Positions 1 to 64,000 of a stretch of 64,000 bases of DNA are shown here, in pieces. Within the stretch, counting starts at the first letter, position 1, and the number at the start of each line of letters is the position of its first letter. A model generated the notes under the pieces. That model saw nothing but the letters and a program-made list of their open reading frames with translations. It made no database searches and was not told the origin of the DNA. The position numbers and the translations under genes are program-made. The DNA is taken from the NCBI GenBank assembly GCA_047495785.1, contig JBLDXI010000015.1, positions 2,108,001 through 2,172,000 of the forward strand, written 5' to 3'. Source of the stretch: Lepidodermella squamata. Taxonomy: Eukaryota; Animalia; Gastrotricha.

Positions 1-568
1 GCTGTTCGTTTATTCATTATTATATCCAATAGCTCTATGTATAGAAGACAACGGGCTTGAGCCAAAATTGTAAGACATCGGCCATTGCAGTGGTTTCGAG
101 ACTTATTGGGGCAATTAATTTTTGCGATGTCGACGGCCGAAGACAAAACTTTTAGGGTTCATAGTGACGCCGAAATTGCGCCGAAAGTCTCAAGATGAAA
201 TCGAACAATGGAGCAGCGTGAAAAAATGGGTCTTTAAGGCTGAATTTTGGTATTCGTGGATGGCTTGGTAAATAAGGACAGTAGGCAAAATATCTGAAAT
301 ATCGGTTTGGTCACATGACCGACAAGTTTTGACTTTTATTCAAATGTTGGTAAGGTTCCATTGTCATTAGCAAAGCGCTACCAGTTCGGCCAGTCCGGGC
401 GAAAAGCCACCACGGTAAAGTATAAGCATACATTGGCGAATAAAACATCGCGAAAATAACTACGTTTACAGTACATATTATAATGTAATAAAGTTGACCA
501 CCTGCAAACAATTCATGTTTGCCAATTAACTGAAGAAATTCCAAATTCGAACTTGGGTATGATCCAAG

Positions 569-2992
569 TCAAACTCCTAAGGTGATTCGTCTTGGACTGC
601 TGCTAGTTCTGATGGCTTTGAAAGTCGGAATTATCCACGAGAAATTCGCGACGGCAGACAGAGCGGCAGCTAAACACGACACAGCTATTTTCACGTTAAC
701 CAGAGCTTTGCTTGCATTCGCATTTTGCCCCAAAATTATCAGTATGATGACTCCAGAGGCCAAAAGGATTCCTGAGTTGACCACCCCAAGAGCTATCATG
801 CTGTATTCAGGACAGATAACAATTCGATCCATATGACGTATGTCGTAGACCGCAAACAAGCCAAAAACCAGAAAAGTCGCGTTAAATACAGCTAGACCCA
901 TCAGCCAATACGATCCGTATTCTGAGTAACAGCTCTTGTAAATCCATGTTGATATGGTGTCGGTGTCTTCATCGTAGAAATTTGTATCTGACTCCTTCGG
1001 GGGCCACTGATTTTCAATGCAGTAAAAAGGATCGATAGAATTATCAGGGGCTAACCAAAAGGCCATTGCGAATGCATTCAAGACAACAAATCCGACAAAA
1101 ACTTTGCAAAATTTGACCTCCAACTGAGGTCCACGTTTTAGTAAACTAGGTCGCTCGGCTGTGCTCCCTGAAACATCGAGGTGCTTGCCGAAGTTTGGGG
1201 AATGCCCGGGAAGTTGTTCATTTGATGATTTGTAGGTAGCAGCACAGCTGCTTTTCTTGGGAGTAGACGCTCTGTCGATGTGGAGCGATTTCTTCCACGC
1301 TCGAAAAATCATTACCCGACTAACCAATGCTCCATTAACCATGCTGATGCCTAATATCAGAAATAGCAATCGTGCCTTCCACAGAGCTGCGGGAGACGAT
1401 GCCCAGCTATCTGGCATAGCGAATAGGACTGATCCCAGATTCATCGAAAACGTGCCAATACAGCCAAGAAGCTTCAGATTCGCCTCATTCATCTCGCCAC
1501 CAGGATTCGCCATAAAGAACAAGTATACGACTCTGATGTTAGGTAGCAAATTCAGTATGTTCCAAACAAGCATGCATACGAAACACGCAAGAGGTACGTC
1601 GGCTTCGATGAGTAGAGTTATTGCGTTATCACGAGGCGGCTCCTTGTTTTTAGTATTCCAAGGTAGTTTTTCAATCACTTGGACTATCTTATACTCGAAA
1701 TACTTTTGTTTTATCGAATTCGAGACGTCATCCAATTGCCGCATCACAGCTACGTTGGTATCGGTGGTGTCATTCATTGGAGTCCATCGCTGCAAGACTA
1801 GAACGTCAGTAGAGAACTTTCCTGAGCTGTCGTATTTTACGCGGCCAGTTCTCAACCCAGAATAATCAACACTGGCAACAGAATCGTTAATGATTCGCGA
1901 AATGAGATAAGGGTGCTCATTGTAGTCCTTAAGTGATAGATTTTGCGCTTTCAAAATCTTCTCGGCTTTGTTTAGGGCAAGAATTCCTGTCATCGATCCG
2001 TCGTGGCAATAGTAACGGTAAGAGTAATCCATTCCTCGCGAACCGCCTGTTATTCTGTCCAGGGTCTCATCGAACTTCACAGTTGCTGGTGTTGTTTGTA
2101 AGGGAGTCGTAGCTGGGATAGCGCAAATAGCCGATTTCAGCTGTTCGGCAACCATCGCCCGGGTACAGCCGGGTAGAACTTCGTCAGGTAGCGTCTTAGG
2201 ATAGATTTTCAGCGAAGTGAAGAAATTGTATCTCGACCCCGTAATGCCTAATTTGTACGCTGTGCAGTAGAACTGAAGGATTAAACCGGGATTTGAGATC
2301 CATAGAATGATGACTCTTGCGTCACTTTTCTTCAGAGACATCAACTGACTAGGCTCAGTAATTTCGTTGTATCCTGAATAAAACGGAACTGTGAAGTTGA
2401 TCTTCAAAGCTTGCTCGTAAGCGAATTTAGCCGAGGAGTAATCGACCAAATTATTGAGATAATAAACCACGGCAATTTTGTTCCAATGACCCAGTTCTCT
2501 TGCGTATTGAAGAAAGCCAAATGTTATGAAATCACTCGTTGCTTGAGATAGATACAAGTTAGGGTACTTAGCCTTGTCGGTTAGAAGGTACGAGCTACAT
2601 TTCATCGAAACAACAACCAAATCAGCATGATGAGCAAAGGTTCCAAGGGGCTTGCAACCACTGGAATAATAACCAGCCAGGAAAAGAGGGGATAAATACT
2701 CGCTCTGATTCAACGTGGTTGATCTGTAAAAGTTTAAGGCGTTGCCAGGTGATCGACTGCCGTCCTGACCCTCATCGCGGTAGACAGGCTCGAGGAAATA
2801 CCCAGGAAGAATGTTCCGATCTCGATTGGCGTTATCGAATGCTATCTGGCTCGAAACTTGACATTCATACCCTGTCATTGGGGTGTTGCCAGTGTATGGA
2901 ACCAACGTCAACACCTTTAGCTTCGCCACAGTTTCATTCCCAGCATCCACAAATGCAAGTGAAGTCATTAGTAATGAAATTATTCGGATCAT
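569..2992 (-). CDS. Class C GPCR, GABA-B receptor-like (Venus-flytrap domain + 7TM), intronless
   Basis: 807-aa ORF with a signal peptide and an ANF-receptor/VFT-like ectodomain (ILPGYFLE, WNKIAVVY, LKKSDARVIILW, FYCTAYKLGITG). No cysteine-rich domain; seven hydrophobic segments from about residue 467; short C-tail. Confidence 0.85.
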   Translation of the reverse strand: MIRIISLLMTSLAFVDAGNETVAKLKVLTLVPYTGNTPMTGYECQVSSQIAFDNANRDRNILPGYFLEPVYRDEGQDGSRSPGNALNFYRSTTLNQSEYLSPLFLAGYYSSGCKPLGTFAHHADLVVVSMKCSSYLLTDKAKYPNLYLSQATSDFITFGFLQYARELGHWNKIAVVYYLNNLVDYSSAKFAYEQALKINFTVPFYSGYNEITEPSQLMSLKKSDARVIILWISNPGLILQFYCTAYKLGITGSRYNFFTSLKIYPKTLPDEVLPGCTRAMVAEQLKSAICAIPATTPLQTTPATVKFDETLDRITGGSRGMDYSYRYYCHDGSMTGILALNKAEKILKAQNLSLKDYNEHPYLISRIINDSVASVDYSGLRTGRVKYDSSGKFSTDVLVLQRWTPMNDTTDTNVAVMRQLDDVSNSIKQKYFEYKIVQVIEKLPWNTKNKEPPRDNAITLLIEADVPLACFVCMLVWNILNLLPNIRVVYLFFMANPGGEMNEANLKLLGCIGTFSMNLGSVLFAMPDSWASSPAALWKARLLFLILGISMVNGALVSRVMIFRAWKKSLHIDRASTPKKSSCAATYKSSNEQLPGHSPNFGKHLDVSGSTAERPSLLKRGPQLEVKFCKVFVGFVVLNAFAMAFWLAPDNSIDPFYCIENQWPPKESDTNFYDEDTDTISTWIYKSCYSEYGSYWLMGLAVFNATFLVFGLFAVYDIRHMDRIVICPEYSMIALGVVNSGILLASGVIILIILGQNANASKALVNVKIAVSCLAAALSAVANFSWIIPTFKAIRTSSSPRRITLGV

Positions 2993-5170
2993 TTATAATC
3001 AATTATTATTTATCTAAGGATACAATATCTATCATAGAAACATAGCTTTGTACGGGACGCTGCTTGTCGACTACGGAGAGAAACGAATAATCCTCATCCT
3101 TAAAAACAACCGACTTCCTTGAATTTAACAGCAAGACAAATTCTCATTTTAGCGCTAACGTGATTTCAAGCAGATTGGTCAATGTGTATCTAGACTGATC
3201 ATCCTGATTAGCTGAAGCAAAAGACATGTTTACATCACCGAAATACAAGACATTCGTCTTGAACACTAAATAATTAGACAAAAAGAGAGATTCGAGAATG
3301 AGCGAGCTTACGTGCGCTTGTAAGGTGCGTCTTCCGTACGAATGTAATTAGGCAAGATAACTATTTGGTAGATTAGGTGAACTAGGTGAAACAGACAACG
3401 AGCAAATAGGAGAAATCTGAATTCCTCTTTCAAATGCGTTCCCAAGCACAAAATAAAATTTGGTCTTATATACATTCGCGAATTATTTTTTCTCAAATTT
3501 GTTGGTCGAATGACTTCAAAAATGAAAATGTCACTCGGAAAGACTGATAATTTGTGCATTTTTTTTGAATTTCGAAACTTGTTAGCGGAAGTCCAAATTT
3601 TAAGAATATTTTCATATTTTCAAGCTGTCTCGCCCTCTATATTTAGAGTCCGTGAACAGTGCATCATTTAGGTCTTTTTGAATGAAAAAGCCCTACATCG
3701 CAAAACCATGAAATCGGACCACTTCTAATAGATTCATTAGTTTAGTTGTTTTATTGCTAAGGTAGATATTAAGCTTCATTTTCATGGAAATTCGACCCAC
3801 ATCACATAAAGCATGTTCAGAAGAAATTTTAAAAAATTGGAGAACACCCGATAGTCATATTATTAATGGTGGAACGTTATTCCATCATCAACGCAAAGCA
3901 GAGCGTGACGGTTGGTTATTTTGCCGCTCATAGGTGGATAAGTTATGGAAGCCAGAAGCGCCATACAATAAGCTTATAGACGATCCTAATCTGCAAAGGC
4001 AGCAAAGACCAAATTGCAAAATAGCAGCTAACAGCCCTAGCAGAATATGTTCCCATTCCCCGCCGTAGAATAGAAGTCACAAATCAGGAGATTGAGAGCC
4101 ACTGTGCATTAAATGATGTCATTGATTAATTCGGTTATTGTTTTGCAGAAACGAGAGCAGAAATTATCGAAATCTGCAATGTCACATCATCGGCGGTATG
4201 CGTGGCAGAATAATTGGATGCATTTATGTGAAATTTGAACGGCTTATGTGGAAACAGCTACCAAACACTTCCGCGCGCGGTCCAAAGGTTGATTGTATTA
4301 AGTAGCAACCAGGCTCGTACTGCCCCGCAACTGTCGTCGCTGTTCCTCCGCTTCTGTCGTCGAGTTGTGGCATGAAATGCACTAACGGAAAGAGCTATAA
4401 GCTATGTGAGCTATATTTACCCATATGGTAGGTGTACGCTTGTTGCGGGAACTAAGAGCGAACTATTTAGATTGGAATGCGAGTGAACTGATAAAAACTT
4501 CGATTACAACGATGTCATTCCCTTGAAAATGAAAAGTATACAATAGTGTTGTTTTTTATGCTACCTGGATTTTCGGAAAGCTCAAGTACAGGCACCAGAT
4601 GGAAGCTTTCCACCAGAGGAGGTAATTAATCTTTACCTGTTCCACTCGAAATGACCTTCTGAAGTGGTTGAAAATGAGTACACTGAGCAGTAATGAAAAA
4701 TGAATATTTTTTCGGCTGGTCATTAATTTGATTTACCAAATTGTGATTATTTGCTGCTTGATAATTTTCACATCTCTGACTTAACGTGGGTTGAACGTCG
4801 TACTCATCTTGTTGACGAGATCTCGGAGCAAGAAAGTTAACTTCGACCCGCTATTGAAGGAGATTCTTTTTTACTTTCAATGTTACGTGATGTCTGGGAA
4901 ATTTCTCATCTTACGTACTGCGTGTATAAGAACTCAGTTTCTTTTAGAATTTTCCATCGAAAATATGTCGCTTGGGTGTGAAAAAGTGTCCAGAATCCAG
5001 AATGGGTGTCGTGCGTTAAGTCTCAGACGCCTCTGTCTAATTACCTAATAGCAAAAAATGTGTTTTATTTTTTCAATAAACTGATTTCGAGGCTGCTGCG
5101 ATCTTTCGCTGTCATGCAACTGTTTTTGTCAGCGCCTTGAGCTCCTCTACCGCCCAACATAAAAAAGCAA

Positions 5171-5242
5171 CGACCCAGATGGGACTCGAACCCACAATCT
5201 CCGGCTCCGGAGGCCGACGCCTTACCATTAGGCCACTGGGCC
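5171..5242 (-). tRNA. tRNA-Arg (CCG)
   Basis: Reverse complement GGCCCAGTGGCCTAATGGTAAGGCG-TCGGC-CT-CCG-GA-GCCGG-AGATTGTGGGTTCGAGTCCCATCTGGGTCG folds as a cloverleaf with A and B boxes; a T6 Pol III terminator follows (5161-5166 on the minus strand). Confidence 0.95.
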
Positions 5243-6184
5243 GGATGGATATTACCTAATTTCTTATGTCATATTCGCCATAAGCTCGCCATTGTGGCAT
5301 TCGTGAGTGATCGCGATATGAAACATTGGAAGCTGTTTCCAGGCATTGAGAAGCCTAGTTTTTCCTTACAGCGGTAACGCGTGAGAAAATACAACATTGT
5401 TTTCCAGCGAATAGCAACAATATCGACGTGACCGCCGTTGTTGGACAATATCGATTGTGTGTGCTGGGAATAACTCCACCTGTGAGTTTAGCATTAACGC
5501 TGGATTTCTGTCTCCCGTCTAACGTCTAAGCATTTCGCTTAGCACTGACCATCGAAGGCAAATCCGAGTTAGGATGCATGACCCTCAGTTGCAGGCAGCA
5601 GGCAGGTATAATTAGGCCACTCATAGTCTCTTTGGCAGTTTTCTTCAAGAAATTTATGAGAATATACTTATATAGAGAAAGATAATTGCTGGATGCTTTA
5701 AAGTGCTTGACGGTTTCTGCGTCATCAATGCTTTGGGGCGTTTAAATATTAATCAAAAATGTCACAGCACACAACTACAAGTGCTGCCTTTTCCGCCACT
5801 GACCTACCTGCTGTCTGATTTGGCATGAGCAAGAAAAGCTTTTCGCCCTTTTGCATTTATCGCATTACAAAAGCCGGCGCAAGTGTGTCGCGCGAGAGTT
5901 GCCTCTGGTTACATTGATTGCAGGAGTGCGCGTCACTCGCTGCCGCCGCTGAATGAAAGCACGTAGCCCTACAGCCTACAACCACAGGAAAGTGTAGAAA
6001 AAAGCCCGGCGACCAGGGAGTAATGAGTCGTCTAACAAATCAAAGACACAATTTTGCTTGCCAATATCAGAGCCGTATCAATGGATTAAACTCGTAATAT
6101 TTTTTGAAATTAGAACTTTTGCTTCAAATTGTTTCTTTTCATTTCTTGTTCCTCGTAATTATAGGAAAGACTTAAATTTTTCAT

Positions 6185-7174
6185 ATGACTATGAGACCTC
6201 GATCAGCAGCGCCCACCGCACACACTAATCACAATAAGCAGGCGAATAACGTTCAACGAAATCATGTCAAAAAGGTTGTGAATGGCATCAGAGATACCGA
6301 CTTCTTCGACGATTTCTCCATCGCCAACGCCGAGGGTTTGCCCATTGAATTAAGCCGGTATCGTGGACGGGTCGTAATTGTGGTAAACATTGCAACATTC
6401 GCCCCTAACTCAAAGTCAGAGCTTCAAGGCCTTAACAATTTAGCGCATTGTTTCGGGGAAAATCTCGCAATTATTGGAGTGCCCTGCAACCATTTTTTCC
6501 ACGTATGATTGTCTGAATTTGCGAAAATTCGTCTTCAAATTTTTTGCCTTAGGAACCCGCGGAAAACACTTTGGAAACTGTAGCCGTAATGCAGCATGTG
6601 AGGCCAGGGAATGGATTCAGCCCAAATCCTATGTCATTTATTTTAACAAGCCACGCTGATGTGAACGGAGCTAATCAGCTACCTTTATACCGTTACTTGA
6701 AGAAAGTTATGCCGCTGCCTACCGATGACCAGTTTTCGTTCGCAAGCTCCGATTCGCCCGGTCTTTTTGCAGGTTTCAGGATAACCTGGTCTCCGATAGA
6801 GAGATCAGATATTACCAGTTTGTTTCAAGAGCATGAATAATTTGGAATTGTTGCTAAGGCGATTGTTTGTAGGTGATTTTGAGAAATTCGTCATACGTCC
6901 GGATGGCAAACCCCTCCGGCGCTACACCGGACAATACCAGGCCGGAAATCTTTACCACGACGTTGCCAAGCTAGTTGAAGAGTTCTCATTACGTCAAGAA
7001 TCGGCCAGCCTATCGAAAAAGCGCTATATTGCCTCACCACCCGTAGAGCCGTCTAACGAGAATGATCAAATGGAAGCAGGTGATTCACATCATAATAATT
7101 TGCAATCGAATTCGATACCCGGTTATCCGAGAATGCCATCCCCTGTCTTCTGTTCTTCACCTGGTTACAGTTAA
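6185..7174 (+). CDS. Glutathione peroxidase (GPx1/2-like) homologue with degenerate catalytic tetrad; 3 exons (6185-6502, 6553-6817, 6873-7174)
   Basis: Motifs YRGRVVIVVNIAT, IIGVPCNHF, VRPGNGF, DVNGANQLPLYRYLK, ITWSPIERSDI and FEKFVIRPDG join in frame across GT-AG introns 6503-6552 and 6818-6872. Confidence 0.9.
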
Positions 7175-7459
7175 TTGATAACATGCGTGCTCTTTCCTTC
7201 GAGCGCCTGCAAGTCGAAAAATAATGTTCGAACTTTTTAGAATTTCAGTCTCTAAAATAGATAATATTTTGTCACGTCGCGAATAAATTCATATGGATGG
7301 TTGAAAGCAGGCCAGAGTAATCATTGATATCCATATATCTTTTCAGCTGGGCCCCAATAGGAAATTCACATTGCTCCCGAATTTTGATGTGGACAGAGTA
7401 ATGGTGGCATTGTCACACTGGAAGCCTTAATTAGTTGAATTCTTTTGAATTCCGTACAT

Positions 7460-7531
7460 GGGGATGTAGCTCAGTGGTAGAGCGCTTGCTTTGCATGTAA
7501 GATGTCCCGGGTTCAAACCCCGGAATCTCCA
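7460..7531 (+). tRNA. tRNA-Ala (TGC)
   Basis: GGGGATGTAGCTCAGTGGTAGAGCG-CTTGC-TT-TGC-AT-GTAAG-ATGTCCCGGGTTCAAACCCCGGAATCTCCA. G3:U70 Ala identity pair present; T5 terminator follows; one G7:A66 mismatch in the acceptor stem. Confidence 0.9.
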
Positions 7532-7640
7532 ACTTTTTGCGAATATTAAGACTTGAGGGTAAATAGAAGATTGAAAAATCCACCATAAAATTAATTCATG
7601 AGTTTTCCATTTTGACAAAACGCATGCTGAACTGCGAAGA

Positions 7641-9183
7641 ATGACTACAAACAGAACTCTGAGAAGGTCGCTCGTTGAATTAGACGGCGAATTCGGCGAA
7701 GAATTGGCAGAGGTGCAAGAAGAGCATTCAGCGCCAGATTTCAATTGGCGGGTAAAGTATTTCTGAATCAGATTGCTAAATCAGTTACATTTTTTGTAAA
7801 CAGCCGATCGCATGGGATGTACTCGTCAGCTATAAATGCTCAGACCAGGTTGATTCAAAGCATTTCAACGTGAGGAAACGTGCAGGCCACTCTGACATGA
7901 TCGTTATTACATTCGAGATTGCAAAAACGAGTGGCAGATACGAGCGGCGCATTCGCGTTAGAATTTGCAGTCGGCCGAGAAGAGAAAGTCAACAACTTCC
8001 CCCGATAGAAGACTGCCCTTCCGAAAGATTTGCTCTCGTGACCAATCAATCAACTTTATTGGTTGAGGGTAAAACGTTGAGGGCGCATAATCTTCAGGGG
8101 AATACTATGCACGAAGCTAAGCTGAAATTTTTGGACAGAGAACGCGCTGTGGCTTTTCTCCGCCAGGCAAACGAATATTACGGCGAGTTGATAACCACAA
8201 ATTGCTTCCCTGCAAATCAGCTATCTCTTCGACGCCATCTGGTAACCCAAAATCTCAATCCGCAACTTGGATCGGATAACGCTTATTACTCTCGCACTAC
8301 AGTCGCTGGGCCATTTCCATTAGACAGAAGGCCATTACAAACTTATTCAGAAACTCCGAAGTTCACGGCTGGGGCCTATTATGACATGTTGGAATCAATT
8401 TATGAGGAAGCTCTAAGCGAGAGAGTGAGGTGTAGTCAGCATAGACAGCCAGCCTGGTTCCATGATGAAATTGCAGCAGTGGAACATTTCGAGGCTGCTA
8501 ACAACGTGGCAATACTGTCAATTTTCAAAAGTGAAGTACAAATCAGTGAGGCTAACTCGGCCTCTGTTCACTTTGAGAAGCCATTTCACCGCCCACATCC
8601 ATTTTTCCTGACCAATGTTGACTTGCTAACTACAGAAGCGAAACAAATTTCAGCGCAAAATCAGAAACTGATGAACAGAGAAGCGTCAAGATCGGCTGTT
8701 TTGCAAGACAGCAATCAAAACGATTTGAACGGGGAGTTGGCTTTCGGTGCCGTGACGAGCTTCCGCAATCGGATAGGCGCGCTGTGGTGTGCTCTTTTGA
8801 ATTTCAACCGACGCAATGGCGAAGCTTTGGTTGAATGGGCGCTGATCCACATGCCGATTAGCTACCTCGAACGCCAAGCTGAGAATCGTGTCATGACACT
8901 TGGAACTTTCGGTGCTATCTTTCCGGTAGATCCCAATTCGATGGCTGAGCGTTTCATGCTAATAGCCACGACTGAAGCGCCGGCTATCCGATTCCCAGAG
9001 GCAGGTTTCACGGCTCGATGGATCAGGGTTGTTCAGGCCGGTCATTTTCCTGACCCGGCGTTTCTCCCATCTGCAGCCGATGAAGTGCGCTGGGGTGTGG
9101 TATTTTGGCCTGATCTGCCTCGCGATACTTTCTGGACTAGTCCCGGATTCCGCAAACAGTCGAAATGGGATCGCGCAACATAA
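7641..9183 (+). CDS. ~496-aa protein with degenerate p53-family DNA-binding (C-terminal half) and tetramerisation-like motifs; exons 7641-7751, 7804-9183 (further upstream exons possible)
   Basis: Phase-0 intron 7752-7803 joins MTTNRTLRRSLV... to the 437-aa ORF. Motifs RTLRRSLV, VSYKCSDQ, IVITFE, VRICSRPRRE and LKFLDRERAVAFLRQANE occur in p53 order. The CDS is solid; the family call is tentative. Confidence 0.55.
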
Positions 9184-9949
9184 CAAGTTGTAGGTATTAT
9201 CGAAAATACCGAAAAATCAATAAATAACCAGCTTACCAAACCCCTCGACTAGTTGGATTCGTTAACGGTTTAATCCAAGATAAATTGCACAGATAACCCA
9301 TTCGCAATTAGCAAATTCATCTCCTCATTCCAATAAATGTCCCTTGAGCTGAACTTCAGTAAAAAGGAAGAAAAGTTACATAAAATTTTGCTTGTTCATG
9401 TACGGCCTGTCTTTCAGCCAAAATCTATCCCATACATTGCACTGTGCCTCCTGTCTTTGCAAAAATATACCCCTGTAAATACCAAATTGTAGGCAGGACG
9501 AAAATAACCAAAATATAGGGTGCGACTAGACCCCCTCCGAAATTGGTGTCTCTTGTTGTGTGATCTCGGACAAGAGTGAGCGTTTTTTCCTGAGTACTGA
9601 ATACTTAAATATATGTAGATGGCAGTACTTTATAATTTCCTGGGCATGTAGAATAACATAGTAGACCATTTATTGTCAAAGATTCAAGCATTTTCTCTAC
9701 TAAACAAGCTAAACATTGCTTGTGCACGCTTTCAAGCTGATGTAGGAGGCCGCTAAGAAGGAAAGCACTAAGTTGACCTCAAACCTCAATCAACAAAACA
9801 TTGGAAAAAATCAATATAGATTTATTATTATTAGTGATTTTTTCTTGTGGACGGTCTCATCTATCTTATTCTGTATAGAAAAGAACGCATGATGAGACCA
9901 TAAAAAAATATTTTCGAACCAGATGACACACTGGGCATCGCGTGTACAA

Positions 9950-10045
9950 CAAGCCACGTGTTATTCTAAGCCCCACGTGTTACGCAACACGCGGTCGCAC
10001 TGCCCTATAAAACCCGCCCCAGATTGGACGAAAAGTCATCACAAG
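9950..10045 (+). promoter_or_regulatory. Putative Pol II promoter of CC1: TATA box with upstream E-boxes
   Basis: CACGTG at 9955 and 9974, CACGCG at 9988, TATAAAA at 10006, about 80 nt upstream of ATG 10090. Confidence 0.6.
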
Positions 10046-10089
10046 CAATTCTGTTCTCATCTCTCTTATAAATAATTATCTATGAAACG

Positions 10090-11310
10090 ATGAACTCTCC
10101 ATCTGAGAGCAAGTACTTTGTCCTTCGGGGCGGCGATGAATTCGACGACGATTTCGAGAGCGGCAAGATGGCTTTGCAGCTCAAGCAATGCGGCCTGCCA
10201 GCGGCGATTGTCGATGCTGTTTTCTCGAAGGAAGTCAAGGCGTCTTCCGCCTTCCTGCCCATCGCGTCTGGCCTCCTCGAAGTCTTCGGCGACTACCAAC
10301 TTCGCGAGCAGACCCTCTCCCAAATGGTCACCGAGGTCAAACTGGAGCGTGACAGCCTTCGCAACCAGCTTCGGCAGGCCAGTCAAAAGCAGCGTACCAT
10401 CCTCGCCGAATTCCAGGACTTCAGATCTAACGCAGAGCGGCAGCGGCAAGAGAAGGACGAAGAAATCACCAAGCTGAAGAATGCCCTGACAATGCTGTCG
10501 AAACAAGTCGCGTCAATCGCCGCCAACAACGACAAGGCCATTCAATCGATCGGCCGCGTCTCAGACCTGGAGAACCAACTCAAATCATCGCAGACGCTGA
10601 TCGAAGAACTGAAGGCGGCTCTCGAGCAAGAGAAGGCCAATGCGGTCGCGCTTCAGGTGAAATACGATGCGAAGCGAACGTATTTCGAGACCTTCGCGAA
10701 GCAAGTCGAGGAGGCGAGCAATGCGAAGAAGGCAACGATCAAGAACCTCACGGCCGAGATCGAGAAGCTTCGAGCCGAAAATTCTGCCTCCCGGCTGTGC
10801 GGCAGTCCAGCGAAACGGCCGAGGTTGCCAGGTAAAATAACTCGTAAATTTTTTAGCAGGCATTTTTATTTTTTTTATTTGAAAGAAAAACCGTCCGAGC
10901 CTGTGATGGATCCCGAGGAAATGAAGCAGCTGAATACGACGATCAATACCCTTGTGAGCGAACTTTCAAAGCGAGGCGAAATGATTCGTAGATTGGAGGA
11001 AGAGGTGGCTCGACTTCGATCTGACCTCAAAGTAAACACCGCAACGCCAAATTTTCACAGAAAAAATCACGACATACTTTTGTTTTAGAAGCCCGTCAAT
11101 AATCCTCAGCAATCGAATTCAGAGGAATCGTCCAAGCTCGCCGAGGTTAAGCAATTAATTGCTCTACGGCTTGAGCTCGAAAAGCGCTTGATGCGCCAGA
11201 ATTCTGCCGGGTTAAAGGAAACTGAAGAGCACGTTTTCTTACAGGCATTATTGGATCAACTCGACATTTGGACCGCCAGTCACACCTCGCTGAAATCGCC
11301 GCAAACTTGA
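10090..11310 (+). CDS. CC1: coiled-coil protein, divergent first member of array; exons 10090-10831, 10886-11031, 11089-11310
   Basis: Long heptad-rich ORF; canonical introns give an in-frame product ending ...LKSPQT*. Weak version of the family N-domain (LKQCGLPAAIVD); NLS-like SPAKRPRL. Confidence 0.8.
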
Positions 11311-14300
11311 CGCCAATTTATTGTAGATTTATTGTAATAAGTGTTACTCCGCTCAACTGCATTTAGAGTGATTGATTTTTTTTGTATAAAGTCGAATATT
11401 TTTTTATAAACTATTTTATGCCACTGAACCACCGATGAAAATTAAATTGAAAAGAAAGAATGATGTTGGGAATAAAATCAAAATCGCTGGCGCTGCGAGC
11501 GACCTAATTTTGGACAAAAATGACCTTTTTGAACTAATGACTTTTGCGGTCGCGCCGGCGCGTGATTATTAGAGGAACACGCAGATCAGGTTGTTCCATT
11601 CGAGCGAAAGAAATCGCCGTCTGCTGCTCAAATTTCTAAAATCTCCAAGTTTTAAAATAGACACCGGGAGTGTTTGATTAGTCACTCGGTATAGACAGCG
11701 TGGCATGAATAAGCGTATGAGTCGGTGCGAATTATTCAGCCGGATGAGAGTATCAAAATTTAATTTGCCGCTATTTACAGCAGTATGAATCAGAGATAAT
11801 GTTTCAAAGTGGCGTGCTTTTTTCAAAAAATACTTTAACAGCAGAAGAAGAAGCAGATTTCGTGATTCAACATGAATGACTTCGCTTATTTTAGGAACGT
11901 ACCGAAATTTAATAACCCTTATTAGAGGAGAAAATTATAAAATTGTTGGGATATGTTTCAACCAAAAAATTCTCAATCATGATCAGTCGTAAAATTATGT
12001 GCCTTTTTACCTATATCCCTAATTATTTATTTTATGTAATGTTACCTCGAAGGTTAAACATTCGAATATCAAAATATCTGCGATTGATATTGAAATTTAA
12101 AGCGAACCTCCATTAAATTTTCGAATTTCATAAACTTTTCTTAAAAATCAAAATATGAGAGCGATGGCTAAGATTGGCACAGGTGATTCCTAACAAAAAA
12201 TCACGGCGATTGAGATGATTCTCGAGAGAAGCAATGAATCAAAATACGAAAATCGCCTATATGTCTACTCATCTAAAATAGTGAAACCATCATTAGTTTA
12301 ATGCTTCTCAAAATCAGACGAGATTTAGCTCTTTCGATGATTATTTAGAAAATTAGAATAGTTTGTTGAAAGATGTGCAAGGTGGAATTATGCGAATTAT
12401 TTTTGGGACAAAAAGCTTGATTGAGGTGTTTTCGAATTTAAGCGAATTTAATTTAATGGCAATTTTCTTGACAGTTTTTAAGCCTGCCCATGATTCATTT
12501 TGTGACTTCAATTGTGGTCGCGTGTTCATTTGGCATTCTTTCAAATTGCCACACCGTTGCTATTGCGCAATTTTTGTTATCAATTATTTGTGAAAAAAAC
12601 GTGACGCAAGAGGCGACCTCGTTTGTTCATGCTTTTTCAGCTTTACTTTTACTTCATTTTTTGACCTTTTTCTCTCAGAGCTCAGAGTGGTTGACTCAAT
12701 ATTCGACATAATGGTTTCGTTTGCTTATTCGTGGTCGTAAAAACGCTTCCAGGAAATCGATTCCAAGCGCGCACGAAGTGCACTGACCAGTCTAGAATGA
12801 TTGTTTTCCCGACAATAATGCGTCTTCCGGTGCGGCAAATTTTTATTGCAAATTTTTGCGCTACTGCTCGTATGTACAACACACAATCAAGGAATGCCGA
12901 TGATGACGGTGCACTCGCGCCTTTTCCGCTGCACGCTGCGGCCGCCAGTACCACTAAAATTCACTACCAGCCGTGGCGACATCGATTTCAACTATTGATG
13001 CGCTGTTTTCTATGGCATCGCGCGCTTGTTATCTATCCACTGTGCAATAAATTGGTTGCCAATCAATGGTACCTGCTGAATCATCATTCATGACAATTTG
13101 CCAATTTGTTAAGCCCATTTAATGATGACGACTACGTCTTTCATTGCGAGGATTTTTATTACCAGACCATGTGCGCAGATTTATTACTACTACCAGTGAC
13201 CCGAGGTCATAAGGCGTGTTTCTAGTGGCGAAATTATTGCTTAACCAGCCCTTATGAAACACGTGCGTCGTGTTTATTCGTCGTTTTCTTCCTCTTGATT
13301 TGTGTGTGTAATGTGTGGCATGCTCAAGTCAGCAGCTAATTTTAGCGATCAGCAAAACCGCAATTTTGCTTCGCTACAACAGATAATCAGGTGCAGCGTG
13401 CGCGTCGTGACGAAAATTAATCAAGCCAGTTTCACTCTCGCCTGTCGTAATTCGAACTACTTTTCATCATTTCATCATCATCATCGTCGTCGTCGTTAGC
13501 TGGTCAATAGAGCAGCATCTTCATTTCCTGTGTTTTCTTGCAACTCACCTTTAACGAAATTAAGATCGATTTTCAGCCCCCGCGATTGTTTGTTGCCTTG
13601 TTCTCACTTTAGCTTTTAGATCAGAGACGCAGCCTCAGTGCGTTTTTCAGCTCGCGCACGCGATCTGTGCCATTTTGCGCAACACGTGCTGCTGCTGCTG
13701 CTGCTGTCCAAAAACAACTCGCAAACAACAATAATGAAAAGTCCTGCTTAACAATCTACACTAGCCCGCCAAAAATTATTCCCTGATAAGATAAAACTCC
13801 ACGTTTGTCAGCTAAATGATCTTTTTATCGACAGATTTTTATCTGTGAAACACCACCTACGCGGCCTGCTTGGGTGTTGTTTGCATGAGTGGCCATCTCA
13901 ACCAGTCATAAAATCGCGTCATGGACTTTGTGCTTGGTGAAAACACGCCCGTTTTTTGTTAATTATTTTATGTTACGACCAGCTGAAGTTTTTTTAATCG
14001 CAGTTCTTGTTTCATGAACGACTGGGCGAGGCAGAAACACACACGTCCATTTGGTATTAGTACTCCCGCTCTATTCATCTAGGAACAATATAAAGTAGCA
14101 TAGAATATTCCCATAGAGACACAAATGCCGCGCTGCATTCAATATTTAAGTAAAATGCGGCGCCTCTTGGGTTTCTTTCCTCGTGCATGTCAATGCAAAT
14201 TTTCTTGCATTCATGAACTGGAAAAAATTGAGAATTTTGCCTTCTTTTTCTTCTAGTAGGCCTCAAGATTTTATCATACGTCATGCATTGTTAATTTTTT

Positions 14301-14333
14301 AACTAATATCGCCGCCTTTTGCATCATCGGAAA

Positions 14334-16202
14334 ATGAGCGTTGTTCAGCCGCCGCGGAAAAGGAAATGTTTCCTGTTGAAAAGTGGCGAGGTCGCCCCGG
14401 ATTCCCCGAGTTGCAGCGTCGAATCGGCGCCTGGCACGCCCCTCCCGCCAGCCCCGACGCCGCCGCCTCAAAGTAATTTGCCGCCGAAGCAGATCTCGCT
14501 GCCGGCTGACGAGGCGTTCGCTGCGTTCGTTCAAACCGCGCTCGAGTTGGCGTCGAAAAAAATCGACAAGGAACGCGCGTTGACGTTGCAACGCGACGCT
14601 TTACAGCTGAAGCTATCGCAGGCTGAGGAAAAATTGCGCCATTTTCAGATGCAAATCAGTGCACTAATGGCGAGCCCGTCGCCGTCGTTGTCGCCGAAAT
14701 CAGCCTCGCCGACGTCGACGACAACCATCGAGGAGCCAGTTGTTACTACTAATAAGCAGGAATCGTCGAAACTGGAACAGAAAAATCGCGAATTACAGCG
14801 TAACCTCGATTTAGTTCAGCGTGATTTAACGCAGTGTTCTAATTTACTGAAGAGTGCTCAATTCGACTGTTCGAAGAAGGACCAAAGATTAACCGATTAT
14901 TGCAAGGAGCTAGAAAAATTACGGGCTGAGCTGACGCAGACGCGCTCGCGATTAGACTCATTTGTTAAATCAGCGTCTGAACAGGCGATTTTGGCGAAAA
15001 ATTTACAGGAAGAGTTGAATGTGGAGAAAAGCGCGAGGCTGGACGTTGAAAGCAAGCTTCGAACTGCGAATGAGTGCGTTCGAGCCGGCATGCAATTAGA
15101 CGCTATGCTAGTTTCAATAACGGCGGAGAAGAACGAACTTGAGGCCGAGGTGGCTAGGCTGAAATCATCAGGTTCAACTTGTGCTACGAAAGCATCGTCA
15201 GCCTCGGAACAAACGACTCAGACCGATGAAGTTATTGCGAAGGAACGTTTCATCAAGAGGGATGAAGAGATCTCACGACTTCAGGACAAAATCGTCGGCC
15301 TTCACCGTCAATCACCGCTGGAGATCACCGGTCAAGATAGCCTCGCCTCGAAAAACACTTGTACGGAAAATTCGAATTTTTTTTAAGGAGGGTTTTTTAT
15401 TTTAATTTTTTCAGCGTCAGATTCGTCAACTGATTCTCCATCGCAGTTGCAATCGGAGAATGTGAGTTTGAAGCGACGGGTGGCCGAGTTGGAGGATGAG
15501 CTTCAACAACGGACCGAAACGATGGAGTGGCATCAGCGAACGTGGAATCAGAAGTGTGAGCAGTTGCGACTGCTCGAAGAACGGGTTCGCGATCGTGACA
15601 TTCAATGTGCCAAATATCACTATGAACTCGAGGTTTGTTTCAGAAAGCATAACACGCGTTTTAATGAGAAAAAAGTAGAACGCGCAAATAATCAATATTT
15701 TATCGAATATTCCAATTAGTCTCGGATTTTTTTCGAAAGACGAGCATTACGCTATGCTTTTTATCGCTCTTCCATGCAATTAATTATCTTTTGTTTTATC
15801 GTCTTGTTGATAAACGGACTCGATGTCTGACAATGGAAAAGTTGTTATACTTGCGTGGGTTACTAATTACTAGAATCTCCCGCCCGATAAAGCAATGTTT
15901 ATTATTCGCTTTTATTCAAGATATCGAAGTCCGGAAAGTACAACATGAGTGCTTTTGTGGAGCATTTTAAGCCGAGTAAATTGCCAAAATTAATTGATGA
16001 TATAATTATTGATTTTTGAATTTTATTTGTTTTATGAATTTTTTTTAATTATTTTTAGCTGGCTGAGCGGAAATTGCGATCATACCAGGAGCGCATGTCA
16101 ATCTCGTCGACATCATCCTCGCCAAGTTTGATGCACCAACACCACGACCGGGTGATCTGCGACCCCGTTCACCATCACTACCCGTCGCTAAGCGAATTTT
16201 GA
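14334..16202 (+). CDS. CC2: coiled-coil protein with Pro/Ser-rich N-terminus; exons 14334-15360, 15415-15632, 16059-16202
   Basis: AAAATG start; in-frame splicing at GT-AG sites; NLS-like PPRKRK. KCFLLKSGE resembles CC1 KYFVLRGGD. Confidence 0.8.
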
Positions 16203-16479
16203 GAATGGCAGAAATTTCATCGAGTTGAGGTGCGAGTCGGCGAAAATCATGATCAATGATCGCGTATTTATCATATGCATCGCTATTACTTATACAGGTC
16301 CTGTTGTATTAAAAAAACACAATAAATTATATTCTGAAAAATGATGCGATGAATGGAGGAAAAAACTGGATTATTTTGTGCCTGCTCCTTTATTAATATT
16401 GTTTTATTGAAACAGAAGATGCTGGAGAAAAATGGTCATTTTTATTTATTTATTTAGAATTTGAGGTCATCCTTAAAAA

Positions 16480-19400
16480 ATGATCGATTTAACTGAGGAA
16501 GATTCAGATTATCGGCAGAAAATGTTAGAAGCCGACATTCCGTTGAACATTATTGCAGAATGCGAATCGCGGCCGATTTTAGCCGAAATGTTGATTGTTT
16601 ACGCTAAGTCGCGTAAATCTTACGAAAATGAGTTGTTATCACTCGTCATCGACGTGAAAAAACGCGCTGAAAAGAAGCGATTTGAATGCGACAAGGAGAT
16701 GAGCCGCTGCGAAAATTACGTCCTCTCATCCCAAAATTCTGAAATCGAAGCCGATAAGCTGCGTCGGCAAATCGCGGATATGAAGGCGCACATCGAGACG
16801 CTCAGTTCCGATTTACTCGCGCGCAACTCGGAACTCGCCGATTTGGCGGGCGATAATCGCAAGTTGGCGGAGGATAAAGCCAAGGCTGAGGCGATGTCAC
16901 GCCGGCTTAAAGTCTCGTTGACGCAAACTGCAAGGGACCTGGCGGCTTTGCGGAGAAATGATTCGATCAGGGCGAAGACGCTGGCTCGCAGTGCTAAAAT
17001 GAGTCACTCGTTATGCCGTAGAAGGCTATGTAAGTTTCGGTAAATTTTCGGGTCCAAAGTCCAGCTTAATTTTGATTAATTCGAGATGCGAAATCTTCCT
17101 ATAATGGAAAGTTGAATCATTGAATGAAAAAGTTTAAAGTTGGGTTAAATATTCTGGAAAGTTCAAGGACATTTTTGTTAAAAGGCTTCCTGATATCTAA
17201 TACAGCTTGTCCCAGAAGTTGCCCGGCAAATTTTTTAAGAAAATTCAACTATTTTTGTTAAATTAAACCTACCGAGAGAAAACTCAAATTTTTACCCATG
17301 ATTTAACCGAAGAAATAAAAAATTTATCGGAGAATACCCGGAAACCGGAAAACCCCGATTGCAACCGGTTCGGTAATTGTCGGTATTTTACCCGGTTGGA
17401 ATCCCATTAACAATAAGTAACATTCTTGATTACTATGTTCGTTATTTTCGAATTTTTCTAAACTTTTACTTGCCATGAGATGTGACGTCTCTCATTTTTA
17501 GTTCATTTGAAGTTTCTGAACCATTTTCCGTGTATTTTCTGTGCTTGCATTATTTATGGGACACGCTGTGTTAGAATTGTTTTTACTTCAGTTAGTGCAG
17601 AGGTTGGTTCAGAATACGCAGACCCGATCCAACCCAAAAAGTGACCGAGGGACCGAATGAAGTAACCCTATATGACAGTAACCCACCTATCATTTTTATT
17701 TTTATTCCTTTTCATTGGACGTTTTTAAAAAAAAACACAACCGTGAACATGGTCGGATTAACCCTCCGGCTGCCCCTGGGCTTTTGGCGTTTGGCGGCCC
17801 CATTTTTTTGCAAATTTCAAGAAAAAACGAAAAAAAAATTATTTTTAATTTGACTTAAATGGGAGGTTAGAAAAACGTTTAGAAACGCTTCTTTCGACGT
17901 TTTCTGTCGACGAAAATGTCAATAATACGCTCAACATCCAATGACCTTAATATGTCGGATTCCAAGGCCAGAATCATTGGATTGTTCAGCTCGTCCTGGC
18001 CCGTCGATGATCTGAGATCGCCCTTAATTAAGGCCAATTTAGAGAAGCTGCATTCACCGCTCAATCCTCATTGATAGCTGAAAGGGCCTTTCGAAAAACT
18101 TTCGACGCTGGCGGCCCCTTTTGACTGGCTCCAGCCCTCCGAGCCAACGCGTTAATCCGGCCCTCTCTGTGAAGCAGTCATTTTATGTAAAAGACAAGTT
18201 CATTTCTTGAGACCTTGTCGGGCATCTTGTGCAACAAGAACCTCCGATTCAAAAGTTACTGGGTTCATTCCAGCCCGGTCTTTTCGGACAACTTTCCCTG
18301 CTAAAGAGAAGTGGCGTTCTGATTCGGATGGACACCCTTGAATAACGAGTAGTTAGTTACGCGGCAATTCGACTGGTTACAGGAAACAATCCGCTGTTTT
18401 TGCCCCGCCACTTTAGAGGGTAAAAAATGTCGCCTTCTGGAATTTCCACATCTAGCGCTTTGAATTTGACCAACTCAGAGTCGTAGTTTTGAGATTTTTA
18501 TTTACAGGATGAAAAACAAAAAGATGTTCATTCAGGTGTCCTAGAGTAACTTGGGCAATAACGTTGTCAAAGTTGAGCTTCCATTATTTCGTTAAGAACG
18601 TTGAACGAGGGCAGATCGCAGTTACCCAGAATGCGGATTGGTGTCTTTTAGGGCAGTGGCGAGCTTGGAAACAGAAGGCGCTTTCTTGACCGTCATCGAG
18701 TTCATCTTGAGTTTCGTCGAGCACGGGTAGATAATTGCCATTGCTAGGCATCATTTCGGTTGGTAGAACTTCCTAGAATAAATTACCGCATCGTTGCCAA
18801 CTTTTCAAGATTTTGGCACGTTCTGCTTGAAGCTGATCTCAAGCGTGAGAGCAAGAATACTGTCAACGATTTGATGATGCTTTCTCGGCCACGTTTTCCT
18901 GATCTTTTTCCTACGCCTTCATAAATTGCTCCGTATGGTAGCCATGGTGCCGAGGTAATTAGCCATGCCCCACCTCGGAGGCATCTTTTGGCGTCGGGAA
19001 ATTGGTGATCGCAGAGACTTCAGCAGGATCGGTAGAGATAGGGCCATTGCGACCCAGAATTCGCCCTAGAAATCGCACGGAGTAACAAAAGAGATTTGTC
19101 TTTTTATGATGTAACTTCAAACCGGATTTCCTGAGACGATTCAAAACCTCGCGACGGACCTGAATGTGTTTCTCGAAAGTCCTCGCGAAGATGTGAAGAT
19201 GTGACTTCGCCCTTGATCAAGTTAGGAATTACGTCGCGCTGAGCTCTGTTTAGCTCAACGGTGCCGAAAAACTCTGATTGAAAAATACATCGACTCCTAG
19301 TTTTATGAAGATTTAATATAATTCTTACCAAATCAGAACAGCTAATTTCTAAAATCATTATTTTTTCATCTTTATAGCAACTCAAGACGCCAAATATACC

Positions 19401-22400
19401 AGACTAAACTCGAAATTACAGCAAGAAATCAAAGAAATAACCCGCGACCGAGATTCTTGGCAACAAAAAGCTACATCGATACAGCGGAAATGTACCGGGT
19501 GCCGCGGGCTGAAAGAGCGCCTCGAAAAAGCCGAATTCGAAATCGATGTGAAAGATCGCATTGTTGAATCTCTGAAAATCGATCTCCGCCTCGCTGAAGA
19601 ATCGTCTACCGCTCATGATAGTAACCATTTTCGACCCATTTTTTTAAGTTGTTTTAATTTTCTCTTTTCCAGACGAAATTTGTGACCTTCGAACTAAACT
19701 AGCCTTGGAGGCGACAACTTCGGACAGAATCAAGTCTGAATTTCTGGCGAAAATTGAATTGATATCTCAGGAGCGAGATTCTCTACGATTCAGAATCGAT
19801 TCGATGAGTGCCGTCCAGTCTGACAGTGGGGCGCCTATATTCTGCCTCGACTGCCCTATCATCAAGTCTCGCCTTGAAGAGGCTAAACAGGTGAAATTCG
19901 GCAAAGTTTAAAAACAATTTTTTTCTAAATTTTTCTGATTTTAGAAATTGGCTGATCTTTCATCTGGAATTCAACCTCATCAAATCGATAGCGATGAAGT
20001 TTCGAAGCTGAAACAGGCCCTTGAAGACAAAAAATCTGAATTGGTTGAAGTCGAAAATAAATTAAATCAGATCATCTCCCAAAAACAGGACCTGGAATCC
20101 TGTTTATCCAGAGCTGAGTCCACAATTCGATCGAAGGACCTGGAAATTTCTGTCATGAAGAAGGCCTACGACCAGAAAAGGGCTGAATTAGCTGGTAAAC
20201 TCGAAGAGCTGGAGGGTAAATTAGAAAAATTCTTCAACCAACGAGAGGCGATGGTTAAGAAATTGGCAGATGCTGAAATTTTGATTGAGAAATTGCAAAA
20301 TTGCGGAAATTGTGGAACTCTGAACCAGCAACTTGATGATTGCAGAAGGTTATGTGATTCCATGAAAGGCGTCGTCAAAATGCTCAGTGAAAGGCTGGTC
20401 CAAAACGATTCATTGCTTCAAGAAAAATCTAGTAACAAACCTCAAAGATTCTCCATTTTTTGTTTTAATTTTTTTATTTGAAGGCAAACTGGCGGAACTT
20501 CAACAGCAATATACTGCGCTTCAGTCGAGCAGCTCTGAAAATTTGAGGTCGGAGATCGATAGTTTGAGGGAAAAGCTTCTTGATTGTGAAAATCTGATCA
20601 ATACAAAAGCTGGTAACATTTTTCTAATTATTCAATCAAAATCTTCAACGAAATGTATCAGCTGAATTTTCCGATCTTCAAAATCGTTTTGATGCTCTCA
20701 ATGCGAGACCTGCTAACTGCGAAAAGTGCGAGAATCTGAGTTCGCAGGTTGAAAAATTGAAGATAACTGAAGGTGTGGTTGACAAATTTGCCCAAAAAAA
20801 TAATCTGATTTCATTTTTGTATTCAAGAGAAAGTCGCCGATTTACAGTCCGCAAACAAAGCTCTTGCCGATGCTAAAACTGAGCTTGAGAAGGAACGAAA
20901 TGGTACTATTCAAACTCTGAAGGACAAAATCGCAGAAATGGAGGCTTCGGCCGAAAGTTGCGCGAAATTGCGGTTGGAAATCGATCGATTGAATGAAAAG
21001 CTGATTGCTCGTGATAACCTCGTCAACACCAAAACTGGTAACTATTTTGTCGGCATTTGGTCGACTTTGATTTGTTGGATTGCCCTAGCTGAATTGCTGG
21101 GGCTTCAAAATCGATTCGATGCACTCAATGCGAGACCTGCTAATTGTGAAAATTGCCATTACCTTCGCATGACAGTTGAAAATTTGAAGAAATCAGTCGC
21201 TGATTTGGAGGAATCTCTCGCCCAATCGAAGTCCGAAAAAGTAGCAGTGGACAAAGAGCTGGAATCTGCCGTAAAATTGTGCGGAGAGAAAGAGGCGGCG
21301 TATCTTTCAATGCGTGAAAAACTCGTCAATTGTCAACGTCTTTTCGAAGCTGAAGAAGGTAGGTAGAAAAGTTTCCAGGGAATCAGCTGAATTTCCCCAT
21401 TTTTCTAGAAAAAGTTGCCGATTTAAAATCTGCAAACGAAGCTCTTTCTGAAGCGAAATCAGAGCTGGAAAAGGATATGAATAGTACTGTTCAATCGCTG
21501 AAGCATAAAATCGCGGAAATCGAGGTTTCGCTGGCGGCCAAATCTGGTAAAAATTGCTTTTTTCCCCATCAATTATACGCTAATTACTTAATGATTCTCA
21601 GATGAAATCGAATCGTTGGTTGAAAGCCACAATAAATCATTCGAAAAATTCAAGCGGAAGAATGGAAGTCTCAAGAAATTGTTGTCTAAATTGACGGCGA
21701 AAAAGGCGAAACTGGAGCAGCAGATTGATCGCGCTCAGAAGATCTGCGAAAAGCGAGAATCGGCCAAAATTTCACTGCGAGCCAAACTGCTTTCCGCATT
21801 GAAAACTCGCCTGAAAACTGAATCAGGTATCATTTTTATCGCCTAAAAAAAGTTTATTTTATTTTCTCTGATTTACTAGTTCTTCATGACACTCTTCTCG
21901 CTGAGAAATCGGAAATGGCTGAGCAATTGCAGGAATCGGTGAAAATTACCGAAAAATTGAAAGAAAGAAATAGGACTCTGAAACAGCGAATTGTTGAACT
22001 GAAGTCCGATCTCGAGGCGAAAACAAGTAAATTAACAAAATTAATCGTAAATAAAACGATATATTATTACGTTTACAGATGAAATAACAGATCTTCAGGC
22101 GCGAGCCGAAAATCAACCCTGTGAAGATTGTGATCAGCTGCGCAATCAAGTATCGCAGTTGGTAAAATTGGCTCGCGATCGGAAAAAGCAGCTCAATAAT
22201 TTGGAAGCGGTAAAGGCGAAGCTCGACGAGAGAATTGGTAACTTAATTGCGATCACAACTTGTTAAGGTTTTCATTCTGATTTTTTTCAGTGGAACTGGA
22301 ATCGCAGGTCGAAGCGGCAAAATCTCAACCTGTCAGTTGCACAAATTGTGAAGCGCTTTATGCTACCATCGAAAAATTGGAAAAATCGAACGCGAAACAT

Positions 22401-22850
22401 AAGGAACGCTTCAATGAAATTGTTTCAGATAAAGCTCAAGCCGATGAGCTAATTGGTAAGTGGGAATTCGAAGTTAAAAATTTGAGAAAACGTTGATTTT
22501 TTCAGAAAAATTGAGAATAAAAAAAGCCGCCTTAATTCAAAAGCTGAAAAATTCGAAGCGAAAATATATAGAAAGTTCGTGCACGGAATGTGTTGGATTT
22601 CAAAGTGAAATCGCCCGACTCCAGGCCGAATCTGAGTCCGTGTATAATTCTCTGAGGCGGAAGTTGGAAAAAATAGAGGTAAAATTCGCGAAAAATGATA
22701 TTTGTCCACCTGAAATTTTTTTCTTAGAAATTGAAAGCGAAAGTGTCCAAGCTCAAAGACTCAGCATCCTATGATGGAGTTTGCAGTGAAGAAATTTCGC
22801 CGAAGAGTGGGAAGCGGCGGAGACTGGTGGAGCGGAAAAACAACGAGTAA
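16480..22850 (+). CDS. CC3: ~1115-aa, 15-exon coiled-coil protein with eight CxxC motifs
   Basis: Exons 16480-17029, 19378-19620, 19673-19890, 19945-20431, 20484-20612, 20662-20772, 20828-21037, 21089-21358, 21409-21546, 21602-21826, 21880-22026, 22079-22237, 22291-22455, 22506-22678 and 22728-22850 splice in frame (3348 nt). Family N-domain present; C-terminal SPKSGKRRRL. Confidence 0.8.
17265..17534 (+). repeat. Dispersed repeat (MITE-like end), second copy at 51352-51626
   Basis: Colinear similarity between the copies: ...cggtattttacccgg..., cttgattactat, gccatgagatgtgac, gtttctgaacc(a/c)ttttccgtgta. Confidence 0.7.
17748..18165. mobile_element. Non-autonomous TIR element (hAT-like MITE)
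   Basis: Ends catggtcggattaac ... gttaatccggccctc; degenerate 8-bp flanks accgtgaa / tctgtgaa. Confidence 0.55.
18205..18530 (-). mobile_element. hAT transposase remnant (C-terminal dimerisation domain), frameshifted
   Basis: Minus strand encodes ...PLKWRGKNSGLFP... and ...IQGCPSESERHFSLAGKVVRKDRAGMNP..., matching the hATC SERxFSxAG motif. Confidence 0.75.
18959..19205 (-). mobile_element. Ty3/Gypsy reverse transcriptase fragment
   Basis: LNRLRKSGLKLHHKKTNLFCYSVRFLGRILGRNGPISTDPAEVSAITNFPTPKDASEV is typical of the Gypsy RT C-terminal/thumb segment. Confidence 0.85.
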
Positions 22851-23024
22851 TTGTATTTCAAAGTTTTGCATAATATAAGTTTACAGCCTTCAATCTAATT
22901 ATGTGATCCTGATATTGTGAAATTCAAAATTAATTATTCCGGAATAATAACTGCTTATATTTGTTGATAAAAACATTCCTCTTATTTTTTTAGATTTATT
23001 TATAATATGTGAAACTTCCTTGAA

Positions 23025-26000
23025 ATGGCGGATGAATCATTGATGAGAGAGATTGAAGAGCAGCGGAGGCTGACCTTGAAGCGGAAAATGGTCGAATGGG
23101 ACTTGCCATTAGAGGTCGTTTTATTCTGCGAATCTTCCCCCTCAGCCGCAACCGCCTTAATCAATCATATTTCGGGGTTAAGAACTTACCAGGAAGATTT
23201 ATTGGCCCTGTTAGCGAATATGAAGCGGAAATACGAAGCCGAGAATATGACTGTTCTAGCGGAAATTCACCGATTGACCGAACAGTTGAAGAATGAGGAT
23301 CTTCGAAGCCAAGATGAGATCGAAAATTTAAAGTCAGAAATCGAATCTCGTAACGAAATGATTGATCAACTCAATAAAAGAGTCGACGATTTATTTATCG
23401 ATTTGGAGTGCAAAGATGCCGAAATTGACCAGTGGAGAGTTGATTTCGAAGTTCTATCCGAAAACAAAACCAATATCGATGCGGCTTTATTGCGATGTCA
23501 GCGGGCTGTGGTAGATTTACAGCTAAAGTTGGAAAATGAAAAGCGATCGAAAATTGCGTTTGCTCGCAGATTGCGTTCAAATTTCAGATGCAGGGTTGCA
23601 AAAATCGAATTGTATGTTAACTTTATTCCAATGAGTAATTTAGTTCTATTTTAAATCAATTTCAGAAGACGAACACGCGAGTATGAAGTAGGCCTTGGAA
23701 AGTTATGTTATCACCTTTCGGTTCTTCAAGAGGAAAATCAGTCCTTACGTTTGAGAAATGAGTGTCTTGAAGATGAAAAGTCCAAGCGAATTCCGAAATC
23801 GGTAGTCAGATCAAAAGACGGTATGTTACTATGGATTTCCAATTTCAAAATAATCAAGTATTGTAATTTTAGTATTGATTGCGCAGCTGAAAGTTGAACG
23901 AAAAAAGGAGCGAAAGAAATTCGCGCGAATTAAGGCAGAATTATGTGCGAAAATCGATCGATTGAGCAGTGACCTGTCAATTTTGGAGTCGGCAGCCGCG
24001 TTGAAGGCTGAACCTCATCCTCCTGTTTGCAATAACTGTTCCACCTTGAGGAACGACCTGGGTCAACATTGCAGGGGTGGAGAAGAACAAGTTTTGAATG
24101 AAGCCGTCCGCAGTTAGCTTTGTAGTAACGAAACCAACTTTTTGCTCGCTAGTTCGAGGAAGTCGTGTAACCTGTTCGTTTCGTGCGTTTTAGCTGGGTT
24201 CAATAGCTGAGTGAACAGCTGGTGGAATATCCGAGGTACGATTTCGAAAGTCCCGTCGACAAAAATTCGATCAGCGGCTTCAAGCCGAGCCGAAAATCGC
24301 CGCTGCGTCGCCATTATCGGCAAAATCGATGTCGATCAAAAACTCTTTGCTATCCAAAGTTTTGATGAACCGGCCGTTCAAACTCTTCGCTGTAGCGTGC
24401 TCCATACTAGACATGAAGTCGGGTTCGTTTGCCTCGAACGCGGTACAAGATGCTTTGAACAGCGGGATATTTCGGGTCCATTTGTTCTTAAATTAAGTGA
24501 CGAACGCTCCGTGCACTCACAAGCCGGGTCCGTCGGAAGACTGAGCCCTAAAGCTAAGCAAGAGATACAACAACAACCCTGTCGAACGCCGGTTAGCTAA
24601 CGGTGAGCTAACTTCTTAGTCACCAGTGGTGATGTCACGGTGACTATGATATTGGGCGAACCAGTAGCTTACGGGAATGTCACCGGTGACAGAGTTTGAT
24701 CTTAGATGAGACTATGTTAGGTATAAATCACATGTCATTTGTCGAAGTCAGATCACAGATAAGACTATAAGGTATAAATCACATCAAGTCACATATTAGT
24801 CTCGATATGCAGTGTCAAATTCCAACTACTTGTTGCTGGGTCGGTCGCGATAGTGGGGCTGGTCGGGTTGGTGGGTGTGATTTTTTTCCCACTATATTAA
24901 TCAATTGATAGAATCGCGTGCTGCCAAGCCCCATTGATCCCATTGATGCTATCATATCGACCATCAGAGCAACACGTAGTTGGACTTCGACTCCGCAAAA
25001 TCTGGCCTAAGATGCAGATGTCAGATAAGAATGTAAGGTATGAATCTCAAGTCTGATGTCAGATAGGACTACAAGGAGGTAAAAATCACATGTCATCATC
25101 GCCATCATCAGGCGACTTGATCATAGAAACGTGGAAAGTGTCGTCATCGCTTGAATGATCGGACTCCCCGCTGGCCACTCAGCCGCTTTGCGACCTCGAC
25201 CGCGAAACGGGTGTGCGACATCTTGACCGACATCTTGGCAACCCGACAATTTGACCCAAGACATTTTGTAACATATATTATTATCGGAATACTTGGGTCA
25301 AGATGTCGATGAGGGCAGTGTGTCTTAGGTCAATATGTCTTTGGGTCGAAATGTTACGTTAGGCCAGGACGTCTTGGGTAAAAATGACGCTATCCCCGCG
25401 AAACGTAGGCGAAACGTAGCAGAACAAATCTGAAAAAATTTCTACATTTTTGACGCACGAATTTGTTTTTTATTTCATCCTGAGTATAGCAAAACTGAAA
25501 ACTGAATAGCTTGTTATGGATAGTAGTGAACGCGTTTGTATCTCCATTCATTACTTACTTTTTGCCATAGTATGTACGAATTGCCGAAATGGCGTACATA
25601 TTTATGTACGAATAGCCATTCCGATTAAAGTTTTCCTTTTTTATTTCCATTTTCTAGATAAAATTGTGCGGCTTGAAACTGCTGTTCTATCGAAAAATGC
25701 CGTAATTGGCGAATTTGAAGCTCAGCGTGATTCGATGGAGGCTGAAAGAAATGAATTTTCCAGTGAGTTTTATTATGCTATTCTTATCAATGTCTATATC
25801 GCTAGTAATTTTGTCAGATTTTCGACCTCAGTCGTTAAAATACTTCCTCTATTTTAGTTTTATTCTGCAGAACACTCATTTTACAGAAATCAAAATTGAC
25901 TGGAGAAGTGTAGAATGGATTATGAAAGCAAAATATTCAGAGGCTGAAATTAATGAAAATTAAGGCGGATTTTTCATCTTTTTATTTATTTTTCATTTCT

Positions 26001-26392
26001 GATTGCACTGTGCTAGTAAATACCTATTGTCGTCAGATTTTGGGCGATTTTTATCGAAAAGCTCTCACGATTGAAATTATTAAACTTTTGGTGTAGGAAA
26101 AGTGTCAGATCTGCAGCAGAAGATTGCTGATCAAGAGTCGATTAATGAAGCACAGCGAAAAGCGGTCGACGATCTGCAAGCGGAAAATCGACGCCTTGTT
26201 GCTGTTTTACAAGACGCTGGTCATCGAATCCAGCGAGATATAGCAACTGCTCTTCACAACAACTCATCAAGTCAGCAAAACGATGCGCCAGTTCATTCGA
26301 CACCAAACAATCCTCAAATTGGAAATTTGAGTGCTGAGCTGGCATGGCTGCAAAGCAGTCGACGATTGCGGCTCAATTTTATCAAGAAGTGA
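23025..26392 (+). CDS. CC4: coiled-coil family member; exons 23025-23611, 23666-23820, 23873-24061, 25658-25762, 26097-26392
   Basis: Family N-domain; exon structure parallels CC5; one CxxC (CNNC). The exon 3 donor (gtcaac) is weak and abuts a MULE fragment. Confidence 0.7.
24114..24570 (-). mobile_element. Mutator/MULE transposase fragment
   Basis: RIFVDGTFEIVPRIFHQLFT matches the MULE DGTFxxxPxxFxQLFT motif around the first catalytic Asp. Confidence 0.8.
25209..25396. mobile_element. Small foldback MITE with target-site duplication
   Basis: GGG...CCC ends; internal GACATCTTGACC-like repeats inverted between the arms; direct repeat cgcgaaac at 25201-25208 and 25397-25404. Confidence 0.8.
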
Positions 26393-26524
26393 CTTGAAAA
26401 TTATTTATTTGCGGTTTTTGCGAAATTTGTTGTGATTTGATTGTAGCAAATTTCTTTATTCAATTGATTTTCTAGGATTTTCTATCATTATGCCTTGTAA
26501 TTTTTTAGATTTTTATCATGTGAA

Positions 26525-29500
26525 ATGACTGATAAATCGTTGGTTGAAGAGCAGCGGAGAATGACCTTGAAGCGGAAAATGGTCGAATGTGATTTGCCAT
26601 TAGAGGTCGTTTCATTCTGCGAGTCTTCCCCCTCTGTCGCATCCGCCTTAATCAATCACATTTCGGATTTGAAGACGTACCAGGAAGATTTGACGGCCCT
26701 GTTAGCGAATGTCAAACTAAATTACGAAGCAGATAACTTGACTTTTTCAAGGGAAATCCTTCGATTGACCGAACAGTTGAAGAATGATTTTCGAAGTCAA
26801 GAAGAAATCGAACGTCTGAAGTCGGAAATCGAATCTCGTGACAAGAAGATTGATCAACTCAATAAAAAAGTCGAAGATTTGTTGATTGATTTGGAGCGCA
26901 AAAATAGTGAAATTGAGCGGTGGAAAGTTGATTTCGAAGATTTATCCGAAATCAATAAGAAATTAGAGTCAAGATGTCAGGAAGAAATTGAGCGTCTAAA
27001 GTCAGATATTGAATCTCGGGACGAGAAGCTTGGTCAACTCAATAAAGCAGTCGAAGATTTGTTGATTGATTTGGAGCGCAAAGATGGTAAAATTGAGCAG
27101 TGGAGAGTTGATTTCGAAAATCTAACTGAAATCAATAAGAAATTGAAGTCAAGATGTCAGGAAGAAATTGAAAGTCTAAAGTCACAGATATTGAATCTCG
27201 TGACGAGAAGATCGGTCAACTCAATAAAAAAGCCGAAGATTTAGTCCGAAGTCAAGAAGAAATCGATCTTCTGAAGTCGCAAATCGAATCTCGTGGCGAG
27301 AAGCTTGATCAGCTCAATAAAAAGGTCGACGATTTATTGATTGATTTAGAACGAAAAGATGGCAAAATTGAGCAGTGGAGAGTCGATTTCGAAGATTTAT
27401 CCGAAAGCAAAGTCAATCTCGAATCGTCTTTATTGAAATGTCAGCAGGCCGTGGAAGATTTAGAGCTCAAGCTGAAAAATGAGAAACGATCGAAAATTGC
27501 GTCTGCTCGCGGAATTCGTTTGTTTTTCCGATGCAGGGTTGCAAGAATCGAAATGTAGGTCAAGTTGTTCCAAAAAACTCGATCGTTTATTTTCATTCAA
27601 TTTCAGGAGACGAAAACAAGAGTTTGAGGAAGCACTTGGCAAATTAAGTAATTACCTTACGATTCTACAGGAGGAAAATCAGTCCTTGCTTTTGAGAATC
27701 GAAGAAGAAAAAGCTAAGCAAATTCCGAAATCTGTGATCAGATCCAAAGATGGTATATTATAATGGATTTCGAGAATAAATATTCAACTGTTAATGTAGG
27801 ATTGATTGAGCAGCTGAAAGCTCGAAGAAAAAAGGAGCGAGAGAAATTTGCCCGAATTAAGGCGGTAAAATCAGGTATTAATTGTCACGATTTCATAATT
27901 TCCCATCATTTTTATTTCCATTTTCCAGATGAAATTTTGCGACTCGAAACTGCTGTTTTATCAAAAAATTCGGCTCTTAGCGAATTTGCAGCACAACGTG
28001 ATTCAATGAATGCGGAAAGAAGTGAATTATCTCGTGAGTTGTTTCACCTATTCTTTGAAATCTGAAGTTGAAATTTGCGGATATAGAATTGTTGAATGCA
28101 TTCACGAGTTATTTTTGTTAGATTTTCGATCGCCAAATACCTACTCAATTTCTGTCCTGCAAAACCTAAATTTGCACAAAGTCAAATTAACGGAAGGAAT
28201 TATAAATGGCAATTTTGGCAATTTTTCTGCATTTTCCAGCAAAACGAAAATTGTTGACTTGAAGGAGAATGATTTTCAGATTCCAAGATATTTTTCTTGG
28301 AGATTTGAATTTTTCACATTTCAAACCCTTAAGAGGCCCCCTTCCTCCAAAGACAGGAACCGACGAAGTCATTCATCAGTAAGCGTCATTCCGGATACCC
28401 TTTCTGTTCACCTTTCAGGATTTCAGGGTCAGAACTTGAGCCTCCGGTCTTTGGCCGTGATTTTTCGATATCGAAAAAGTGGATACATCCTGACTGCGGC
28501 AGCTAATTCGATTCTTTTGCATCTCCGCAGAGGCTTTCTTCGTTTATTTATTTTAAAATGTCTTGCAATTATCGCATTAGCGATCTGAGAAAATATTCAG
28601 AAGAACAGACAGTACATTTTGAAAGGCGCCTCACTGACGAAACAAGGTACTTTTCAACCTTAGAAGACTCGAGAAATTATTTTAACAACTTTCCTATCCA
28701 TGAGATAAGGTGTATAAGGAATAAGGACTGTAGACAGAAGATGCATAATTAAATAGTAGGTTTTGTCGGCTTTCAAGCGAAGCGATCTACTCTTCTGAGA
28801 CTTGAAAATGCAGCCAATTAAGCTACTGCACCTTTTTTAACAAGGAACAAACCTTTTTAACAAGGTTTGAAAAGAAAGCTTGTTATCTATACTTGTACTC
28901 CCAAATCGCGTACACCATTGACAGATTCTAGCTTAGCACCATCGATATTGTAGTCTAAAAGGAATATGACGAGGCCCTAACCTAAGAACGCTTAGGTTTC
29001 TTGGCGTTTGAAGCCCGGATCGCCGCCATCGATCAGGAGAAATAAGCAGGCAGCTGCGAAAACGTCTCAATCGGTGCCGTTGGATTGCCTTGGACATGGT
29101 TGAAGATGTACTTTCAGCTTCTCTTCTTCCATTAGCACCCGGTATCGGTCTCTTAGTTGGCCGCGAAGTTCTTCATTCATTGATGTATATGTCGTATGTA
29201 ATCTTGGAAATCATGTATTGTTAACAATAAATGACCCGATTTCATGTAATGTGAACAATACATATGTATTCTTAGAAACACATGTCATTTCATCATTTAT
29301 TATCGGAATTAAATGAAAATGTCTATGTATTATCAGAAAAATATAACAAATCGCTGCGAATGTGTTATGTAAAGTGAGAAATCGTGTTAATCGCAGTTGA
29401 GGTTGTCACAATTTTTGCCTGGATGACACCGGCTATTGCAGATCAGTTGATTCTTACGGCACCTGCAGTTGGCCCCACGTCCGCTGCTCTTGCACCCACT

Positions 29501-32235
29501 CCGACAGTTCCGACAGTGTTAGAATAATGACGACCATCCAGCCGCCCCTTCTTCGTGCCCAACTGAACACTCCCATCTTCAAACACCTCGAGACAAACGC
29601 CGTCTCGTCATTATTATAACACTTATAAGTTGTTGGAAGAGAAATTCTTCGCGCCGAGTGACGTTGTGATTTGTAGAAAGATCGTTGTGCACTTCTGGAA
29701 TTTTTATGAGAAGACGCATTTGCTGAACTACAGATCGACCTGCTATCATCAATTGCCAGAGAGAGTAGAAGACTCGGGAGAACTAAATAGCAAAGTCTCA
29801 ATAAATGCATGGCAAAACATAGACATTAACATACTCATAGAGGCAGCAAATTCGGCGCGAAGAATTTCTCTTCCACCAACTTACCGTATATACCGGAATA
29901 TAAAGGACTCCCTACTATTTTTTTCAAACGGTCCGAAAACCCCTCTCTTCAATTCAGGGCCTCTCTTTTATTTAGGGCCTCCCTATTATTTTTTCTTCGC
30001 CCCGAACAAACCCGAGGTATCACTGAAAATGCTGCTAATCACCATCAAAAGAGAGGATTTTCATGGCGATAATGCCTCGCACCAGGTAGTCGGGTCACTT
30101 TTCCCTCAAGTTTCGCTTAAGCTGTATGCAAACAAGGTTAAGAGGGATTAAGGTGAACAGCTAATTTGTACCCGCGCGCGCATTTCGGGGTGGCGTCAAG
30201 GGTGTTGGTAGCAGACCCTCTCTACAATTTAGGTCCTCCCTTTAATTATTTCAAATGCCTCGTAACCCTCTCTACTAAATAGGTCCTCCCTTCTAATTAG
30301 GTCCTCACTTATAATCCGGTATATACGGTATAAGTTTTAGAATAATGACGAGACGGCGTTTGTCTCGAGGTTTAACAAATTCATTTCCCTCTTCTAAAAA
30401 ATTTCAAGCGAAAAGCATACCTTGATGATCGGTTCAAATCGCGCATTTTTTCATAGAATCTGACTGCCCCATCATGCGAAAGCAGCTCGTTATGTTTCAT
30501 CGCAGTCGAAGCTCTGTATTTCGGAAAAAACCTAAACAATCGAAAATTTTTAAATTCACAATATAGCCGTAGAAGCTTTCGGGGTTGAATGCCGAGTATA
30601 GATACAAAGGTCCAAAATTCGTTATTGAATCGGCGATATGCGACAATTGGTGCATAGCGAGGGTGATGTATTCTTGGCCATACAGCTCGCCAAATTCGAC
30701 CAGCCACTCGTTGCACATTTCCCGAATGTCGGCAATAGAGTGGCCGAACAAGTTCGTATGGCAAGAGATGAAGAGAATGTAAGAAAGTCGATCAAAATTT
30801 TGGGCGTAGGCACTGCCGAGGCCGCTGTTACGAAGGATGAAAGGACCGGTGATGAACGTGATCATTGAACTTCCAGGTTGATCATTGAACAGTTCTCGCC
30901 AGTTTTGAAAACCGTTAGTAGCTTATCCAAGTCGATGTCAACCATTCGGTTGCCGATTGACAAAACCCAAATTTCAGTAATCGGTTCAGTTGTGCAAATT
31001 AACGACAAGCGAAGCCGGGTTCTCGTCAGTTAGCTTCATGTTGACATCACGCGCTATCCGCTTCCCTTCCTTATCCACCTCGTCGAACGAAGCTAATTCT
31101 ACTGCGTGTCATTTGAGCGAAATTGCGTTGAATGAAAACTCGACAACCCTTCTAGCCGGGAAGGTTCTTTCTCCCTTTAGGGCGACAGACTGTTTAGCGA
31201 ACCGGTCGATAGTTACCGAATTAACTAGGCTGTTGGTGATGAGCAACGGCTTTAATTGAGAAAAAACTTGCTCCGCCCCGGTTGAGGTGGAAAGGGTGAT
31301 GAGCCTGCCAGCATAGCAGCTAATGCCGGGAAATGCCATGGGTGACGTTGATTAAGCGCCATATGTGGCCCCACCATTGCAGAAGCACCAAGCCTTCGTC
31401 ATCGTCTGGAAGAACGATTTTCTTCGCATGGGCGACGCATCTTGTTCGCCACGTGGCTGTTTTAGCTTTATCTAGTCTTTTCAGCCACATTTCTACCGTT
31501 TGCATAATAGCCGAAATCTCGTACATATTTATGATAGCCTCACTCTGGATGGCGTGGCACTGATTTTTTTGAGCGCGCTATTTCGGAAGTCAACCTTTTT
31601 CACTGGTTGAAGCCGAATTTCTCAGAATCCTTGGGATAGTCGATTATTTTTGGCAATATTTTCAAGATATAGCCTAACCATAGAGATCAGATTAAAACAG
31701 AGAGGAAACTCGATGCAAAAATTTTCTACAAAAAGTCATCGAGTTTTTAAGGCGGATTTTTGAATTCAGAATTATTTATCTATTTATTATATTTAAAAGT
31801 ATTTGTTGGTTAATCTGATCTCTATGCTTCTAAGCCCACTTTTACGTATTATCGGGTAAATTTTCAAAGGCTAAAAATCACTGAAAATTAGGATTTTTTA
31901 TTTCTGATCGGAAGGTCCTAGTAAAAAATCTTCTCTTAAAATCTAAATTTAGTCAATTTAATTTTGGTGTAGGACAAATTTCAAATCTACAGCAAATGAT
32001 CTCTAGTCAAGAGTCGAAAATCGAAGCGCAACGAAAAGCGATTGAAGATCTGAAAGCGGAAAATCGACGCCTTGTTGCTTTTTTACAAGACGCTGGCGAT
32101 CGATTCAGGCGAGACATAGCAGCTGCTCTCAACAACAGCTCGTCGAGTCTTGAAGACTCTTCTTCTTTCAACACATCGTTTCCTCAGCAAAACGACGAGC
32201 CTATTTATTCGACACCAAACAATTCTGAAATATGA
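26525..32235 (+). CDS. CC5: paralogue of CC4 with internal 180-nt repeat expansion and an apparent frameshift near 27185; last exon 31973-32235 beyond a 3.9-kb TE-filled intron
   Basis: N-terminus nearly identical to CC4, and downstream exons match CC4 exon for exon. A 2-nt insertion (tcaCAgatatt vs tcagatatt in the previous repeat) shifts the frame. Could be a pseudogene, a truncated 239-aa product, or an assembly error. Confidence 0.65.
26791..27410 (+). repeat. Coding tandem repeat, ~180-nt (60-aa) unit x ~3.5
   Basis: The unit R[SC]QEEIERLKSEIESRDxKxxQLNKKVEDLLIDLERKxxxIExWxVDFE recurs near 26791, 26971, 27151 (partial) and 27247. Confidence 0.85.
29585..30371. mobile_element. Non-autonomous element with ~75-bp TIRs; right TIR interrupted by a younger MITE
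   Basis: acctcgagacaaacgccgtctcgtcattatt...gaaattcttcgcgccga (29585-29658) is inverted at 29851-29883 plus 30331-30371. Confidence 0.85.
29884..30328. mobile_element. Tc1/mariner-superfamily (Tc2/pogo-like) MITE, TA target duplication
   Basis: ta-CCGTATATACCGGA ... TCCGGTATATACGG-ta, with internal (g)gtcctccc-like subterminal repeats. Confidence 0.9.
30497..30880 (-). mobile_element. CACTA/EnSpm-like transposase fragment
   Basis: FGELYGQEYITLAMHQLSHIADSITNFGPLYLYSAFNPES matches the LYG..HxLxH..GPL...F.FE motif of animal EnSpm/CMC transposases. Confidence 0.75.
31679..31826. mobile_element. 148-bp MITE-like element
   Basis: Perfect 16-bp inverted termini catagagatcagatta / taatctgatctctatg. 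Confidence 0.6.
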
Positions 32236-32378
32236 ATTCTCAACCGAACGATTGAAGCTCAATTTTTATCAAGAAGTGACTTGAAAATTATTTGTTTGCC
32301 AATTTTTGCGACATTGTTTGTGATTTTAAATAAAAACTCTTCATTCAAATGATTTTCTAGGATTTTTTTTTATCAATA

Positions 32379-33005
32379 ATGGAGTCGAATTGCAAACGGC
32401 TAATGATCGCCAATTTCCCTCTCAACGTGTTGAATTCAATTGATTCGAGTAATAACCAGCTCGTGGAGGGGCTTATTGAATATGCCAGATCGCGAGATGA
32501 ATACGAAAAATCGCTGGCTTCGATGGTTATTTCGTTGAAAGAAAAGATCGAGATGAATCACGTTGATCATTGCAAACAAATCGAACACTTGATGTCGCAA
32601 GGGAGAAGTTTACTAGCCGACGTGCAGCAGAAAATGGCTGTCTCTGCTTCAGAAAATCACGCGAAATTGCAAGTTCTCAGTCAAGAAAATGAGCTGCTGA
32701 AAAATCAAGTCGTGCAGTGTGAGGCTGAAAAAGCTCGGGCATTCAAGAAATTGAGCCGTTTCAAGAACTTTTCATCGACCTGCGGTGCGAAATCAGTGAT
32801 CGCTAAAATAAAAATCGAGACGCTGGAACGTAAATTGGGCGCTGCTGTGCAAGAAAAGGTGGATTTGATGCATGAAATTGAGCAACTCCGTTTTGATCAA
32901 GCGGCTGGTTTTTATGCCGATGGCGAATTCGAAGCAGGCCCGTTGAATTTATCGCTCTCGGTGAAACGACCTAGAATCGTTGATAAGGGCTCGGCAATCA
33001 ACTGA
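32379..33005 (+). CDS. CC6: 208-aa intronless family member with C-terminal PLNLS and NLS-like motifs
   Basis: Family N-domain (NFPLNVLNSIDSSNNQLVEGLIEYARSRDEYE); acceptor at 32359-32360; tail GPLNLSLSVKRPRI. Confidence 0.8.
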   Translation: MESNCKRLMIANFPLNVLNSIDSSNNQLVEGLIEYARSRDEYEKSLASMVISLKEKIEMNHVDHCKQIEHLMSQGRSLLADVQQKMAVSASENHAKLQVLSQENELLKNQVVQCEAEKARAFKKLSRFKNFSSTCGAKSVIAKIKIETLERKLGAAVQEKVDLMHEIEQLRFDQAAGFYADGEFEAGPLNLSLSVKRPRIVDKGSAIN

Positions 33006-34054
33006 CTGGGCGAATGAATTGACAATTTTAGATGTTATTTTTTTCACAAATTTCTTAATTTTTGATTTTTACTCGATCAATAAATTTTTCATTTTTTTTT
33101 ATTTTAGTTTATTTTAGTTATTTTATTTTGTTATTTAGGTATTTTATCAGTTATCTGGTTACTTATATAACGGCTACGTCGTGTATCGGCACACTCAGAT
33201 ATTGAGGCCTGGAAACGCCTAAAAACGTTCCTTTCGTCAGTCGGAAAAATTAAGTTCAAAATTTTTAACTTATTCTTGTTTTTAGCTTTCTCAAACCTGG
33301 GGCTCATTTACTCTGAAGAATATGTAGAAAATTCACCCTGAGAACATGAAAATGAAGATTTTCTTCGATTTCAAGATTTTTCAATTCCAACTATTTTTCG
33401 AAGAGATTTTTCGGTTTTATTTTTATTTCACACTGGTGCATCCAATTTCTGGTACTGTTCAATTTAATACCGAAATACTAACCCGGGCTTATGCAAAAAT
33501 GATACCTCGAAAAATGGAGAAAAAAAGCGGAGTATCTTTTATCGGAACCAAATTTACAGTAGTCAAAGGAACCAGAGTCATTTTTTGAATAATTTTACGA
33601 ATTTTAGGTGAATCACGAGTTCTGAATAGAACACCCTGTCTTATAGAGAATTTTACGCTGAATTTAATGGTGTTTTTTGTAGAATTCTTTTGCTCAATCT
33701 TGACCGGCAATGAATATCCAAAATGTCATTTCAGGCCACTAGAAAATTCAAAAATTTGGTTCCGCTTACCGTAAATTTGGTTCCGGTAAAAGGAGGACCC
33801 GGAAAAAATATTCAATATTAAATCTAGGACATTCTTAGCTCCGCGCAAAAAATTCCAGAAAAAATCGAGTAGTTGGTGTAAGATGGGGATAAATCAGAAT
33901 TATTATTTTTTATTTTTTTTCCAATATATTTGCTTATTTTTGTGGCATCTGAATGCTAATTAGCACCTCGTAAATATTCATGTTTTTGCATCTATCAAAA
34001 TTTCTGAGTCTGTCCTAGTTACACTTACCACTTACATTTTTGGCTGATTTGAAC

Positions 34055-34110
34055 CCAAACGTGTAGCTATAAATACTTCGCGCACGTGCGAGATATTTTT
34101 TGTTTCAGCT
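34055..34110 (+). promoter_or_regulatory. Putative second promoter (TATA + E-box) upstream of CC7
   Basis: TATAAATA at 34068 and palindromic CGCACGTGCG at 34081-34090. Followed by a candidate leader exon 34227-34405 ending at a gtgagt donor. Confidence 0.5.
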
Positions 34111-34529
34111 CAGAAAATTCTTGACCATGCGCAACTTTTAATTATCACTTTGTTTGACATGGGCTTATGCAACAAAGACCTGACTTTTAATCTTAAAATT
34201 CACCGCATTTTTTTTACAAAATTCAGACCCATAATTATATGGAAAAGTTCTTCGTCGTCTTCGTCGTAGATTCTCTCCTCGTCGTCGTGGATTTCAGGCG
34301 CTTCCTCGTTTTCAGATTGAGGTTCAGCGCGTGCCTCTTGGCGCAGCAAAGAATTCGTTTCGCACGTGCCATAGTAGCATATTCGAGAAATAACTTCATT
34401 ATATTGTGAGTAAACATATTTTTCAGCGCCGTAGTTTGTATCAGAATATTTACTCGATTTTAACGAGAATCATTTGTTCATTTAGCAGGGTTTTTCTCAA
34501 TATTTGTAGAGCTTTATTACAGTCAGACC

Positions 34530-35393
34530 ATGTTCGACGACGACGACGAATTCGACGCCCTTCGGAAGCTGAAATCGCTCGATTTGCCGCCGCATCTCTT
34601 GACCCTGATCGACCCTACAAATTTCATTTTCGTCAGCGCATTGTGTGCCTACGTCGAAGACCGAAACAGGTACGAAAACGAGCTGACGGACGCCTTACTA
34701 GCCGCTAAACGAAAGATCGAAGCGAGCGAAGTAAATATAGCTAAATTGGAATCCGATTGCGATATTTTGCAGAGATGTCTCCAAGAAAAAGAAATGCTAT
34801 TGGCTGAAGAAAAATCTCAGGTTCAAAATTTGTCGAACAGGCTCGAAATTGAACGCCAAGAATCGCAGTGCCGAATAGATACTTGCGGCCGGATGATCAT
34901 GGACTACCGAACAGAGATGGAGCAGATGCAGAGGGTGCAAGTTGAAAATTGCCGAAAAATCGCCGAGCTTGAAACGAAGCTAGCCGAATCCGAAAATTTT
35001 CGTAAAAACGTGGAAAAACAAGGTGATGGGTCGAAGCCTTTACTCGAAAAGATTCTACGCCTTGAGGGCAAATCGAACCAGCTGGCGGAGACTTTGGCTG
35101 ATTTCGAGTCCAAAAACGCGGTCCTCAATTCCAAATGCGATGAACAAGCTGAGAAAATTTCGATTCTGGGCCGTTCCAACGAGAGATTTCTTTCTGAGAT
35201 TCGAGACTTGAAACTCGCATTGCAGCGAAAGAGCGATAATTTGCGATGCGCGGATCAGTTGATTATGGACTTGAAGGCTAATATGGCTCAGCTCAGCTCG
35301 CAAATTGCCAAAATGGACATGGAATTGGAGGATACGAGGGTGGTATTAGCTCATCGGAATTACGAACTGCTGCGATATCAAAAATATCGATGA
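34530..35393 (+). CDS. CC7: 287-aa intronless family member
   Basis: LRKLKSLDLPPHLLTLIDPTNFIFVSALCAYVEDRNRYENEL followed by coiled coil. Confidence 0.85.
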   Translation: MFDDDDEFDALRKLKSLDLPPHLLTLIDPTNFIFVSALCAYVEDRNRYENELTDALLAAKRKIEASEVNIAKLESDCDILQRCLQEKEMLLAEEKSQVQNLSNRLEIERQESQCRIDTCGRMIMDYRTEMEQMQRVQVENCRKIAELETKLAESENFRKNVEKQGDGSKPLLEKILRLEGKSNQLAETLADFESKNAVLNSKCDEQAEKISILGRSNERFLSEIRDLKLALQRKSDNLRCADQLIMDLKANMAQLSSQIAKMDMELEDTRVVLAHRNYELLRYQKYR

Positions 35394-35610
35394 AATATTC
35401 GAAAAGCTTCAAAATCTTCCCGTTAAAGATTAATTAGCTGTATTATCATTGTCCCAATTATTATTTCCCATAACTTCATCTTTTGTTTGAGTGGGTATGT
35501 TGACCAAATCTTACAGTTTTTCCAATTTTTTGTTGCTTTCTTATTATTTCGGTATAATTAATTTTTTTAGGCTGGAATAAAATTTTGATTTTTTTCTAGA
35601 TGTTTATGAA

Positions 35611-38600
35611 ATGGCAGTTGAGCAGCAAAATTTGAATAGGCTGAAATCTCTTGAATTGCCATCAGATTTGGAATGTCTGATCGATCCATCCGATTCCGCC
35701 TTAATCACTGCGCTGACTTTCTACGTCGAAGACCGGAGAAGATACGAGAATGAATTGGTGAGAGCGCTGATCTCTTCGAAAGAAAAATTGGCGATTTTGG
35801 AATCTCAGCTAGCGGATTCCAGATCATATGAAATCGATTTTTTAAATGGAGCCATGGAGTGGCAAAAGCGGAAATTCGAACAGTCCCTGGCGTCTCATCG
35901 AGAAATCATCGCGGAGAAAAATTTGAAAATTGAACGTTTATCGTCGGAATTGGCAAAATTTTCGCCAGTTTCATCTAATTTAAATCACGAGCCTAACTCC
36001 CAAAATTCGTCCCTGCGGAATGAAGATCTCAAGCGGAAACTTGTAAACTCTGCTGAAGAAATCGAATTGGCATCCCAGCTAAACAACAATTTTCGAACAA
36101 AATTGAACGAGCAAAGTGAAGTTTTGCGATCGAAAGAGCAGCGTTTGGCGACAATGGCCGGCCACTATTCCGTCTTGAGTGATCTGTACGAAATGAAAAA
36201 GAAGGAAAATGACAAGCTGAAAGCGGATTTGGTGCAATTAAATCAGACGAATGAAGATTTATCAGCGAAAAATGCTCATCTCCTGAGAAGAATCGAACAG
36301 CTTGAGAATACCCGGTTGAGCCCGGCAGCCGAGGAGAAAATTCTTCAATTTGAGGCTGAAGTGATTAAATTAAGGAGAAAATGCGAATATTTGCGTAAAT
36401 TGGCCGATAGTCGTCGCCACCCAGCGTCTCCAACGGATCTGGCGTTGAATCAGCATCAGGTGACGCATTACGTGACGAAAATTGTCGATCTGGAGACGAA
36501 AAATTCGAATCTGAAATCGACGATTGGCAAGATGCAGGCTGAAATCGATGAATTGAGGCAAGCGACGCGATCGGCTGCCGAGGAAATCAAGACCTATGTA
36601 TCGATGATAGAAGAACGGAACGAGAGGCAAATGGACGTCACAAATCTTAATTGTAAATTTCTTATAATTTTCCAATTTTTCCGTTTTCTAACATGGGGCA
36701 TCTGAGGGCAGGATGATCTTGGGCTCAAGAAGCTTTTCAAGTTTATACATTATTAGGACCATTGATTTTTTTAAATTTTCCGTCCCATCGGCCTCCGTTT
36801 GAAATACCAAATCAAGCTGTGGCAATAGCCGAAAAAATCTTGAAAATGAGCTGTTTTAGAGAAAATTGGCCGTTTTGTAAAATGCCCGCCTTTTTAATTT
36901 TGATATTCAAAATAATTATACAAAAATGAGATTCATATTCGAGCGCGTACATACTACCGCCTCGCTCAAACAGCACGCATTTTGTGAGAATTTTCAACTT
37001 GAACAAAACCGATTCTAAAATAAACGTAAAATTAAAGTTCTTGTCTCGCTAGTCTGTCCCATTTTATTTTAAGGCCAAGAGCATTATCAGAGTTTTAAAT
37101 AAGTCAGATTCCGGTCCCCAACAGTTTACGGTTTACAGGGGTTTATTTCATTTTGCCCGACTCGTGTTATTCGCACGAACGGGTCGATGTCGCGTGATGA
37201 AGCTTGATAGCTATGCGTGAGGCCTACGAATTTTCTCGAGTTTTCATCGCATAAGAAATAGTCAATAAGGAAAAAATTGCAACTAGAGTTTTTAATTTTG
37301 AGGAATAATCAGAGCTGTAGTATTGGGGGTAATCCTCCAATTATCTCCTTGAGCAACTTGTTTTTGCTGCACAAGCTACATTACTGCATAGACTGACGTA
37401 GCCGTTCATTCGTTGAGCTCCTCAGATACATAATAGAAAAAAGTCGCAATGAGAGAGGTGGAAAGGTCGCACAGTCTTGCCTCATCTTCGCTGCCTCGTT
37501 CATGTTGGCCCTGATTTGATCTTTCCGCCTGGAAACAGGAAAAAGAACTTGGGTAAATAATACATTAGACTAATCAGAGCAATCAAATCGCGGAGAGAAA
37601 TTGAATGCACCACGTCAATAACGCGGTCATGTACCGTCATTACCTTGCTTCGTATGACTTGACAGAACTGCGACCTTATTCCAGTTGGATTAACAAATAA
37701 TTAAGCATCGCTTAAATTACACAAGAACTGATTATGTTATGGCTTAAATTGAACCGAAGTTCTTCTTCTCTTCTCTTCTCATTTGATTTTGTTTTCAACA
37801 GAAAAACAGAAAAAAAGCAGAAATATTTAACATTATATAAGTAGTTAATGTATGGCGCCGGCCAGTCGTTGAGCTCCTGAAACACGAATAATTTAGTCAT
37901 TATTTAGTCATTGAAAACCAACCTGCATTTTTTACCTTTCCGGGATTTTCAATACCAACTGATCAAGCTGCAACCTGCTTAACTGATAATTTCTTCAAAG
38001 CTTCCAAAGATACTATGAAAATTCGAATCTGAATTTCTGGAGCGAGGATTTCTAGGGGGACGTGAAGGAAATCGCCGCATCTCTAATAGCATCAAATGCA
38101 AAAAAATCCACTCACCTTGATTTCAATGATCACGCGTGAAAAATACAAAATCGTAGGGAGCATTTTACCGCAAACCGATTTTTTCGAATTATTGAGGAGG
38201 AATTTCTATTTGAATTTAGGCTTCGAGAGTATACTCATTTTGACTATGGCGTGCACTCACTTTTTCGAACATGTACGGAACTAGGCGTGCAGTCATCGAC
38301 CATAGTTTTTTATTGAGTTTCGCTTCCCTACCTTGATGTTATCGCCATCGATATAAAAAGCGAAGCTAAGAGCAAAAACGCAACTCATCAAGTCGTTATT
38401 TTTATTCATTATTGCTTGATGAATTTATTTCAGGTTTGTTATATCAAATAGACATTAACGAAATCAGAAAATCACAGAAAATAGCACATTTTGAGTCATT
38501 TTTTAGTTGGAATCGTTGATGTTATCAGCTCCTGGTACCATCGGAAGTTTGAAGCTGGGTTTACCAAATTATGCGCCGCGGATTCCCAATGTCTGAAATG

Positions 38601-41542
38601 AACTGGATTAGACAGACCAAGAGGTATTAGAAAAAGCTTACCGTTGACGAATTCCGGCCTAGAACACCGGGGAAAACTTTTTTCATCCGACCAATGTCTT
38701 ATTTCATCCGACAACCAAAAATGTGACTAAAACCAGCCGACTCGCTTTTTCATTCTTTTCAAAAAATTACAGTACAAAAGTGACTACTCGGGTCGCCATG
38801 AATCTTTAACCATAAAATTCCAATTTTATGGTTAAAGATTCATGGTGCATAAAAGGGTTATGCCCCTACGGAAAAATCGAACTTGGGAAAATCGAGAAAA
38901 TCGATATTTTCATGTCGGATGATTTTAGTCACATTTTTGGTTGTCGGATGAAATAAGACATTGGTCGGATAAAAAAAGACATTGGTCGGATGAAAAAAGT
39001 CACACCCAGAACACCTGCGCACCTTCACCGTTGCTGCGACCTTATTCCAGTTGAGATTAAAAATCAATCAAGCATCACCTAAATTACACATGAGAATCGC
39101 TTATATGATATGGCTGACTAAATTGATTCTCTCATCTTCTCTCATTGCAATCATACAAAATCACGAATTCACACAACAATAGTATAAACAAATAGTCGTT
39201 CTTTCGTTGAGCTCCTGAAATTCAAAATACAAAAAGTCAAAATGAGAAAAGTGGGAATGTCGCATATTCTTACCTCGTCGTGTGCTTTTTTGATATCTTT
39301 AACTGCCTGAAAACAGAAAAAAGAACTAATGTAAAATAATTATCAGCGGAAAATTCGAATTTAAAACAAAAGCTACGACGTAAGACTTATCACAGCAATC
39401 AAATCACAGAGAGGAATTGAATGCACCACGTCAATAACTCGGTCATGTACCATGCATTACCTTGCTTCGTTTGACTTGACGAAAATAACTGCGAAACATT
39501 CCATATGATAGTTAAAAACAGAAATCAGATCACTTACATCCTTCACTTGCGTTGCGATATTGCCGCGCAGCGTCTCAATGGCAGCCTCGTGCTCCGCTCG
39601 CAACTTCTCGAAGTCCGATTTGTGCTCGGCTCGCAACTTCTCCAGCGAGGCCTGGTTCTCAGCGCGCATGCCGCCATGTCCTCACGAATGTGACGAATTT
39701 CGCTTAGAATAGTCGCTACTCCGAAGTAACTGCGAAACATTTGAAAGTTGAAAACAGAAATCAGGACACTTATACATCCGTTATCTGCGCAAGGATATCG
39801 GTATGCAGCTTTTCAAATTCAGCTGCGTTTTCGCGCCGAATCGCAGCCATTTCTTGCTGGATAGCTAGCTGCGTGGCAGCGTTTGCAGCAGCAGCGGTAT
39901 CTGCAATCAATTTGTTGAGGGTACGAAATTCACGAACCCCGTCGGCTAGACCTGCCTCCATTGGAATTATTGGAATATTCAATAGCAAAACATAAAAATT
40001 ATAGTTTTGAGTATGAAAATAAGAAAAAGAATACTGTAACTCTTGTCAGGCAGGTTATAGTGAGCAATGACTACACGAGGGAGCAAAACCTTCGATGAGG
40101 TGATTAAAAGAAGATGTTAATGACAAAGTGGATCAAGTAATCTGTAGTAACTGCGAAACATTTCAGTTGAAAGTTGAAAACAGAAATCAGGCCTCTTGCA
40201 TCCCCCTCCTGCGTGAGGACATCGGCGCGCAGCTTTAAGGTAAGCGTCTATTTTGAAAACTCGACCCTTTGCATCGGTTGTGTGAATGTGGCAGCGGTTT
40301 GTGAGAATTAGGCGTCAGCACGGTACAGCACCTGAAACGTCCATTGAAAATACCATAGACTATTTTCGAACCTCTGCGGCAGCCACGGCACTGCGCTCGA
40401 TTGTATCGTTCTTCTTCATCTAAGCGAGGATTCAGGATCGGATTTAGTGTAAATGGATGCTGGGCATAACCACTATCAACCAAAAGATGAAAGCCGGGAA
40501 AATTATCGGTGAATATTACCTCTCACGCCAAACCCCACTTTTCACCTGTATTTTTCACCTGTTGACGGTCATTTTCGAATAATTTTTGGCCCCCTTCTGG
40601 TAGGTATCAGAAGGTAAGGCCTAGAGCATTATCAGAGTTTTTAAATGAGTCAGGGGTCCGCTGTCCGAGGAAAAACAGTTTTCGAGCGTTGATTCTTCTT
40701 CTCTCATTTCGTTTCACGAACGAACGACCGAAAATCTTACAAAATCACGAATTCACATTTAACATATTGGTATTGGTATTGGATGTATAGAGTGAGAGTT
40801 TTTTCTTGCCGTTCATAGCTGCGTTGTCGGCCCGCATTTGCTCTAAAGCGTGGTCGCCGGCGCGAATTTCTCGTAAAAAGGCCGCCATGTCGTCATGAAT
40901 TTGATTACGAATTTCGGAAAAAAATCACTAGCGTTGCCAAGTGTTCAAAACATGCACCACGTCGAAAACTCAGTCATGCGCCATCATTACCTTGGTTCGT
41001 ATCACTGGACAAAAAACAGCAAAAGGTTTCAGTTGAAAGTTGATAACAGAAATCAGGACACTTGCATCCCACATCTGCTTGGCGATATCGACTCGCAGCT
41101 TTTCACTGGCTGAAGCAATATCTCGGCGAATAGCTTGAACGGTGACAGCGTTGTCTCGGCGAATTGCTTGCAAGGTGGCAGCGTTTGCGGCAGCAGATAT
41201 TGACAACGATTCGGTCTGGCTTGCATTGAGCACACAGCCGGCCAGTGTTGAAAAAAACCAAAATAAAAATCACTTTAGGGATTCAAGTTAGGAGTTTGTC
41301 TGAGCGAGGATACAGATAAATTATTTGCCACTGATTCAATTAGAAAGAAAAAAAATTTTGTTCGAAAAATGAAAAGAAAAATTTTGAAATTAAAAATTAA
41401 AAATTAGCTTGTCTGTCACAAAAGCGGATTTGATGTCTCCGTGATAAAACCGCTGAAACTGAATTTAAAATCAAATCAATTCTTATAAAAATATTAGTGT
41501 TAATTTTTTCTAATTTTCTTAGATGCAGCGTCCAGCAATTAA
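35611..41542 (+). CDS. CC8: family member; exon 35611-36652 plus tiny last exon 41523-41542 after a 4.9-kb intron
   Basis: Family N-domain. The ORF becomes intron-like at t|gtaaattt (36653); a strong acceptor at 41521-41522 gives in-frame YAASSN* directly before CC9. Confidence 0.75.
38669..39007. mobile_element. Foldback MITE with 8-bp TSD and a perfect internal hairpin
   Basis: TSD agaacacc at 38661-38668 and 39008-39015; arms ttttttcatccgaccaatgtcttatttcatccgacaaccaaaaatgtgactaaaa inverted; 24-bp perfect stem at 38796-38845. Confidence 0.9.
40300..40510 (-). mobile_element. PIF/Harbinger transposase fragment
   Basis: LLVDSGYAQHPFTLNPILNPRLDEEERYNRAQ...YGIFNGRFRCC matches the HARBI1-type DSGY...YN...FGxLKxRFRCL motifs. 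Confidence 0.8.
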
Positions 41543-41711
41543 ATCGAAGTGGAACGACTCGGAACTATGGGACTGCGAACACGTGTGCACGTTAAACATT
41601 TGATCGTGATCTTTCAATTTATGAAATTCTCTGTTAATGTTTTGAAAAAATTTTGTTTTGACTTATTTTATTAAGGAATTTTTGCTTTTTTTTTAGAATT
41701 GTATTTTCATT

Positions 41712-42800
41712 ATGGAAAATGGAACTCAAACCACAAATTTACAGCGGTTAAAATCGCTTGATTTACCCACGGATCTTTACCACCTTATTGACCCGTCCGA
41801 CGCGGCTTTAGTCGACAGTTTATTTCATTACGTCATCGACCGGAATGCTTACGAATCTCAGTTAAAACACGCGTTAATACAAGCTAAGGAAAGCCTCGCG
41901 GAAAGCCGAAAAATCATGGAAAAATTCGAATCGGACCGAAGTTTTGTCGAAAATTCGGCTCGAGAAATCGATTTATTCTCACAGCAAATCCAGTCGCTTT
42001 CCTTCGAAATCGATTTCCTAAATCGGCAACTGGAGTTTGAACGCCAAAGTTTTCAATCTCAAATTCAGGCAAAGGACGAAATCATCGCTGACCAGGAGAG
42101 GAAAATCAGCGATTTAACTATTAAGGTGGACGAAATGAGTCAGCAGTCCAGCGAGGAAACGGACTCGGATTCCCAACGAGAGGTCGAAAATTCGCAGCTC
42201 CTGAGAGAAATGGAGCTCTCGATTTCATCGCTTCAAGTTCAAAACAGCGATTTGGAGAAAAAATTGGTCAATTTAACGGACCGAAATAGACATTTGTACC
42301 AGGAAAATAGAAAATTGCAGGCGGACCTTGATGAAAAATTTGACATTTTAAACGATAAAGAGCGTCGGTTTAGTGTTCAAAATAGCCGTTTTGGCAATTT
42401 AAAGCGGGCATTTGACCGGAAAGTTGAAGAAAACGACAGGTTACGCGATGAAAATAATGAACTGAGGCAGGAAAATAGCGACCAGGCCGTTAAAAATGCG
42501 TCATTTTTGAAAAGAATTGAAAATCTTGAGAGTAAACTGTTGAATCGGGTCGATCCGTGTGCGGCGGCTTTAACTGAATCTCGCGAGCGAATCAAACAAC
42601 TCGAGGCTGAAATTTCGAATAATTGTGTCTGCAAAATCAAGGATTTAGAAACGAAAAATGAGAGGTTGAAGCTGGTTATTCAAAATATGCGGGTCGAATT
42701 TGAAGGATTGCGGTTCGCCACTCAAACAGCCGCTGATAAAATTCAGAATTATTCGAGCGAAATCGACGACATGGAAACCGATCAGCAGCCGCAGGGATGA
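41712..42800 (+). CDS. CC9: 362-aa intronless member, closest to CC8
   Basis: Family N-domain; C-terminal KIKDLETKNERLK...ATQTAADKIQNY parallels CC8 KIVDLETKNSNLK...ATRSAAEEIKTY. Confidence 0.85.
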   Translation: MENGTQTTNLQRLKSLDLPTDLYHLIDPSDAALVDSLFHYVIDRNAYESQLKHALIQAKESLAESRKIMEKFESDRSFVENSAREIDLFSQQIQSLSFEIDFLNRQLEFERQSFQSQIQAKDEIIADQERKISDLTIKVDEMSQQSSEETDSDSQREVENSQLLREMELSISSLQVQNSDLEKKLVNLTDRNRHLYQENRKLQADLDEKFDILNDKERRFSVQNSRFGNLKRAFDRKVEENDRLRDENNELRQENSDQAVKNASFLKRIENLESKLLNRVDPCAAALTESRERIKQLEAEISNNCVCKIKDLETKNERLKLVIQNMRVEFEGLRFATQTAADKIQNYSSEIDDMETDQQPQG

Positions 42801-43409
42801 AATCAGAAACGAAAAGCTTTGTCATTTCGGAATACATCGAGTGATTTTTTCTATTTTGTTGTCTTCATTTTGTCGAAAATCTATGTGTATTGATATAGTG
42901 ATTATTGTAAAAGAAAACACGTTCTCAAAGTATATTTTCACTTATTTTTGCTTGTCTAGGTAGAAATTCTTAATTTTTTTTAATTAAAACGAGTGAAAGC
43001 GACGAATTTTAATGCGATTTTAGCTTGAAAATCGCAGCCTGTCCCACTTAACTGCGCTGTTGCAAGGCCATGAGGCGCATTTTTAAATGAGGGCAGAAAG
43101 TAATGAACAGTGGGTTTTATTGCTTGAACCCGGGCTTTAAAGGCCTACTTTAATAGTTTATTTAATACTTTTTGAGCTGATAGTTTTTCCATCGACATGT
43201 GGATCGTCTATAATATCAGTGGATTTGATGGCTTTTAGTCATTCTACAGAGAACAACCCGTAAATGTGTTGCCTTCAACAATTTTTTCAATTATTACCTA
43301 GCCGTATGCCGATAACGCCGGATTCCATGAATTAATTTTATGAGAAAAACTGGCCGCACCCGAATGATCGGAGCGTTTTTGGCCATTTTCGAAAAATAGG
43401 AACAGTGTG

Positions 43410-44094
43410 CCGTAAGCGTAGTTAATTTTGGACAGGCTAAATTTGGACAAAACGACTTCTGTGCGTAAGCGTGTTGTATTAGTGCGGTTTAAAAAAATGC
43501 CATAAAAAATCTCGCGGTGCTTTGAAAGACAGGCTTTCCAACGGTACCAAATTTAGGGTATTCTGAAAGTTACCTGATTTTCTAATAAATAAGAAGGTGG
43601 GATGTCTTAAATGTCGATTTAAGACTCCCTTATTCCCGGCCAACCTGAAAGCCGATTGCTCTGAAAAGTTTACCATCAGTAGTTGACAGCTGTTTGAATT
43701 TAAAGTCGAATTGTCGACTTGTAAAAAATGGGACATTTGGCGCTGAGAATTTTTCAAAGGTAAGCTCAAAGATTAAGCCGCACGCGGGGCAATTTTGGAC
43801 AGTATCAATTTTGGACGTAATCAGTTTCTTGGCACCATGTGCGAATTTTTTCGGATTTTCAATAGAAGTTCTGCATACGCATCCCGACAATTATGAATAT
43901 GCTAATGAGGTGTCCAAAATTGACCAAAACCTTGCACCATTTTAATAAAATCAAGGTAACATGGGAAAATTACGAATTTTTGCTCATGGGAATTTTTTCT
44001 TCCTCATGCCCTGTAATTGCCACATTTGTATAATTTTTTCTTGATTTTTTGAAGCTGAAAACCATGTGTTTGTCCAAAATGACGGCGTTCACGG
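43410..44094. mobile_element. Degenerate CCGT...ACGG-ended MITE
   Basis: Left end ccgtaagcgtagttaattttggaca vs reverse complement of right end ccgtgaacgccgtcattttggaca; TA on the right flank; internal aattttggac repeats. Confidence 0.55.
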
Positions 44095-46256
44095 TAAGCC
44101 CTTATTCAAAAAATGAAAATTCTTCTTGCTCTCACTTAAAAATTGTCTGCTAAATGAAATGAAACGATTAAATGCTTGCCTTGTTTTTTTCCATTCAAGT
44201 AATTTTTTCCTTGATTTTCTCCTTGATCTGTGATCTGTCCATAAATTGATCATTTATCAATAACCATTCGGCCGCGTTCAATCTTCAAAGTTATTGTCGT
44301 TGATCTATTGCGCGCCAAATGGAATCGCGCGTGTGTGCGATTCGCGATTTTAGATGCGCGCGAGGTGTGATTCGCGCACCTCCGTTATGCGGCTTAGTCA
44401 CCTTCGTCACAGGCGCGGCAATAACAAATACTAATTGTTGCTCAGCGCCGTCGCGCACTTGTAAATCGGAATACCGAGCCCACGAATATTGCGGCGTTTG
44501 AATCCGCACTTGCCGCGCTCTCAGTAATGTAACGACATAACATGACCCATCTTTGATATCACGGCGCCGTCATTATTTGATCACGCGATCTGCCACCAAT
44601 AATCGAGTGTGCCGACTCGCCGAAAGAGGGTCATTACACAGTAGTGTCATTAGTGGAGCGGAAGCCGCCGTCTCTTCGCTGTAACTGATCGCTTTACCTA
44701 TAATGTCAGGTTAATTTCTTCAGCCGCGTAATTTTCGGCCCTTTTTATCGACAATTTCTGCCTTTTTACTGACAATTTTAAATACCTACTGATTAGATAG
44801 ACCTACCTTAGGCCCGTGGGTTGCCCTCACTTGCAGATTTTTCTATTAAAATGACACCAATCATAATTTTCGAGGGTAATCGTTAACTTGCCTTAACTCT
44901 GCTTACCTCTGCTCTAGTCGCGGTTTGCATACCCTATTACCATTTCATGAATCATTATTATTATCATTGACGCACATTTTTATCGTTTGACCTGGTAACA
45001 CCTCTTACATAAGTTTGTAACATGCTTATTCACTTATTAGGTATGATTCATCGCTTCTCCCAGTTTACAACAACCTTCTCTCCCTTTTCTCATAATTTTG
45101 AATCGAGTTTTATCGTCTTTTTTTTTTAATTTTTGGACGTGGCTGTGTGAACACAGTATTGTGAATTGCGCATAGACTTGGCTTACACAGTGTTTTAGCC
45201 TACCCCCATACCTAATTAAATCATTGGGCGAGAAAAAGCCATAGTGTCGAAGGCAATTTGCCAACCCTTAGACAATAATTGTTGCTCTAGATAACTGTGA
45301 GACTATCCGTTTAATGAAAATCAGGGTATGGTCGGGGTGATTGTCTACCTGAACAGAGGGCGTTAAAATCTAGGCGTGTGTCACGCAATTTGGGTGCGCA
45401 TAGCCATTTTGTCACACCCTTTTACTGTGTTCACATAGCCACACGTTTTGCCGTCTTACTATTTTCCCTCAATTACCGGTGAGGGGTATAATTTTGACAG
45501 GTACTAGTTTGATAACTTTTTTCTAAGGTAATTTCTTGAAATTCTGGAAAAATAGTGAAAAAATCGTTTGTCGTTTCTCCAGTCGCGTAATTTTTCCTAA
45601 CGAATTTTCATTCGATTTTTATCTCATAACCAAATCGATACCCTTCGATTCGATTTACCGAATTCGATTTAGTTATTGACTTCTAATTTTTGGAAGTGAC
45701 CCCTCGATGTCTATCAAAATTCTTCTGAGAAAATCAATGGTATTTTAATTGATGATAGAAACTCGGTTATTTACGCTCAACAAGTCTACTCAAATGTGAC
45801 ATAAATGGCTGAGTTTATTGTTATGACTCTATAGTGTAAATCTGCATGCACAATAAGTGTACATATTTATTCTATCGCTGTTGTTTGATACATAAAATAG
45901 CAACAGGTATCAGGTTATTTTACGATAGCAATAACATCGATGTGCAATGTGTTAATTAACATGTTTACGAGGATTTGCAACAGGGTCTGATAGTTCTACA
46001 GTGAATTCTGTCGGTTAGGCATTAGGTAACTCCAATTCTAAAGAACTCATTGATTTCGAAAAACCACATTTGTAGTATTTTTTTTATTTTTTGGCGCTTG
46101 TTAATTAGGTTTGGCTCCTTGCACCCTTTTCCAATTTTTGATGTTTGAGTAATTTTTCTACTTCGAATTTTCCTGTTTTTTTTTAGAATTTGTTGGCGAT
46201 TTCTGTTTTTGTTAATTTTGGTAATTACCGCAAATTTTATCGATTTATCACGAAAA

Positions 46257-47378
46257 ATGGCAGATGAACAAATTGAGTTACTGAATTTACGCAAGTTGCA
46301 GTCGCTCGACGTACCTATCAGAGTAATCAACTCGCTGAACCTCTCCGATGTTGACTCAATCGAATGCTTCGCCTCTTACATTCACCAACGCGATTTCTAC
46401 GACTCTCAACTGACCAACCTTTTGATGGCTACTAAGGAAGATCTCGGTAAAGGCAAGAAAACGATCGCCCAACTCGAATCGAGCCGAAATTTTCTCGAAA
46501 CATCGATGCAAGACGTCAATTCGTTGCTGGCGGAAAAGGACGTGAAAATTCAGTCATTGAGCACCGAAGTCGAATTTTTGATTTTGCAACTCGAATCCGA
46601 GCGGAAAAATTTCGAATTTTCTGCCGCGTCATACGAGCAAATCATCTCTGATCAAGCCGCGAAAATCGATGATTTCGAACAGCGTCTTCGCGAAAATGAT
46701 GGAAAAATCGTTAAATCAACGGCCGAATTAGCGTCGAAGGAGAAATCGATTTCAAAATTGAGGCGAAAATTGGAAAAGCATCAGTCGAAATTCGATAAAA
46801 CGTTGTCTGGCAAGGAGCAGCAAATCGCGGGTTTAGCCTCGAAGGAAACTCAGCTTACTTCGGAACTTCGGCAAAGTCAATCAATTTGCGAATCGAAAAC
46901 TTTGGAAATCAACGATTTGAAATCGTACATTTCGAATTTGGAAGGCGAACTGAAAAATCTGGCGAAAATTCGAGAAAAATGCGCGACTGCTGAGGAGGCT
47001 GTGCAGAATTTACAGCTCGAGACTTCGACGTTATTGGAAGTTATTTCCGAACTGACCAATGCGAATAACGAGAAATTGCTCGAAATTGGTGAGTTGAAGC
47101 AACAAATTGTCGGGCTTGAAAAACAGTTGGAAGATGCTGCGAATGCCAAGTCCTTTCTGGGTAAACGCGTCGAAAATCTCAACTCGGAACTGCTTGAATT
47201 GGTATCGCTCACTGTTCCGAATTTGAAGCGGGAAATTAGCAATTTGCAAAATCTCGAAAAACGCCGTAAAAGCGAGTATGAAGCCGAGATTTCCTCGTTG
47301 AAGTCGACCAATGTGTTGTTGCGCTGCGACGTTGGAGCCATGAGAAAGGCCCTCGCTCAACGCGGCAATCGGATTTGA
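46257..47378 (+). CDS. CC10: 373-aa member (true start MADEQIELL), with a 3'-UTR intron
   Basis: AAAATG at 46257; family N-domain LRKLQSLDVPIRVINSLNLSD; GT-AG intron shortly after the stop (~47389-47448). Confidence 0.85.
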   Translation: MADEQIELLNLRKLQSLDVPIRVINSLNLSDVDSIECFASYIHQRDFYDSQLTNLLMATKEDLGKGKKTIAQLESSRNFLETSMQDVNSLLAEKDVKIQSLSTEVEFLILQLESERKNFEFSAASYEQIISDQAAKIDDFEQRLRENDGKIVKSTAELASKEKSISKLRRKLEKHQSKFDKTLSGKEQQIAGLASKETQLTSELRQSQSICESKTLEINDLKSYISNLEGELKNLAKIREKCATAEEAVQNLQLETSTLLEVISELTNANNEKLLEIGELKQQIVGLEKQLEDAANAKSFLGKRVENLNSELLELVSLTVPNLKREISNLQNLEKRRKSEYEAEISSLKSTNVLLRCDVGAMRKALAQRGNRI

Positions 47379-48379
47379 ATTTGGACAGGTAATTTTTCTT
47401 TTGTTGTCATTTGTATCAATGAATTTGTTAAAATTTTTCTCTTTTTCAGGTGACTTGCTAGCGAATCGGTGACTAATTTTCTCGAGCACAACCTTGACTC
47501 AGTATTTCCTAATCTAGCTCATTATTCGGGATCAGATGTCTTGATTGTTATCCAGTGATTTTCTACTGCTCATATTTTTTTCTAGTTATCCTTTGTTATG
47601 TTTGTAAATTTTTGATTTTATAATAAAAAATGAATGGTAATCTCGGTTTTTTATTCCTTGCTAACTGTTGATTACGACTTTTGACTAGATTTTTTTCATC
47701 AAGTTGCGTTTTTTGTGACCTGTTTTGCGTCCGATATGCTGACGCGTGCCGGTTCGATTTCCGACGAGATGACTCGTGTGGAAAATTATCATTGTTTTTA
47801 CTTATTATTTTACGGCGGAATCGAACGATTTTGGATGAAATACGGGCTGCTGATAGTTCTTTGGTGATGAGTAGCTAAATTAGCTATGCGTATTTAGAAT
47901 AAGAGCGGCTGATCAATTTTAAACTCAATTAGCCAAGGCGATAATTCCTCTCTAAAGAGAGAGAAAATGTTGTGTAAATGTCATGTATCGGTCACCTATT
48001 GCGTGGAAAGTGACACCTTTGTATCGGCTAGGTGATCATGTCATTATTTTATCTTTTTATTTAGGATTAGTTGGAATATATGTAATAATTTTTCCGAAAT
48101 CTCACTCGCAAATCACAGGCCTTGGCGGCTGCTGTCTCCCAATCGATTTTTTATTTTAAATTGAATTCGATTGGTCATTTTAATCCCGGACTCAAAATTA
48201 TTAATATTTTTAAGCGGGAAGAATTTTTCAATTTTTTTATGGTTGAATTTGAGTAATGGAATGAACCCTAATTATAAAGGCTTTTAGTTTTATTTTATTT
48301 AATTGCAATACATATTTTATTTTATCTCTTTTTATCGATTTTTATTTTTTATTTAGGATTTTTTACCTGGTTGTGAAAA

Positions 48380-49297
48380 ATGATCGACGATGACATTCGT
48401 GGGTTAAATAGACGAAAATTACAGTCGCTAGATTTGCCTGCCGAACTAATCGATTCATTGAACCTGTCCAACGTGGCTCTGATCGATGCTCTCATAGCCT
48501 ACGTCCTCGACCGAAATCGCTACGACATCCAACTGACAAATATTCTCGTCTCCACGAAAGAAAATCTCGCCGTAATCATCGAACAGCAGCGAACTTCGAC
48601 GATTTTCCCGGAAAAACTCTTGCGAGAAATTGAATTGTTGACCTTGAAAAATGACTCGGAACGTCAGACTTTCGAACAACTTCTCGCCGCTAAAGATCAG
48701 ATAATTATCGATCAAGAAGCGAAAATTAACAATTTTTTCGCCGAACTGAGCGACATCAACAAAATTCTGTCCGAAAGGGACGAGATGATTTTCGAATTAA
48801 ATGCGAAATTGGCCTTGAAAAGCGAAGAAAATTCTCGCATGTCGAATCTCGAGGCGAAAATCAGAGAGCTGAACCAAAAATTAAAAGATTTGGAGCTGTT
48901 AAAACTGGATGCTCTCTCGGAAAAATCAGCGCTGTCCAGGCGAGTTGCTGGGCTCAATGAACTGAACGTCAAGAAAACTCGGGAAATTAAGGAATTGAAT
49001 GAAAAAAACGAATCTCTGTCGAAAATTGTCAAAGATTTAGATTCGAAACTGGTCAAGTTGCAAGCGATTTCTGACCGTCAACTCGTGGAACTCGAAGAAA
49101 ATCGGCAACAAATCGAGCGGATGGAGAACGCGCTGCGAGAATTCAACCCAGCTATTAAGGCGCAGATGGAGCGTCATTACGAGCGGCATATTGCTCACCT
49201 TAATGGGCAGATAGTTGGGCTGGATCAAGATCTAGCCAGACTGCGGCATGAGCTCGATCGCCGAAATGGATGGTCAGGCCATTGGAGACCCTATTAA
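48380..49297 (+). CDS. CC11: 305-aa intronless member
   Basis: Family N-domain; C-terminal REFNPA..HIAHLN motif shared with CC12. Confidence 0.85.
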   Translation: MIDDDIRGLNRRKLQSLDLPAELIDSLNLSNVALIDALIAYVLDRNRYDIQLTNILVSTKENLAVIIEQQRTSTIFPEKLLREIELLTLKNDSERQTFEQLLAAKDQIIIDQEAKINNFFAELSDINKILSERDEMIFELNAKLALKSEENSRMSNLEAKIRELNQKLKDLELLKLDALSEKSALSRRVAGLNELNVKKTREIKELNEKNESLSKIVKDLDSKLVKLQAISDRQLVELEENRQQIERMENALREFNPAIKAQMERHYERHIAHLNGQIVGLDQDLARLRHELDRRNGWSGHWRPY

Positions 49298-49574
49298 AGC
49301 CGATTTTGTCCTAAAAATTGTACAATTAACATTTTTAAGGTGGATTTTTTTGTAACTTCAGATCTTTTGAAATATTTCATTTTACTCCATTTGTGCACTT
49401 GTTTTTATGTTTTAAATTTTTATCGATATATTTCACATTACAACTGCGTTGTTATGCGACAGGATAAACACGGGATTTCTTGCAAATTTCATCGTAATAT
49501 TGAACTAAATTTTTGAAATCTTTTCAATTTTCGAATAATTTTCCTTCAATTTTAGGTTTGATTTATTTTTAACA

Positions 49575-51146
49575 ATGGATGAAGATGAAATTCAGCTGTT
49601 AAATTGGCGGAAATTGAAAGCGTTGAACCTGCCCGGTGATTTGATTAGTCTACTCAACTTGGCCGATGAAAAGCTGGTCGAAACCCTCATCAGATACGTG
49701 GAATTACGCAATTTTTACGACAGCCGTGTTACCGAGGTTATGATTTCGAACCAGGAGAGGCTGAACGAAAGTCAAAAAGCCATTTCAGCGAAATCAGTCT
49801 GCGAAATCGAGGCGATAGTCGCTGCGAAAGACGCGAAAATCAAATCGTTAACCACCGAACTCGAATCATTCACGAAATCCTGGGTCTCTGAGCGGCAAGT
49901 TTTTGAAACTCTACTCGCGTCAAAAGATTCGATAATCAGTGATCAGGAGTCTAAAATTAATGCTTTAGCGAGTGAAGCTGAAAGTTGGCGGACAATTATT
50001 GCCGATAAAGATCGAGTTTTAACAGATTTTAATAGCCAATTATCCTCCTTAACACAAAATTCTTCATCAATCATCCAATCGCGTGATTCAACGATTTCTG
50101 ATCTGGCATCGAAAAATCAAGAATTGATGAGGCAGATTGAGCTGTCTGGCTCGCGTAATTCAAACCTCGTAGAAACTGTGAAAAATCTGGAAAAATTCAA
50201 CACGCAACTTAAGGAGGAACTCGGAAGAAGCCGGGAAAATATCGAAAATCTTCAATCTTCGATGGCGAAATCAATCGAAGAATTGAAATCGATAGTCAAT
50301 GAAAAAGATTCGCAAATTCAATCTCTTATGGCTGAAATCGAGAATTTATCTCGGAGTCTCAATTCAGACCGGCAGCAAATGGCCAGTCTCCAATCGAAAA
50401 TTAGCGTTGATCCCGTCGAATCCGGGAATTTCAGGGAAATATTAGCGGAAAAAGATCGCGTTATTGAAGATTCGAAACGAAAATTCGCAGCTTTTGAAGA
50501 AAATTCAGCGTTAATTATCGAGTCTCGGGATATTATTATATCGTCATTAGAGTCGAAAAACTCCACCCTTACCACTCGTGTTATGGAGCTCGAAAACGCG
50601 AAGGTGACAATGTGGGAAAAATATAACGAACAGGCGCAGAAATCGAAACATTTTGAGATGGAAAAGCATGCGTTGAAGGGTGAAAATTCAGCGTTATCCG
50701 ATCGAATTGCCGGGCTCAACCAGCTTAGTGTATCGAAAAATCTCGAAATTGCGAAATTGAACGAAAAAATCGGCGATTTATCGAAACAGAACGCGGCACT
50801 ATCGAAATCGATCGAAGAATTCGAGGCGAAATTGAAAGTTGGTGCCGATCACAGCAAATGCGAGGCGGAGATTGAGAAATTGAACGGTGTGATAACCAGC
50901 CTGCAGACGTCTATAAATCGTCAGAAGGCTGAGTTGAAGACTAGCCAGGATAATATTGAACGGCTGAATAATTCGACGCGAGAGTTCAACCCGGCGATGA
51001 AGCAGCAGTTGATTGAACACTTCGAGGCTCGGATTGCGCATTTGAACGCGGCGAACAACGCGATGCGGCTTGAAATGGACAGGCTGCAGCATATGTTGAT
51101 GCAGCGAGACCAGCCCGTCCGGCAGTATGGCCCCAGGCGCTTCTAA
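49575..51146 (+). CDS. CC12: 523-aa member with internal ~100-aa duplication
   Basis: Family N-domain; the segment IVxxKDxxIxSL...KDRV...IIxSRD occurs twice; C-terminus homologous to CC11. Confidence 0.85.
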   Translation: MDEDEIQLLNWRKLKALNLPGDLISLLNLADEKLVETLIRYVELRNFYDSRVTEVMISNQERLNESQKAISAKSVCEIEAIVAAKDAKIKSLTTELESFTKSWVSERQVFETLLASKDSIISDQESKINALASEAESWRTIIADKDRVLTDFNSQLSSLTQNSSSIIQSRDSTISDLASKNQELMRQIELSGSRNSNLVETVKNLEKFNTQLKEELGRSRENIENLQSSMAKSIEELKSIVNEKDSQIQSLMAEIENLSRSLNSDRQQMASLQSKISVDPVESGNFREILAEKDRVIEDSKRKFAAFEENSALIIESRDIIISSLESKNSTLTTRVMELENAKVTMWEKYNEQAQKSKHFEMEKHALKGENSALSDRIAGLNQLSVSKNLEIAKLNEKIGDLSKQNAALSKSIEEFEAKLKVGADHSKCEAEIEKLNGVITSLQTSINRQKAELKTSQDNIERLNNSTREFNPAMKQQLIEHFEARIAHLNAANNAMRLEMDRLQHMLMQRDQPVRQYGPRRF

Positions 51147-51351
51147 TTGTGCCTAAATTGAGGTAATGGCTTTATTACTAATTTTGTTATTTAACTATTT
51201 TTAAACAGTTTTTAAACGGAATTATTCATATGCCGGAGAAAAGTATTTGACGGCATTTATAGGGGTTTTAGGAGGTGTAAATCACGATTTTGGGTGGAAT
51301 TATTTTTGTATTTGGCGTCTTTTTATAGGAATTTCCACTATTTTTTCGTCA

Positions 51352-51626
51352 AATCTACCGAGAGAAAATGTCATCTCTTATCCAAGATTTAACCGTAGAA
51401 ATGAAAAATTCACCGGAAAAAACTCGATAAACCCCGATGGTAACTGGTTCGGTAATTTTCGGTATTTTACCCGGCTGGACCGAATTTCTTCGGACTTTTT
51501 TAATCCCATTAGAAGTGACATACTTGATTACTATTCTCGTGATTTTTTGAATTTTTATAAATTTTGTCTGGCCATGAGATGTGACTTCGCCTCGCATTTT
51601 AGAGTTTCTGAACCCTTTTCCGTGTA
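51352..51626 (+). repeat. Second copy of the dispersed repeat at 17265-17534
   Basis: Same colinear blocks, ending ttttccgtgta. Confidence 0.7.
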
Positions 51627-51839
51627 AGGTCACCCGGACGGAACGGCTCTGCGATTGATGTGGCGATTCCTCCAAGGGTGTGAGCGGCGGCGGTGAATAA
51701 CGGAAGTAGTCACATGTCACTCAAGCCGTACAAACAAAAGGCGCAGTCAATTATCAGCACCGTTTTTATTAGCTTGAAACCAGCGAAAAAACATTATACA
51801 CAGCGAAAATTCTAGAAGAAAAATTATTGTTTTTGGGTT

Positions 51840-52415
51840 AGAATATTGCGCGGCACCGAAATGACCGAAATGAGGCGGACCTTTGATCTTGGCGGGGCGG
51901 TATCTCGGCCGTGCACGATCGAAGTATCGACCGGCTGCACTGCCGGCTTTGTCCTAGTTTTAGCGGCGCGTTTCACAGCAATTTTCGTCGCATCGCCTCT
52001 TCGCTTTTTTGAATCTTTTCCGGCGATTTTTGGCGATTTTCGACATGAGCGAATTTAGCTGACGATGAAGGAGCAAAGGCGGCGAAGCCATTCATAAGAT
52101 CTGTGAAGCCATTTCTCTATAATATAAAATGGAAATTTAAAAAATTGAATACCTGAATCGACGTTTTGAAAACACTGGCCATGTTGACCGCATTGAGCAT
52201 ATTTGTAGTATCGGCGTCATGAGACAGATGTGGAAATTCGACCACTTTGCCAATCACTTTCTCTGTGCAGAAGAATGTTTAGTTCTCAGGGATCGGGAAT
52301 TCGATATGTCCCTCTTCTTTTAAAATTCGGTCAACCACCTCGCTGAACGTGCGGGTCTTTAGTCGATCGCCGTTCGACTTTCGCACAAAATGCCAGCCAG
52401 GTTGCTCTCAGCCAT
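51840..52415 (-). pseudogene. Two-exon minus-strand gene relic of unknown origin
   Basis: Coding-like frame (...WHFVRKSNGDRLKTRTFSEVVDRILKEEGHIEFPIPEN*TFFCTEKVIG...) with an internal stop, a GT-AG intron near 52120-52153, and a basic final exon. Confidence 0.35.
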
Positions 52416-53064
52416 TGCAAAAATGCAAATGCCAAGCAACGCGATGCAAAAGCAATGCAAAATTAAATCAAGCAGTTACCTAAATATTGAATAAGAAGTC
52501 GATTATTGAAGAAAAGATACGGAGCAAGAATTCAGAAAAAAATCTGTATAGTTATGAATGAATGAATGAATGAATCGTATCGATTTCCCACGGCTGACAC
52601 GCGCGAAATAATACGTGATAAATTTCCAATCCAGTGAAAATCGAAAGCCTTGCAAATTCAATTTATTACTCATTGTTATGGATTATTGTAGGCACCAATC
52701 GCGTATTCACATAAGCCAAAAGAAAGTATCAGCAAATAAACGAATATACCAACGTATGAAAATTTGAATGAAAAATTCTGATGGGAAATTTGGAATTTTG
52801 GAGAACTTCCGACTTGCGGTAGCGGAAGGTTTTACACTTTTTCCAGCCCTGATCGAACGGCACCGGATACGTTTTTGCCAGCTTTCTTGATTTCCTTATT
52901 GGCTAACAGCATGATATTTGATCGACCCCGAGATAGGGGTGGCGCTCACGCCAACATTATTCCAAACTGTTGGAAAAAATCAATGTTGGAAAGTCAAACC
53001 CATGATTTCGGCAAGTTGCAGAGGCAAGCCTTCATAATTCCGAAAATTCTAGATTTCGTTGCCA

Positions 53065-53776
53065 TTACCGGCATGATGGTCGATAATTTGTACTAAGATG
53101 GGTTTCCGTGCCTTTATTCATCTGATTAGGCCAAATTGTTGCAATCATTGCAGAGCCCAGACTGCCACCAAAGTCAAAGGCGCAAAGAAGTTGTCGCAAA
53201 TGATTCGCCGTGATTAGATCCATCAATTCGATACTGCTGTGAATTATTATGAATTCGAGTACTTTTTTAGCTGTTTTACTCAATGCCGGTTCAGAGATGA
53301 CCTTGCCATCATAAGGCGGTTGGCTAATTTAGGGAAAATTAGCCTAATTCGCCCTTCGCCAACCAGCTCGACATTCATTTGTTTGAACTTAGGCCAAGTT
53401 GAGTGTAGGATTAGTTCCAGTTCCGCATTTCGGCTTTCATTCGCTTCGTGATTTTGAGGCCGGGGAATCGCTTCGCCAGCAGCCGAGATAGGTCCTCTAT
53501 CAAATGGTTGATACAAAAGAAAATCAGTGTGAAACCAATCGGAATGAGTAGAGGTGAAACCGTCAGAAACCAAGAGCAGTTGCAGCCAAGGTACCGAATC
53601 ATCGTCATTTTTGTGAAGCCGAGAAGAGCATTGACCTCAGCAAAACAACAATCAATAGTGAGCGTACGAGGCAGCGGAACTGTCCGATTTTTGACCGGAA
53701 GGGCGGCTTTCAAAGCCTCCGGGGAGCTTTGAATTTGATGATTTTGCTGGTCGGATGAGAGCATGCCCGGTGGCAT
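53065..53776 (-). pseudogene. Frameshifted minus-strand ORF relic whose 5' end was co-duplicated with CC13/CC14
   Basis: Overlapping short ORFs in different frames; the first ~150 nt recur at ~55850-56095. Confidence 0.35.
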
Positions 53777-54333
53777 CCAAGGATAGGAATCATTCGAAAA
53801 TTGAAGAAAAATATTCTGATGACATTAATTTATCAATTTTTTAATTATTTACTTGATGGAAGATTTTCGCAACTTGAAATTTAATAACTATATGGTTTTT
53901 AGGTTCTGCTTTGCGGCTGAATCTTTCGGAAACTGGCACTTCTTACTCTTGTGCATACATCATACCAATGTGTTCAGGTGATCGAAATCAGCATGTATTT
54001 TATACTGAATAACAGCTTGATTGTTGTGTAACTGTATTTACCGAAAAACAAAAACAAATCAACTGGCGTGCAACTGCGACGAAACATGTGCCAGTTTAGC
54101 TGAGAACACTTATCACGATTTTCAGCGGAATTTTTTCTCTGCGGGAAACTGTAAAATATATTATTATTGTTTTTTCTTTGATTGTCGATTATTCTCGCCA
54201 TTTTTCTCTTTGCTGATCTTGGAATTAATAAATTTGGTATTTATGATTTATTTCCATTTAATGTTCTGAGACGATAGGTACGAGTAATTTTCATAATTTA
54301 ATTTCTATTTATAGGCGGGTTTTTTTCGTTAAA

Positions 54334-55611
54334 ATGACTGACGATAAAACTCAGCTGCGAAATGAAATAAATCTGATATCACTCGATTTACCGCCTGATT
54401 TGATGATCCTCATTGATACGTCCGACGTCGCCTTGGTGACCGCGCTGGTTAGCTTCATCGAAGAGAAAAATTCTTATCAAAGTCAACTAACCGAATCGCT
54501 GATCGCCTCCAAAGAAAAGGTCGAGGCGAGTCGAAGAATCATTGAAAAGCTTGTAGCGGACCTTAAATTAGCCGAAAATTCGATCGCGTCATTCAAATCA
54601 ATCCTGGAGCAGAAAGAAACAAAGATTAAATCGCTATTGGCTGAAATCGAATGTTTAACTCGGCAAAACGAATCGCAGTTGTCTCAAATCACTTTGAAAA
54701 ACGACATTATTTCCGATCAATTAACCAAACTCGCAAACTTATCGAAACAAGCTGAAAAACGCCGTAAAATCGATACTTCGATTGATTTAAATTCGGAATT
54801 GGTAGAAAAAATCGCATCTCTTGAGGTAGCTAACGACAGTCTTGAGCAGGATATCGCCGCCTCTCAGAAGAGAATTTCCGAGTTGGAACAGACCATAGCT
54901 ACTCAGCATCAAGTGTTTCATCGAATTTCATCCGAAGTGGAACGGCAGGCTGAGTTATTGACTGCAAAAGATGGCCAATTAGCGGCTTCGTTGCAGGATA
55001 AAGCGATTCTGGCTGGTCAGTTCAATCAATTGAAAGAGGAAAATTACGAGAAAAATCGGCTGATTTCAAAGCTGACCGACGACATAACGATATGGAAAAC
55101 GAAAAATAAAACTCTATTCGACCATGCCAGCGATTTGGAACAAGAGCTGAAACGCGTTGTGGCTATCAATTTCAGCGTCGCTGAAAATTGCCCAGAAAAA
55201 TCGCAACGTTTTAAGGCAAAACTGAAAGAAACGAAACGCGAGCTCAGGTCTAGCAATAGAGAACTGAGAAAAACTCGCTGTGAGCTGGCTGAATTTAAAC
55301 GAAATTTCGATAGATTGATGCATGAAGTTGCAATGAAAGATTCGATAATTGCTCAGATTGAACAAAGTCTGCTGTCTGTTGATGAAAAATGGAAGAAAAA
55401 TTGTGTTGACTTGATGTCGGAATCTCACCGTCTTGTTGATGAGTTGAAAGGCCAAGTTGCAGAAAAGGAAAAAATTACTGCTGATTTGAATTTTCGAATT
55501 TATGGGCTCAATTCGACAGTAGCCCGATTGCGAATGGAATTGAGCCGAACGGCTGAAGCGCTGATGGCCACGTCTTTTAATCGGCAAGGATCTAACAATA
55601 ATTACTGGTAA
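54334..55611 (+). CDS. CC13: ~425-aa member; recent duplicate of CC14
   Basis: Family N-domain; KRRK NLS-like motif; terminal intron 55608-55667 overlaps the last codons. Confidence 0.9.
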   Translation: MTDDKTQLRNEINLISLDLPPDLMILIDTSDVALVTALVSFIEEKNSYQSQLTESLIASKEKVEASRRIIEKLVADLKLAENSIASFKSILEQKETKIKSLLAEIECLTRQNESQLSQITLKNDIISDQLTKLANLSKQAEKRRKIDTSIDLNSELVEKIASLEVANDSLEQDIAASQKRISELEQTIATQHQVFHRISSEVERQAELLTAKDGQLAASLQDKAILAGQFNQLKEENYEKNRLISKLTDDITIWKTKNKTLFDHASDLEQELKRVVAINFSVAENCPEKSQRFKAKLKETKRELRSSNRELRKTRCELAEFKRNFDRLMHEVAMKDSIIAQIEQSLLSVDEKWKKNCVDLMSESHRLVDELKGQVAEKEKITADLNFRIYGLNSTVARLRMELSRTAEALMATSFNRQGSNNNYW

Positions 55612-56135
55612 ATTTTTTTGAAAATTTATAAAATTTATAATTTATGAAATTGTATTTTATTTTACAGATTGACATAGCTCTGGACCTTGCTGATAAACAA
55701 TTGACTGATATTAATATTTTTTGCTCTAATTTTTCATTCCAAACTCGTTGTCTTGTATGATTTTTCCAAACTCGATGAAATGGTTGTTATTGGTTATTTT
55801 TCATCCAATGGGATCTTTTTAATTGTTTTTAGGCTAATTTATTCAATTAATTTCAAACCTCCAGAGAGCTTTGAACCCGATGACTTTTGCTGGTTTGACG
55901 AGCGCATTTCGCCAAGTGGAACTAGCACCGTTTCGCCCACAGCATTTAGTCATTATTAGGACGTGATAAGAAACTCGCTGACCCGATTATCAGGTCGACC
56001 CGGCGAATTGCCCGGTGGCATCCAGGGATAGGAATCATTTGAAAATGTATATAAAATATGTTGATGATGCTAATTCATTATTTTTTTAATTATTTAATTT
56101 GTGCATCATTTTAGTCTGCAGCTTTAATAATATTG

Positions 56136-56657
56136 ACCGGAAACAAGTGAAAAGTGGGGTTAGGCGACATTTTTGACATTGTGAGATTTCGATGCCATTT
56201 TCAAGATCTATTAACGAGGAGTCGAACGGTATAAAAAAGGGCTGATGTTCATCAGGGTTGCTGAGAAAATGGGCTTATAAGTTTACGAGTGAAAAATGCA
56301 AATTTTGAAAAATGCGCCTTAAAAATTGAGTATATAATTGGATCAGTAAATAATCGTGGGCGCAATATTTTCTTCAGCACAGTCGACACTTCGCAGAGTA
56401 ATCTTAGGTGAGTAATCTCGCCAGATCTTGAAAAAATGTTGGGATCAAGCTAGTGTCTCTACGACAACCTGAATCGAGAACACGTGTTTTAAGGAGGATG
56501 GCAACATCCTAGAGGTCTGAAATTTGAAATCGTCAAAAAAACTGAGTGAGGACATCTTGTAATTCGAGAATCGTCCTAATTCGAGTGAACACACTTTTTG
56601 CGATTTGCTGGAAATTACAGAAAATTCGCGTAACCCCATTTTTCACTTGATTCCGGT
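56136..56657. mobile_element. MITE upstream of CC14 only
   Basis: Left end accggaaacaagtgaaaagtggggttaggcga vs reverse complement of right end accggaatcaagtgaaaaatggggttacgcga. Confidence 0.75.
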
Positions 56658-56743
56658 GACATTAGAAAACGGGAACTTCTTCGAAAACTTCACCCCAAAT
56701 TTAAAAAAAAATCCATTTTTTAGGTGGGTTTTTTTACGTTAAA

Positions 56744-57988
56744 ATGACTGACGATAAAACTCAGCTGCGAAATGAAATTAATCTGAGATCACTCGATTTG
56801 CCGCCTGATTTGATGTGCCTCATCGATACTTCCGACGGCGCCTTGGTAACCGCGTTGTTCCGTTTCATCGAAGAGAAAAATGCCTACCAAAGTCAACTAA
56901 CCAAAGCGCTGATTGCCTCTAAAGAAAAAGCCGAGGCGAGCGGAAAAATCATTGAAAAGCTCGTGACGGATCTGAAATCAGCCGAAAATTCGAACGCGTC
57001 ATTTAAATCAATTTTGGAGCAGAAAGAAACAAAGATTAAATCGCTATTGGCTGAAATGGAATGTTTAACTCGGCAAAACGAATCGCAGTTGTCTCAAATC
57101 GCTTCGAGGAATGAAATTATTTCCGATCAATTGACCAAAATCGAAAATTTATCGCAACAAGTTGGAAAACGCCGTAAAATTGAAACGTCGATGGATTTGA
57201 ACTCGGAATTGGTAGAGAAAATCGCATCACTTGAGGTAGATAACGACAATCTCGAACATGCGATTGCTTCATCTCAGAAGAAAATTAGCGATATGGAAAA
57301 AACAATTGCCACTCAGCATCAAGTTTACGAGCGAATTTCAAGCGTAGTGGAAATGCAGGCTGAATTATTGAGTGCGAAAGATGACCAATTATCGGCTTCG
57401 TTGCAGGAAAATGCGATTATGGCTGGTCAAATTTCGAAATTGACCGACGAAATAACGATATGGGAAACGAAAAATAAAACTCTGTTCGACCACGCCAACG
57501 ATTTGGAACGCGAGCTGAGACGCGTTGTGGCGATCAATTTCAGCGTCGCGGAAAATGTACCACAAAAATCGCTGCGTTTCAAGGCGAAACTGAAGGAAAC
57601 GAAACGCGAGCTCAGTTCCAGAAACAAAGAACTGAGAAAAATCCGCAAGGAGCACGCTGATTTAAAACAAAATTTCGATAGCTTGAAGCATCAAATTGAG
57701 GTGAAAGATTTGTTAATCGCTCAGATTGAACGCAGCCTGCTGTCTAAGGATAAAAAATGGGGGAAAACGTGTGATGACTTGATTAGCAAGCTGTTTGAAT
57801 CTCGCCGTCTCGTTGATGAATTGAAAAGCCATGTTGCGAAAAGAGAAACAAATATTGCTGATTTGAATTTTCGAATTTTGGGCCTCAATTCGACTATAGC
57901 CGGGCTGCGAATGGACTTGAGCCGAACGTCTGGGGCGCTACTTGCCACGTCTTTTAATTTGCAACAATCCAACAAAAATTACTGGTAA
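56744..57988 (+). CDS. CC14: ~414-aa member; recent duplicate of CC13
   Basis: Colinear and highly similar to CC13, with a 14-aa deletion and a small insertion; same terminal intron. Confidence 0.9.
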   Translation: MTDDKTQLRNEINLRSLDLPPDLMCLIDTSDGALVTALFRFIEEKNAYQSQLTKALIASKEKAEASGKIIEKLVTDLKSAENSNASFKSILEQKETKIKSLLAEMECLTRQNESQLSQIASRNEIISDQLTKIENLSQQVGKRRKIETSMDLNSELVEKIASLEVDNDNLEHAIASSQKKISDMEKTIATQHQVYERISSVVEMQAELLSAKDDQLSASLQENAIMAGQISKLTDEITIWETKNKTLFDHANDLERELRRVVAINFSVAENVPQKSLRFKAKLKETKRELSSRNKELRKIRKEHADLKQNFDSLKHQIEVKDLLIAQIERSLLSKDKKWGKTCDDLISKLFESRRLVDELKSHVAKRETNIADLNFRILGLNSTIAGLRMDLSRTSGALLATSFNLQQSNKNYW

Positions 57989-58239
57989 GAATTTTTCAAA
58001 GGTTTAGAAATATTTTTAAAATTTTTAATTGCGATAATTTTTCAATTAAATATTTTTATTTTTCAGATTTTCGAAAATCCGGACCTTGCTGACCAGACTG
58101 ATAATAATATTATTTGCTCTAATTTTTCGAGCTCGCTATCTTGCATGATTTTTTCCAAACTTTATGAAGTGATTGTTATTGGTTATTTTTGATCGGATAG
58201 GATCTTTTTAATTGTTTTTAGGCCATAATTTATTACGAA

Positions 58240-59417
58240 ATGATTGAAGATTTTCGAATCCAAAATTTGAACAAGCTTAAATCGCTGAATTTGCCAGCGG
58301 AATGGGTCAACATTATCAAACTGAATGATTCAGCCCTCGTCAACATGCTGGTTTCTTACGTTACAGAAAGGAATAACTACCAAAGCCAACTCGAAAATGC
58401 TCTCCTCTATACCAGGGCTACTCTCGAGAAAACTCGCGACTTGTTGGAAAATATGAAATCGAGTCAAGATTCAGAAATTGCGGAGAAAGATATGAAAATC
58501 CGATCCCTTTCCTCGCAAATAAACTGGGAACGGGAGAATTTTCAATCTCAATTATTAGCCAAAGATCGAATAATTTCCGAGCAAAAATCAAAAATTGAAA
58601 TATCGGCCGCTGAATTTCGTGAAACTTCTAGCAATCTTCTGGCGAAAATTACTTCCCTCGAATCGGAAAATATCGAAATGGAAAAGGAAATCAGCCGCCT
58701 TAATAGTCGAATTGCAGAGTTGGACAGCAAATCGGCGGCTCAAAATGAAGTTTTTCGCCGAATTTCGCAAGAATTTGAGCGATTATCCGTTGTTATTAAA
58801 GAACAGGACGAGCAAATTGACGCGTTATCGGCTGAAAAATTTGCGTTGAAAAACCAAAGCTATGAATTTGGTCGGCAACTGGCCGAAAAAAATCAGCAAA
58901 TTTCGGATTTGAGTGCTGAAATAGGAAAATTAAAGGCGAAAACAATTGGTTCTCAGGTTAAGAAAGTTGTCCCATTGCTACAGAGGATCGAATCGTTGGA
59001 AAAAGAACTGAAACACAGCGTCTCCAGCGCTAAATTACAGGAAAAAATCAAGCGATTGGAGCTGAAATTGAAAAATTTAGTAATCAAATCGAGAAAGCTG
59101 GAAAGTACGAATAAAGATCTTAAGAAGTCTGGAGATGAGCAGGAATTGAAAATTGCCAGCTTTTATCAAAGTAGCAACCGGCTGCAGGGCCAGATTGGCG
59201 AGCTGAACGGACGGCTAGCTGCGCAAATCAGCTATTATGAGCGGATTATTTCGGATTTGAAGTCGAATAATGGCTCGATGCAGGTCGAAATCGGCAAGTT
59301 GAGGGTGATGTTGATGCAGTGCCAACAGCAATTGATGCGATTTACTTCAGCCCAGAATGGTAAATTTTTTAATTCTTCGGAAATTTTTATTTTATCATTT
59401 TTTTAGGTCGCTGGTGA
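58240..59417 (+). CDS. CC15: member; exons 58240-59359, 59407-59417
   Basis: Family N-domain; phase-1 intron 59360-59406 gives the C-terminus QNGRW*. Confidence 0.85.
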
Positions 59418-59765
59418 ACTGAAATTTTATATCGAAATAGATTCTATATTTTCTGAAATTTTCGCCAATTAATCGATTGAGTGTCCATTTTACGTTGCAA
59501 GCCGCAAGGAAATGAAACCTATAATTAGCTACCTGTCCAGACTGAAATTTGACCCGCAACCTAAGCTTGCTGATCGATCATAATATCATGAGAGTTCCTT
59601 TATTCTTCGTCAAGTCTTTATCGTTTCTTTCTCCAATCCTCATAGGATCTCTCGTCTGCTTTCCTTTCATTGTTCTGGAATAAATTAATTGTTAATTGTT
59701 TTAAACTGGAGATAATTTTTCGTTAAAATTTAGTAAAAAAATTCTTATTAATTTTTCGGCAAAAA

Positions 59766-60685
59766 ATGGCGACCTTAATGCAACTAGATTTGCCAGTTTA
59801 TTTAAGGAAGCAAATCGATGAATCGAACCTGGAATTGGTTGATGCTTTAACGGCTTATGTTGAAACGCGGAATCGATTCGAATCCGATCTTACCAGTTTA
59901 CTCATTTCCACAAAAGCACGTCACAAGAAAGATGTCGAGCATATGCGGTGCTTGAACGAGGAGAAAAATTCGCAAATCGAAGCGATGAAATCGAAAATGC
60001 GAGATTTATCAAATGAAAACAGCCGCCTTAATGAGAAATTATCGGAATTGGAACGGTTTATTACGAGGAGGAATGCGGAAATGGATGAGGTGAGGCGAGA
60101 AAAATTCGAACTGGAAAATCGAATAGCGAATAATTCTGCCGAGCAAGTTGAAATCGATGTATTGAACTTGGATATCGAATCGTTGAAGAAATGCCGTGAG
60201 GAAGATCGCGCTAAATTCGCCGCTGAATGCGAAAAACTGCGAATAGTCATCAAAGACTTGAAAGTTCAAGTTAAAAATCGTGAAAATTCTATGATGGAAT
60301 TATCGCTAGAAAAGAAGGAATTGTCGAAAAAATTTCGGGATGAGAATGACAAGTTGAAGAAAGAAGTTGAAAACTTGAAGAAATTCAACGATCTTCGAGA
60401 GATGGTATCTCAAATTGAGGCTTTGAAAGAAATCAACGACCAGCAAGCCGATGAAATCAAACGAATGCGAGCTGCGTATTTCAACGAGCGCGTCAAAGCG
60501 GAAAAATCCAGGACGGAAATTCGGAAATTGGAAATCAAAAATAGCGGTAAAAATGGAAATTTTTGGGATTTTTTATTTTAATTTTCAATTTTTCAGATCT
60601 TACTCATGAAATCGTTTCTCTACGCTCTCGTTTATCTTTATGCGTCAACAAGCTGAGGCGATTTCTCCGTCAACCTCAAAATTAG
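59766..60685 (+). CDS. CC16: member; exons 59766-60547, 60597-60685
   Basis: LMQLDLPVYLRKQIDESNLELVDALTAYVETRNRFESDL; phase-1 intron gives DLTHEIVSLRSRLSLCVNKLRRFLRQPQN*. Confidence 0.8.
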
Positions 60686-60849
60686 AACGAATTCTTATCA
60701 TCTCGAAATTATTTTTTGTTGAAAATTCCTGTGCGTAATTCTTGTCGATTTTCGAACTGAACAAATACAACCTTATTTATGAAATCATATCAGTAAATTT
60801 ACGTGTTTTAACGAAGTGAGTTTTCATATTTTTTTAGATCTAGCTGTAA

Positions 60850-61241
60850 ATGCAGAATTTTAATGAAAAACTGTTGAAATCTGCCGATTTACCCGCGGAA
60901 TTGATTTCAAGCATCGATTTTCGAATTCGAAACTAGTACGGGCCGTTTTGGACTTTGCTTCGGGCAAAAAGCAGTTCGAAAAGGAATTGATCGGCCTATT
61001 GGTCCATCGGAAGCGGAAGATTGAAAGCCTCGAGGGTGAATTGTCGGAAATGAGGGCAAAATTGCGGCTATTTGAGGCGCAAAAGCACCAAATCGTGCTT
61101 TTGAATGAACAGCTGAGCCGGGCTCTTGATGACGCCGCCGATGCTAAGCAGGCCTTGCTGGAGCAGAAAGCTACTTTGTTATCCTATGTCGCTGCCAAGA
61201 AGAGTAGGCCTGATCTCGGAAATTTTCACACTGGAGCATAG
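60850..61241 (+). pseudogene. CC17: shortest, last member; 1-nt frameshift in a T run near 60918
   Basis: MQNFNEKLLKSADLPAELISSIDF continues as SNSKLVRAVLDFASGKKQFEKEL only if one T is added to gattttcg; pseudogene or homopolymer error. Confidence 0.7.
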
Positions 61242-62011
61242 AAAAACAGAAGAAATTATGCGTGATTTTTACGAATAGTTTTTATGATTTTTTTAGATCA
61301 TTATTTTCTAATTTTTTTACACTTTTGTTCAATTATTTTCGTCTCGGAAATAGTAAAACTATGAGATTTTTTTCGGTATTTATTTCATTTTTTAGAGTGG
61401 ACTCTAATGTGGCTAAAGCAGAGCCAATTTTTTTCAATTTGCGTCCAACGGCAACATTCCACTTTCTGTTAACCACGAGTAAGCCACTTTCTAGAAATAA
61501 TAGGCTGTATATTTCGCAGAGGGACGCCAGGTGGTTTATCAAACTTGGGGTCTAGCAAATTTGGCGCACGGCGATTTCATAATACTTGGGATTTTGCAGG
61601 CGGATATATTTACTTAATCCTGGCTTTTTCAACAGCTGAGCGAGCGCCTGAAGACTAGTTTGTGCGCCGCTTCTGCTGATAGACCGCATCTTGATATATC
61701 TTCAGGTCTCGGGCAGATGGGTAACATGCGAATTATCTCAAGTGTTATAACATAAATGCGAATCATTCCGTATTGTGTGTATGATGTGTAATCCACGTCT
61801 CGCTCGTGAAACCGCTATCAAGTCAGCCGGTGTAGCGTTCTAAAACGACTCCCCCTTCAATGCGACTCAAAGATCAAAGTTAGCCTCCTTAAAAATGCCG
61901 AAAATCATTTTGATTGAAAAATAATTATTTTCTGTTTTGCATAAGTCTAATTAGTTTCGGCGTCAGAGATGCGCCTTTATTTCTCATTATTTTATTTTAT
62001 TATTTTTTTAG

Positions 62012-62052
62012 ATGGTTTTATTACTGTAGAATCGCTCACCCCAAGCGGGTAG
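62012..62052 (+). other. Isolated ~41-nt exon-like segment
   Basis: Long T-rich tract plus AG before it and a perfect gtaagt donor after it; probably an exon of a gene extending beyond the window. Confidence 0.4.
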
Positions 62053-64000
62053 GTAAGTATTTTTCTTGAAGAAATTTAACTGCAGTGCCGCGGAAATTCG
62101 CGCGCTCTTAATTGCTCATTGTTTCGTAATGCACGCGATCGCACGCAGGTGGTAATTACTGGGGCGTCTGCAAGTCGTCGAAGTGACTTCTTTCCGCAGC
62201 AAAATCAGACACACCGTTGCCCATAATGATCTTGTGGAAATGTGTAATTAGCACTTCCATACCTCAGCTAATGGATAGTCTTGTCTGATTAGCTGCTTTT
62301 TCTGGTGCTTTCTGCAAAATTCTATTCTGCGTGTCTCTCTTCCGCTGTAATTATTGCTCTCTTGGCATCTTTCTCATTCCTTAGTAGATTTCATGTTTCT
62401 ATTCTCAGATGACGCTTCCTAGCAATTAATCTCGTGCTACTTGGCGATTTTATGAATTGAAAATATACGTCATGTGTGTGGTGTCATAAAACTAGTAAAC
62501 ATAAAAACCAGGCGCATTTGCCTTGTTATTCGCAACCACGCTGTTTCTCGTGTCTTTTCATTGCGCCGTTTTCCTTTCTAGGTCAGTGCAGCTGATATGA
62601 ATGTGGCTGAAAGTTGGTCATTATATGATTATTGCCTTCTCAGTTTTGTGCGTAGGGTTTCGCTATTTTTAAGGTGGATGTTTTATTATGTGCGTTCTGT
62701 TCTGCTTTTCTGAATTTTGCCACTTAATCGCAGTCTCTTCTCCCTAGCGCGTTTTCAAGTGGAGGAATGGGTGCGCTTCACGCCCTGTGTTCAATCACGC
62801 GCGGATTCGGCGTTTTAATACGTGTGATAATCCACTTCTGTGTGGGTGTGTGTAACAACGCAACCGCCGATGCAAATCCGCTAAACAGCAAGTACCATCA
62901 CGTCCTTCCGCATCGCACTTTTGTTTGAAGTGCAATGCTGTTAATTCTCGCTCCTCTACCGCCGTCACTCTACCGGTCTGTGTTTTCATGTGATAAAAAT
63001 CGATATCTCGATTACGTTGGTGGCTCACGCTAAAAGCCTCACTAGTATGGGCTCGCCAACCCAGGACTCGCCCAGGGCCATGAGGCCAATAACGACCCTC
63101 CAATGATTTGGCGGTCTCTCTCATTTCCGCCTAATAGATCTAACGGCCGCTTGCAGGGATTAATTTATTGATACCGAAATTTGTAGTTGATGACATTGAA
63201 ACTAGTCTTTTTCTGCGATTCCACCTTACTCTGTCATTATTTACATGTGAATTCCTTGCAAAAGCACGCCACTTGAGACACAGCGTGACGTAAAACAGCG
63301 GGGCGTTTGGTGTACTTTTAATTCTACCGTCTTGCGACGTATCAATCACGCTAAAACTAATAACCGCGGGGGTTGTTAATAACCGCGAGCAGTAACAATT
63401 TGCGCGTCAGAATGCCCGTGATTCGTAATTACGACTGCCGCACATTTCGCCAAACTTGATCAAACGCATTTCACGCATTTTACTCAAAAGCTGCGTGGTC
63501 TAATTTATGGCTAGCAAATTGAGCCGGTGCCGTAGGCTGGTTGGTGTTGGTAGCCGGCGGCCGTGGGAGACGCAGCACGCGGGACACTTTTTATATTATT
63601 TCAAATTCTCGAAAAGCGTAAATTTTACTCGTAGTGCGTGCAACCAGCCATGCGTTGTTGTCATCACCGCGGCGCTGCTAGTTTTTGCCGTTACGTTACA
63701 CGACCGCACAATGGCTGCAGTATTATAAATACCCCCGCCGTAATAATAATAGTAATCGTGATAGATGCTTTTTCTCTCTCCAACAAAAAATAAAGAGGAC
63801 CTGTTTTTCAAGTCGCGGCTTTGAATCGCATCAACAATGTACCCACTTTATTATTTATGTTATTTCTTTTACCAACGTCTACTGTAATTCTCAACGCTTT
63901 AACTACTTGATTCATTACTATCATCGTCGTCGTTTGATTGAATGAGTAGTAACTTGGCCTGGCCGGATGTTTTGAGTGTTGAAGAGGGCGTCGTCGACAA

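What the first reader, a model, noticed from the sequence alone, without database searches (positions are those of the whole stretch)
10090..61241. Tandem array of 17 co-oriented coiled-coil genes sharing an unrecognised ~55-aa N-terminal domain
Seen: CC3-CC17 all begin with the same motif. Examples are CC7 LRKLKSLDLPPHLLTLIDPTNFIFVSALCAYVEDRNRYENELTDALLAAKRKI, CC9 LQRLKSLDLPTDLYHLIDPSDAALVDSLFHYVIDRNAYESQLKHALIQAKESL, CC11 RRKLQSLDLPAELIDSLNLSNVALIDALIAYVLDRNRYDIQL and CC16 LMQLDLPVYLRKQIDESNLELVDALTAYVETRNRFESDL. CC1 has a weak version, and CC2 links to CC1 only through a short motif. The domain is followed by coiled coils that make proteins of ~130 to ~1115 aa and differ strongly between members. 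I do not recognise the domain. Inference: a lineage-specific system with a constant head and variable rod. It could supply combinatorial subunits of a nuclear filament or scaffold (lamina-, synaptonemal- or kinetochore-like), length-variant adaptors, or factors in a genetic conflict.
Basis: partly seen in the sequence, partly recalled or inferred. Interest (0 to 1): 0.9.

Follow-up and report, generated by a model that had tools for sequence, protein, structure and literature searches.

The report
Orphan coiled-coil rod gene array
A tiny freshwater animal, very probably the gastrotrich Lepidodermella squamata, has 15 neighbouring related genes for long rod-shaped proteins that start with a small helical cap matching no known family; the family is real, and the members tested are expressed and conserved, but its job is still inferred.

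Summary
The array is real. CC3-CC17 share a ~55-aa head. CC1 is a marginal member and CC2 is not one. CC5 and CC17 are frameshifted. No significant match was found in Pfam, PDB, PHROGs, ESM Atlas or fold searches; among 1.84 billion proteins there was one true relative. "Constant head, variable rod" is only half right: the rods of CC7-CC15 are homologous and share a second box and a GCN4-type C-terminal zipper. The two closest pairs are under purifying selection (dN/dS 0.29-0.35). cDNA contigs cover CC14-CC17 (plus one CC13-specific piece) and show one splice junction. Short gaps and splice acceptors just before the start codons suggest operon-like expression. The predicted head (two short helices capping a long one) resembles helix-loop-helix-zipper geometry only weakly and fails the bHLH motif; lamin/IF, SYCP1 and UBA tests were also negative. 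Best reading: a lineage-restricted, birth-and-death family of intracellular parallel coiled-coil dimers acting as scaffolds or spacers (0.45). Rivals are pals-like regulators, synaptonemal proteins and filaments. The scan noted similar-sounding arrays 1 kb and 82 kb beyond this window; I could not check them.

The parts
10090..11310 (+). CC1, 369-aa coiled-coil gene (3-exon model); marginal, longer-loop version of the head
14334..16202 (+). CC2, ~462-aa coiled-coil gene (last exon uncertain); no head, not a family member by test
16480..22850 (+). CC3, 1115 aa, 15 exons, 12 of 14 introns phase 1, first intron 2348 nt; eight CxxC-capped coil units; duplicated exons 6/8/12/13 and 7/9; basic C-terminal NLS-like motif
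23025..26392 (+). CC4; head exon 23025-23611; stops at 24117 (328 aa) if read through; tail exons 25660-25764 and 26099-26392 lie beyond a ~1.5-kb repeat-rich insert (full model uncertain)
26525..32235 (+). CC5, recent duplicate of CC4 with internal ~180-nt repeats; two-base frameshift near 27185; last exon 31974-32235 beyond a 3.9-kb gap holding inverted-repeat elements; probable pseudogene
32379..33005 (+). CC6, 208 aa, single coding exon, C-terminal KRPR
34530..35393 (+). CC7, 287 aa, single coding exon; head + box 2 + zipper
35611..36705 (+). CC8, up to 364 aa (possible 3' intron from 36653)
41712..42800 (+). CC9, 362 aa, single coding exon
46257..47378 (+). CC10, 373 aa
48380..49297 (+). 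CC11, 305 aa
49575..51146 (+). CC12, 523 aa, longest of the single-exon subgroup
54334..55668 (+). CC13, 424 aa; stop codon split by a 60-nt intron
56744..58067 (+). CC14, 413 aa, 74% identical to CC13; intron 57985-58066 splits the stop codon; spliced form seen in cDNA
58240..59417 (+). CC15, 376 aa; cDNA contigs present
59766..60685 (+). CC16, 289 aa; cDNA contigs present; rod not detectably related to CC7-CC15
60850..61241 (+). CC17; head broken by a one-base frameshift near 60920 that also stands in the DNA run's contig at full depth; probable pseudogene

Best explanation
A taxon-restricted gene family grown by local tandem duplication (birth and death) that encodes intracellular, parallel two-chain coiled-coil rods used as structural scaffolds, spacers or tethers. 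Shown or computed: shared head, coiled-coil rods, no strongly hydrophobic 19-residue stretch apart from a borderline one in CC13, selection on the protein in two pairs, transcription of the members tested, neighbours more alike than distant members. Inferred: the head (two short helices packing on the start of the first long helix) caps and registers the dimer and offers a conserved binding surface; the C-terminal GCN4-type zipper with its core asparagine closes the other end in parallel; the middle sets the length (about 20-65 nm for CC6-CC15 at 0.15 nm per residue, up to ~150 nm for CC3); CxxC pairs in CC3 and CC4 share a zinc between the two chains and act as hinges, as in CtIP; genes co-transcribed in operon-like runs are made in the same cells, so they could form homo- and heterodimers.
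For: Head in 15 genes, mean identity 29%. AlphaFold pLDDT 88-90 with helices 2-16, 21-26, 32-47. Heptad coverage 70-93% in the intact CC3-CC16 models. The C-terminal box's best PDB match is GCN4 (E 8e-4), with many bZIP and designed dimeric zippers below it. dN/dS 0.35 (95% 0.24-0.46; head 0.16) for CC13/14 and 0.29 (0.17-0.48) for CC4/5. Identity falls with distance along the array (Mantel rho -0.44, p 3e-4). cDNA depth follows coding exons and shows a splice junction. Nine of 16 gaps are 132-348 nt, and 15 of 17 starts have an acceptor within 80 nt upstream against 14% of other ATGs and 35% of AT-rich ones. CtIP precedent: PMC8205527.
Against: No dimer could be modelled and no partner, location or phenotype is known. 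A structural role is the default for long coiled coils, not a result. Core scaffolds usually persist across animals, whereas this family has one known outside relative and two broken copies. Zinc binding and trans-splicing were not shown for these genes. Expression was tested only over 55500-61450.
Confidence: 0.45

Rival explanations
1. Pals-like regulators: helical paralogues in clusters and operons that bind and antagonise each other to switch an immune or stress programme.
For: Same genomic behaviour as C. elegans pals: species-specific expansion, clustering, operon, divergent shared signature (10.1101/2023.01.15.524171). Turnover with two broken copies. An unchecked scan note places an NLR-like gene 20 kb beyond the window (s1-411554).
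Against: PALS-16/20 models have four-helix bundles at both ends, not a 200-1000-residue rod. No excess of amino-acid change. No infection data.
Confidence: 0.2
2. Meiotic or germline chromosome structure (synaptonemal- or kinetochore-like subunits) specific to this lineage.
For: Such proteins are divergent coiled coils (PMC8598163). NLS-like motifs in CC3, CC6, CC10, CC13, CC14. An 8-residue identity between the CC5 tail exon and human SYCP1 (E 0.65; Pfam SCP-1 E 0.08 for the CC4 tail).
Against: The SYCP1 match is not significant and lies at the wrong end of the rod. Box 2 finds no SYCP1. SC proteins keep length and coil layout between orthologues, while head-to-zipper distance here runs 131-459 aa between paralogues. 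No NLS-like motif in CC9 or CC15.
Confidence: 0.12
3. Highly diverged lamin- or intermediate-filament-derived subunits that co-assemble into filaments.
For: Head-rod-end-box layout; Y-to-end-box spacing of 224-361 aa in most of CC7-CC15 brackets IF rods (IF figures from my own knowledge). Weak Pfam Filament hits (best E 1e-5, below cutoff).
Against: Neither the first-helix box nor the end box retrieves a listed IF chain from PDB. Filament hits map to mid-rod only. Rod length is not fixed. No lamin tail domain.
Confidence: 0.1
4. Degenerate basic-less HLH-zipper proteins acting as dominant-negative partners of transcription factors.
For: bHLH chains fill 12 of the top 36 and 10 of the top 50 structural rows. 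N-termini are mostly acidic or neutral rather than basic.
Against: Z below 6, inside the noise range for helical models. No Pfam HLH hit and no HLH cluster in the Atlas.
Confidence: 0.06
5. Stress-protective gel- or fibre-forming proteins of resting eggs, analogous to tardigrade CAHS (analogy from my own knowledge, not tested).
For: Lineage-specific multi-copy helical proteins in an animal with resistant eggs (own knowledge).
Against: Regular hydrophobic heptads and little disorder; no sequence match.
Confidence: 0.05
6. Domesticated transposon or virus accessory ORFs.
For: Many single-exon members; inverted-repeat debris in the long gaps.
Against: No transposase, RT or ORF1 domain in the members or in ten other ORFs scanned; PHROGs and viral folds blank.
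Confidence: 0.03

Closest known systems
C. elegans pals family (ALS2CR12 signature)
   Same: Lineage-specific expansion, tandem clusters, operon co-expression, divergent helical intracellular proteins.
   Different: No sequence link found; PALS models are helical bundles joined by one helix and have a mammalian orthologue; this family is long rods with one known outside relative.
bHLH-zipper / Id proteins
   Same: Helix-loop-helix running into a zipper in the predicted head.
   Different: Motif test failed; extra short helix in the loop; rod many times longer than a zipper.
GCN4-type leucine zipper
   Same: C-terminal box has the heptad pattern with core Asn.
   Different: Generic motif; no basic DNA-binding region before it.
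CtIP N-terminal coiled coil with C89xxC92 zinc hinge (PMC8205527)
   Same: CxxC interrupting a coiled coil, as eight times in CC3 and once in CC4.
   Different: No sequence match; repeated by exon duplication; zinc untested.
SYCP1 / nematode SYP proteins
   Same: Divergent coiled coils; one 8-residue identity.
   Different: Not significant, wrong position, variable length.
Lamins and cytoplasmic intermediate filaments
   Same: Head-rod-end-box layout of similar size in CC7-CC15.
   Different: End motifs not retrieved, no fixed segment lengths, no tail domain.

Membership tests
bHLH / HLH-zipper | At most 9 mismatches to the 19-site Atchley motif | tested here: not met
   11-14 mismatches, as in shuffles
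bHLH / HLH-zipper | Pfam HLH match | tested here: not met
   none of 14 heads, E up to 10
bHLH / HLH-zipper | Helix-loop-helix fold | tested here: inconclusive
   enriched among rows but Z under 6
bHLH / HLH-zipper | Four-helix dimer core | not testable with these tools
   only monomers can be folded here
Intermediate filament / lamin | Coil 1A and coil 2B end consensus motifs | tested here: not met
   head and end-box profiles retrieve no listed IF chain
Intermediate filament / lamin | Fixed rod length | tested here: not met
   131-459 aa between anchors
Intermediate filament / lamin | Pfam Filament above cutoff; lamin tail domain | tested here: not met
   best 25 bits against cutoff 40; no tail domain
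SYCP1 / synaptonemal proteins | SCP-1 N-terminal conserved motif at the rod start | tested here: not met
   box 2 finds none; tail exon E 0.65 and 0.08
SYCP1 / synaptonemal proteins | Meiosis-specific expression and central-region location | not testable with these tools
   only one unstaged cDNA run
UBA/CUE bundle | Compact three-helix UBA fold or Pfam match | tested here: not met
   no UBA chain in the top 50 for the head-only model; no Pfam hit
PALS (ALS2CR12) | ALS2CR12 signature | not testable with these tools
   no profile of this signature was on hand; no named homologue was returned
PALS (ALS2CR12) | Clustered, operonic, lineage-expanded paralogues | tested here: met
   clustering and expansion shown; operon inferred
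Transposon accessory ORF (LINE ORF1, cargo gene) | ORF1/RRM/esterase domain or location inside an element | tested here: not met
CtIP/Rad50-type zinc hinge | CxxC within a coiled coil | tested here: met
   nine units
CtIP/Rad50-type zinc hinge | Sequence relationship to CtIP or Rad50 hook | tested here: not met
   PDB search E up to 10 lists neither
CtIP/Rad50-type zinc hinge | One zinc shared by two chains | not testable with these tools
   needs protein

The most novel reading that the evidence does not exclude
The array encodes a gastrotrich-specific filament or chromosome-scaffold system, invented independently of lamins, IFs and SYCP1. Co-transcribed subunits would pair through a new HLH-like capping head and a terminal zipper to build rods of graded length, with CC3 as a zinc-hinged, exon-extended long member.
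Probability: 0.12. Interest if true: 0.8.

Novelty: new variant of a known kind. Interest (0 to 1): 0.42.

Why it matters
Gastrotrichs have almost no molecular cell biology. This gives a defined family with a new small domain, a clear modular layout and a testable pairing rule. If it proves to be a filament or meiotic scaffold, it would be an independent invention of a core structure in an animal that switches between parthenogenesis and a sperm-making phase (own knowledge). If it is pals-like, it would be a second case of operon-encoded antagonistic paralogues. As it stands it is one of many orphan tandem families in this genome, with no shown function.

Tried and rejected
Sequence searches: Pfam on 19 ORFs and on heads, box 2 and exons gave coiled-coil noise only; one hit passed a cutoff, TMF_DNA_bd in CC12's mid-rod, which I read as generic. 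The weak Bacillus_HBL hits are the same noise and not a toxin. The 5.8-billion-protein search was blank for the CC9 head and for the whole-rod alignment. Exact look-up of ten ORFs was blank. P0002 and P0003 (E 4e-4, 6e-4) are repeat proteins matching only part of the head, rejected. PDB by sequence gave only a PRD regulator at E 0.009 over 28 residues. Host identification through the neighbouring receptor gene failed. bHLH, UBA, IF/lamin and SYCP1 resemblances recalled from memory were each tested and not met. An automatic exon finder over-extended the models, so I set them by hand. Allelic differences could not be used: 6 of 10 changed CC14 codons equal the CC13 base, so cross-mapping is likely; CC16 showed 3 replacement and 4 silent codons in a truncated list. 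In one search I entered CC17's start as 60863; the correct ATG is 60850 (acceptor 12 nt upstream, gap 164 nt).
Full report
Observation. The + strand holds 17 coiled-coil genes between 10090 and 61241. A profile built from 14 N-termini finds those 14 and one more, CC17, split over two frames; nothing else in six frames scores credibly. Only one proline is invariant, and mean pairwise identity over the first ~75 columns is 29% (range 12-83%). CC2 has no head and CC1 is missed by the full profile. CC1 aligns colinearly, with an 8-residue longer loop, to the CC3-CC6 subgroup, just above all shuffles and decoys, so it is a possible distant member. Hand-curated models give 208-523 aa for CC6-CC16 and 1115 aa without internal stop for CC3. 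CC5 has a two-base frameshift near 27185 and CC17 a one-base frameshift near 60920. A heptad score covers 59-93% of each intact model, far above shuffles and controls. No model has a strongly hydrophobic 19-residue stretch; the highest is 1.88, in CC13.

Host. Run labels are coded, so this is inference. The scan index lists 147 pieces and 1993 windows. The published Lepidodermella squamata assembly has 157 contigs, 122 Mb, 43% GC and 83x coverage, in a study whose other library is C. elegans at 96x and 102 Mb (PMC11660948). Run X1 holds the window at depth ~80. Its study-mate X3 has 101 million letters, contig depths mostly of 60-130 and none of the window's words. That fits closely. X1 is therefore probably the source sample and not independent support. 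Other scan notes reach the same host (unchecked).

Real genes. dN/dS is 0.35 for CC13/CC14 (bootstrap 0.24-0.46; head 0.16, rod 0.38) and 0.29 for CC4/CC5. Over 55500-61450, run X2 has depth on the coding parts of CC14, CC15, CC16 and the CC17 region and little or none on the spacer sequence apart from a repeat at 56097-56693. A loose end at 58066 joins to the upstream exon, showing the CC14 intron spliced, with the stop codon split across it. Another loose end carries CC13-specific sequence. A third ends in what I recognise from memory as a SMART cDNA primer and is absent from the window, so X2 is cDNA. The CC17 frameshift lies inside an X1 contig with no gap at full depth, so it is not a consensus slip; whether X2 shares it could not be read.

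Architecture. AlphaFold gives the head two short helices followed by a long one that is already the first coil (pLDDT 88-90). CC7-CC15 also share box 2 about 60-90 residues further on and a C-terminal zipper box. Their rods align above heptad-block shuffles (mostly z 3-20), whereas the rods of CC3, CC4, CC6 and CC16 do not join that group. There are thus a largely single-exon subgroup and a multi-exon subgroup (CC3-CC5). CC3 grew by duplicating phase-1 exons, and eight units are capped by CxxC. Head identity falls with distance along the array (rho -0.44, p 3e-4), and the starred clades are neighbours, CC3-4-5, CC4/5 and CC13/14: stepwise tandem duplication. The long gaps hold inverted-repeat debris. 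Nine of 16 gaps are 132-348 nt, and 15 of 17 start codons have a T-rich acceptor within 80 nt upstream, mostly 7-31 nt, against 14% of other ATGs and 35% of AT-rich ones. This is the pattern of operons resolved by trans-splicing, which other notes report for this genome (unchecked). 5' UTR introns are not excluded.

Relatives. Among 1.84 billion representatives the head profile found one credible protein, P0001 (E 6e-7; hhalign 97%). It is 338 aa, coiled-coil, carries a box-2-like stretch, and comes from a 1-kb contig of run SRR31012058, whose organism I could not identify. All other sequence, profile, language-model and fold searches were blank or generic. These libraries evidently lack this animal's proteins, since even its receptor gene found nothing at E 1e-20. 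The blank therefore shows no close known family, not absence from its phylum.

Comparison with known families. Structural rows are enriched in bHLH-zipper chains, but Z stays under 6, and the Atchley motif fails at shuffle level. No UBA chain is listed. The end box matches GCN4/bZIP zippers, not IF coil 2B, and rod length is not fixed. An 8-residue identity with SYCP1 in the CC5 tail is not significant and lies at the wrong end. The CxxC units match nothing but have a functional precedent in CtIP's shared-zinc hinge. In genomic behaviour the closest analogue is the C. elegans pals family, without a sequence link.

Mechanism. Shown or computed: family, selection in two pairs, transcription of the members tested, coiled-coil rods, tandem growth and decay. 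Inferred: parallel dimers capped by the head and closed by the zipper, length set by the middle, zinc hinges in CC3 and CC4, co-expression allowing mixed dimers, and a scaffold or spacer role (0.45). Rivals: pals-like regulators 0.2, meiotic scaffold 0.12, IF-derived filament 0.1, HLH inhibitor 0.06, stress gel 0.05, transposon origin 0.03. Nuclear location is only suggested for some members, by NLS-like motifs in CC3, CC6, CC10, CC13 and CC14 and none in CC9 or CC15; such basic motifs are common in coiled coils.

Verdict. This is a real, selected orphan family with a new small head domain, expressed where tested. It is a new variant of a familiar kind, the lineage-restricted tandem coiled-coil family. 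No mechanism is shown, and the more striking readings were tested and not supported, so interest is 0.42 rather than 0.9.

Noticed in passing
window:569-2992 (-): Intronless 807-aa ORF with an ANF-receptor ligand-binding domain but no Pfam hit in its C-terminal half; no homologue at E 1e-20.
   Followed up: partly
window:6185-7174 (+): Glutathione peroxidase gene with N- and C-terminal extensions.
   Followed up: no
window:7897-9183 (+): Single-exon 428-aa orphan ORF, no significant Pfam match, not coiled coil.
   Followed up: no
window:5171-5242 (-) and 7460-7531 (+): Two tRNA genes.
   Followed up: no
window:55608-55667 and 57985-58066: In CC13 and CC14 an intron splits the stop codon (TG|A); the spliced form is in cDNA for CC14.
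   Followed up: yes
window:31978-32145: The CC5 tail exon shares eight consecutive residues with human SYCP1's N-terminal coil; E 0.65, probably chance.
   Followed up: yes
window:29585-30371 and 38677-38978: Nested or long inverted repeats of MITE type inside the array; a related repeat occurs at 17232-17534 and 51320-51626.
   Followed up: partly
window:37399-41110: Several diverged copies of a 60-320-nt unit between CC8 and CC9, unexplained.
   Followed up: no
window:25570-25593 and near 31490: A possible ~22-nt CxxC-coding micro-exon in the CC4 tail and a decayed copy in the CC5 tail.
   Followed up: partly
window:10090-10140 and 14334-14400: CC1 and CC2 share only a short K-x-F-x-L-x-x-G-x-E-like stretch near their N-termini.
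   Followed up: partly
L001:5-1021: P0001, the only outside relative, on a 1-kb contig of run SRR31012058 of unknown organism.
   Followed up: partly

Follow-up and report, generated by a model that had tools for sequence, protein, structure and literature searches.

Probable spliced-leader acceptors and short operon-like runs in an array of coiled-coil paralogues of a gastrotrich genome

In the window analysed here (a 64,000-nt stretch of Lepidodermella squamata DNA), 16 related coiled-coil genes lie head to tail on a single strand (+), and the T-rich TAGs preceding their start codons are very probably acceptors for spliced-leader (SL) trans-splicing. It is also likely, with less assurance, that neighbouring genes form short operon-like runs. 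The preliminary description of this locus had proposed an SL-resolved operon. It is supported in part, by the orphan acceptors, by two SL RNAs in the genome and by leaders on mRNA-like 5′ ends; the single operon of 46.6 kb has to be given up. According to the mechanism that we favour, the T-rich TAG near each start codon would serve as the 3′ splice site of a trans reaction: everything 5′ of it in the pre-mRNA would be discarded and a 30–31-nt capped leader from a separate SL RNA would be joined there. Neighbours 132–348 nt apart are probably co-transcribed from a promoter 5′ of the leading gene. The release of individual cistrons would couple trans-splicing to 3′ cleavage and polyadenylation of the upstream gene, a few tens of nucleotides short of the following acceptor. 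This would apply to four tight runs, while the remaining genes stand apart behind wide gaps.

The genes of the array are as follows.

14334..16202, +, coiled-coil gene, head of run 1, ORF plus terminal exon; stop 16202 is that of the preliminary model; no match to the family N-terminal profile
16457..22850, +, family gene, multi-exon coiled coil; TAG acceptor ends at 16457, ATG 16480, stop 22850; 277-nt gap upstream with AATAAA at 16321
22993..26392, +, family gene; acceptor 22993, ATG 23025, stop 26392; 174-nt gap upstream with AATAAT at 22943
26475..32235, +, family gene; acceptors 26475 and 26508, ATG 26525, stop 32235; 132-nt gap upstream; 27900-31900 without homology to paralogue 23025
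32360..33005, +, family gene; acceptor 32360, ATG 32379; 143-nt gap upstream with AATAAA at 32329, 31 nt ahead of the AG
34530..35393, +, family gene, head of run 2; 1.5-kb gap upstream; candidate acceptors 34485 and 34522 are weaker
35599..36705, +, family gene; acceptor 35599, ATG 35611; 217-nt gap upstream with AATAAA at 35576, 23 nt ahead of the AG
41696..42800, +, family gene; acceptor 41696, ATG 41712
46186..47378, +, family gene; acceptor 46186, ATG 46257; predicted 3′UTR intron 47389-47449
48356..49297, +, family gene, head of a two-gene run; acceptor 48356, ATG 48380
49555..51146, +, family gene; acceptor 49555, ATG 49575; 277-nt gap upstream with AATAAT at 49534, 21 nt ahead of the AG
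54314..55611, +, family gene; acceptor 54314, ATG 54334; expressed in RNA run X1
56723..57986, +, family gene, head of run 5; acceptor 56723, ATG 56744
58221..59417, +, family gene; acceptor 58221, ATG 58240; 251-nt gap upstream; predicted terminal intron 59360-59406
59733..60685, +, family gene; acceptor 59733, ATG 59766; RNA-supported intron 60546-60595; AATAAA at 59679, 54 nt ahead of AG 59733
60837..61241, +, family gene; acceptor 60837, ATG 60850; one-base frame shift in a T run near 60915

Short stop-to-start gaps had been claimed for ten neighbour pairs, and nine of them stand (132–348 nt). The exception is stop 41542. It depends on a guessed micro-exon located some 4.8 kb beyond ORF 35611-36705, and it is unsupported. 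Stop 60685 of gene 59766 is confirmed by its 50-nt intron and was placed by a local script using the joined (spliced) reading. Six neighbour pairs 1–5 kb apart were missing from the preliminary description. These wide gaps divide the array into about five runs, four of them tight and holding 2–5 genes.

33005-34530, 36705-41712, 42800-46257, wide gaps
47378-48380, 51146-54334, 55611-56744, wide gaps
14334 to 32379; 34530-35611; 48380-49575; 56744 to 60850, +, tight runs

The 12 T-rich AG positions listed earlier are all real T-rich sequences ending in TAG, and they lie 11–31 nt upstream of the ATG of a long ORF. Two more were added, 70 nt 5′ of ATG 46257 and 32 nt 5′ of ATG 59766.

16457, 22993, 26508, 32360, 35599, 41696, 48356, 49555, 54314, 56723, 58221, 60837, +, verified acceptor AGs
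46186, 59733, +, acceptor AGs added

With acceptors defined strictly (6 or more T within the 9 nt preceding NAG, placed 8–35 nt 5′ of the ATG), one is found upstream of 10 of the 15 family ATGs, as compared to 6.0% of all 716 ATGs in this region and 4.6% of random positions (binomial P 1.4e-9). All 14 scored acceptors carry T at position −3, as compared to 28–34% of the same-strand T-rich NAG sites, and the spacing to the ATG is 11–32 nt in 13 of them. The array acceptors are orphan, and far beyond chance. Specifically, a GTAA[GAT] donor motif occurs 40–120 nt upstream of 3/14 acceptors, which equals the background of 19–23%, and GT[AG]A[GAT] is wholly absent from three tight gaps. The earlier remark that obvious partner donors are lacking was thus correct. 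A motif scan found TATA[AT]A in none of nine tight gaps, a hint that independent starts may be lacking there. By contrast, gene 10090, which belongs to none of the runs, shows TATAAAA 84 nt 5′ of its ATG and lacks a T-rich AG. In five tight gaps AATAAA or AATAAT lies 21–54 nt ahead of the acceptor; canonical AATAAA is found in only four tight gaps.

Two SL RNA genes of about 95 nt each are present per rDNA spacer, next to 5S rRNA, and each occurs in about 540 copies. In both, the leader exon ends in AG and a GT donor comes next, and a U-rich Sm-like site (AAUUUGAG or AUUUUAG) lies unpaired 5′ of the terminal 3′ hairpin; the fold z-scores of the SL RNAs are not significant. At about 27 of 60 sampled loci the exact leader exon stands in unrelated flanks, followed by a short AT-rich 5′UTR, an ATG and an ORF. 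Such scattered copies are retro-copies of trans-spliced RNAs. Since leaders are fused to a 5′UTR and ORF at scattered loci, both of them are, judged from the genome sequence, spliced onto RNAs, and SL trans-splicing exists in this animal. One scattered element occurs with either leader, which argues against strict leader specialisation. Neither leader is present within the window, so a leader would need to be supplied in trans. An Rfam scan of the window gave two tRNAs and nothing more. Rfam SL1 (RF00198) had no match in the whole genome, a result that is uninformative because control genomes were silent too. A metagenome scan with the SLb leader returned 0 matches, and our literature search found no paper linking gastrotrichs with spliced leaders. 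Leader use at the array's own sites, like the joint transcription of neighbours, is an inference.

RNA evidence comes from a single run, X1, which was available as assembled contigs and was compared over 6 kb of the array; contigs lie within all three tight gaps of that stretch (59417-59766 among them). X1 is cDNA, because it contains GT..AG joints that are absent from the DNA run X2. The spliced mRNA of gene 56744, whose RNA-supported intron 57985-58066 overlaps the stop codon, extends to at least 58152, 69 nt short of AG 58221, and the spliced mRNA contig of gene 59766 extends to at least 60811, 26 nt short of AG 60837. The tight gaps are thus almost filled by upstream 3′UTR, leaving little or no room for a promoter. 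It is important to note that X1 contigs are short and would break at any shared 30-nt leader; no leader at 56723, 58221, 59733 or 60837 is found among the 10 listed of the 26 X1 loose ends. Contig depth cannot reveal precursor RNA, and holes in depth prove nothing. A 111-nt loose end at 59774 was considered as an upstream exon and rejected as a library chimera, because its end is the reverse complement of what appears to be a cDNA amplification primer of the SMART type, and neither the window nor the genome contains the 25 nt at the junction. Loose ends 58066 and 58152 are explained by the gene's own spliced exon and by a fold-back, and neither is a leader.

The most serious alternative is that the SL acceptors are real while every gene has its own promoter, either in the short gap or within the gene upstream, so that the array would be a dense tandem cluster in which each leader-spliced gene is monocistronic. 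This is how most SL1 genes of C. elegans are arranged, and trans-splicing by itself accounts for orphan acceptors. No X1 record among those listed bridges two genes, although contigs cannot prove a single transcript in any case. Contig depth differs strongly within a run (58240 versus 59766), depth being a poor measure. TATA-less promoters may moreover sit in an upstream 3′UTR or coding region, as promoters do in nematode hybrid operons. Against this, upstream mRNAs reach to 26 and 69 nt from the next acceptor and poly(A) signals lie 21–54 nt before acceptors, so that a separate promoter would have to lie inside the upstream transcription unit; no tight gap contains a TATA-like element. We regard own promoters as possible, yet clearly less probable than operon-like runs. 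Ordinary cis introns in the 5′UTR, with a short non-coding first exon and its own start in the gap, are improbable. GTAA[GAT] is indeed found 45–104 nt upstream of 48356, 49555 and 60837, and introns of 45–60 nt are normal in this genome, but the donor frequency is that of chance, three gaps are without any donor-like site and the gap interiors are taken up by upstream 3′UTR. Furthermore, no X1 cis joint ends at 58221, 59733 or 60837, while two other cis joints are present.

Even less credit can be given to the whole of 14250-60850 as a single polycistronic unit. All genes share one strand with no convincing minus-strand gene between them, and of the wide gaps at least 55611-56744 was once tight and has since received insertions. 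However, six gaps measure 1–5 kb, at least three of them holding transposon or repeat copies, and we know of no animal operon of 16 genes over 46 kb. X1 depth is zero over the unique sequence of 55611-56744, which weakly points the same way; zero depth as proof of no transcription was dropped, because the hole also spans the expressed 3′ end of gene 54334. Hardly tenable is the view that the T-rich AGs have no function and simply arise from the AT-rich composition of untranslated sequence. The gaps are indeed AT-rich, and on this strand T-rich NAG occurs about twice per kb, but neither the enrichment at family ATGs nor TAG in 14/14 sites nor the fixed position in 13/14 agrees with it. Our preferred reading is SL acceptors with short, probably co-transcribed runs.

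At least three of the six wide gaps (36705-41712, 51146-54334 and 55611-56744) contain repeat or transposon insertions.

38668..39008, no strand, multi-copy MITE-like element with inverted ends, about 335 bp long, in the 5-kb gap
51294..52851, no strand, repeat and transposon insertions in the 3.2-kb gap; 51294-51626 is a multi-copy element of roughly 330 bp, and 52231-52851 has copies 98–99% identical at other loci
55843..56717, no strand, insertion of about 870 nt that separates two tandem duplicate units and includes the dispersed repeat 56132-56667; X2 depth up to 875

Two recent duplications were analysed. In one, 54308-55843 matches 56717-58234; the unit 54308-55843 begins 6 nt before its own AG and stops 13 nt past the AG of the next gene, and a copy of the tight gap is found 3′ of gene 54334, with a now unused acceptor near 55832. 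In the other, 26086-26481 matches 31962-32366 and stops 6 nt past the next AG. We tentatively suggest that the family grows in operons by cassette duplication, through unequal exchange between T-rich trans-splice acceptors, and rate this as rather unlikely so far. The copied unit would span one acceptor to just beyond the next, and the new copy would be a complete promoterless cistron that could be expressed at once by trans-splicing.

All 16 genome-wide profile matches of the family fall in this single locus on the + strand. The N-terminal domain profile gave one match among 1.84 billion representatives (P0001, E 4.8e-6). The 1021-nt Logan contig of P0001 comes from another organism, with 36% identity to this genome; only 4 nt precede the ATG, so it carries no 5′-end information. 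Search queries were individual exons and ORFs rather than joined models. An exact-product look-up with gene 58240 and a homologous-protein search with gene 41712 returned no match, and nothing beyond generic coiled-coil noise was obtained for the family from a PDB profile search, Pfam or the protein atlas. By these searches the family appears to be lineage-restricted, with hardly any relatives elsewhere; its members in the runs are young paralogues.

Among animals, SL trans-splicing and operons have a patchy distribution, and their origin is debated. Nematode operons (in C. elegans, SL1-type operons and the gpd-2/gpd-3 pair among them) resemble the array in having same-strand genes, an orphan U-rich acceptor near the ATG and a poly(A) signal of the upstream gene shortly before the downstream acceptor. 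The acceptor is TTTTTAG in the array and TTTTCAG in nematodes, and the distance from poly(A) signal to acceptor seems shorter in the array (21–54 nt versus about 100 nt). Moreover, both leaders here are found on copies of one element, which argues against strict specialisation of the nematode kind, with an SL2-like leader for downstream genes. Tunicate operons (Ciona, Oikopleura), to which the preliminary description had pointed through appendicularians, are known from compact genomes with a single leader class and very short or absent intercistronic spacers. The genome of the array is likewise compact, leader use would likewise be of one class and the spacers are short, but the gaps of 132–348 nt are largely 3′UTR, and tunicate operons mostly mix unrelated housekeeping genes where the array holds a lineage-restricted family. 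Kinetoplastid polycistrons routinely contain tandem paralogue arrays, and the leader is added at an AG, coupled to upstream polyadenylation. Like the array, they consist of head-to-tail same-strand paralogues, each after a pyrimidine tract and AG. Kinetoplastids are, however, protists that have hardly any cis introns and whose polycistrons, each of dozens to hundreds of genes, cover the genome, while the present genome is that of an animal with ordinary cis introns and, apparently, conventional TATA promoters at some genes (10090). The SL and duplication context of this comparison is treated in PMC2212663.

The claim that an operon of paralogues sets this locus apart from described operons holds in part. 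The runs consist of paralogues only, in contrast to the reduced duplicability of C. elegans operon genes that is described in PMC2739200 (citing Cavalcanti 2006 and Lercher 2003). The claim goes too far in that paralogues are also found in kinetoplastid arrays and in gpd-2 and gpd-3 of C. elegans. These two genes are themselves paralogues. They are neighbours within one operon (PMC11753634, PMC3820814).

Two rDNA-linked leaders in a further phylum provide an extra data point on SL evolution. Specific to this locus are operon-like runs of young paralogues only and duplication units with both limits at acceptors. Should joint transcription be confirmed, the array would be a natural test of whether operons tolerate or even favour duplication, unlike in C. 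elegans. If cassette duplication is true as well, operons would be a nursery in which a new gene family arises, contrary to the nematode rule that genes in operons rarely duplicate.

The window (G000:C15:2108001-2172000, taken from a 121-Mb eukaryotic assembly) has a G+C content of about 40% and carries on the plus strand, between roughly 10 and 61 kb, a row of coiled-coil genes, many of which consist of one long ORF. Fifteen of them have in common an N-terminal motif of some 45 residues (alignment A1), and its profile finds 16 places in the genome, all 16 inside the window and all on the plus strand. By sequence comparison the family is nearly an orphan. A word-indexed protein search gave no match, a comparison with 1.84 billion representative proteins gave one weak match in another organism, and Pfam, PDB and a protein atlas returned coiled-coil noise only. 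Other genes in the window are:

569-2992, minus strand, family-C GPCR-like gene, intronless, 807 aa, ANF_receptor domain
5171-5242, minus strand, tRNA gene
7460-7531, plus strand, tRNA gene

The GPCR-like gene has a TAG acceptor of its own, placed 21 nt ahead of the start codon.

At every acceptor coordinate in the preliminary description a T-rich tract runs into a TAG, and a start codon opening a long ORF follows 11-31 nt later; two further acceptors are present at 46186 and 59733. TAG is found in 14 of 14 acceptors against a background of 28-34%. With a strict definition (at least six T in the nine nucleotides before NAG), 10 of the 15 family ATGs have an acceptor 8-35 nt ahead of them, as compared to 6.0% of all regional ATGs (P 1.4e-9); at random positions the rate is 4.6%. 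It had also been proposed that the acceptors have no obvious partner donor. Indeed, GTAA[GAT] occurs 40-120 nt upstream of 3 of the 14, which is the chance rate (19-23%), and three of the tight gaps (stop-to-start distances of 132-348 nt) contain no donor-like site. These acceptors are very probably spliced leader (SL) trans-splice sites. Gene 26525 (genes are named by ATG position) has two acceptors 33 nt apart, at 26475 and 26508; the former corresponds by homology to the acceptor of gene 32379 and is a remnant of the duplication. Paralogues 23025 and 26525 have in their short 5'UTRs a conserved minimal upstream ORF (ATG TGA; 23006-23011 and 26518-26523).

To find leader genes, 5S rRNA genes were located and the adjoining rDNA spacer was then read. 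It holds two small genes, SLa and SLb, each beginning with ATATCTGCG… and running 30-31 nt up to an AG, followed by a GT donor:

L001 (rDNA spacer locus) 1783-1875 and 2243-2344, minus strand, two distinct SL RNA genes, present next to 5S rRNA in every rDNA spacer

In both, an unpaired U-rich Sm-like site precedes the terminal hairpin. Each leader exon has about 540 genome copies, and among 60 sampled loci rDNA genes make up the majority of leader copies. About 27 copies in these loci have unrelated flanks and continue directly into a 5'UTR, short and AT-rich, and then an ATG with its ORF, in place of the SL intron; one element was found with either leader. The scattered copies derive from trans-spliced RNAs copied into DNA. 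They are evidence, obtained without RNA-seq, for the splicing of both leaders onto RNAs. The window contains neither leader. In retro-element families among the sampled leader loci (L007-L066), for example among the dispersed copies, the exact SLa or SLb leader forms the 5' end; several have a GGAGACG motif right after it, others an ORF with the motif '…AEEFA-LN-LI…'. In L001 the 5S gene is preceded by an element of ~25 nt (ccacatgcacRtggtcattggcgac), and so is the gene that lies downstream of the second element; it may be a promoter shared by small RNAs.

Two sequencing runs, X1 (assembled contigs) and X2, were aligned over 54950-60900. X2 is DNA, since its depth is even and it includes a 130-kb record, and X1 is cDNA because it has GT..AG joints that X2 is without. 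X1 shows many fold-backs and a loose end at 59774, which ends in the reverse complement of a sequence resembling a SMART-type amplification primer. X1 reveals an intron of 82 nt (57985-58066) across the stop codon of gene 56744; removal of this intron turns TAA into TGA with loss of the last residue. The stop predicted for gene 59766 at 60685 is borne out, being reached via a 50-nt intron (60546-60595). Many paralogues retain a small intron (46-82 nt) located at the stop codon or immediately after it:

57985-58066 and 60546-60595, stop-codon-proximal introns, RNA-supported
47389-47449, 51163-51208, 55608-55667 and 59360-59406, stop-codon-proximal introns, predicted

Among the 10 of 26 X1 loose ends listed, none at the four acceptors of the aligned stretch (56723, 58221, 59733, 60837) was leader-like. 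A shared 30-nt leader interrupts contigs assembled from 31-letter words, and leader use at these acceptors is therefore inferred. The last family member in range (60850-61241) shifts frame by one base within a run of T near 60915, following 'LISSIDF'. With no indel at this place in X1 or X2, the gene may be a young pseudogene, even though cDNA covers its 5' end.

A single operon of paralogues spanning 14250-60850 had been suggested earlier. Nine of its ten listed gaps stand (132-348 nt), while the stop at 41542 was an unsupported guess, and six neighbour pairs 1-5 kb apart were absent from that account. At least three of these wide gaps contain later insertions:

38668-39008, MITE-like element
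51294-51626, 52231-52851 and 56132-56667, repeats

Gap 55611-56744 opens with a duplicate of the tight gap 3' of gene 56744, acceptor included; at least this wide gap was once tight. One operon of 46 kb is very unlikely. The segment 37885-40143, broken here by the MITE-like element, recurs in inverted orientation some 240 kb onward in the same contig (C15:2389365-2391054), 95% to 70% identical.

Five tight gaps have AATAAA or AATAAT 21-54 nt before the acceptor (22943, 32329, 35576, 49534, 59679), and TATA[AT]A is found in no tight gap, in contrast to gene 10090 outside the runs. A tight gap thus consists essentially of 3'UTR and a short spacer, then the acceptor and a 5'UTR of 11-32 nt. Gene 10090, a family-like outlier with TATAAAA 84 nt before the ATG (10006-10090) and without a T-rich AG, may be a relative that starts transcription conventionally and is not trans-spliced. 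For gene 56744 the spliced mRNA extends to at least 58152, 69 nt short of the AG at 58221, the spliced X1 contig of gene 59766 to at least 60811, 26 nt short of the AG at 60837, and X1 contigs are present within gap 59417-59766; no record listed over 54950-60900 bridges two genes. The main alternative, in which closely packed leader-spliced genes are each monocistronic and have promoters hidden within the gene upstream, is possible but doubtful. Co-transcription of tight neighbours is probable, and would give four runs, 14334 to 32379, 34530-35611, 48380-49575 and 56744 to 60850, with genes 41712, 46257 and 54334 each standing apart.

No paper describing SL trans-splicing in gastrotrichs came up in a literature search. 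The array layout works as in nematode or tunicate SL operons, and its paralogue-only content is like that of kinetoplastid arrays. The genes gpd-2 and gpd-3 are paralogues. They lie in one operon of C. elegans (PMC11753634, PMC3820814), which is a precedent for paralogues inside an operon. The general trend in nematodes, however, is that duplication is rare among operon genes (PMC2739200). Two recent tandem duplications were analysed in the array (54308-55843 versus 56717-58234; 26086-26481 versus 31962-32366). Their units start a few nucleotides ahead of the acceptor that belongs to the gene itself and stop 6-13 nt past that of the next gene, with identity falling abruptly beyond these limits. 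Limits at acceptors in both cases suggest unequal exchange between T-rich acceptor tracts, which would copy whole cistron cassettes.

Follow-up and report, generated by a model that had tools for sequence, protein, structure and literature searches.

Eight CxxC motifs at predicted joints of a long coiled-coil protein in Lepidodermella squamata, candidate zinc clasps of a dimeric rod

CC3 is an expressed gene encoding a long coiled-coil protein whose eight CxxC motifs, as heptad assignment and helix models support, sit at heptad discontinuities, the joints of the rod. The Cys pairs probably clasp two strands together. Our best overall explanation, held tentatively and somewhat short of probable, is that CC3 is a lineage-specific member of an orphan family of small heads with coiled-coil rods in its own genome, and that duplicated exons have given it CxxC joints serving as zinc clasps that lock the register of the rod.

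The CC3 gene and its product

CC3 occupies positions 16480-22850 on the + strand of the window, the 64,000-nucleotide stretch of DNA that was analyzed, and its stop codon lies at 22848-22850. A protein of about 1115 aa with eight CxxC motifs had been claimed in an earlier note. An independent GT-AG model arrives at the same product, with 15 exons, a 3348-nt CDS and 1115 aa, and all eight motifs are found in it. The features are as follows, with the start of each motif also given in aa.

16480..17029, + strand: exon 1, aa 1-184, open frame from ATG; family-type N-terminal head, then the first coiled-coil stretch
17030..19377, + strand: intron 1, 2348 nt, with high-copy repeats inside; removed in RNA run X1
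19378..19620, + strand: exon 2; CTGC 19491-19502 (aa 222); RNA contig spans 19440-19612
19673..19890, + strand: exon 3; CLDC 19843-19854 (aa 322); RNA contig spans 19759-19888
19945..20431, + strand: exon 4; CGNC 20302-20313 (aa 457); RNA contig spans 20119-20431
20484-20612, 20662-20772, 20828-21037, + strand: exons 5-7, duplicated block copy 1; CEKC 20718-20729 (aa 562)
21089-21358, 21409-21546, + strand: exons 8-9, duplicated block copy 2; CENC 21145-21156 (aa 669)
21602-21826, 21880-22026, + strand: exons 10-11, coiled coil with no CxxC
22079-22237, 22291-22455, 22506-22678, + strand: exons 12-14; CEDC 22120-22131 (aa 924), CTNC 22338-22349 (aa 979), CTEC 22580-22591 (aa 1043)
22728..22850, + strand: exon 15, short tail with one S-P site, a K-R-R-R basic patch and the stop; RNA contig 22726-22880

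Seven of the 14 introns are backed by RNA contigs of run X1. The joints of introns 1, 5, 8, 9 and 10 are seen in the contigs (joints 17029>19379 and 20610>20661 are present, and a single 1020-nt contig links exons 8-9-10-11), and loose contig ends at introns 13 and 14, at 22455 and 22678, match the following exon. The remaining seven introns are based on reading frame, GT-AG ends and a uniform length of 49-55 nt. Contigs of the same run overlap the exons bearing CTGC, CLDC, CGNC and CENC. Over intron 1 the depth of DNA run X2 climbs to 13454 at 17300-17499, compared with about 60 elsewhere. By eye, a retroelement seems to lie inside this intron; a Pfam search of its minus-strand RT-like open frames, with E up to 0.01, gave no match.

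The protein had been described as ending in SPKSGKRRRL, read as a CDK site plus an NLS-like signal. The segment is present, but seven more residues precede the stop; its S-P-K-S amounts to a minimal S-P site, and the K-R-R-R basic patch does lie in the tail. The N-terminus is acidic and, as read from the sequence, has no hydrophobic signal segment.

An orphan family and duplicated exons

No relatives of CC3 outside its own genome were found: among 1.84 billion representatives an exhaustive phmmer search with exon 1 gave 0 matches, a word search with exon 8 likewise gave 0, and exon 4 yielded 0 confirmed loci in a metagenome scan. Database searches and structure models took single exons as input, and the joined 1115-aa sequence served for counting motifs and assigning register. 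Pfam searches of all 15 exons returned nothing over the cut-off, just sub-threshold generic coiled-coil matches; no Rad50 hook, SMC or AAA match appeared with E up to 1, and laminin, TSP and fibrinogen domains were likewise absent from the 15 exons. A PDB profile search with the alignment of nine CxxC modules gave generic coiled coils only, with E of 0.057 or higher. The ESM Atlas look-alikes of exon 8 were generic coiled-coil clusters (HOOK, golgin, intermediate filament) of low recognition. Two familiar classes of CxxC were rejected. The CXXC-type or other classical zinc finger and the thioredoxin fold have no Pfam match here and the flanks are modelled as long helices, while the c-type haem motif (CxxCH) fits only one of the eight, CENC-H.

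Within the genome the family is visible. CC3 aa 1-97 matches the heads of four paralogues on the same contig (E 1.2e-7, 1.2e-6, 3.5e-5 and 7e-3), in agreement with local tblastn, and CC3 stands in a same-strand tandem array of about 15 head-bearing open frames on the + strand of the window. Helical models for exons 2, 4 and 8 fit the plan of a head followed by a coiled-coil rod. CC3 differs from the other members in being two to three times longer, in being built of 14 short exons behind a 2.3-kb intron, and in a Cys content of 2.7% against 0.96% for the family (Fisher p 2e-5). No CxxC occurs in the first exons of 14 other members (4700 aa), as opposed to eight in CC3. The earlier note had also assigned a single CxxC to the neighboring CC4; this CNNC is confirmed at 24028-24039 on the + strand and is the sole module outside CC3. 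Its sister CC5 has a continuous helix-like stretch at the site of the P-P-V-CNNC of CC4, a comparison confined to the surroundings of CNNC, with automatic and approximate models for both genes (the end of CC4 is unreliable). Searches of the own genome with exons 4, 8, 10 and 12 and a module profile gave no copies beyond the eight of CC3 and the one of CC4. Judged from these sequences, the motif is not conserved among paralogues.

The origin of several modules can be traced inside CC3. The block at aa 501-621 is 62% identical to that at aa 612-782 over 115 positions, and the exon pairs of the two copies are similar at z 19 (E6/E8) and z 22 (E7/E9). Further CxxC exons resemble each other (E8/E13 z 11.7, E12/E13 z 8.8, E8/E12 z 6.5), so that exons 6, 8, 12 and 13 are, demonstrably at the sequence level, diverged copies of one CxxC module. 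Exons 2, 3, 4 and 14 carry CxxC motifs with no detectable similarity to it. In exons 12-14 there is one CxxC per exon, each 14-25 aa past a phase-1 intron, and the rod appears to have grown longer through duplication of short phase-1 exons. When the eight modules of CC3 and the one of CC4 are aligned (11-67% identity to the first row), the two Cys are the only invariant residues. The duplicated block retains CxxC in both copies, and the single Cys at aa 534 and 624 are unshared.

Copying of one ancestral CxxC exon could by itself have enriched the motif as a neutral relic without function, as the shared descent of exons 6, 8, 12 and 13 and the close paralogue CC5, which lacks the motif, would allow. 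We hold this to be very improbable. Although identity between the copies has fallen to 11-32%, 16 of 16 Cys are kept as the sole invariant columns, and the motifs of exons 2, 3, 4 and 14 do not belong to the detectable copies. Among the strain or allele differences listed (40 of 97), 18 are synonymous and 10 non-synonymous; three of them lie in Cys codons (C225, C714 and C927), all synonymous, which also argues against a relic.

Joints of the rod and the predicted dimer

The motifs are far more numerous than the composition predicts. With the 30 Cys of CC3, shuffling gives 0.77 CxxC on average, and none of 20000 shuffles reaches eight. The pattern C-x-x-C-x-x-[L/F/I] fits all eight and the single motif of CC4. 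Another CxxC, at + strand 40143, lies opposite minus-strand coiled-coil-like frames and was left uncounted.

A heptad resuming after each motif had been noticed before, and this is borne out. With the register assigned from downstream residues alone, by a simple hydrophobicity scheme uncalibrated as a predictor, the second Cys takes the downstream 'a' position at eight of eight motifs in a 14-residue window and at seven of eight with 21 or 28 residues. The same register puts the first Cys at 'e'. Upstream and downstream registers differ at every one of the eight motifs, and P or G lies inside or adjoining seven. At each CxxC, then, the upstream heptad phase would end, in many cases at a Pro or Gly; the following segment would take its first core 'a' layer from the second Cys, the first Cys standing one turn earlier. 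About seven of the ten remaining rod Cys fall at a/d positions, and downstream of CGNC exon 4 has two more core Cys, aa 470 and 474.

Structure predictions agree with such joints in part. The AF2 model of exon 4 has a helix at 16-119, a break at 120-122 (C, G, N) and a new helix from 123, which is the second Cys. In the AF2 model of exon 2, one unbroken helix runs through CTGC, and this counts against the clasp reading. Exon 8 was co-folded as a homodimer with Zn. The model is parallel and in register, with an ipSAE of 0.59 against 0.02 for the best control, a score that covers the protein partner and not the metal and whose calibration had no ligand. In calibration, 21 of 30 proteins solved as pairs (17 of 29 among eukaryotes) and none of 23 solved as single chains attained this ipSAE mark. 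Between runs at least 94% of the contacts agree, with a partner pLDDT of at least 82. The first Cys opens the interface, which comprises residues 19, 21-22, 25-26 and 28-29 onward; in this numbering 19 and 22 are the two Cys of CxxC, both within the interface. Like residues are paired (32-32, 39-39, 43-43), and C714 and C731 are included. The CC3 rod is predicted, on this model, to be a two-stranded parallel in-register dimer, and its length would be roughly 150 nm.

Alternatively, zinc could be bound within one chain, if zigzag helical hairpins or three-helix bundles bring CxxC n and n+2 together. The last three motifs flank two near-equal segments, so that between aa 924 and 1043, for instance, there are segments of 55 and 64 aa; of the seven intervals, four measure 100-135 aa, and the Pro/Gly breaks could serve as turns. 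Against this, spacing elsewhere is uneven (135 and 255 aa), and the exon 8 model is a parallel in-register dimer that extends over 70 residues and is closely reproduced from run to run. Folding of this kind appears quite improbable.

Possible zinc clasps and comparison with known systems

If the homodimer is parallel and in register, the motifs face each other, and four thiols would surround the dimer axis at each of up to eight stations. We infer that the four thiols of a station would most likely bind one Zn. CC3 has no export signal and would be found in a reducing compartment. Such clasps would nucleate each segment and lock its register. For clasps at joints we count the excess of CxxC, the 'a' placement, the phase shifts, the P/G residues, the invariant Cys and the models of exons 8 and 4, and for the clasp also the retention of CxxC through the block duplication the synonymous nature of all Cys-codon differences listed and the acidic N-terminus without a signal segment. 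Several observations weigh against it. The first Cys at 'e' is off-axis in a regular dimer, and the coil would have to unwind locally to form a tetrahedral site. Acidic residues are frequent between the two Cys (E-D, E-N, E-K, T-E), which is unfavorable beside ZnS4, and the motif is unkept among paralogues (CC5 and the 14 other members). The clasped dimeric rod proposed earlier is supported in part, prediction and sequence favoring the dimer and the joints. Because the stations resemble one another and recur about every 100-135 aa along much of the rod, a further possibility is that stations of different dimers meet out of register, with zinc linking the rods into a lattice.

The same geometry would suit disulfides. 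Apposed Cys (a-a', and perhaps the first Cys) could form inter-chain staples or redox joints, constitutive or reversible, as paired Cys do at the ends of extracellular coiled coils; the other rod Cys at a/d and the presence of C714 and C731 in the modelled interface are in line with this. A nuclear precedent exists in ZMYND11, a coiled-coil-MYND homodimer whose symmetric Cys-Cys' disulfides respond to redox state (PMC12839526). Its sequence is unrelated to CC3, and its Cys are single residues seven apart rather than CxxC, on a short coiled coil that adjoins a MYND finger. Nevertheless, CC3 lacks a signal peptide and the K-R-R-R patch of its tail suggests a nuclear, reducing location, and acidic neighbors raise the thiol pKa. 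The single core Cys are unconserved between the duplicated blocks, so general cross-linking by Cys is not under selection. We rate disulfides as unlikely.

It may also be that nothing is cross-linked and that the Cys pair starts or caps a helix, docks a partner protein, or offers S-acylation sites that lay the rod on a membrane. The motif is always at the start of a helix or segment, and other members of the family form rods that lack CxxC. Yet a cap or docking site fails to explain two Cys three residues apart as the sole invariants, and the hydrophobic or basic membrane-proximal context typical of acylated Cys is missing; such an account has a low probability in our view. A bridging Fe-S cluster at the stations is possible in principle, with nothing in its support.

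Zinc clasping stays our preferred reading, and known systems offer partial parallels. In designed coiled-coil metallopeptides, folding is driven when a core Cys-x-x-Cys of the two-stranded coil binds a soft metal; these peptides are synthetic, and their Cys occupy a and d within a single continuous heptad, whereas the CC3 pair straddles a phase change. In laminin, COMP and the matrilins, extracellular coiled coils end in disulfide rings or knots. Likewise, paired Cys at the start or end of heptad segments lock the chains of fibrinogen in register (PMC5713436). CC3 resembles these rods in having paired Cys exactly at a segment boundary. They differ in being secreted, with ER-formed disulfides at one or two sites per rod, whereas CC3 has eight sites and neither a signal peptide nor extracellular domains.

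The Rad50 zinc hook had been invoked as the model, and it stands as an analogy of chemistry. In the Rad50/SbcC hook two chains each supply two Cys to an intermolecular ZnS4 site (PMC9569753, PMC5093744), and in both cases CxxC lies on a long coiled-coil protein. The architecture is different: the coiled coil of Rad50/SbcC is antiparallel and intramolecular, joins two ABC-ATPase head halves and bears one motif, in a beta-hairpin at its apex, whereas CC3 has eight along a predicted parallel dimer, each at a helix start, and no ATPase. Intermolecular zinc sites have been described as rare and little studied (PMC9569753), and the single Rad50 hook was the only zinc-bridged natural coiled coil found in the literature searched. 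That CC3 is the first parallel coiled coil in nature to have inter-chain Zn(Cys)4 staples at many stations, each on a heptad phase change, we regard as doubtful; if true, a metal-dependent register lock would have been invented within one orphan gene through exon duplication.

If confirmed, the clasps would represent a new natural means of fixing and maintaining register in a coiled coil that is very long and internally repetitive, and a template for designed metal-switchable fibres. It is feasible to make CC3 segments of 60-120 residues in bacteria and to assay them for zinc, disulfides and stability. Within the head-plus-rod family of this genome the CxxC array is new to the CC3 gene, and CC3 illustrates how a fast-evolving orphan family may gain a structural device through copying one short exon.

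Gene model and cysteine content of CC3

Three-frame reading of 16400-22900, with the open segments linked via frame-keeping GT-AG introns, gives CC3, the coiled-coil gene under study, as 15 exons with a 3348-nt CDS encoding 1115 aa. Thirteen introns measure 49-55 nt and the first 2348 nt; 12 of the 14 are in phase 1.

Exons of CC3 (GT-AG joining)
16480-17029, +, exon 1
19378-19620, +, exon 2
19673-19890, +, exon 3
19945-20431, +, exon 4
20484-20612, +, exon 5
20662-20772, +, exon 6
20828-21037, +, exon 7
21089-21358, +, exon 8
21409-21546, +, exon 9
21602-21826, +, exon 10
21880-22026, +, exon 11
22079-22237, +, exon 12
22291-22455, +, exon 13
22506-22678, +, exon 14
22728-22850, +, exon 15

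The contigs of the 2015 run X1 are spliced, and the run therefore contains RNA. Exons 8, 9, 10 and 11 are joined in a single 1020-nt X1 contig, the joints 17029>19379 and 20610>20661 are also contained in X1 contigs, and loose contig ends at 22455 and 22678 continue into the following exon. Seven of the 14 introns were directly seen in X1, and we infer the remaining seven. The exons carrying CTGC, CLDC, CGNC and CENC are covered. An X1 contig has an in-frame 9-nt insertion behind 20533, in a Ser-rich stretch of exon 5 with three substitutions nearby; the insertion adds three residues and probably reflects variation between alleles or strains. Within intron 1, a very high-copy repeat with many rearranged joints occupies 17300-17700, where the depth of the DNA run X2 sums to 13454 versus roughly 60 in the bins on either side. 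Also in this intron, open frames on the minus strand (18959-19385) resemble reverse transcriptase by eye; Pfam gave no match to them at E up to 0.01.

CC3 contains 30 Cys (2.7%) and eight CxxC motifs, at aa 222, 322, 457, 562, 669, 924, 979 and 1043. Shuffled CC3 yields a mean of 0.77 CxxC, and eight were reached in none of 20000 trials. The earlier note had put the protein at about 1115 aa with eight CxxC, and its neighbouring paralogue CC4 at one; the independently joined model returned the same length and all eight motifs, and the single CC4 motif is CNNC at 24028. The C-terminus had been placed at K-R-R-R-L, after which seven further residues come. Upstream, seven consecutive Cys codons in an open frame (13687-13710, +) are probably a TGC/TGT-type simple repeat, a non-coding feature.

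Duplication and the orphan family

Internal repeats were sought by exon-versus-exon local alignments scored against shuffles.

Exon pairs of CC3 (z)
E7/E9, 21.7
E6/E8, 19.3
E8/E13, 11.7
E5/E7, 11.5
E12/E13, 8.8
E8/E12, 6.5

The block of aa 501-621 and its repeat at aa 612-782 are 62% identical, with 53 aa inserted; both copies keep the CxxC, and neither of the two single Cys in the aligned part (aa 534, 624) is common to both. In five of the eight modules (CxxC plus flanking residues) the motif lies 14-25 aa downstream of a phase-1 intron, as expected if the copied unit was one exon. When the eight CC3 modules are aligned with that of CC4, the two Cys are the only invariant columns, at 11-67% identity to the first row. 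Judged from these alignments, the CxxC enrichment arose through duplication, and the Cys pair has been retained while nearly all other module positions changed. A neutral relic of duplication is a rival account of the series, made less likely by the 16 invariant Cys. Among 40 of 97 strain or allele differences listed, 18 in the CDS are synonymous and 10 non-synonymous, and those in Cys codons (C225, C714, C927) are all TGC/TGT, which slightly favours Cys retention. Exons 2, 3, 4 and 14 have a CxxC with no detectable module similarity; in these, the motif has either persisted for longer still or arisen separately.

The first 97 aa of CC3 match the heads of four further genes on the contig, and about 15 head-bearing forward-strand open frames lie in the window. 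In the first exons of 14 paralogues (4700 aa in all) Cys makes up 0.96% and CxxC is absent; CC3, with 2.69% Cys (Fisher p 2e-5 for Cys content) and eight CxxC, is the odd one out of its family. A nine-module profile recovered the same nine modules and no others from the whole genome, and CC3 exons 4, 8, 10 and 12 found no paralogues there. At the position of the CC4 P-P-V-CNNC, its close sister CC5 shows a normal helix-like stretch.

The frames of this orphan family form a tandem same-strand array at 10072-61238 (+), starting near 10090, 23025, 26525, 32380, 34530, 35600, 41710, 46250, 48380, 49575, 54330, 56740, 58240, 59760 and 60867; they are mostly one long exon, from which CC3 differs. 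CC4 and CC5 (23025-32232) are close tandem duplicates with incomplete automatic gene models. A similar last exon apparently lies far downstream in each (26084-26389 and 31885-32232, respectively), and each would thus contain either a long intron or middle exons that escaped recognition. Several coiled-coil-like minus-strand frames at 39460-41269, with a repeated Ala/Asn-rich motif (A-A-N-A-A-T...I-R-R-D/E-N-A), are unrelated to the head family.

Database, fold and complex work was done per exon, and the joined 1115-aa protein was analysed locally only. No hits were obtained with exon 1 (phmmer, 1.84 billion representatives), exon 8 (word search) or exon 4 (metagenome scan); PDB and ESM Atlas searches returned generic coiled coils only, and no exon reached the Pfam cut-off.

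Cysteine pairs in the rod and their possible clasping

Motif-anchored alignment gives a common pattern, C-x-x-C-x-x-[L/F/I], with more hydrophobics after it at +4 and +3 spacing. The heptad register was assigned from downstream residues only, ignoring Cys, by a simple in-house hydrophobicity score. With a 14-residue window, the second Cys falls at 'a' and the first at 'e' in all eight motifs, and windows of 21 or 28 residues give this in seven, which bears out the claim that the heptad resumes after each CxxC. The upstream-assigned register differs at all eight, so that each motif coincides with a heptad phase change. Pro stands 1-4 residues ahead of five motifs, and Gly in or adjoining two more. 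AF2 models exon 4 alone (mean pLDDT 88.7) as helix 16-119, break 120-122 and helix 123-161; since residues 120-123 are C-G-N-C, the break comprises the first Cys and two spacers, and the helix restarts at the second Cys. Exon 2 (pLDDT 93.5) is modelled as an uninterrupted helix across CTGC, which suggests that some motifs need not be physical helix breaks.

Exon 8 (aa 651-739) was modelled as a pair of chains with one Zn riding along, the metal being neither scored nor placed. The homodimer reached ipSAE 0.59, 0.59 and 0.60 in three runs, and the best of three controls gave 0.02. In calibration, 21 of 30 proteins with structures solved as pairs of one chain attained the ipSAE mark, and 0 of 23 with single-chain structures did; among eukaryotes it was attained by 17 of 29, but by only 1 of the 7 that had no older solved relative. 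Contacts agree by at least 94% between runs, with partner pLDDT at least 82. The lowest-error contacts pair identical residues (32-32, 39-39, 43-43, 36-36), making the model parallel and in register; a rival arrangement has intra-chain sites in a chain folded in zigzag. The interface starts at residue 19 and continues through 21-22, 25-26 and 28-29, leaving the 18 pre-motif residues outside; the motif Cys C669 and C672 correspond to residues 19 and 22, and C714 and C731 also lie within the interface. Of the zinc-clasped dimeric rod proposed earlier, the model thus supports the geometry required, a parallel dimer with its interface beginning at the first Cys, and not zinc binding itself.

CC3 may be a segmented, parallel, homodimeric rod. 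Each new segment would open with an on-axis layer of Cys, the other Cys lying one turn earlier, and four thiols from two chains would be brought together at up to eight stations. One putatively bound Zn per station, nucleating the segment and locking its register, is the reading we prefer, though tentatively, since the lack of an export signal and the basic K-R-R-R tail make a reducing compartment likely. Against it, the first Cys at 'e' of the downstream register is not a core position, the spacer residues are frequently acidic, the exon 2 model shows no break, and the paralogues do without the motif. A role without any cross-linking is a rival account.

Alternatively, the stations could be inter-chain disulfides or redox joints, for which precedents exist in the disulfide rings at both coiled-coil ends of fibrinogen (PMC5713436) and the redox-dependent Cys-Cys' links of ZMYND11, a nuclear coiled coil (PMC12839526). 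Extracellular disulfide knots come closest to CC3 in placing paired Cys at segment boundaries, but CC3 is predicted to be non-secreted. In Rad50, one CxxC forms the hook, set in the apical hairpin of an antiparallel coiled coil that lies between ATPase head halves (PMC9569753); CC3 lacks these defining features by Pfam scan and by the parallel exon 8 model, and the proposed chemistry is the only likeness. Cys-pair clasps on coiled coils are thus already known, and the CC3 protein itself is a new orphan.
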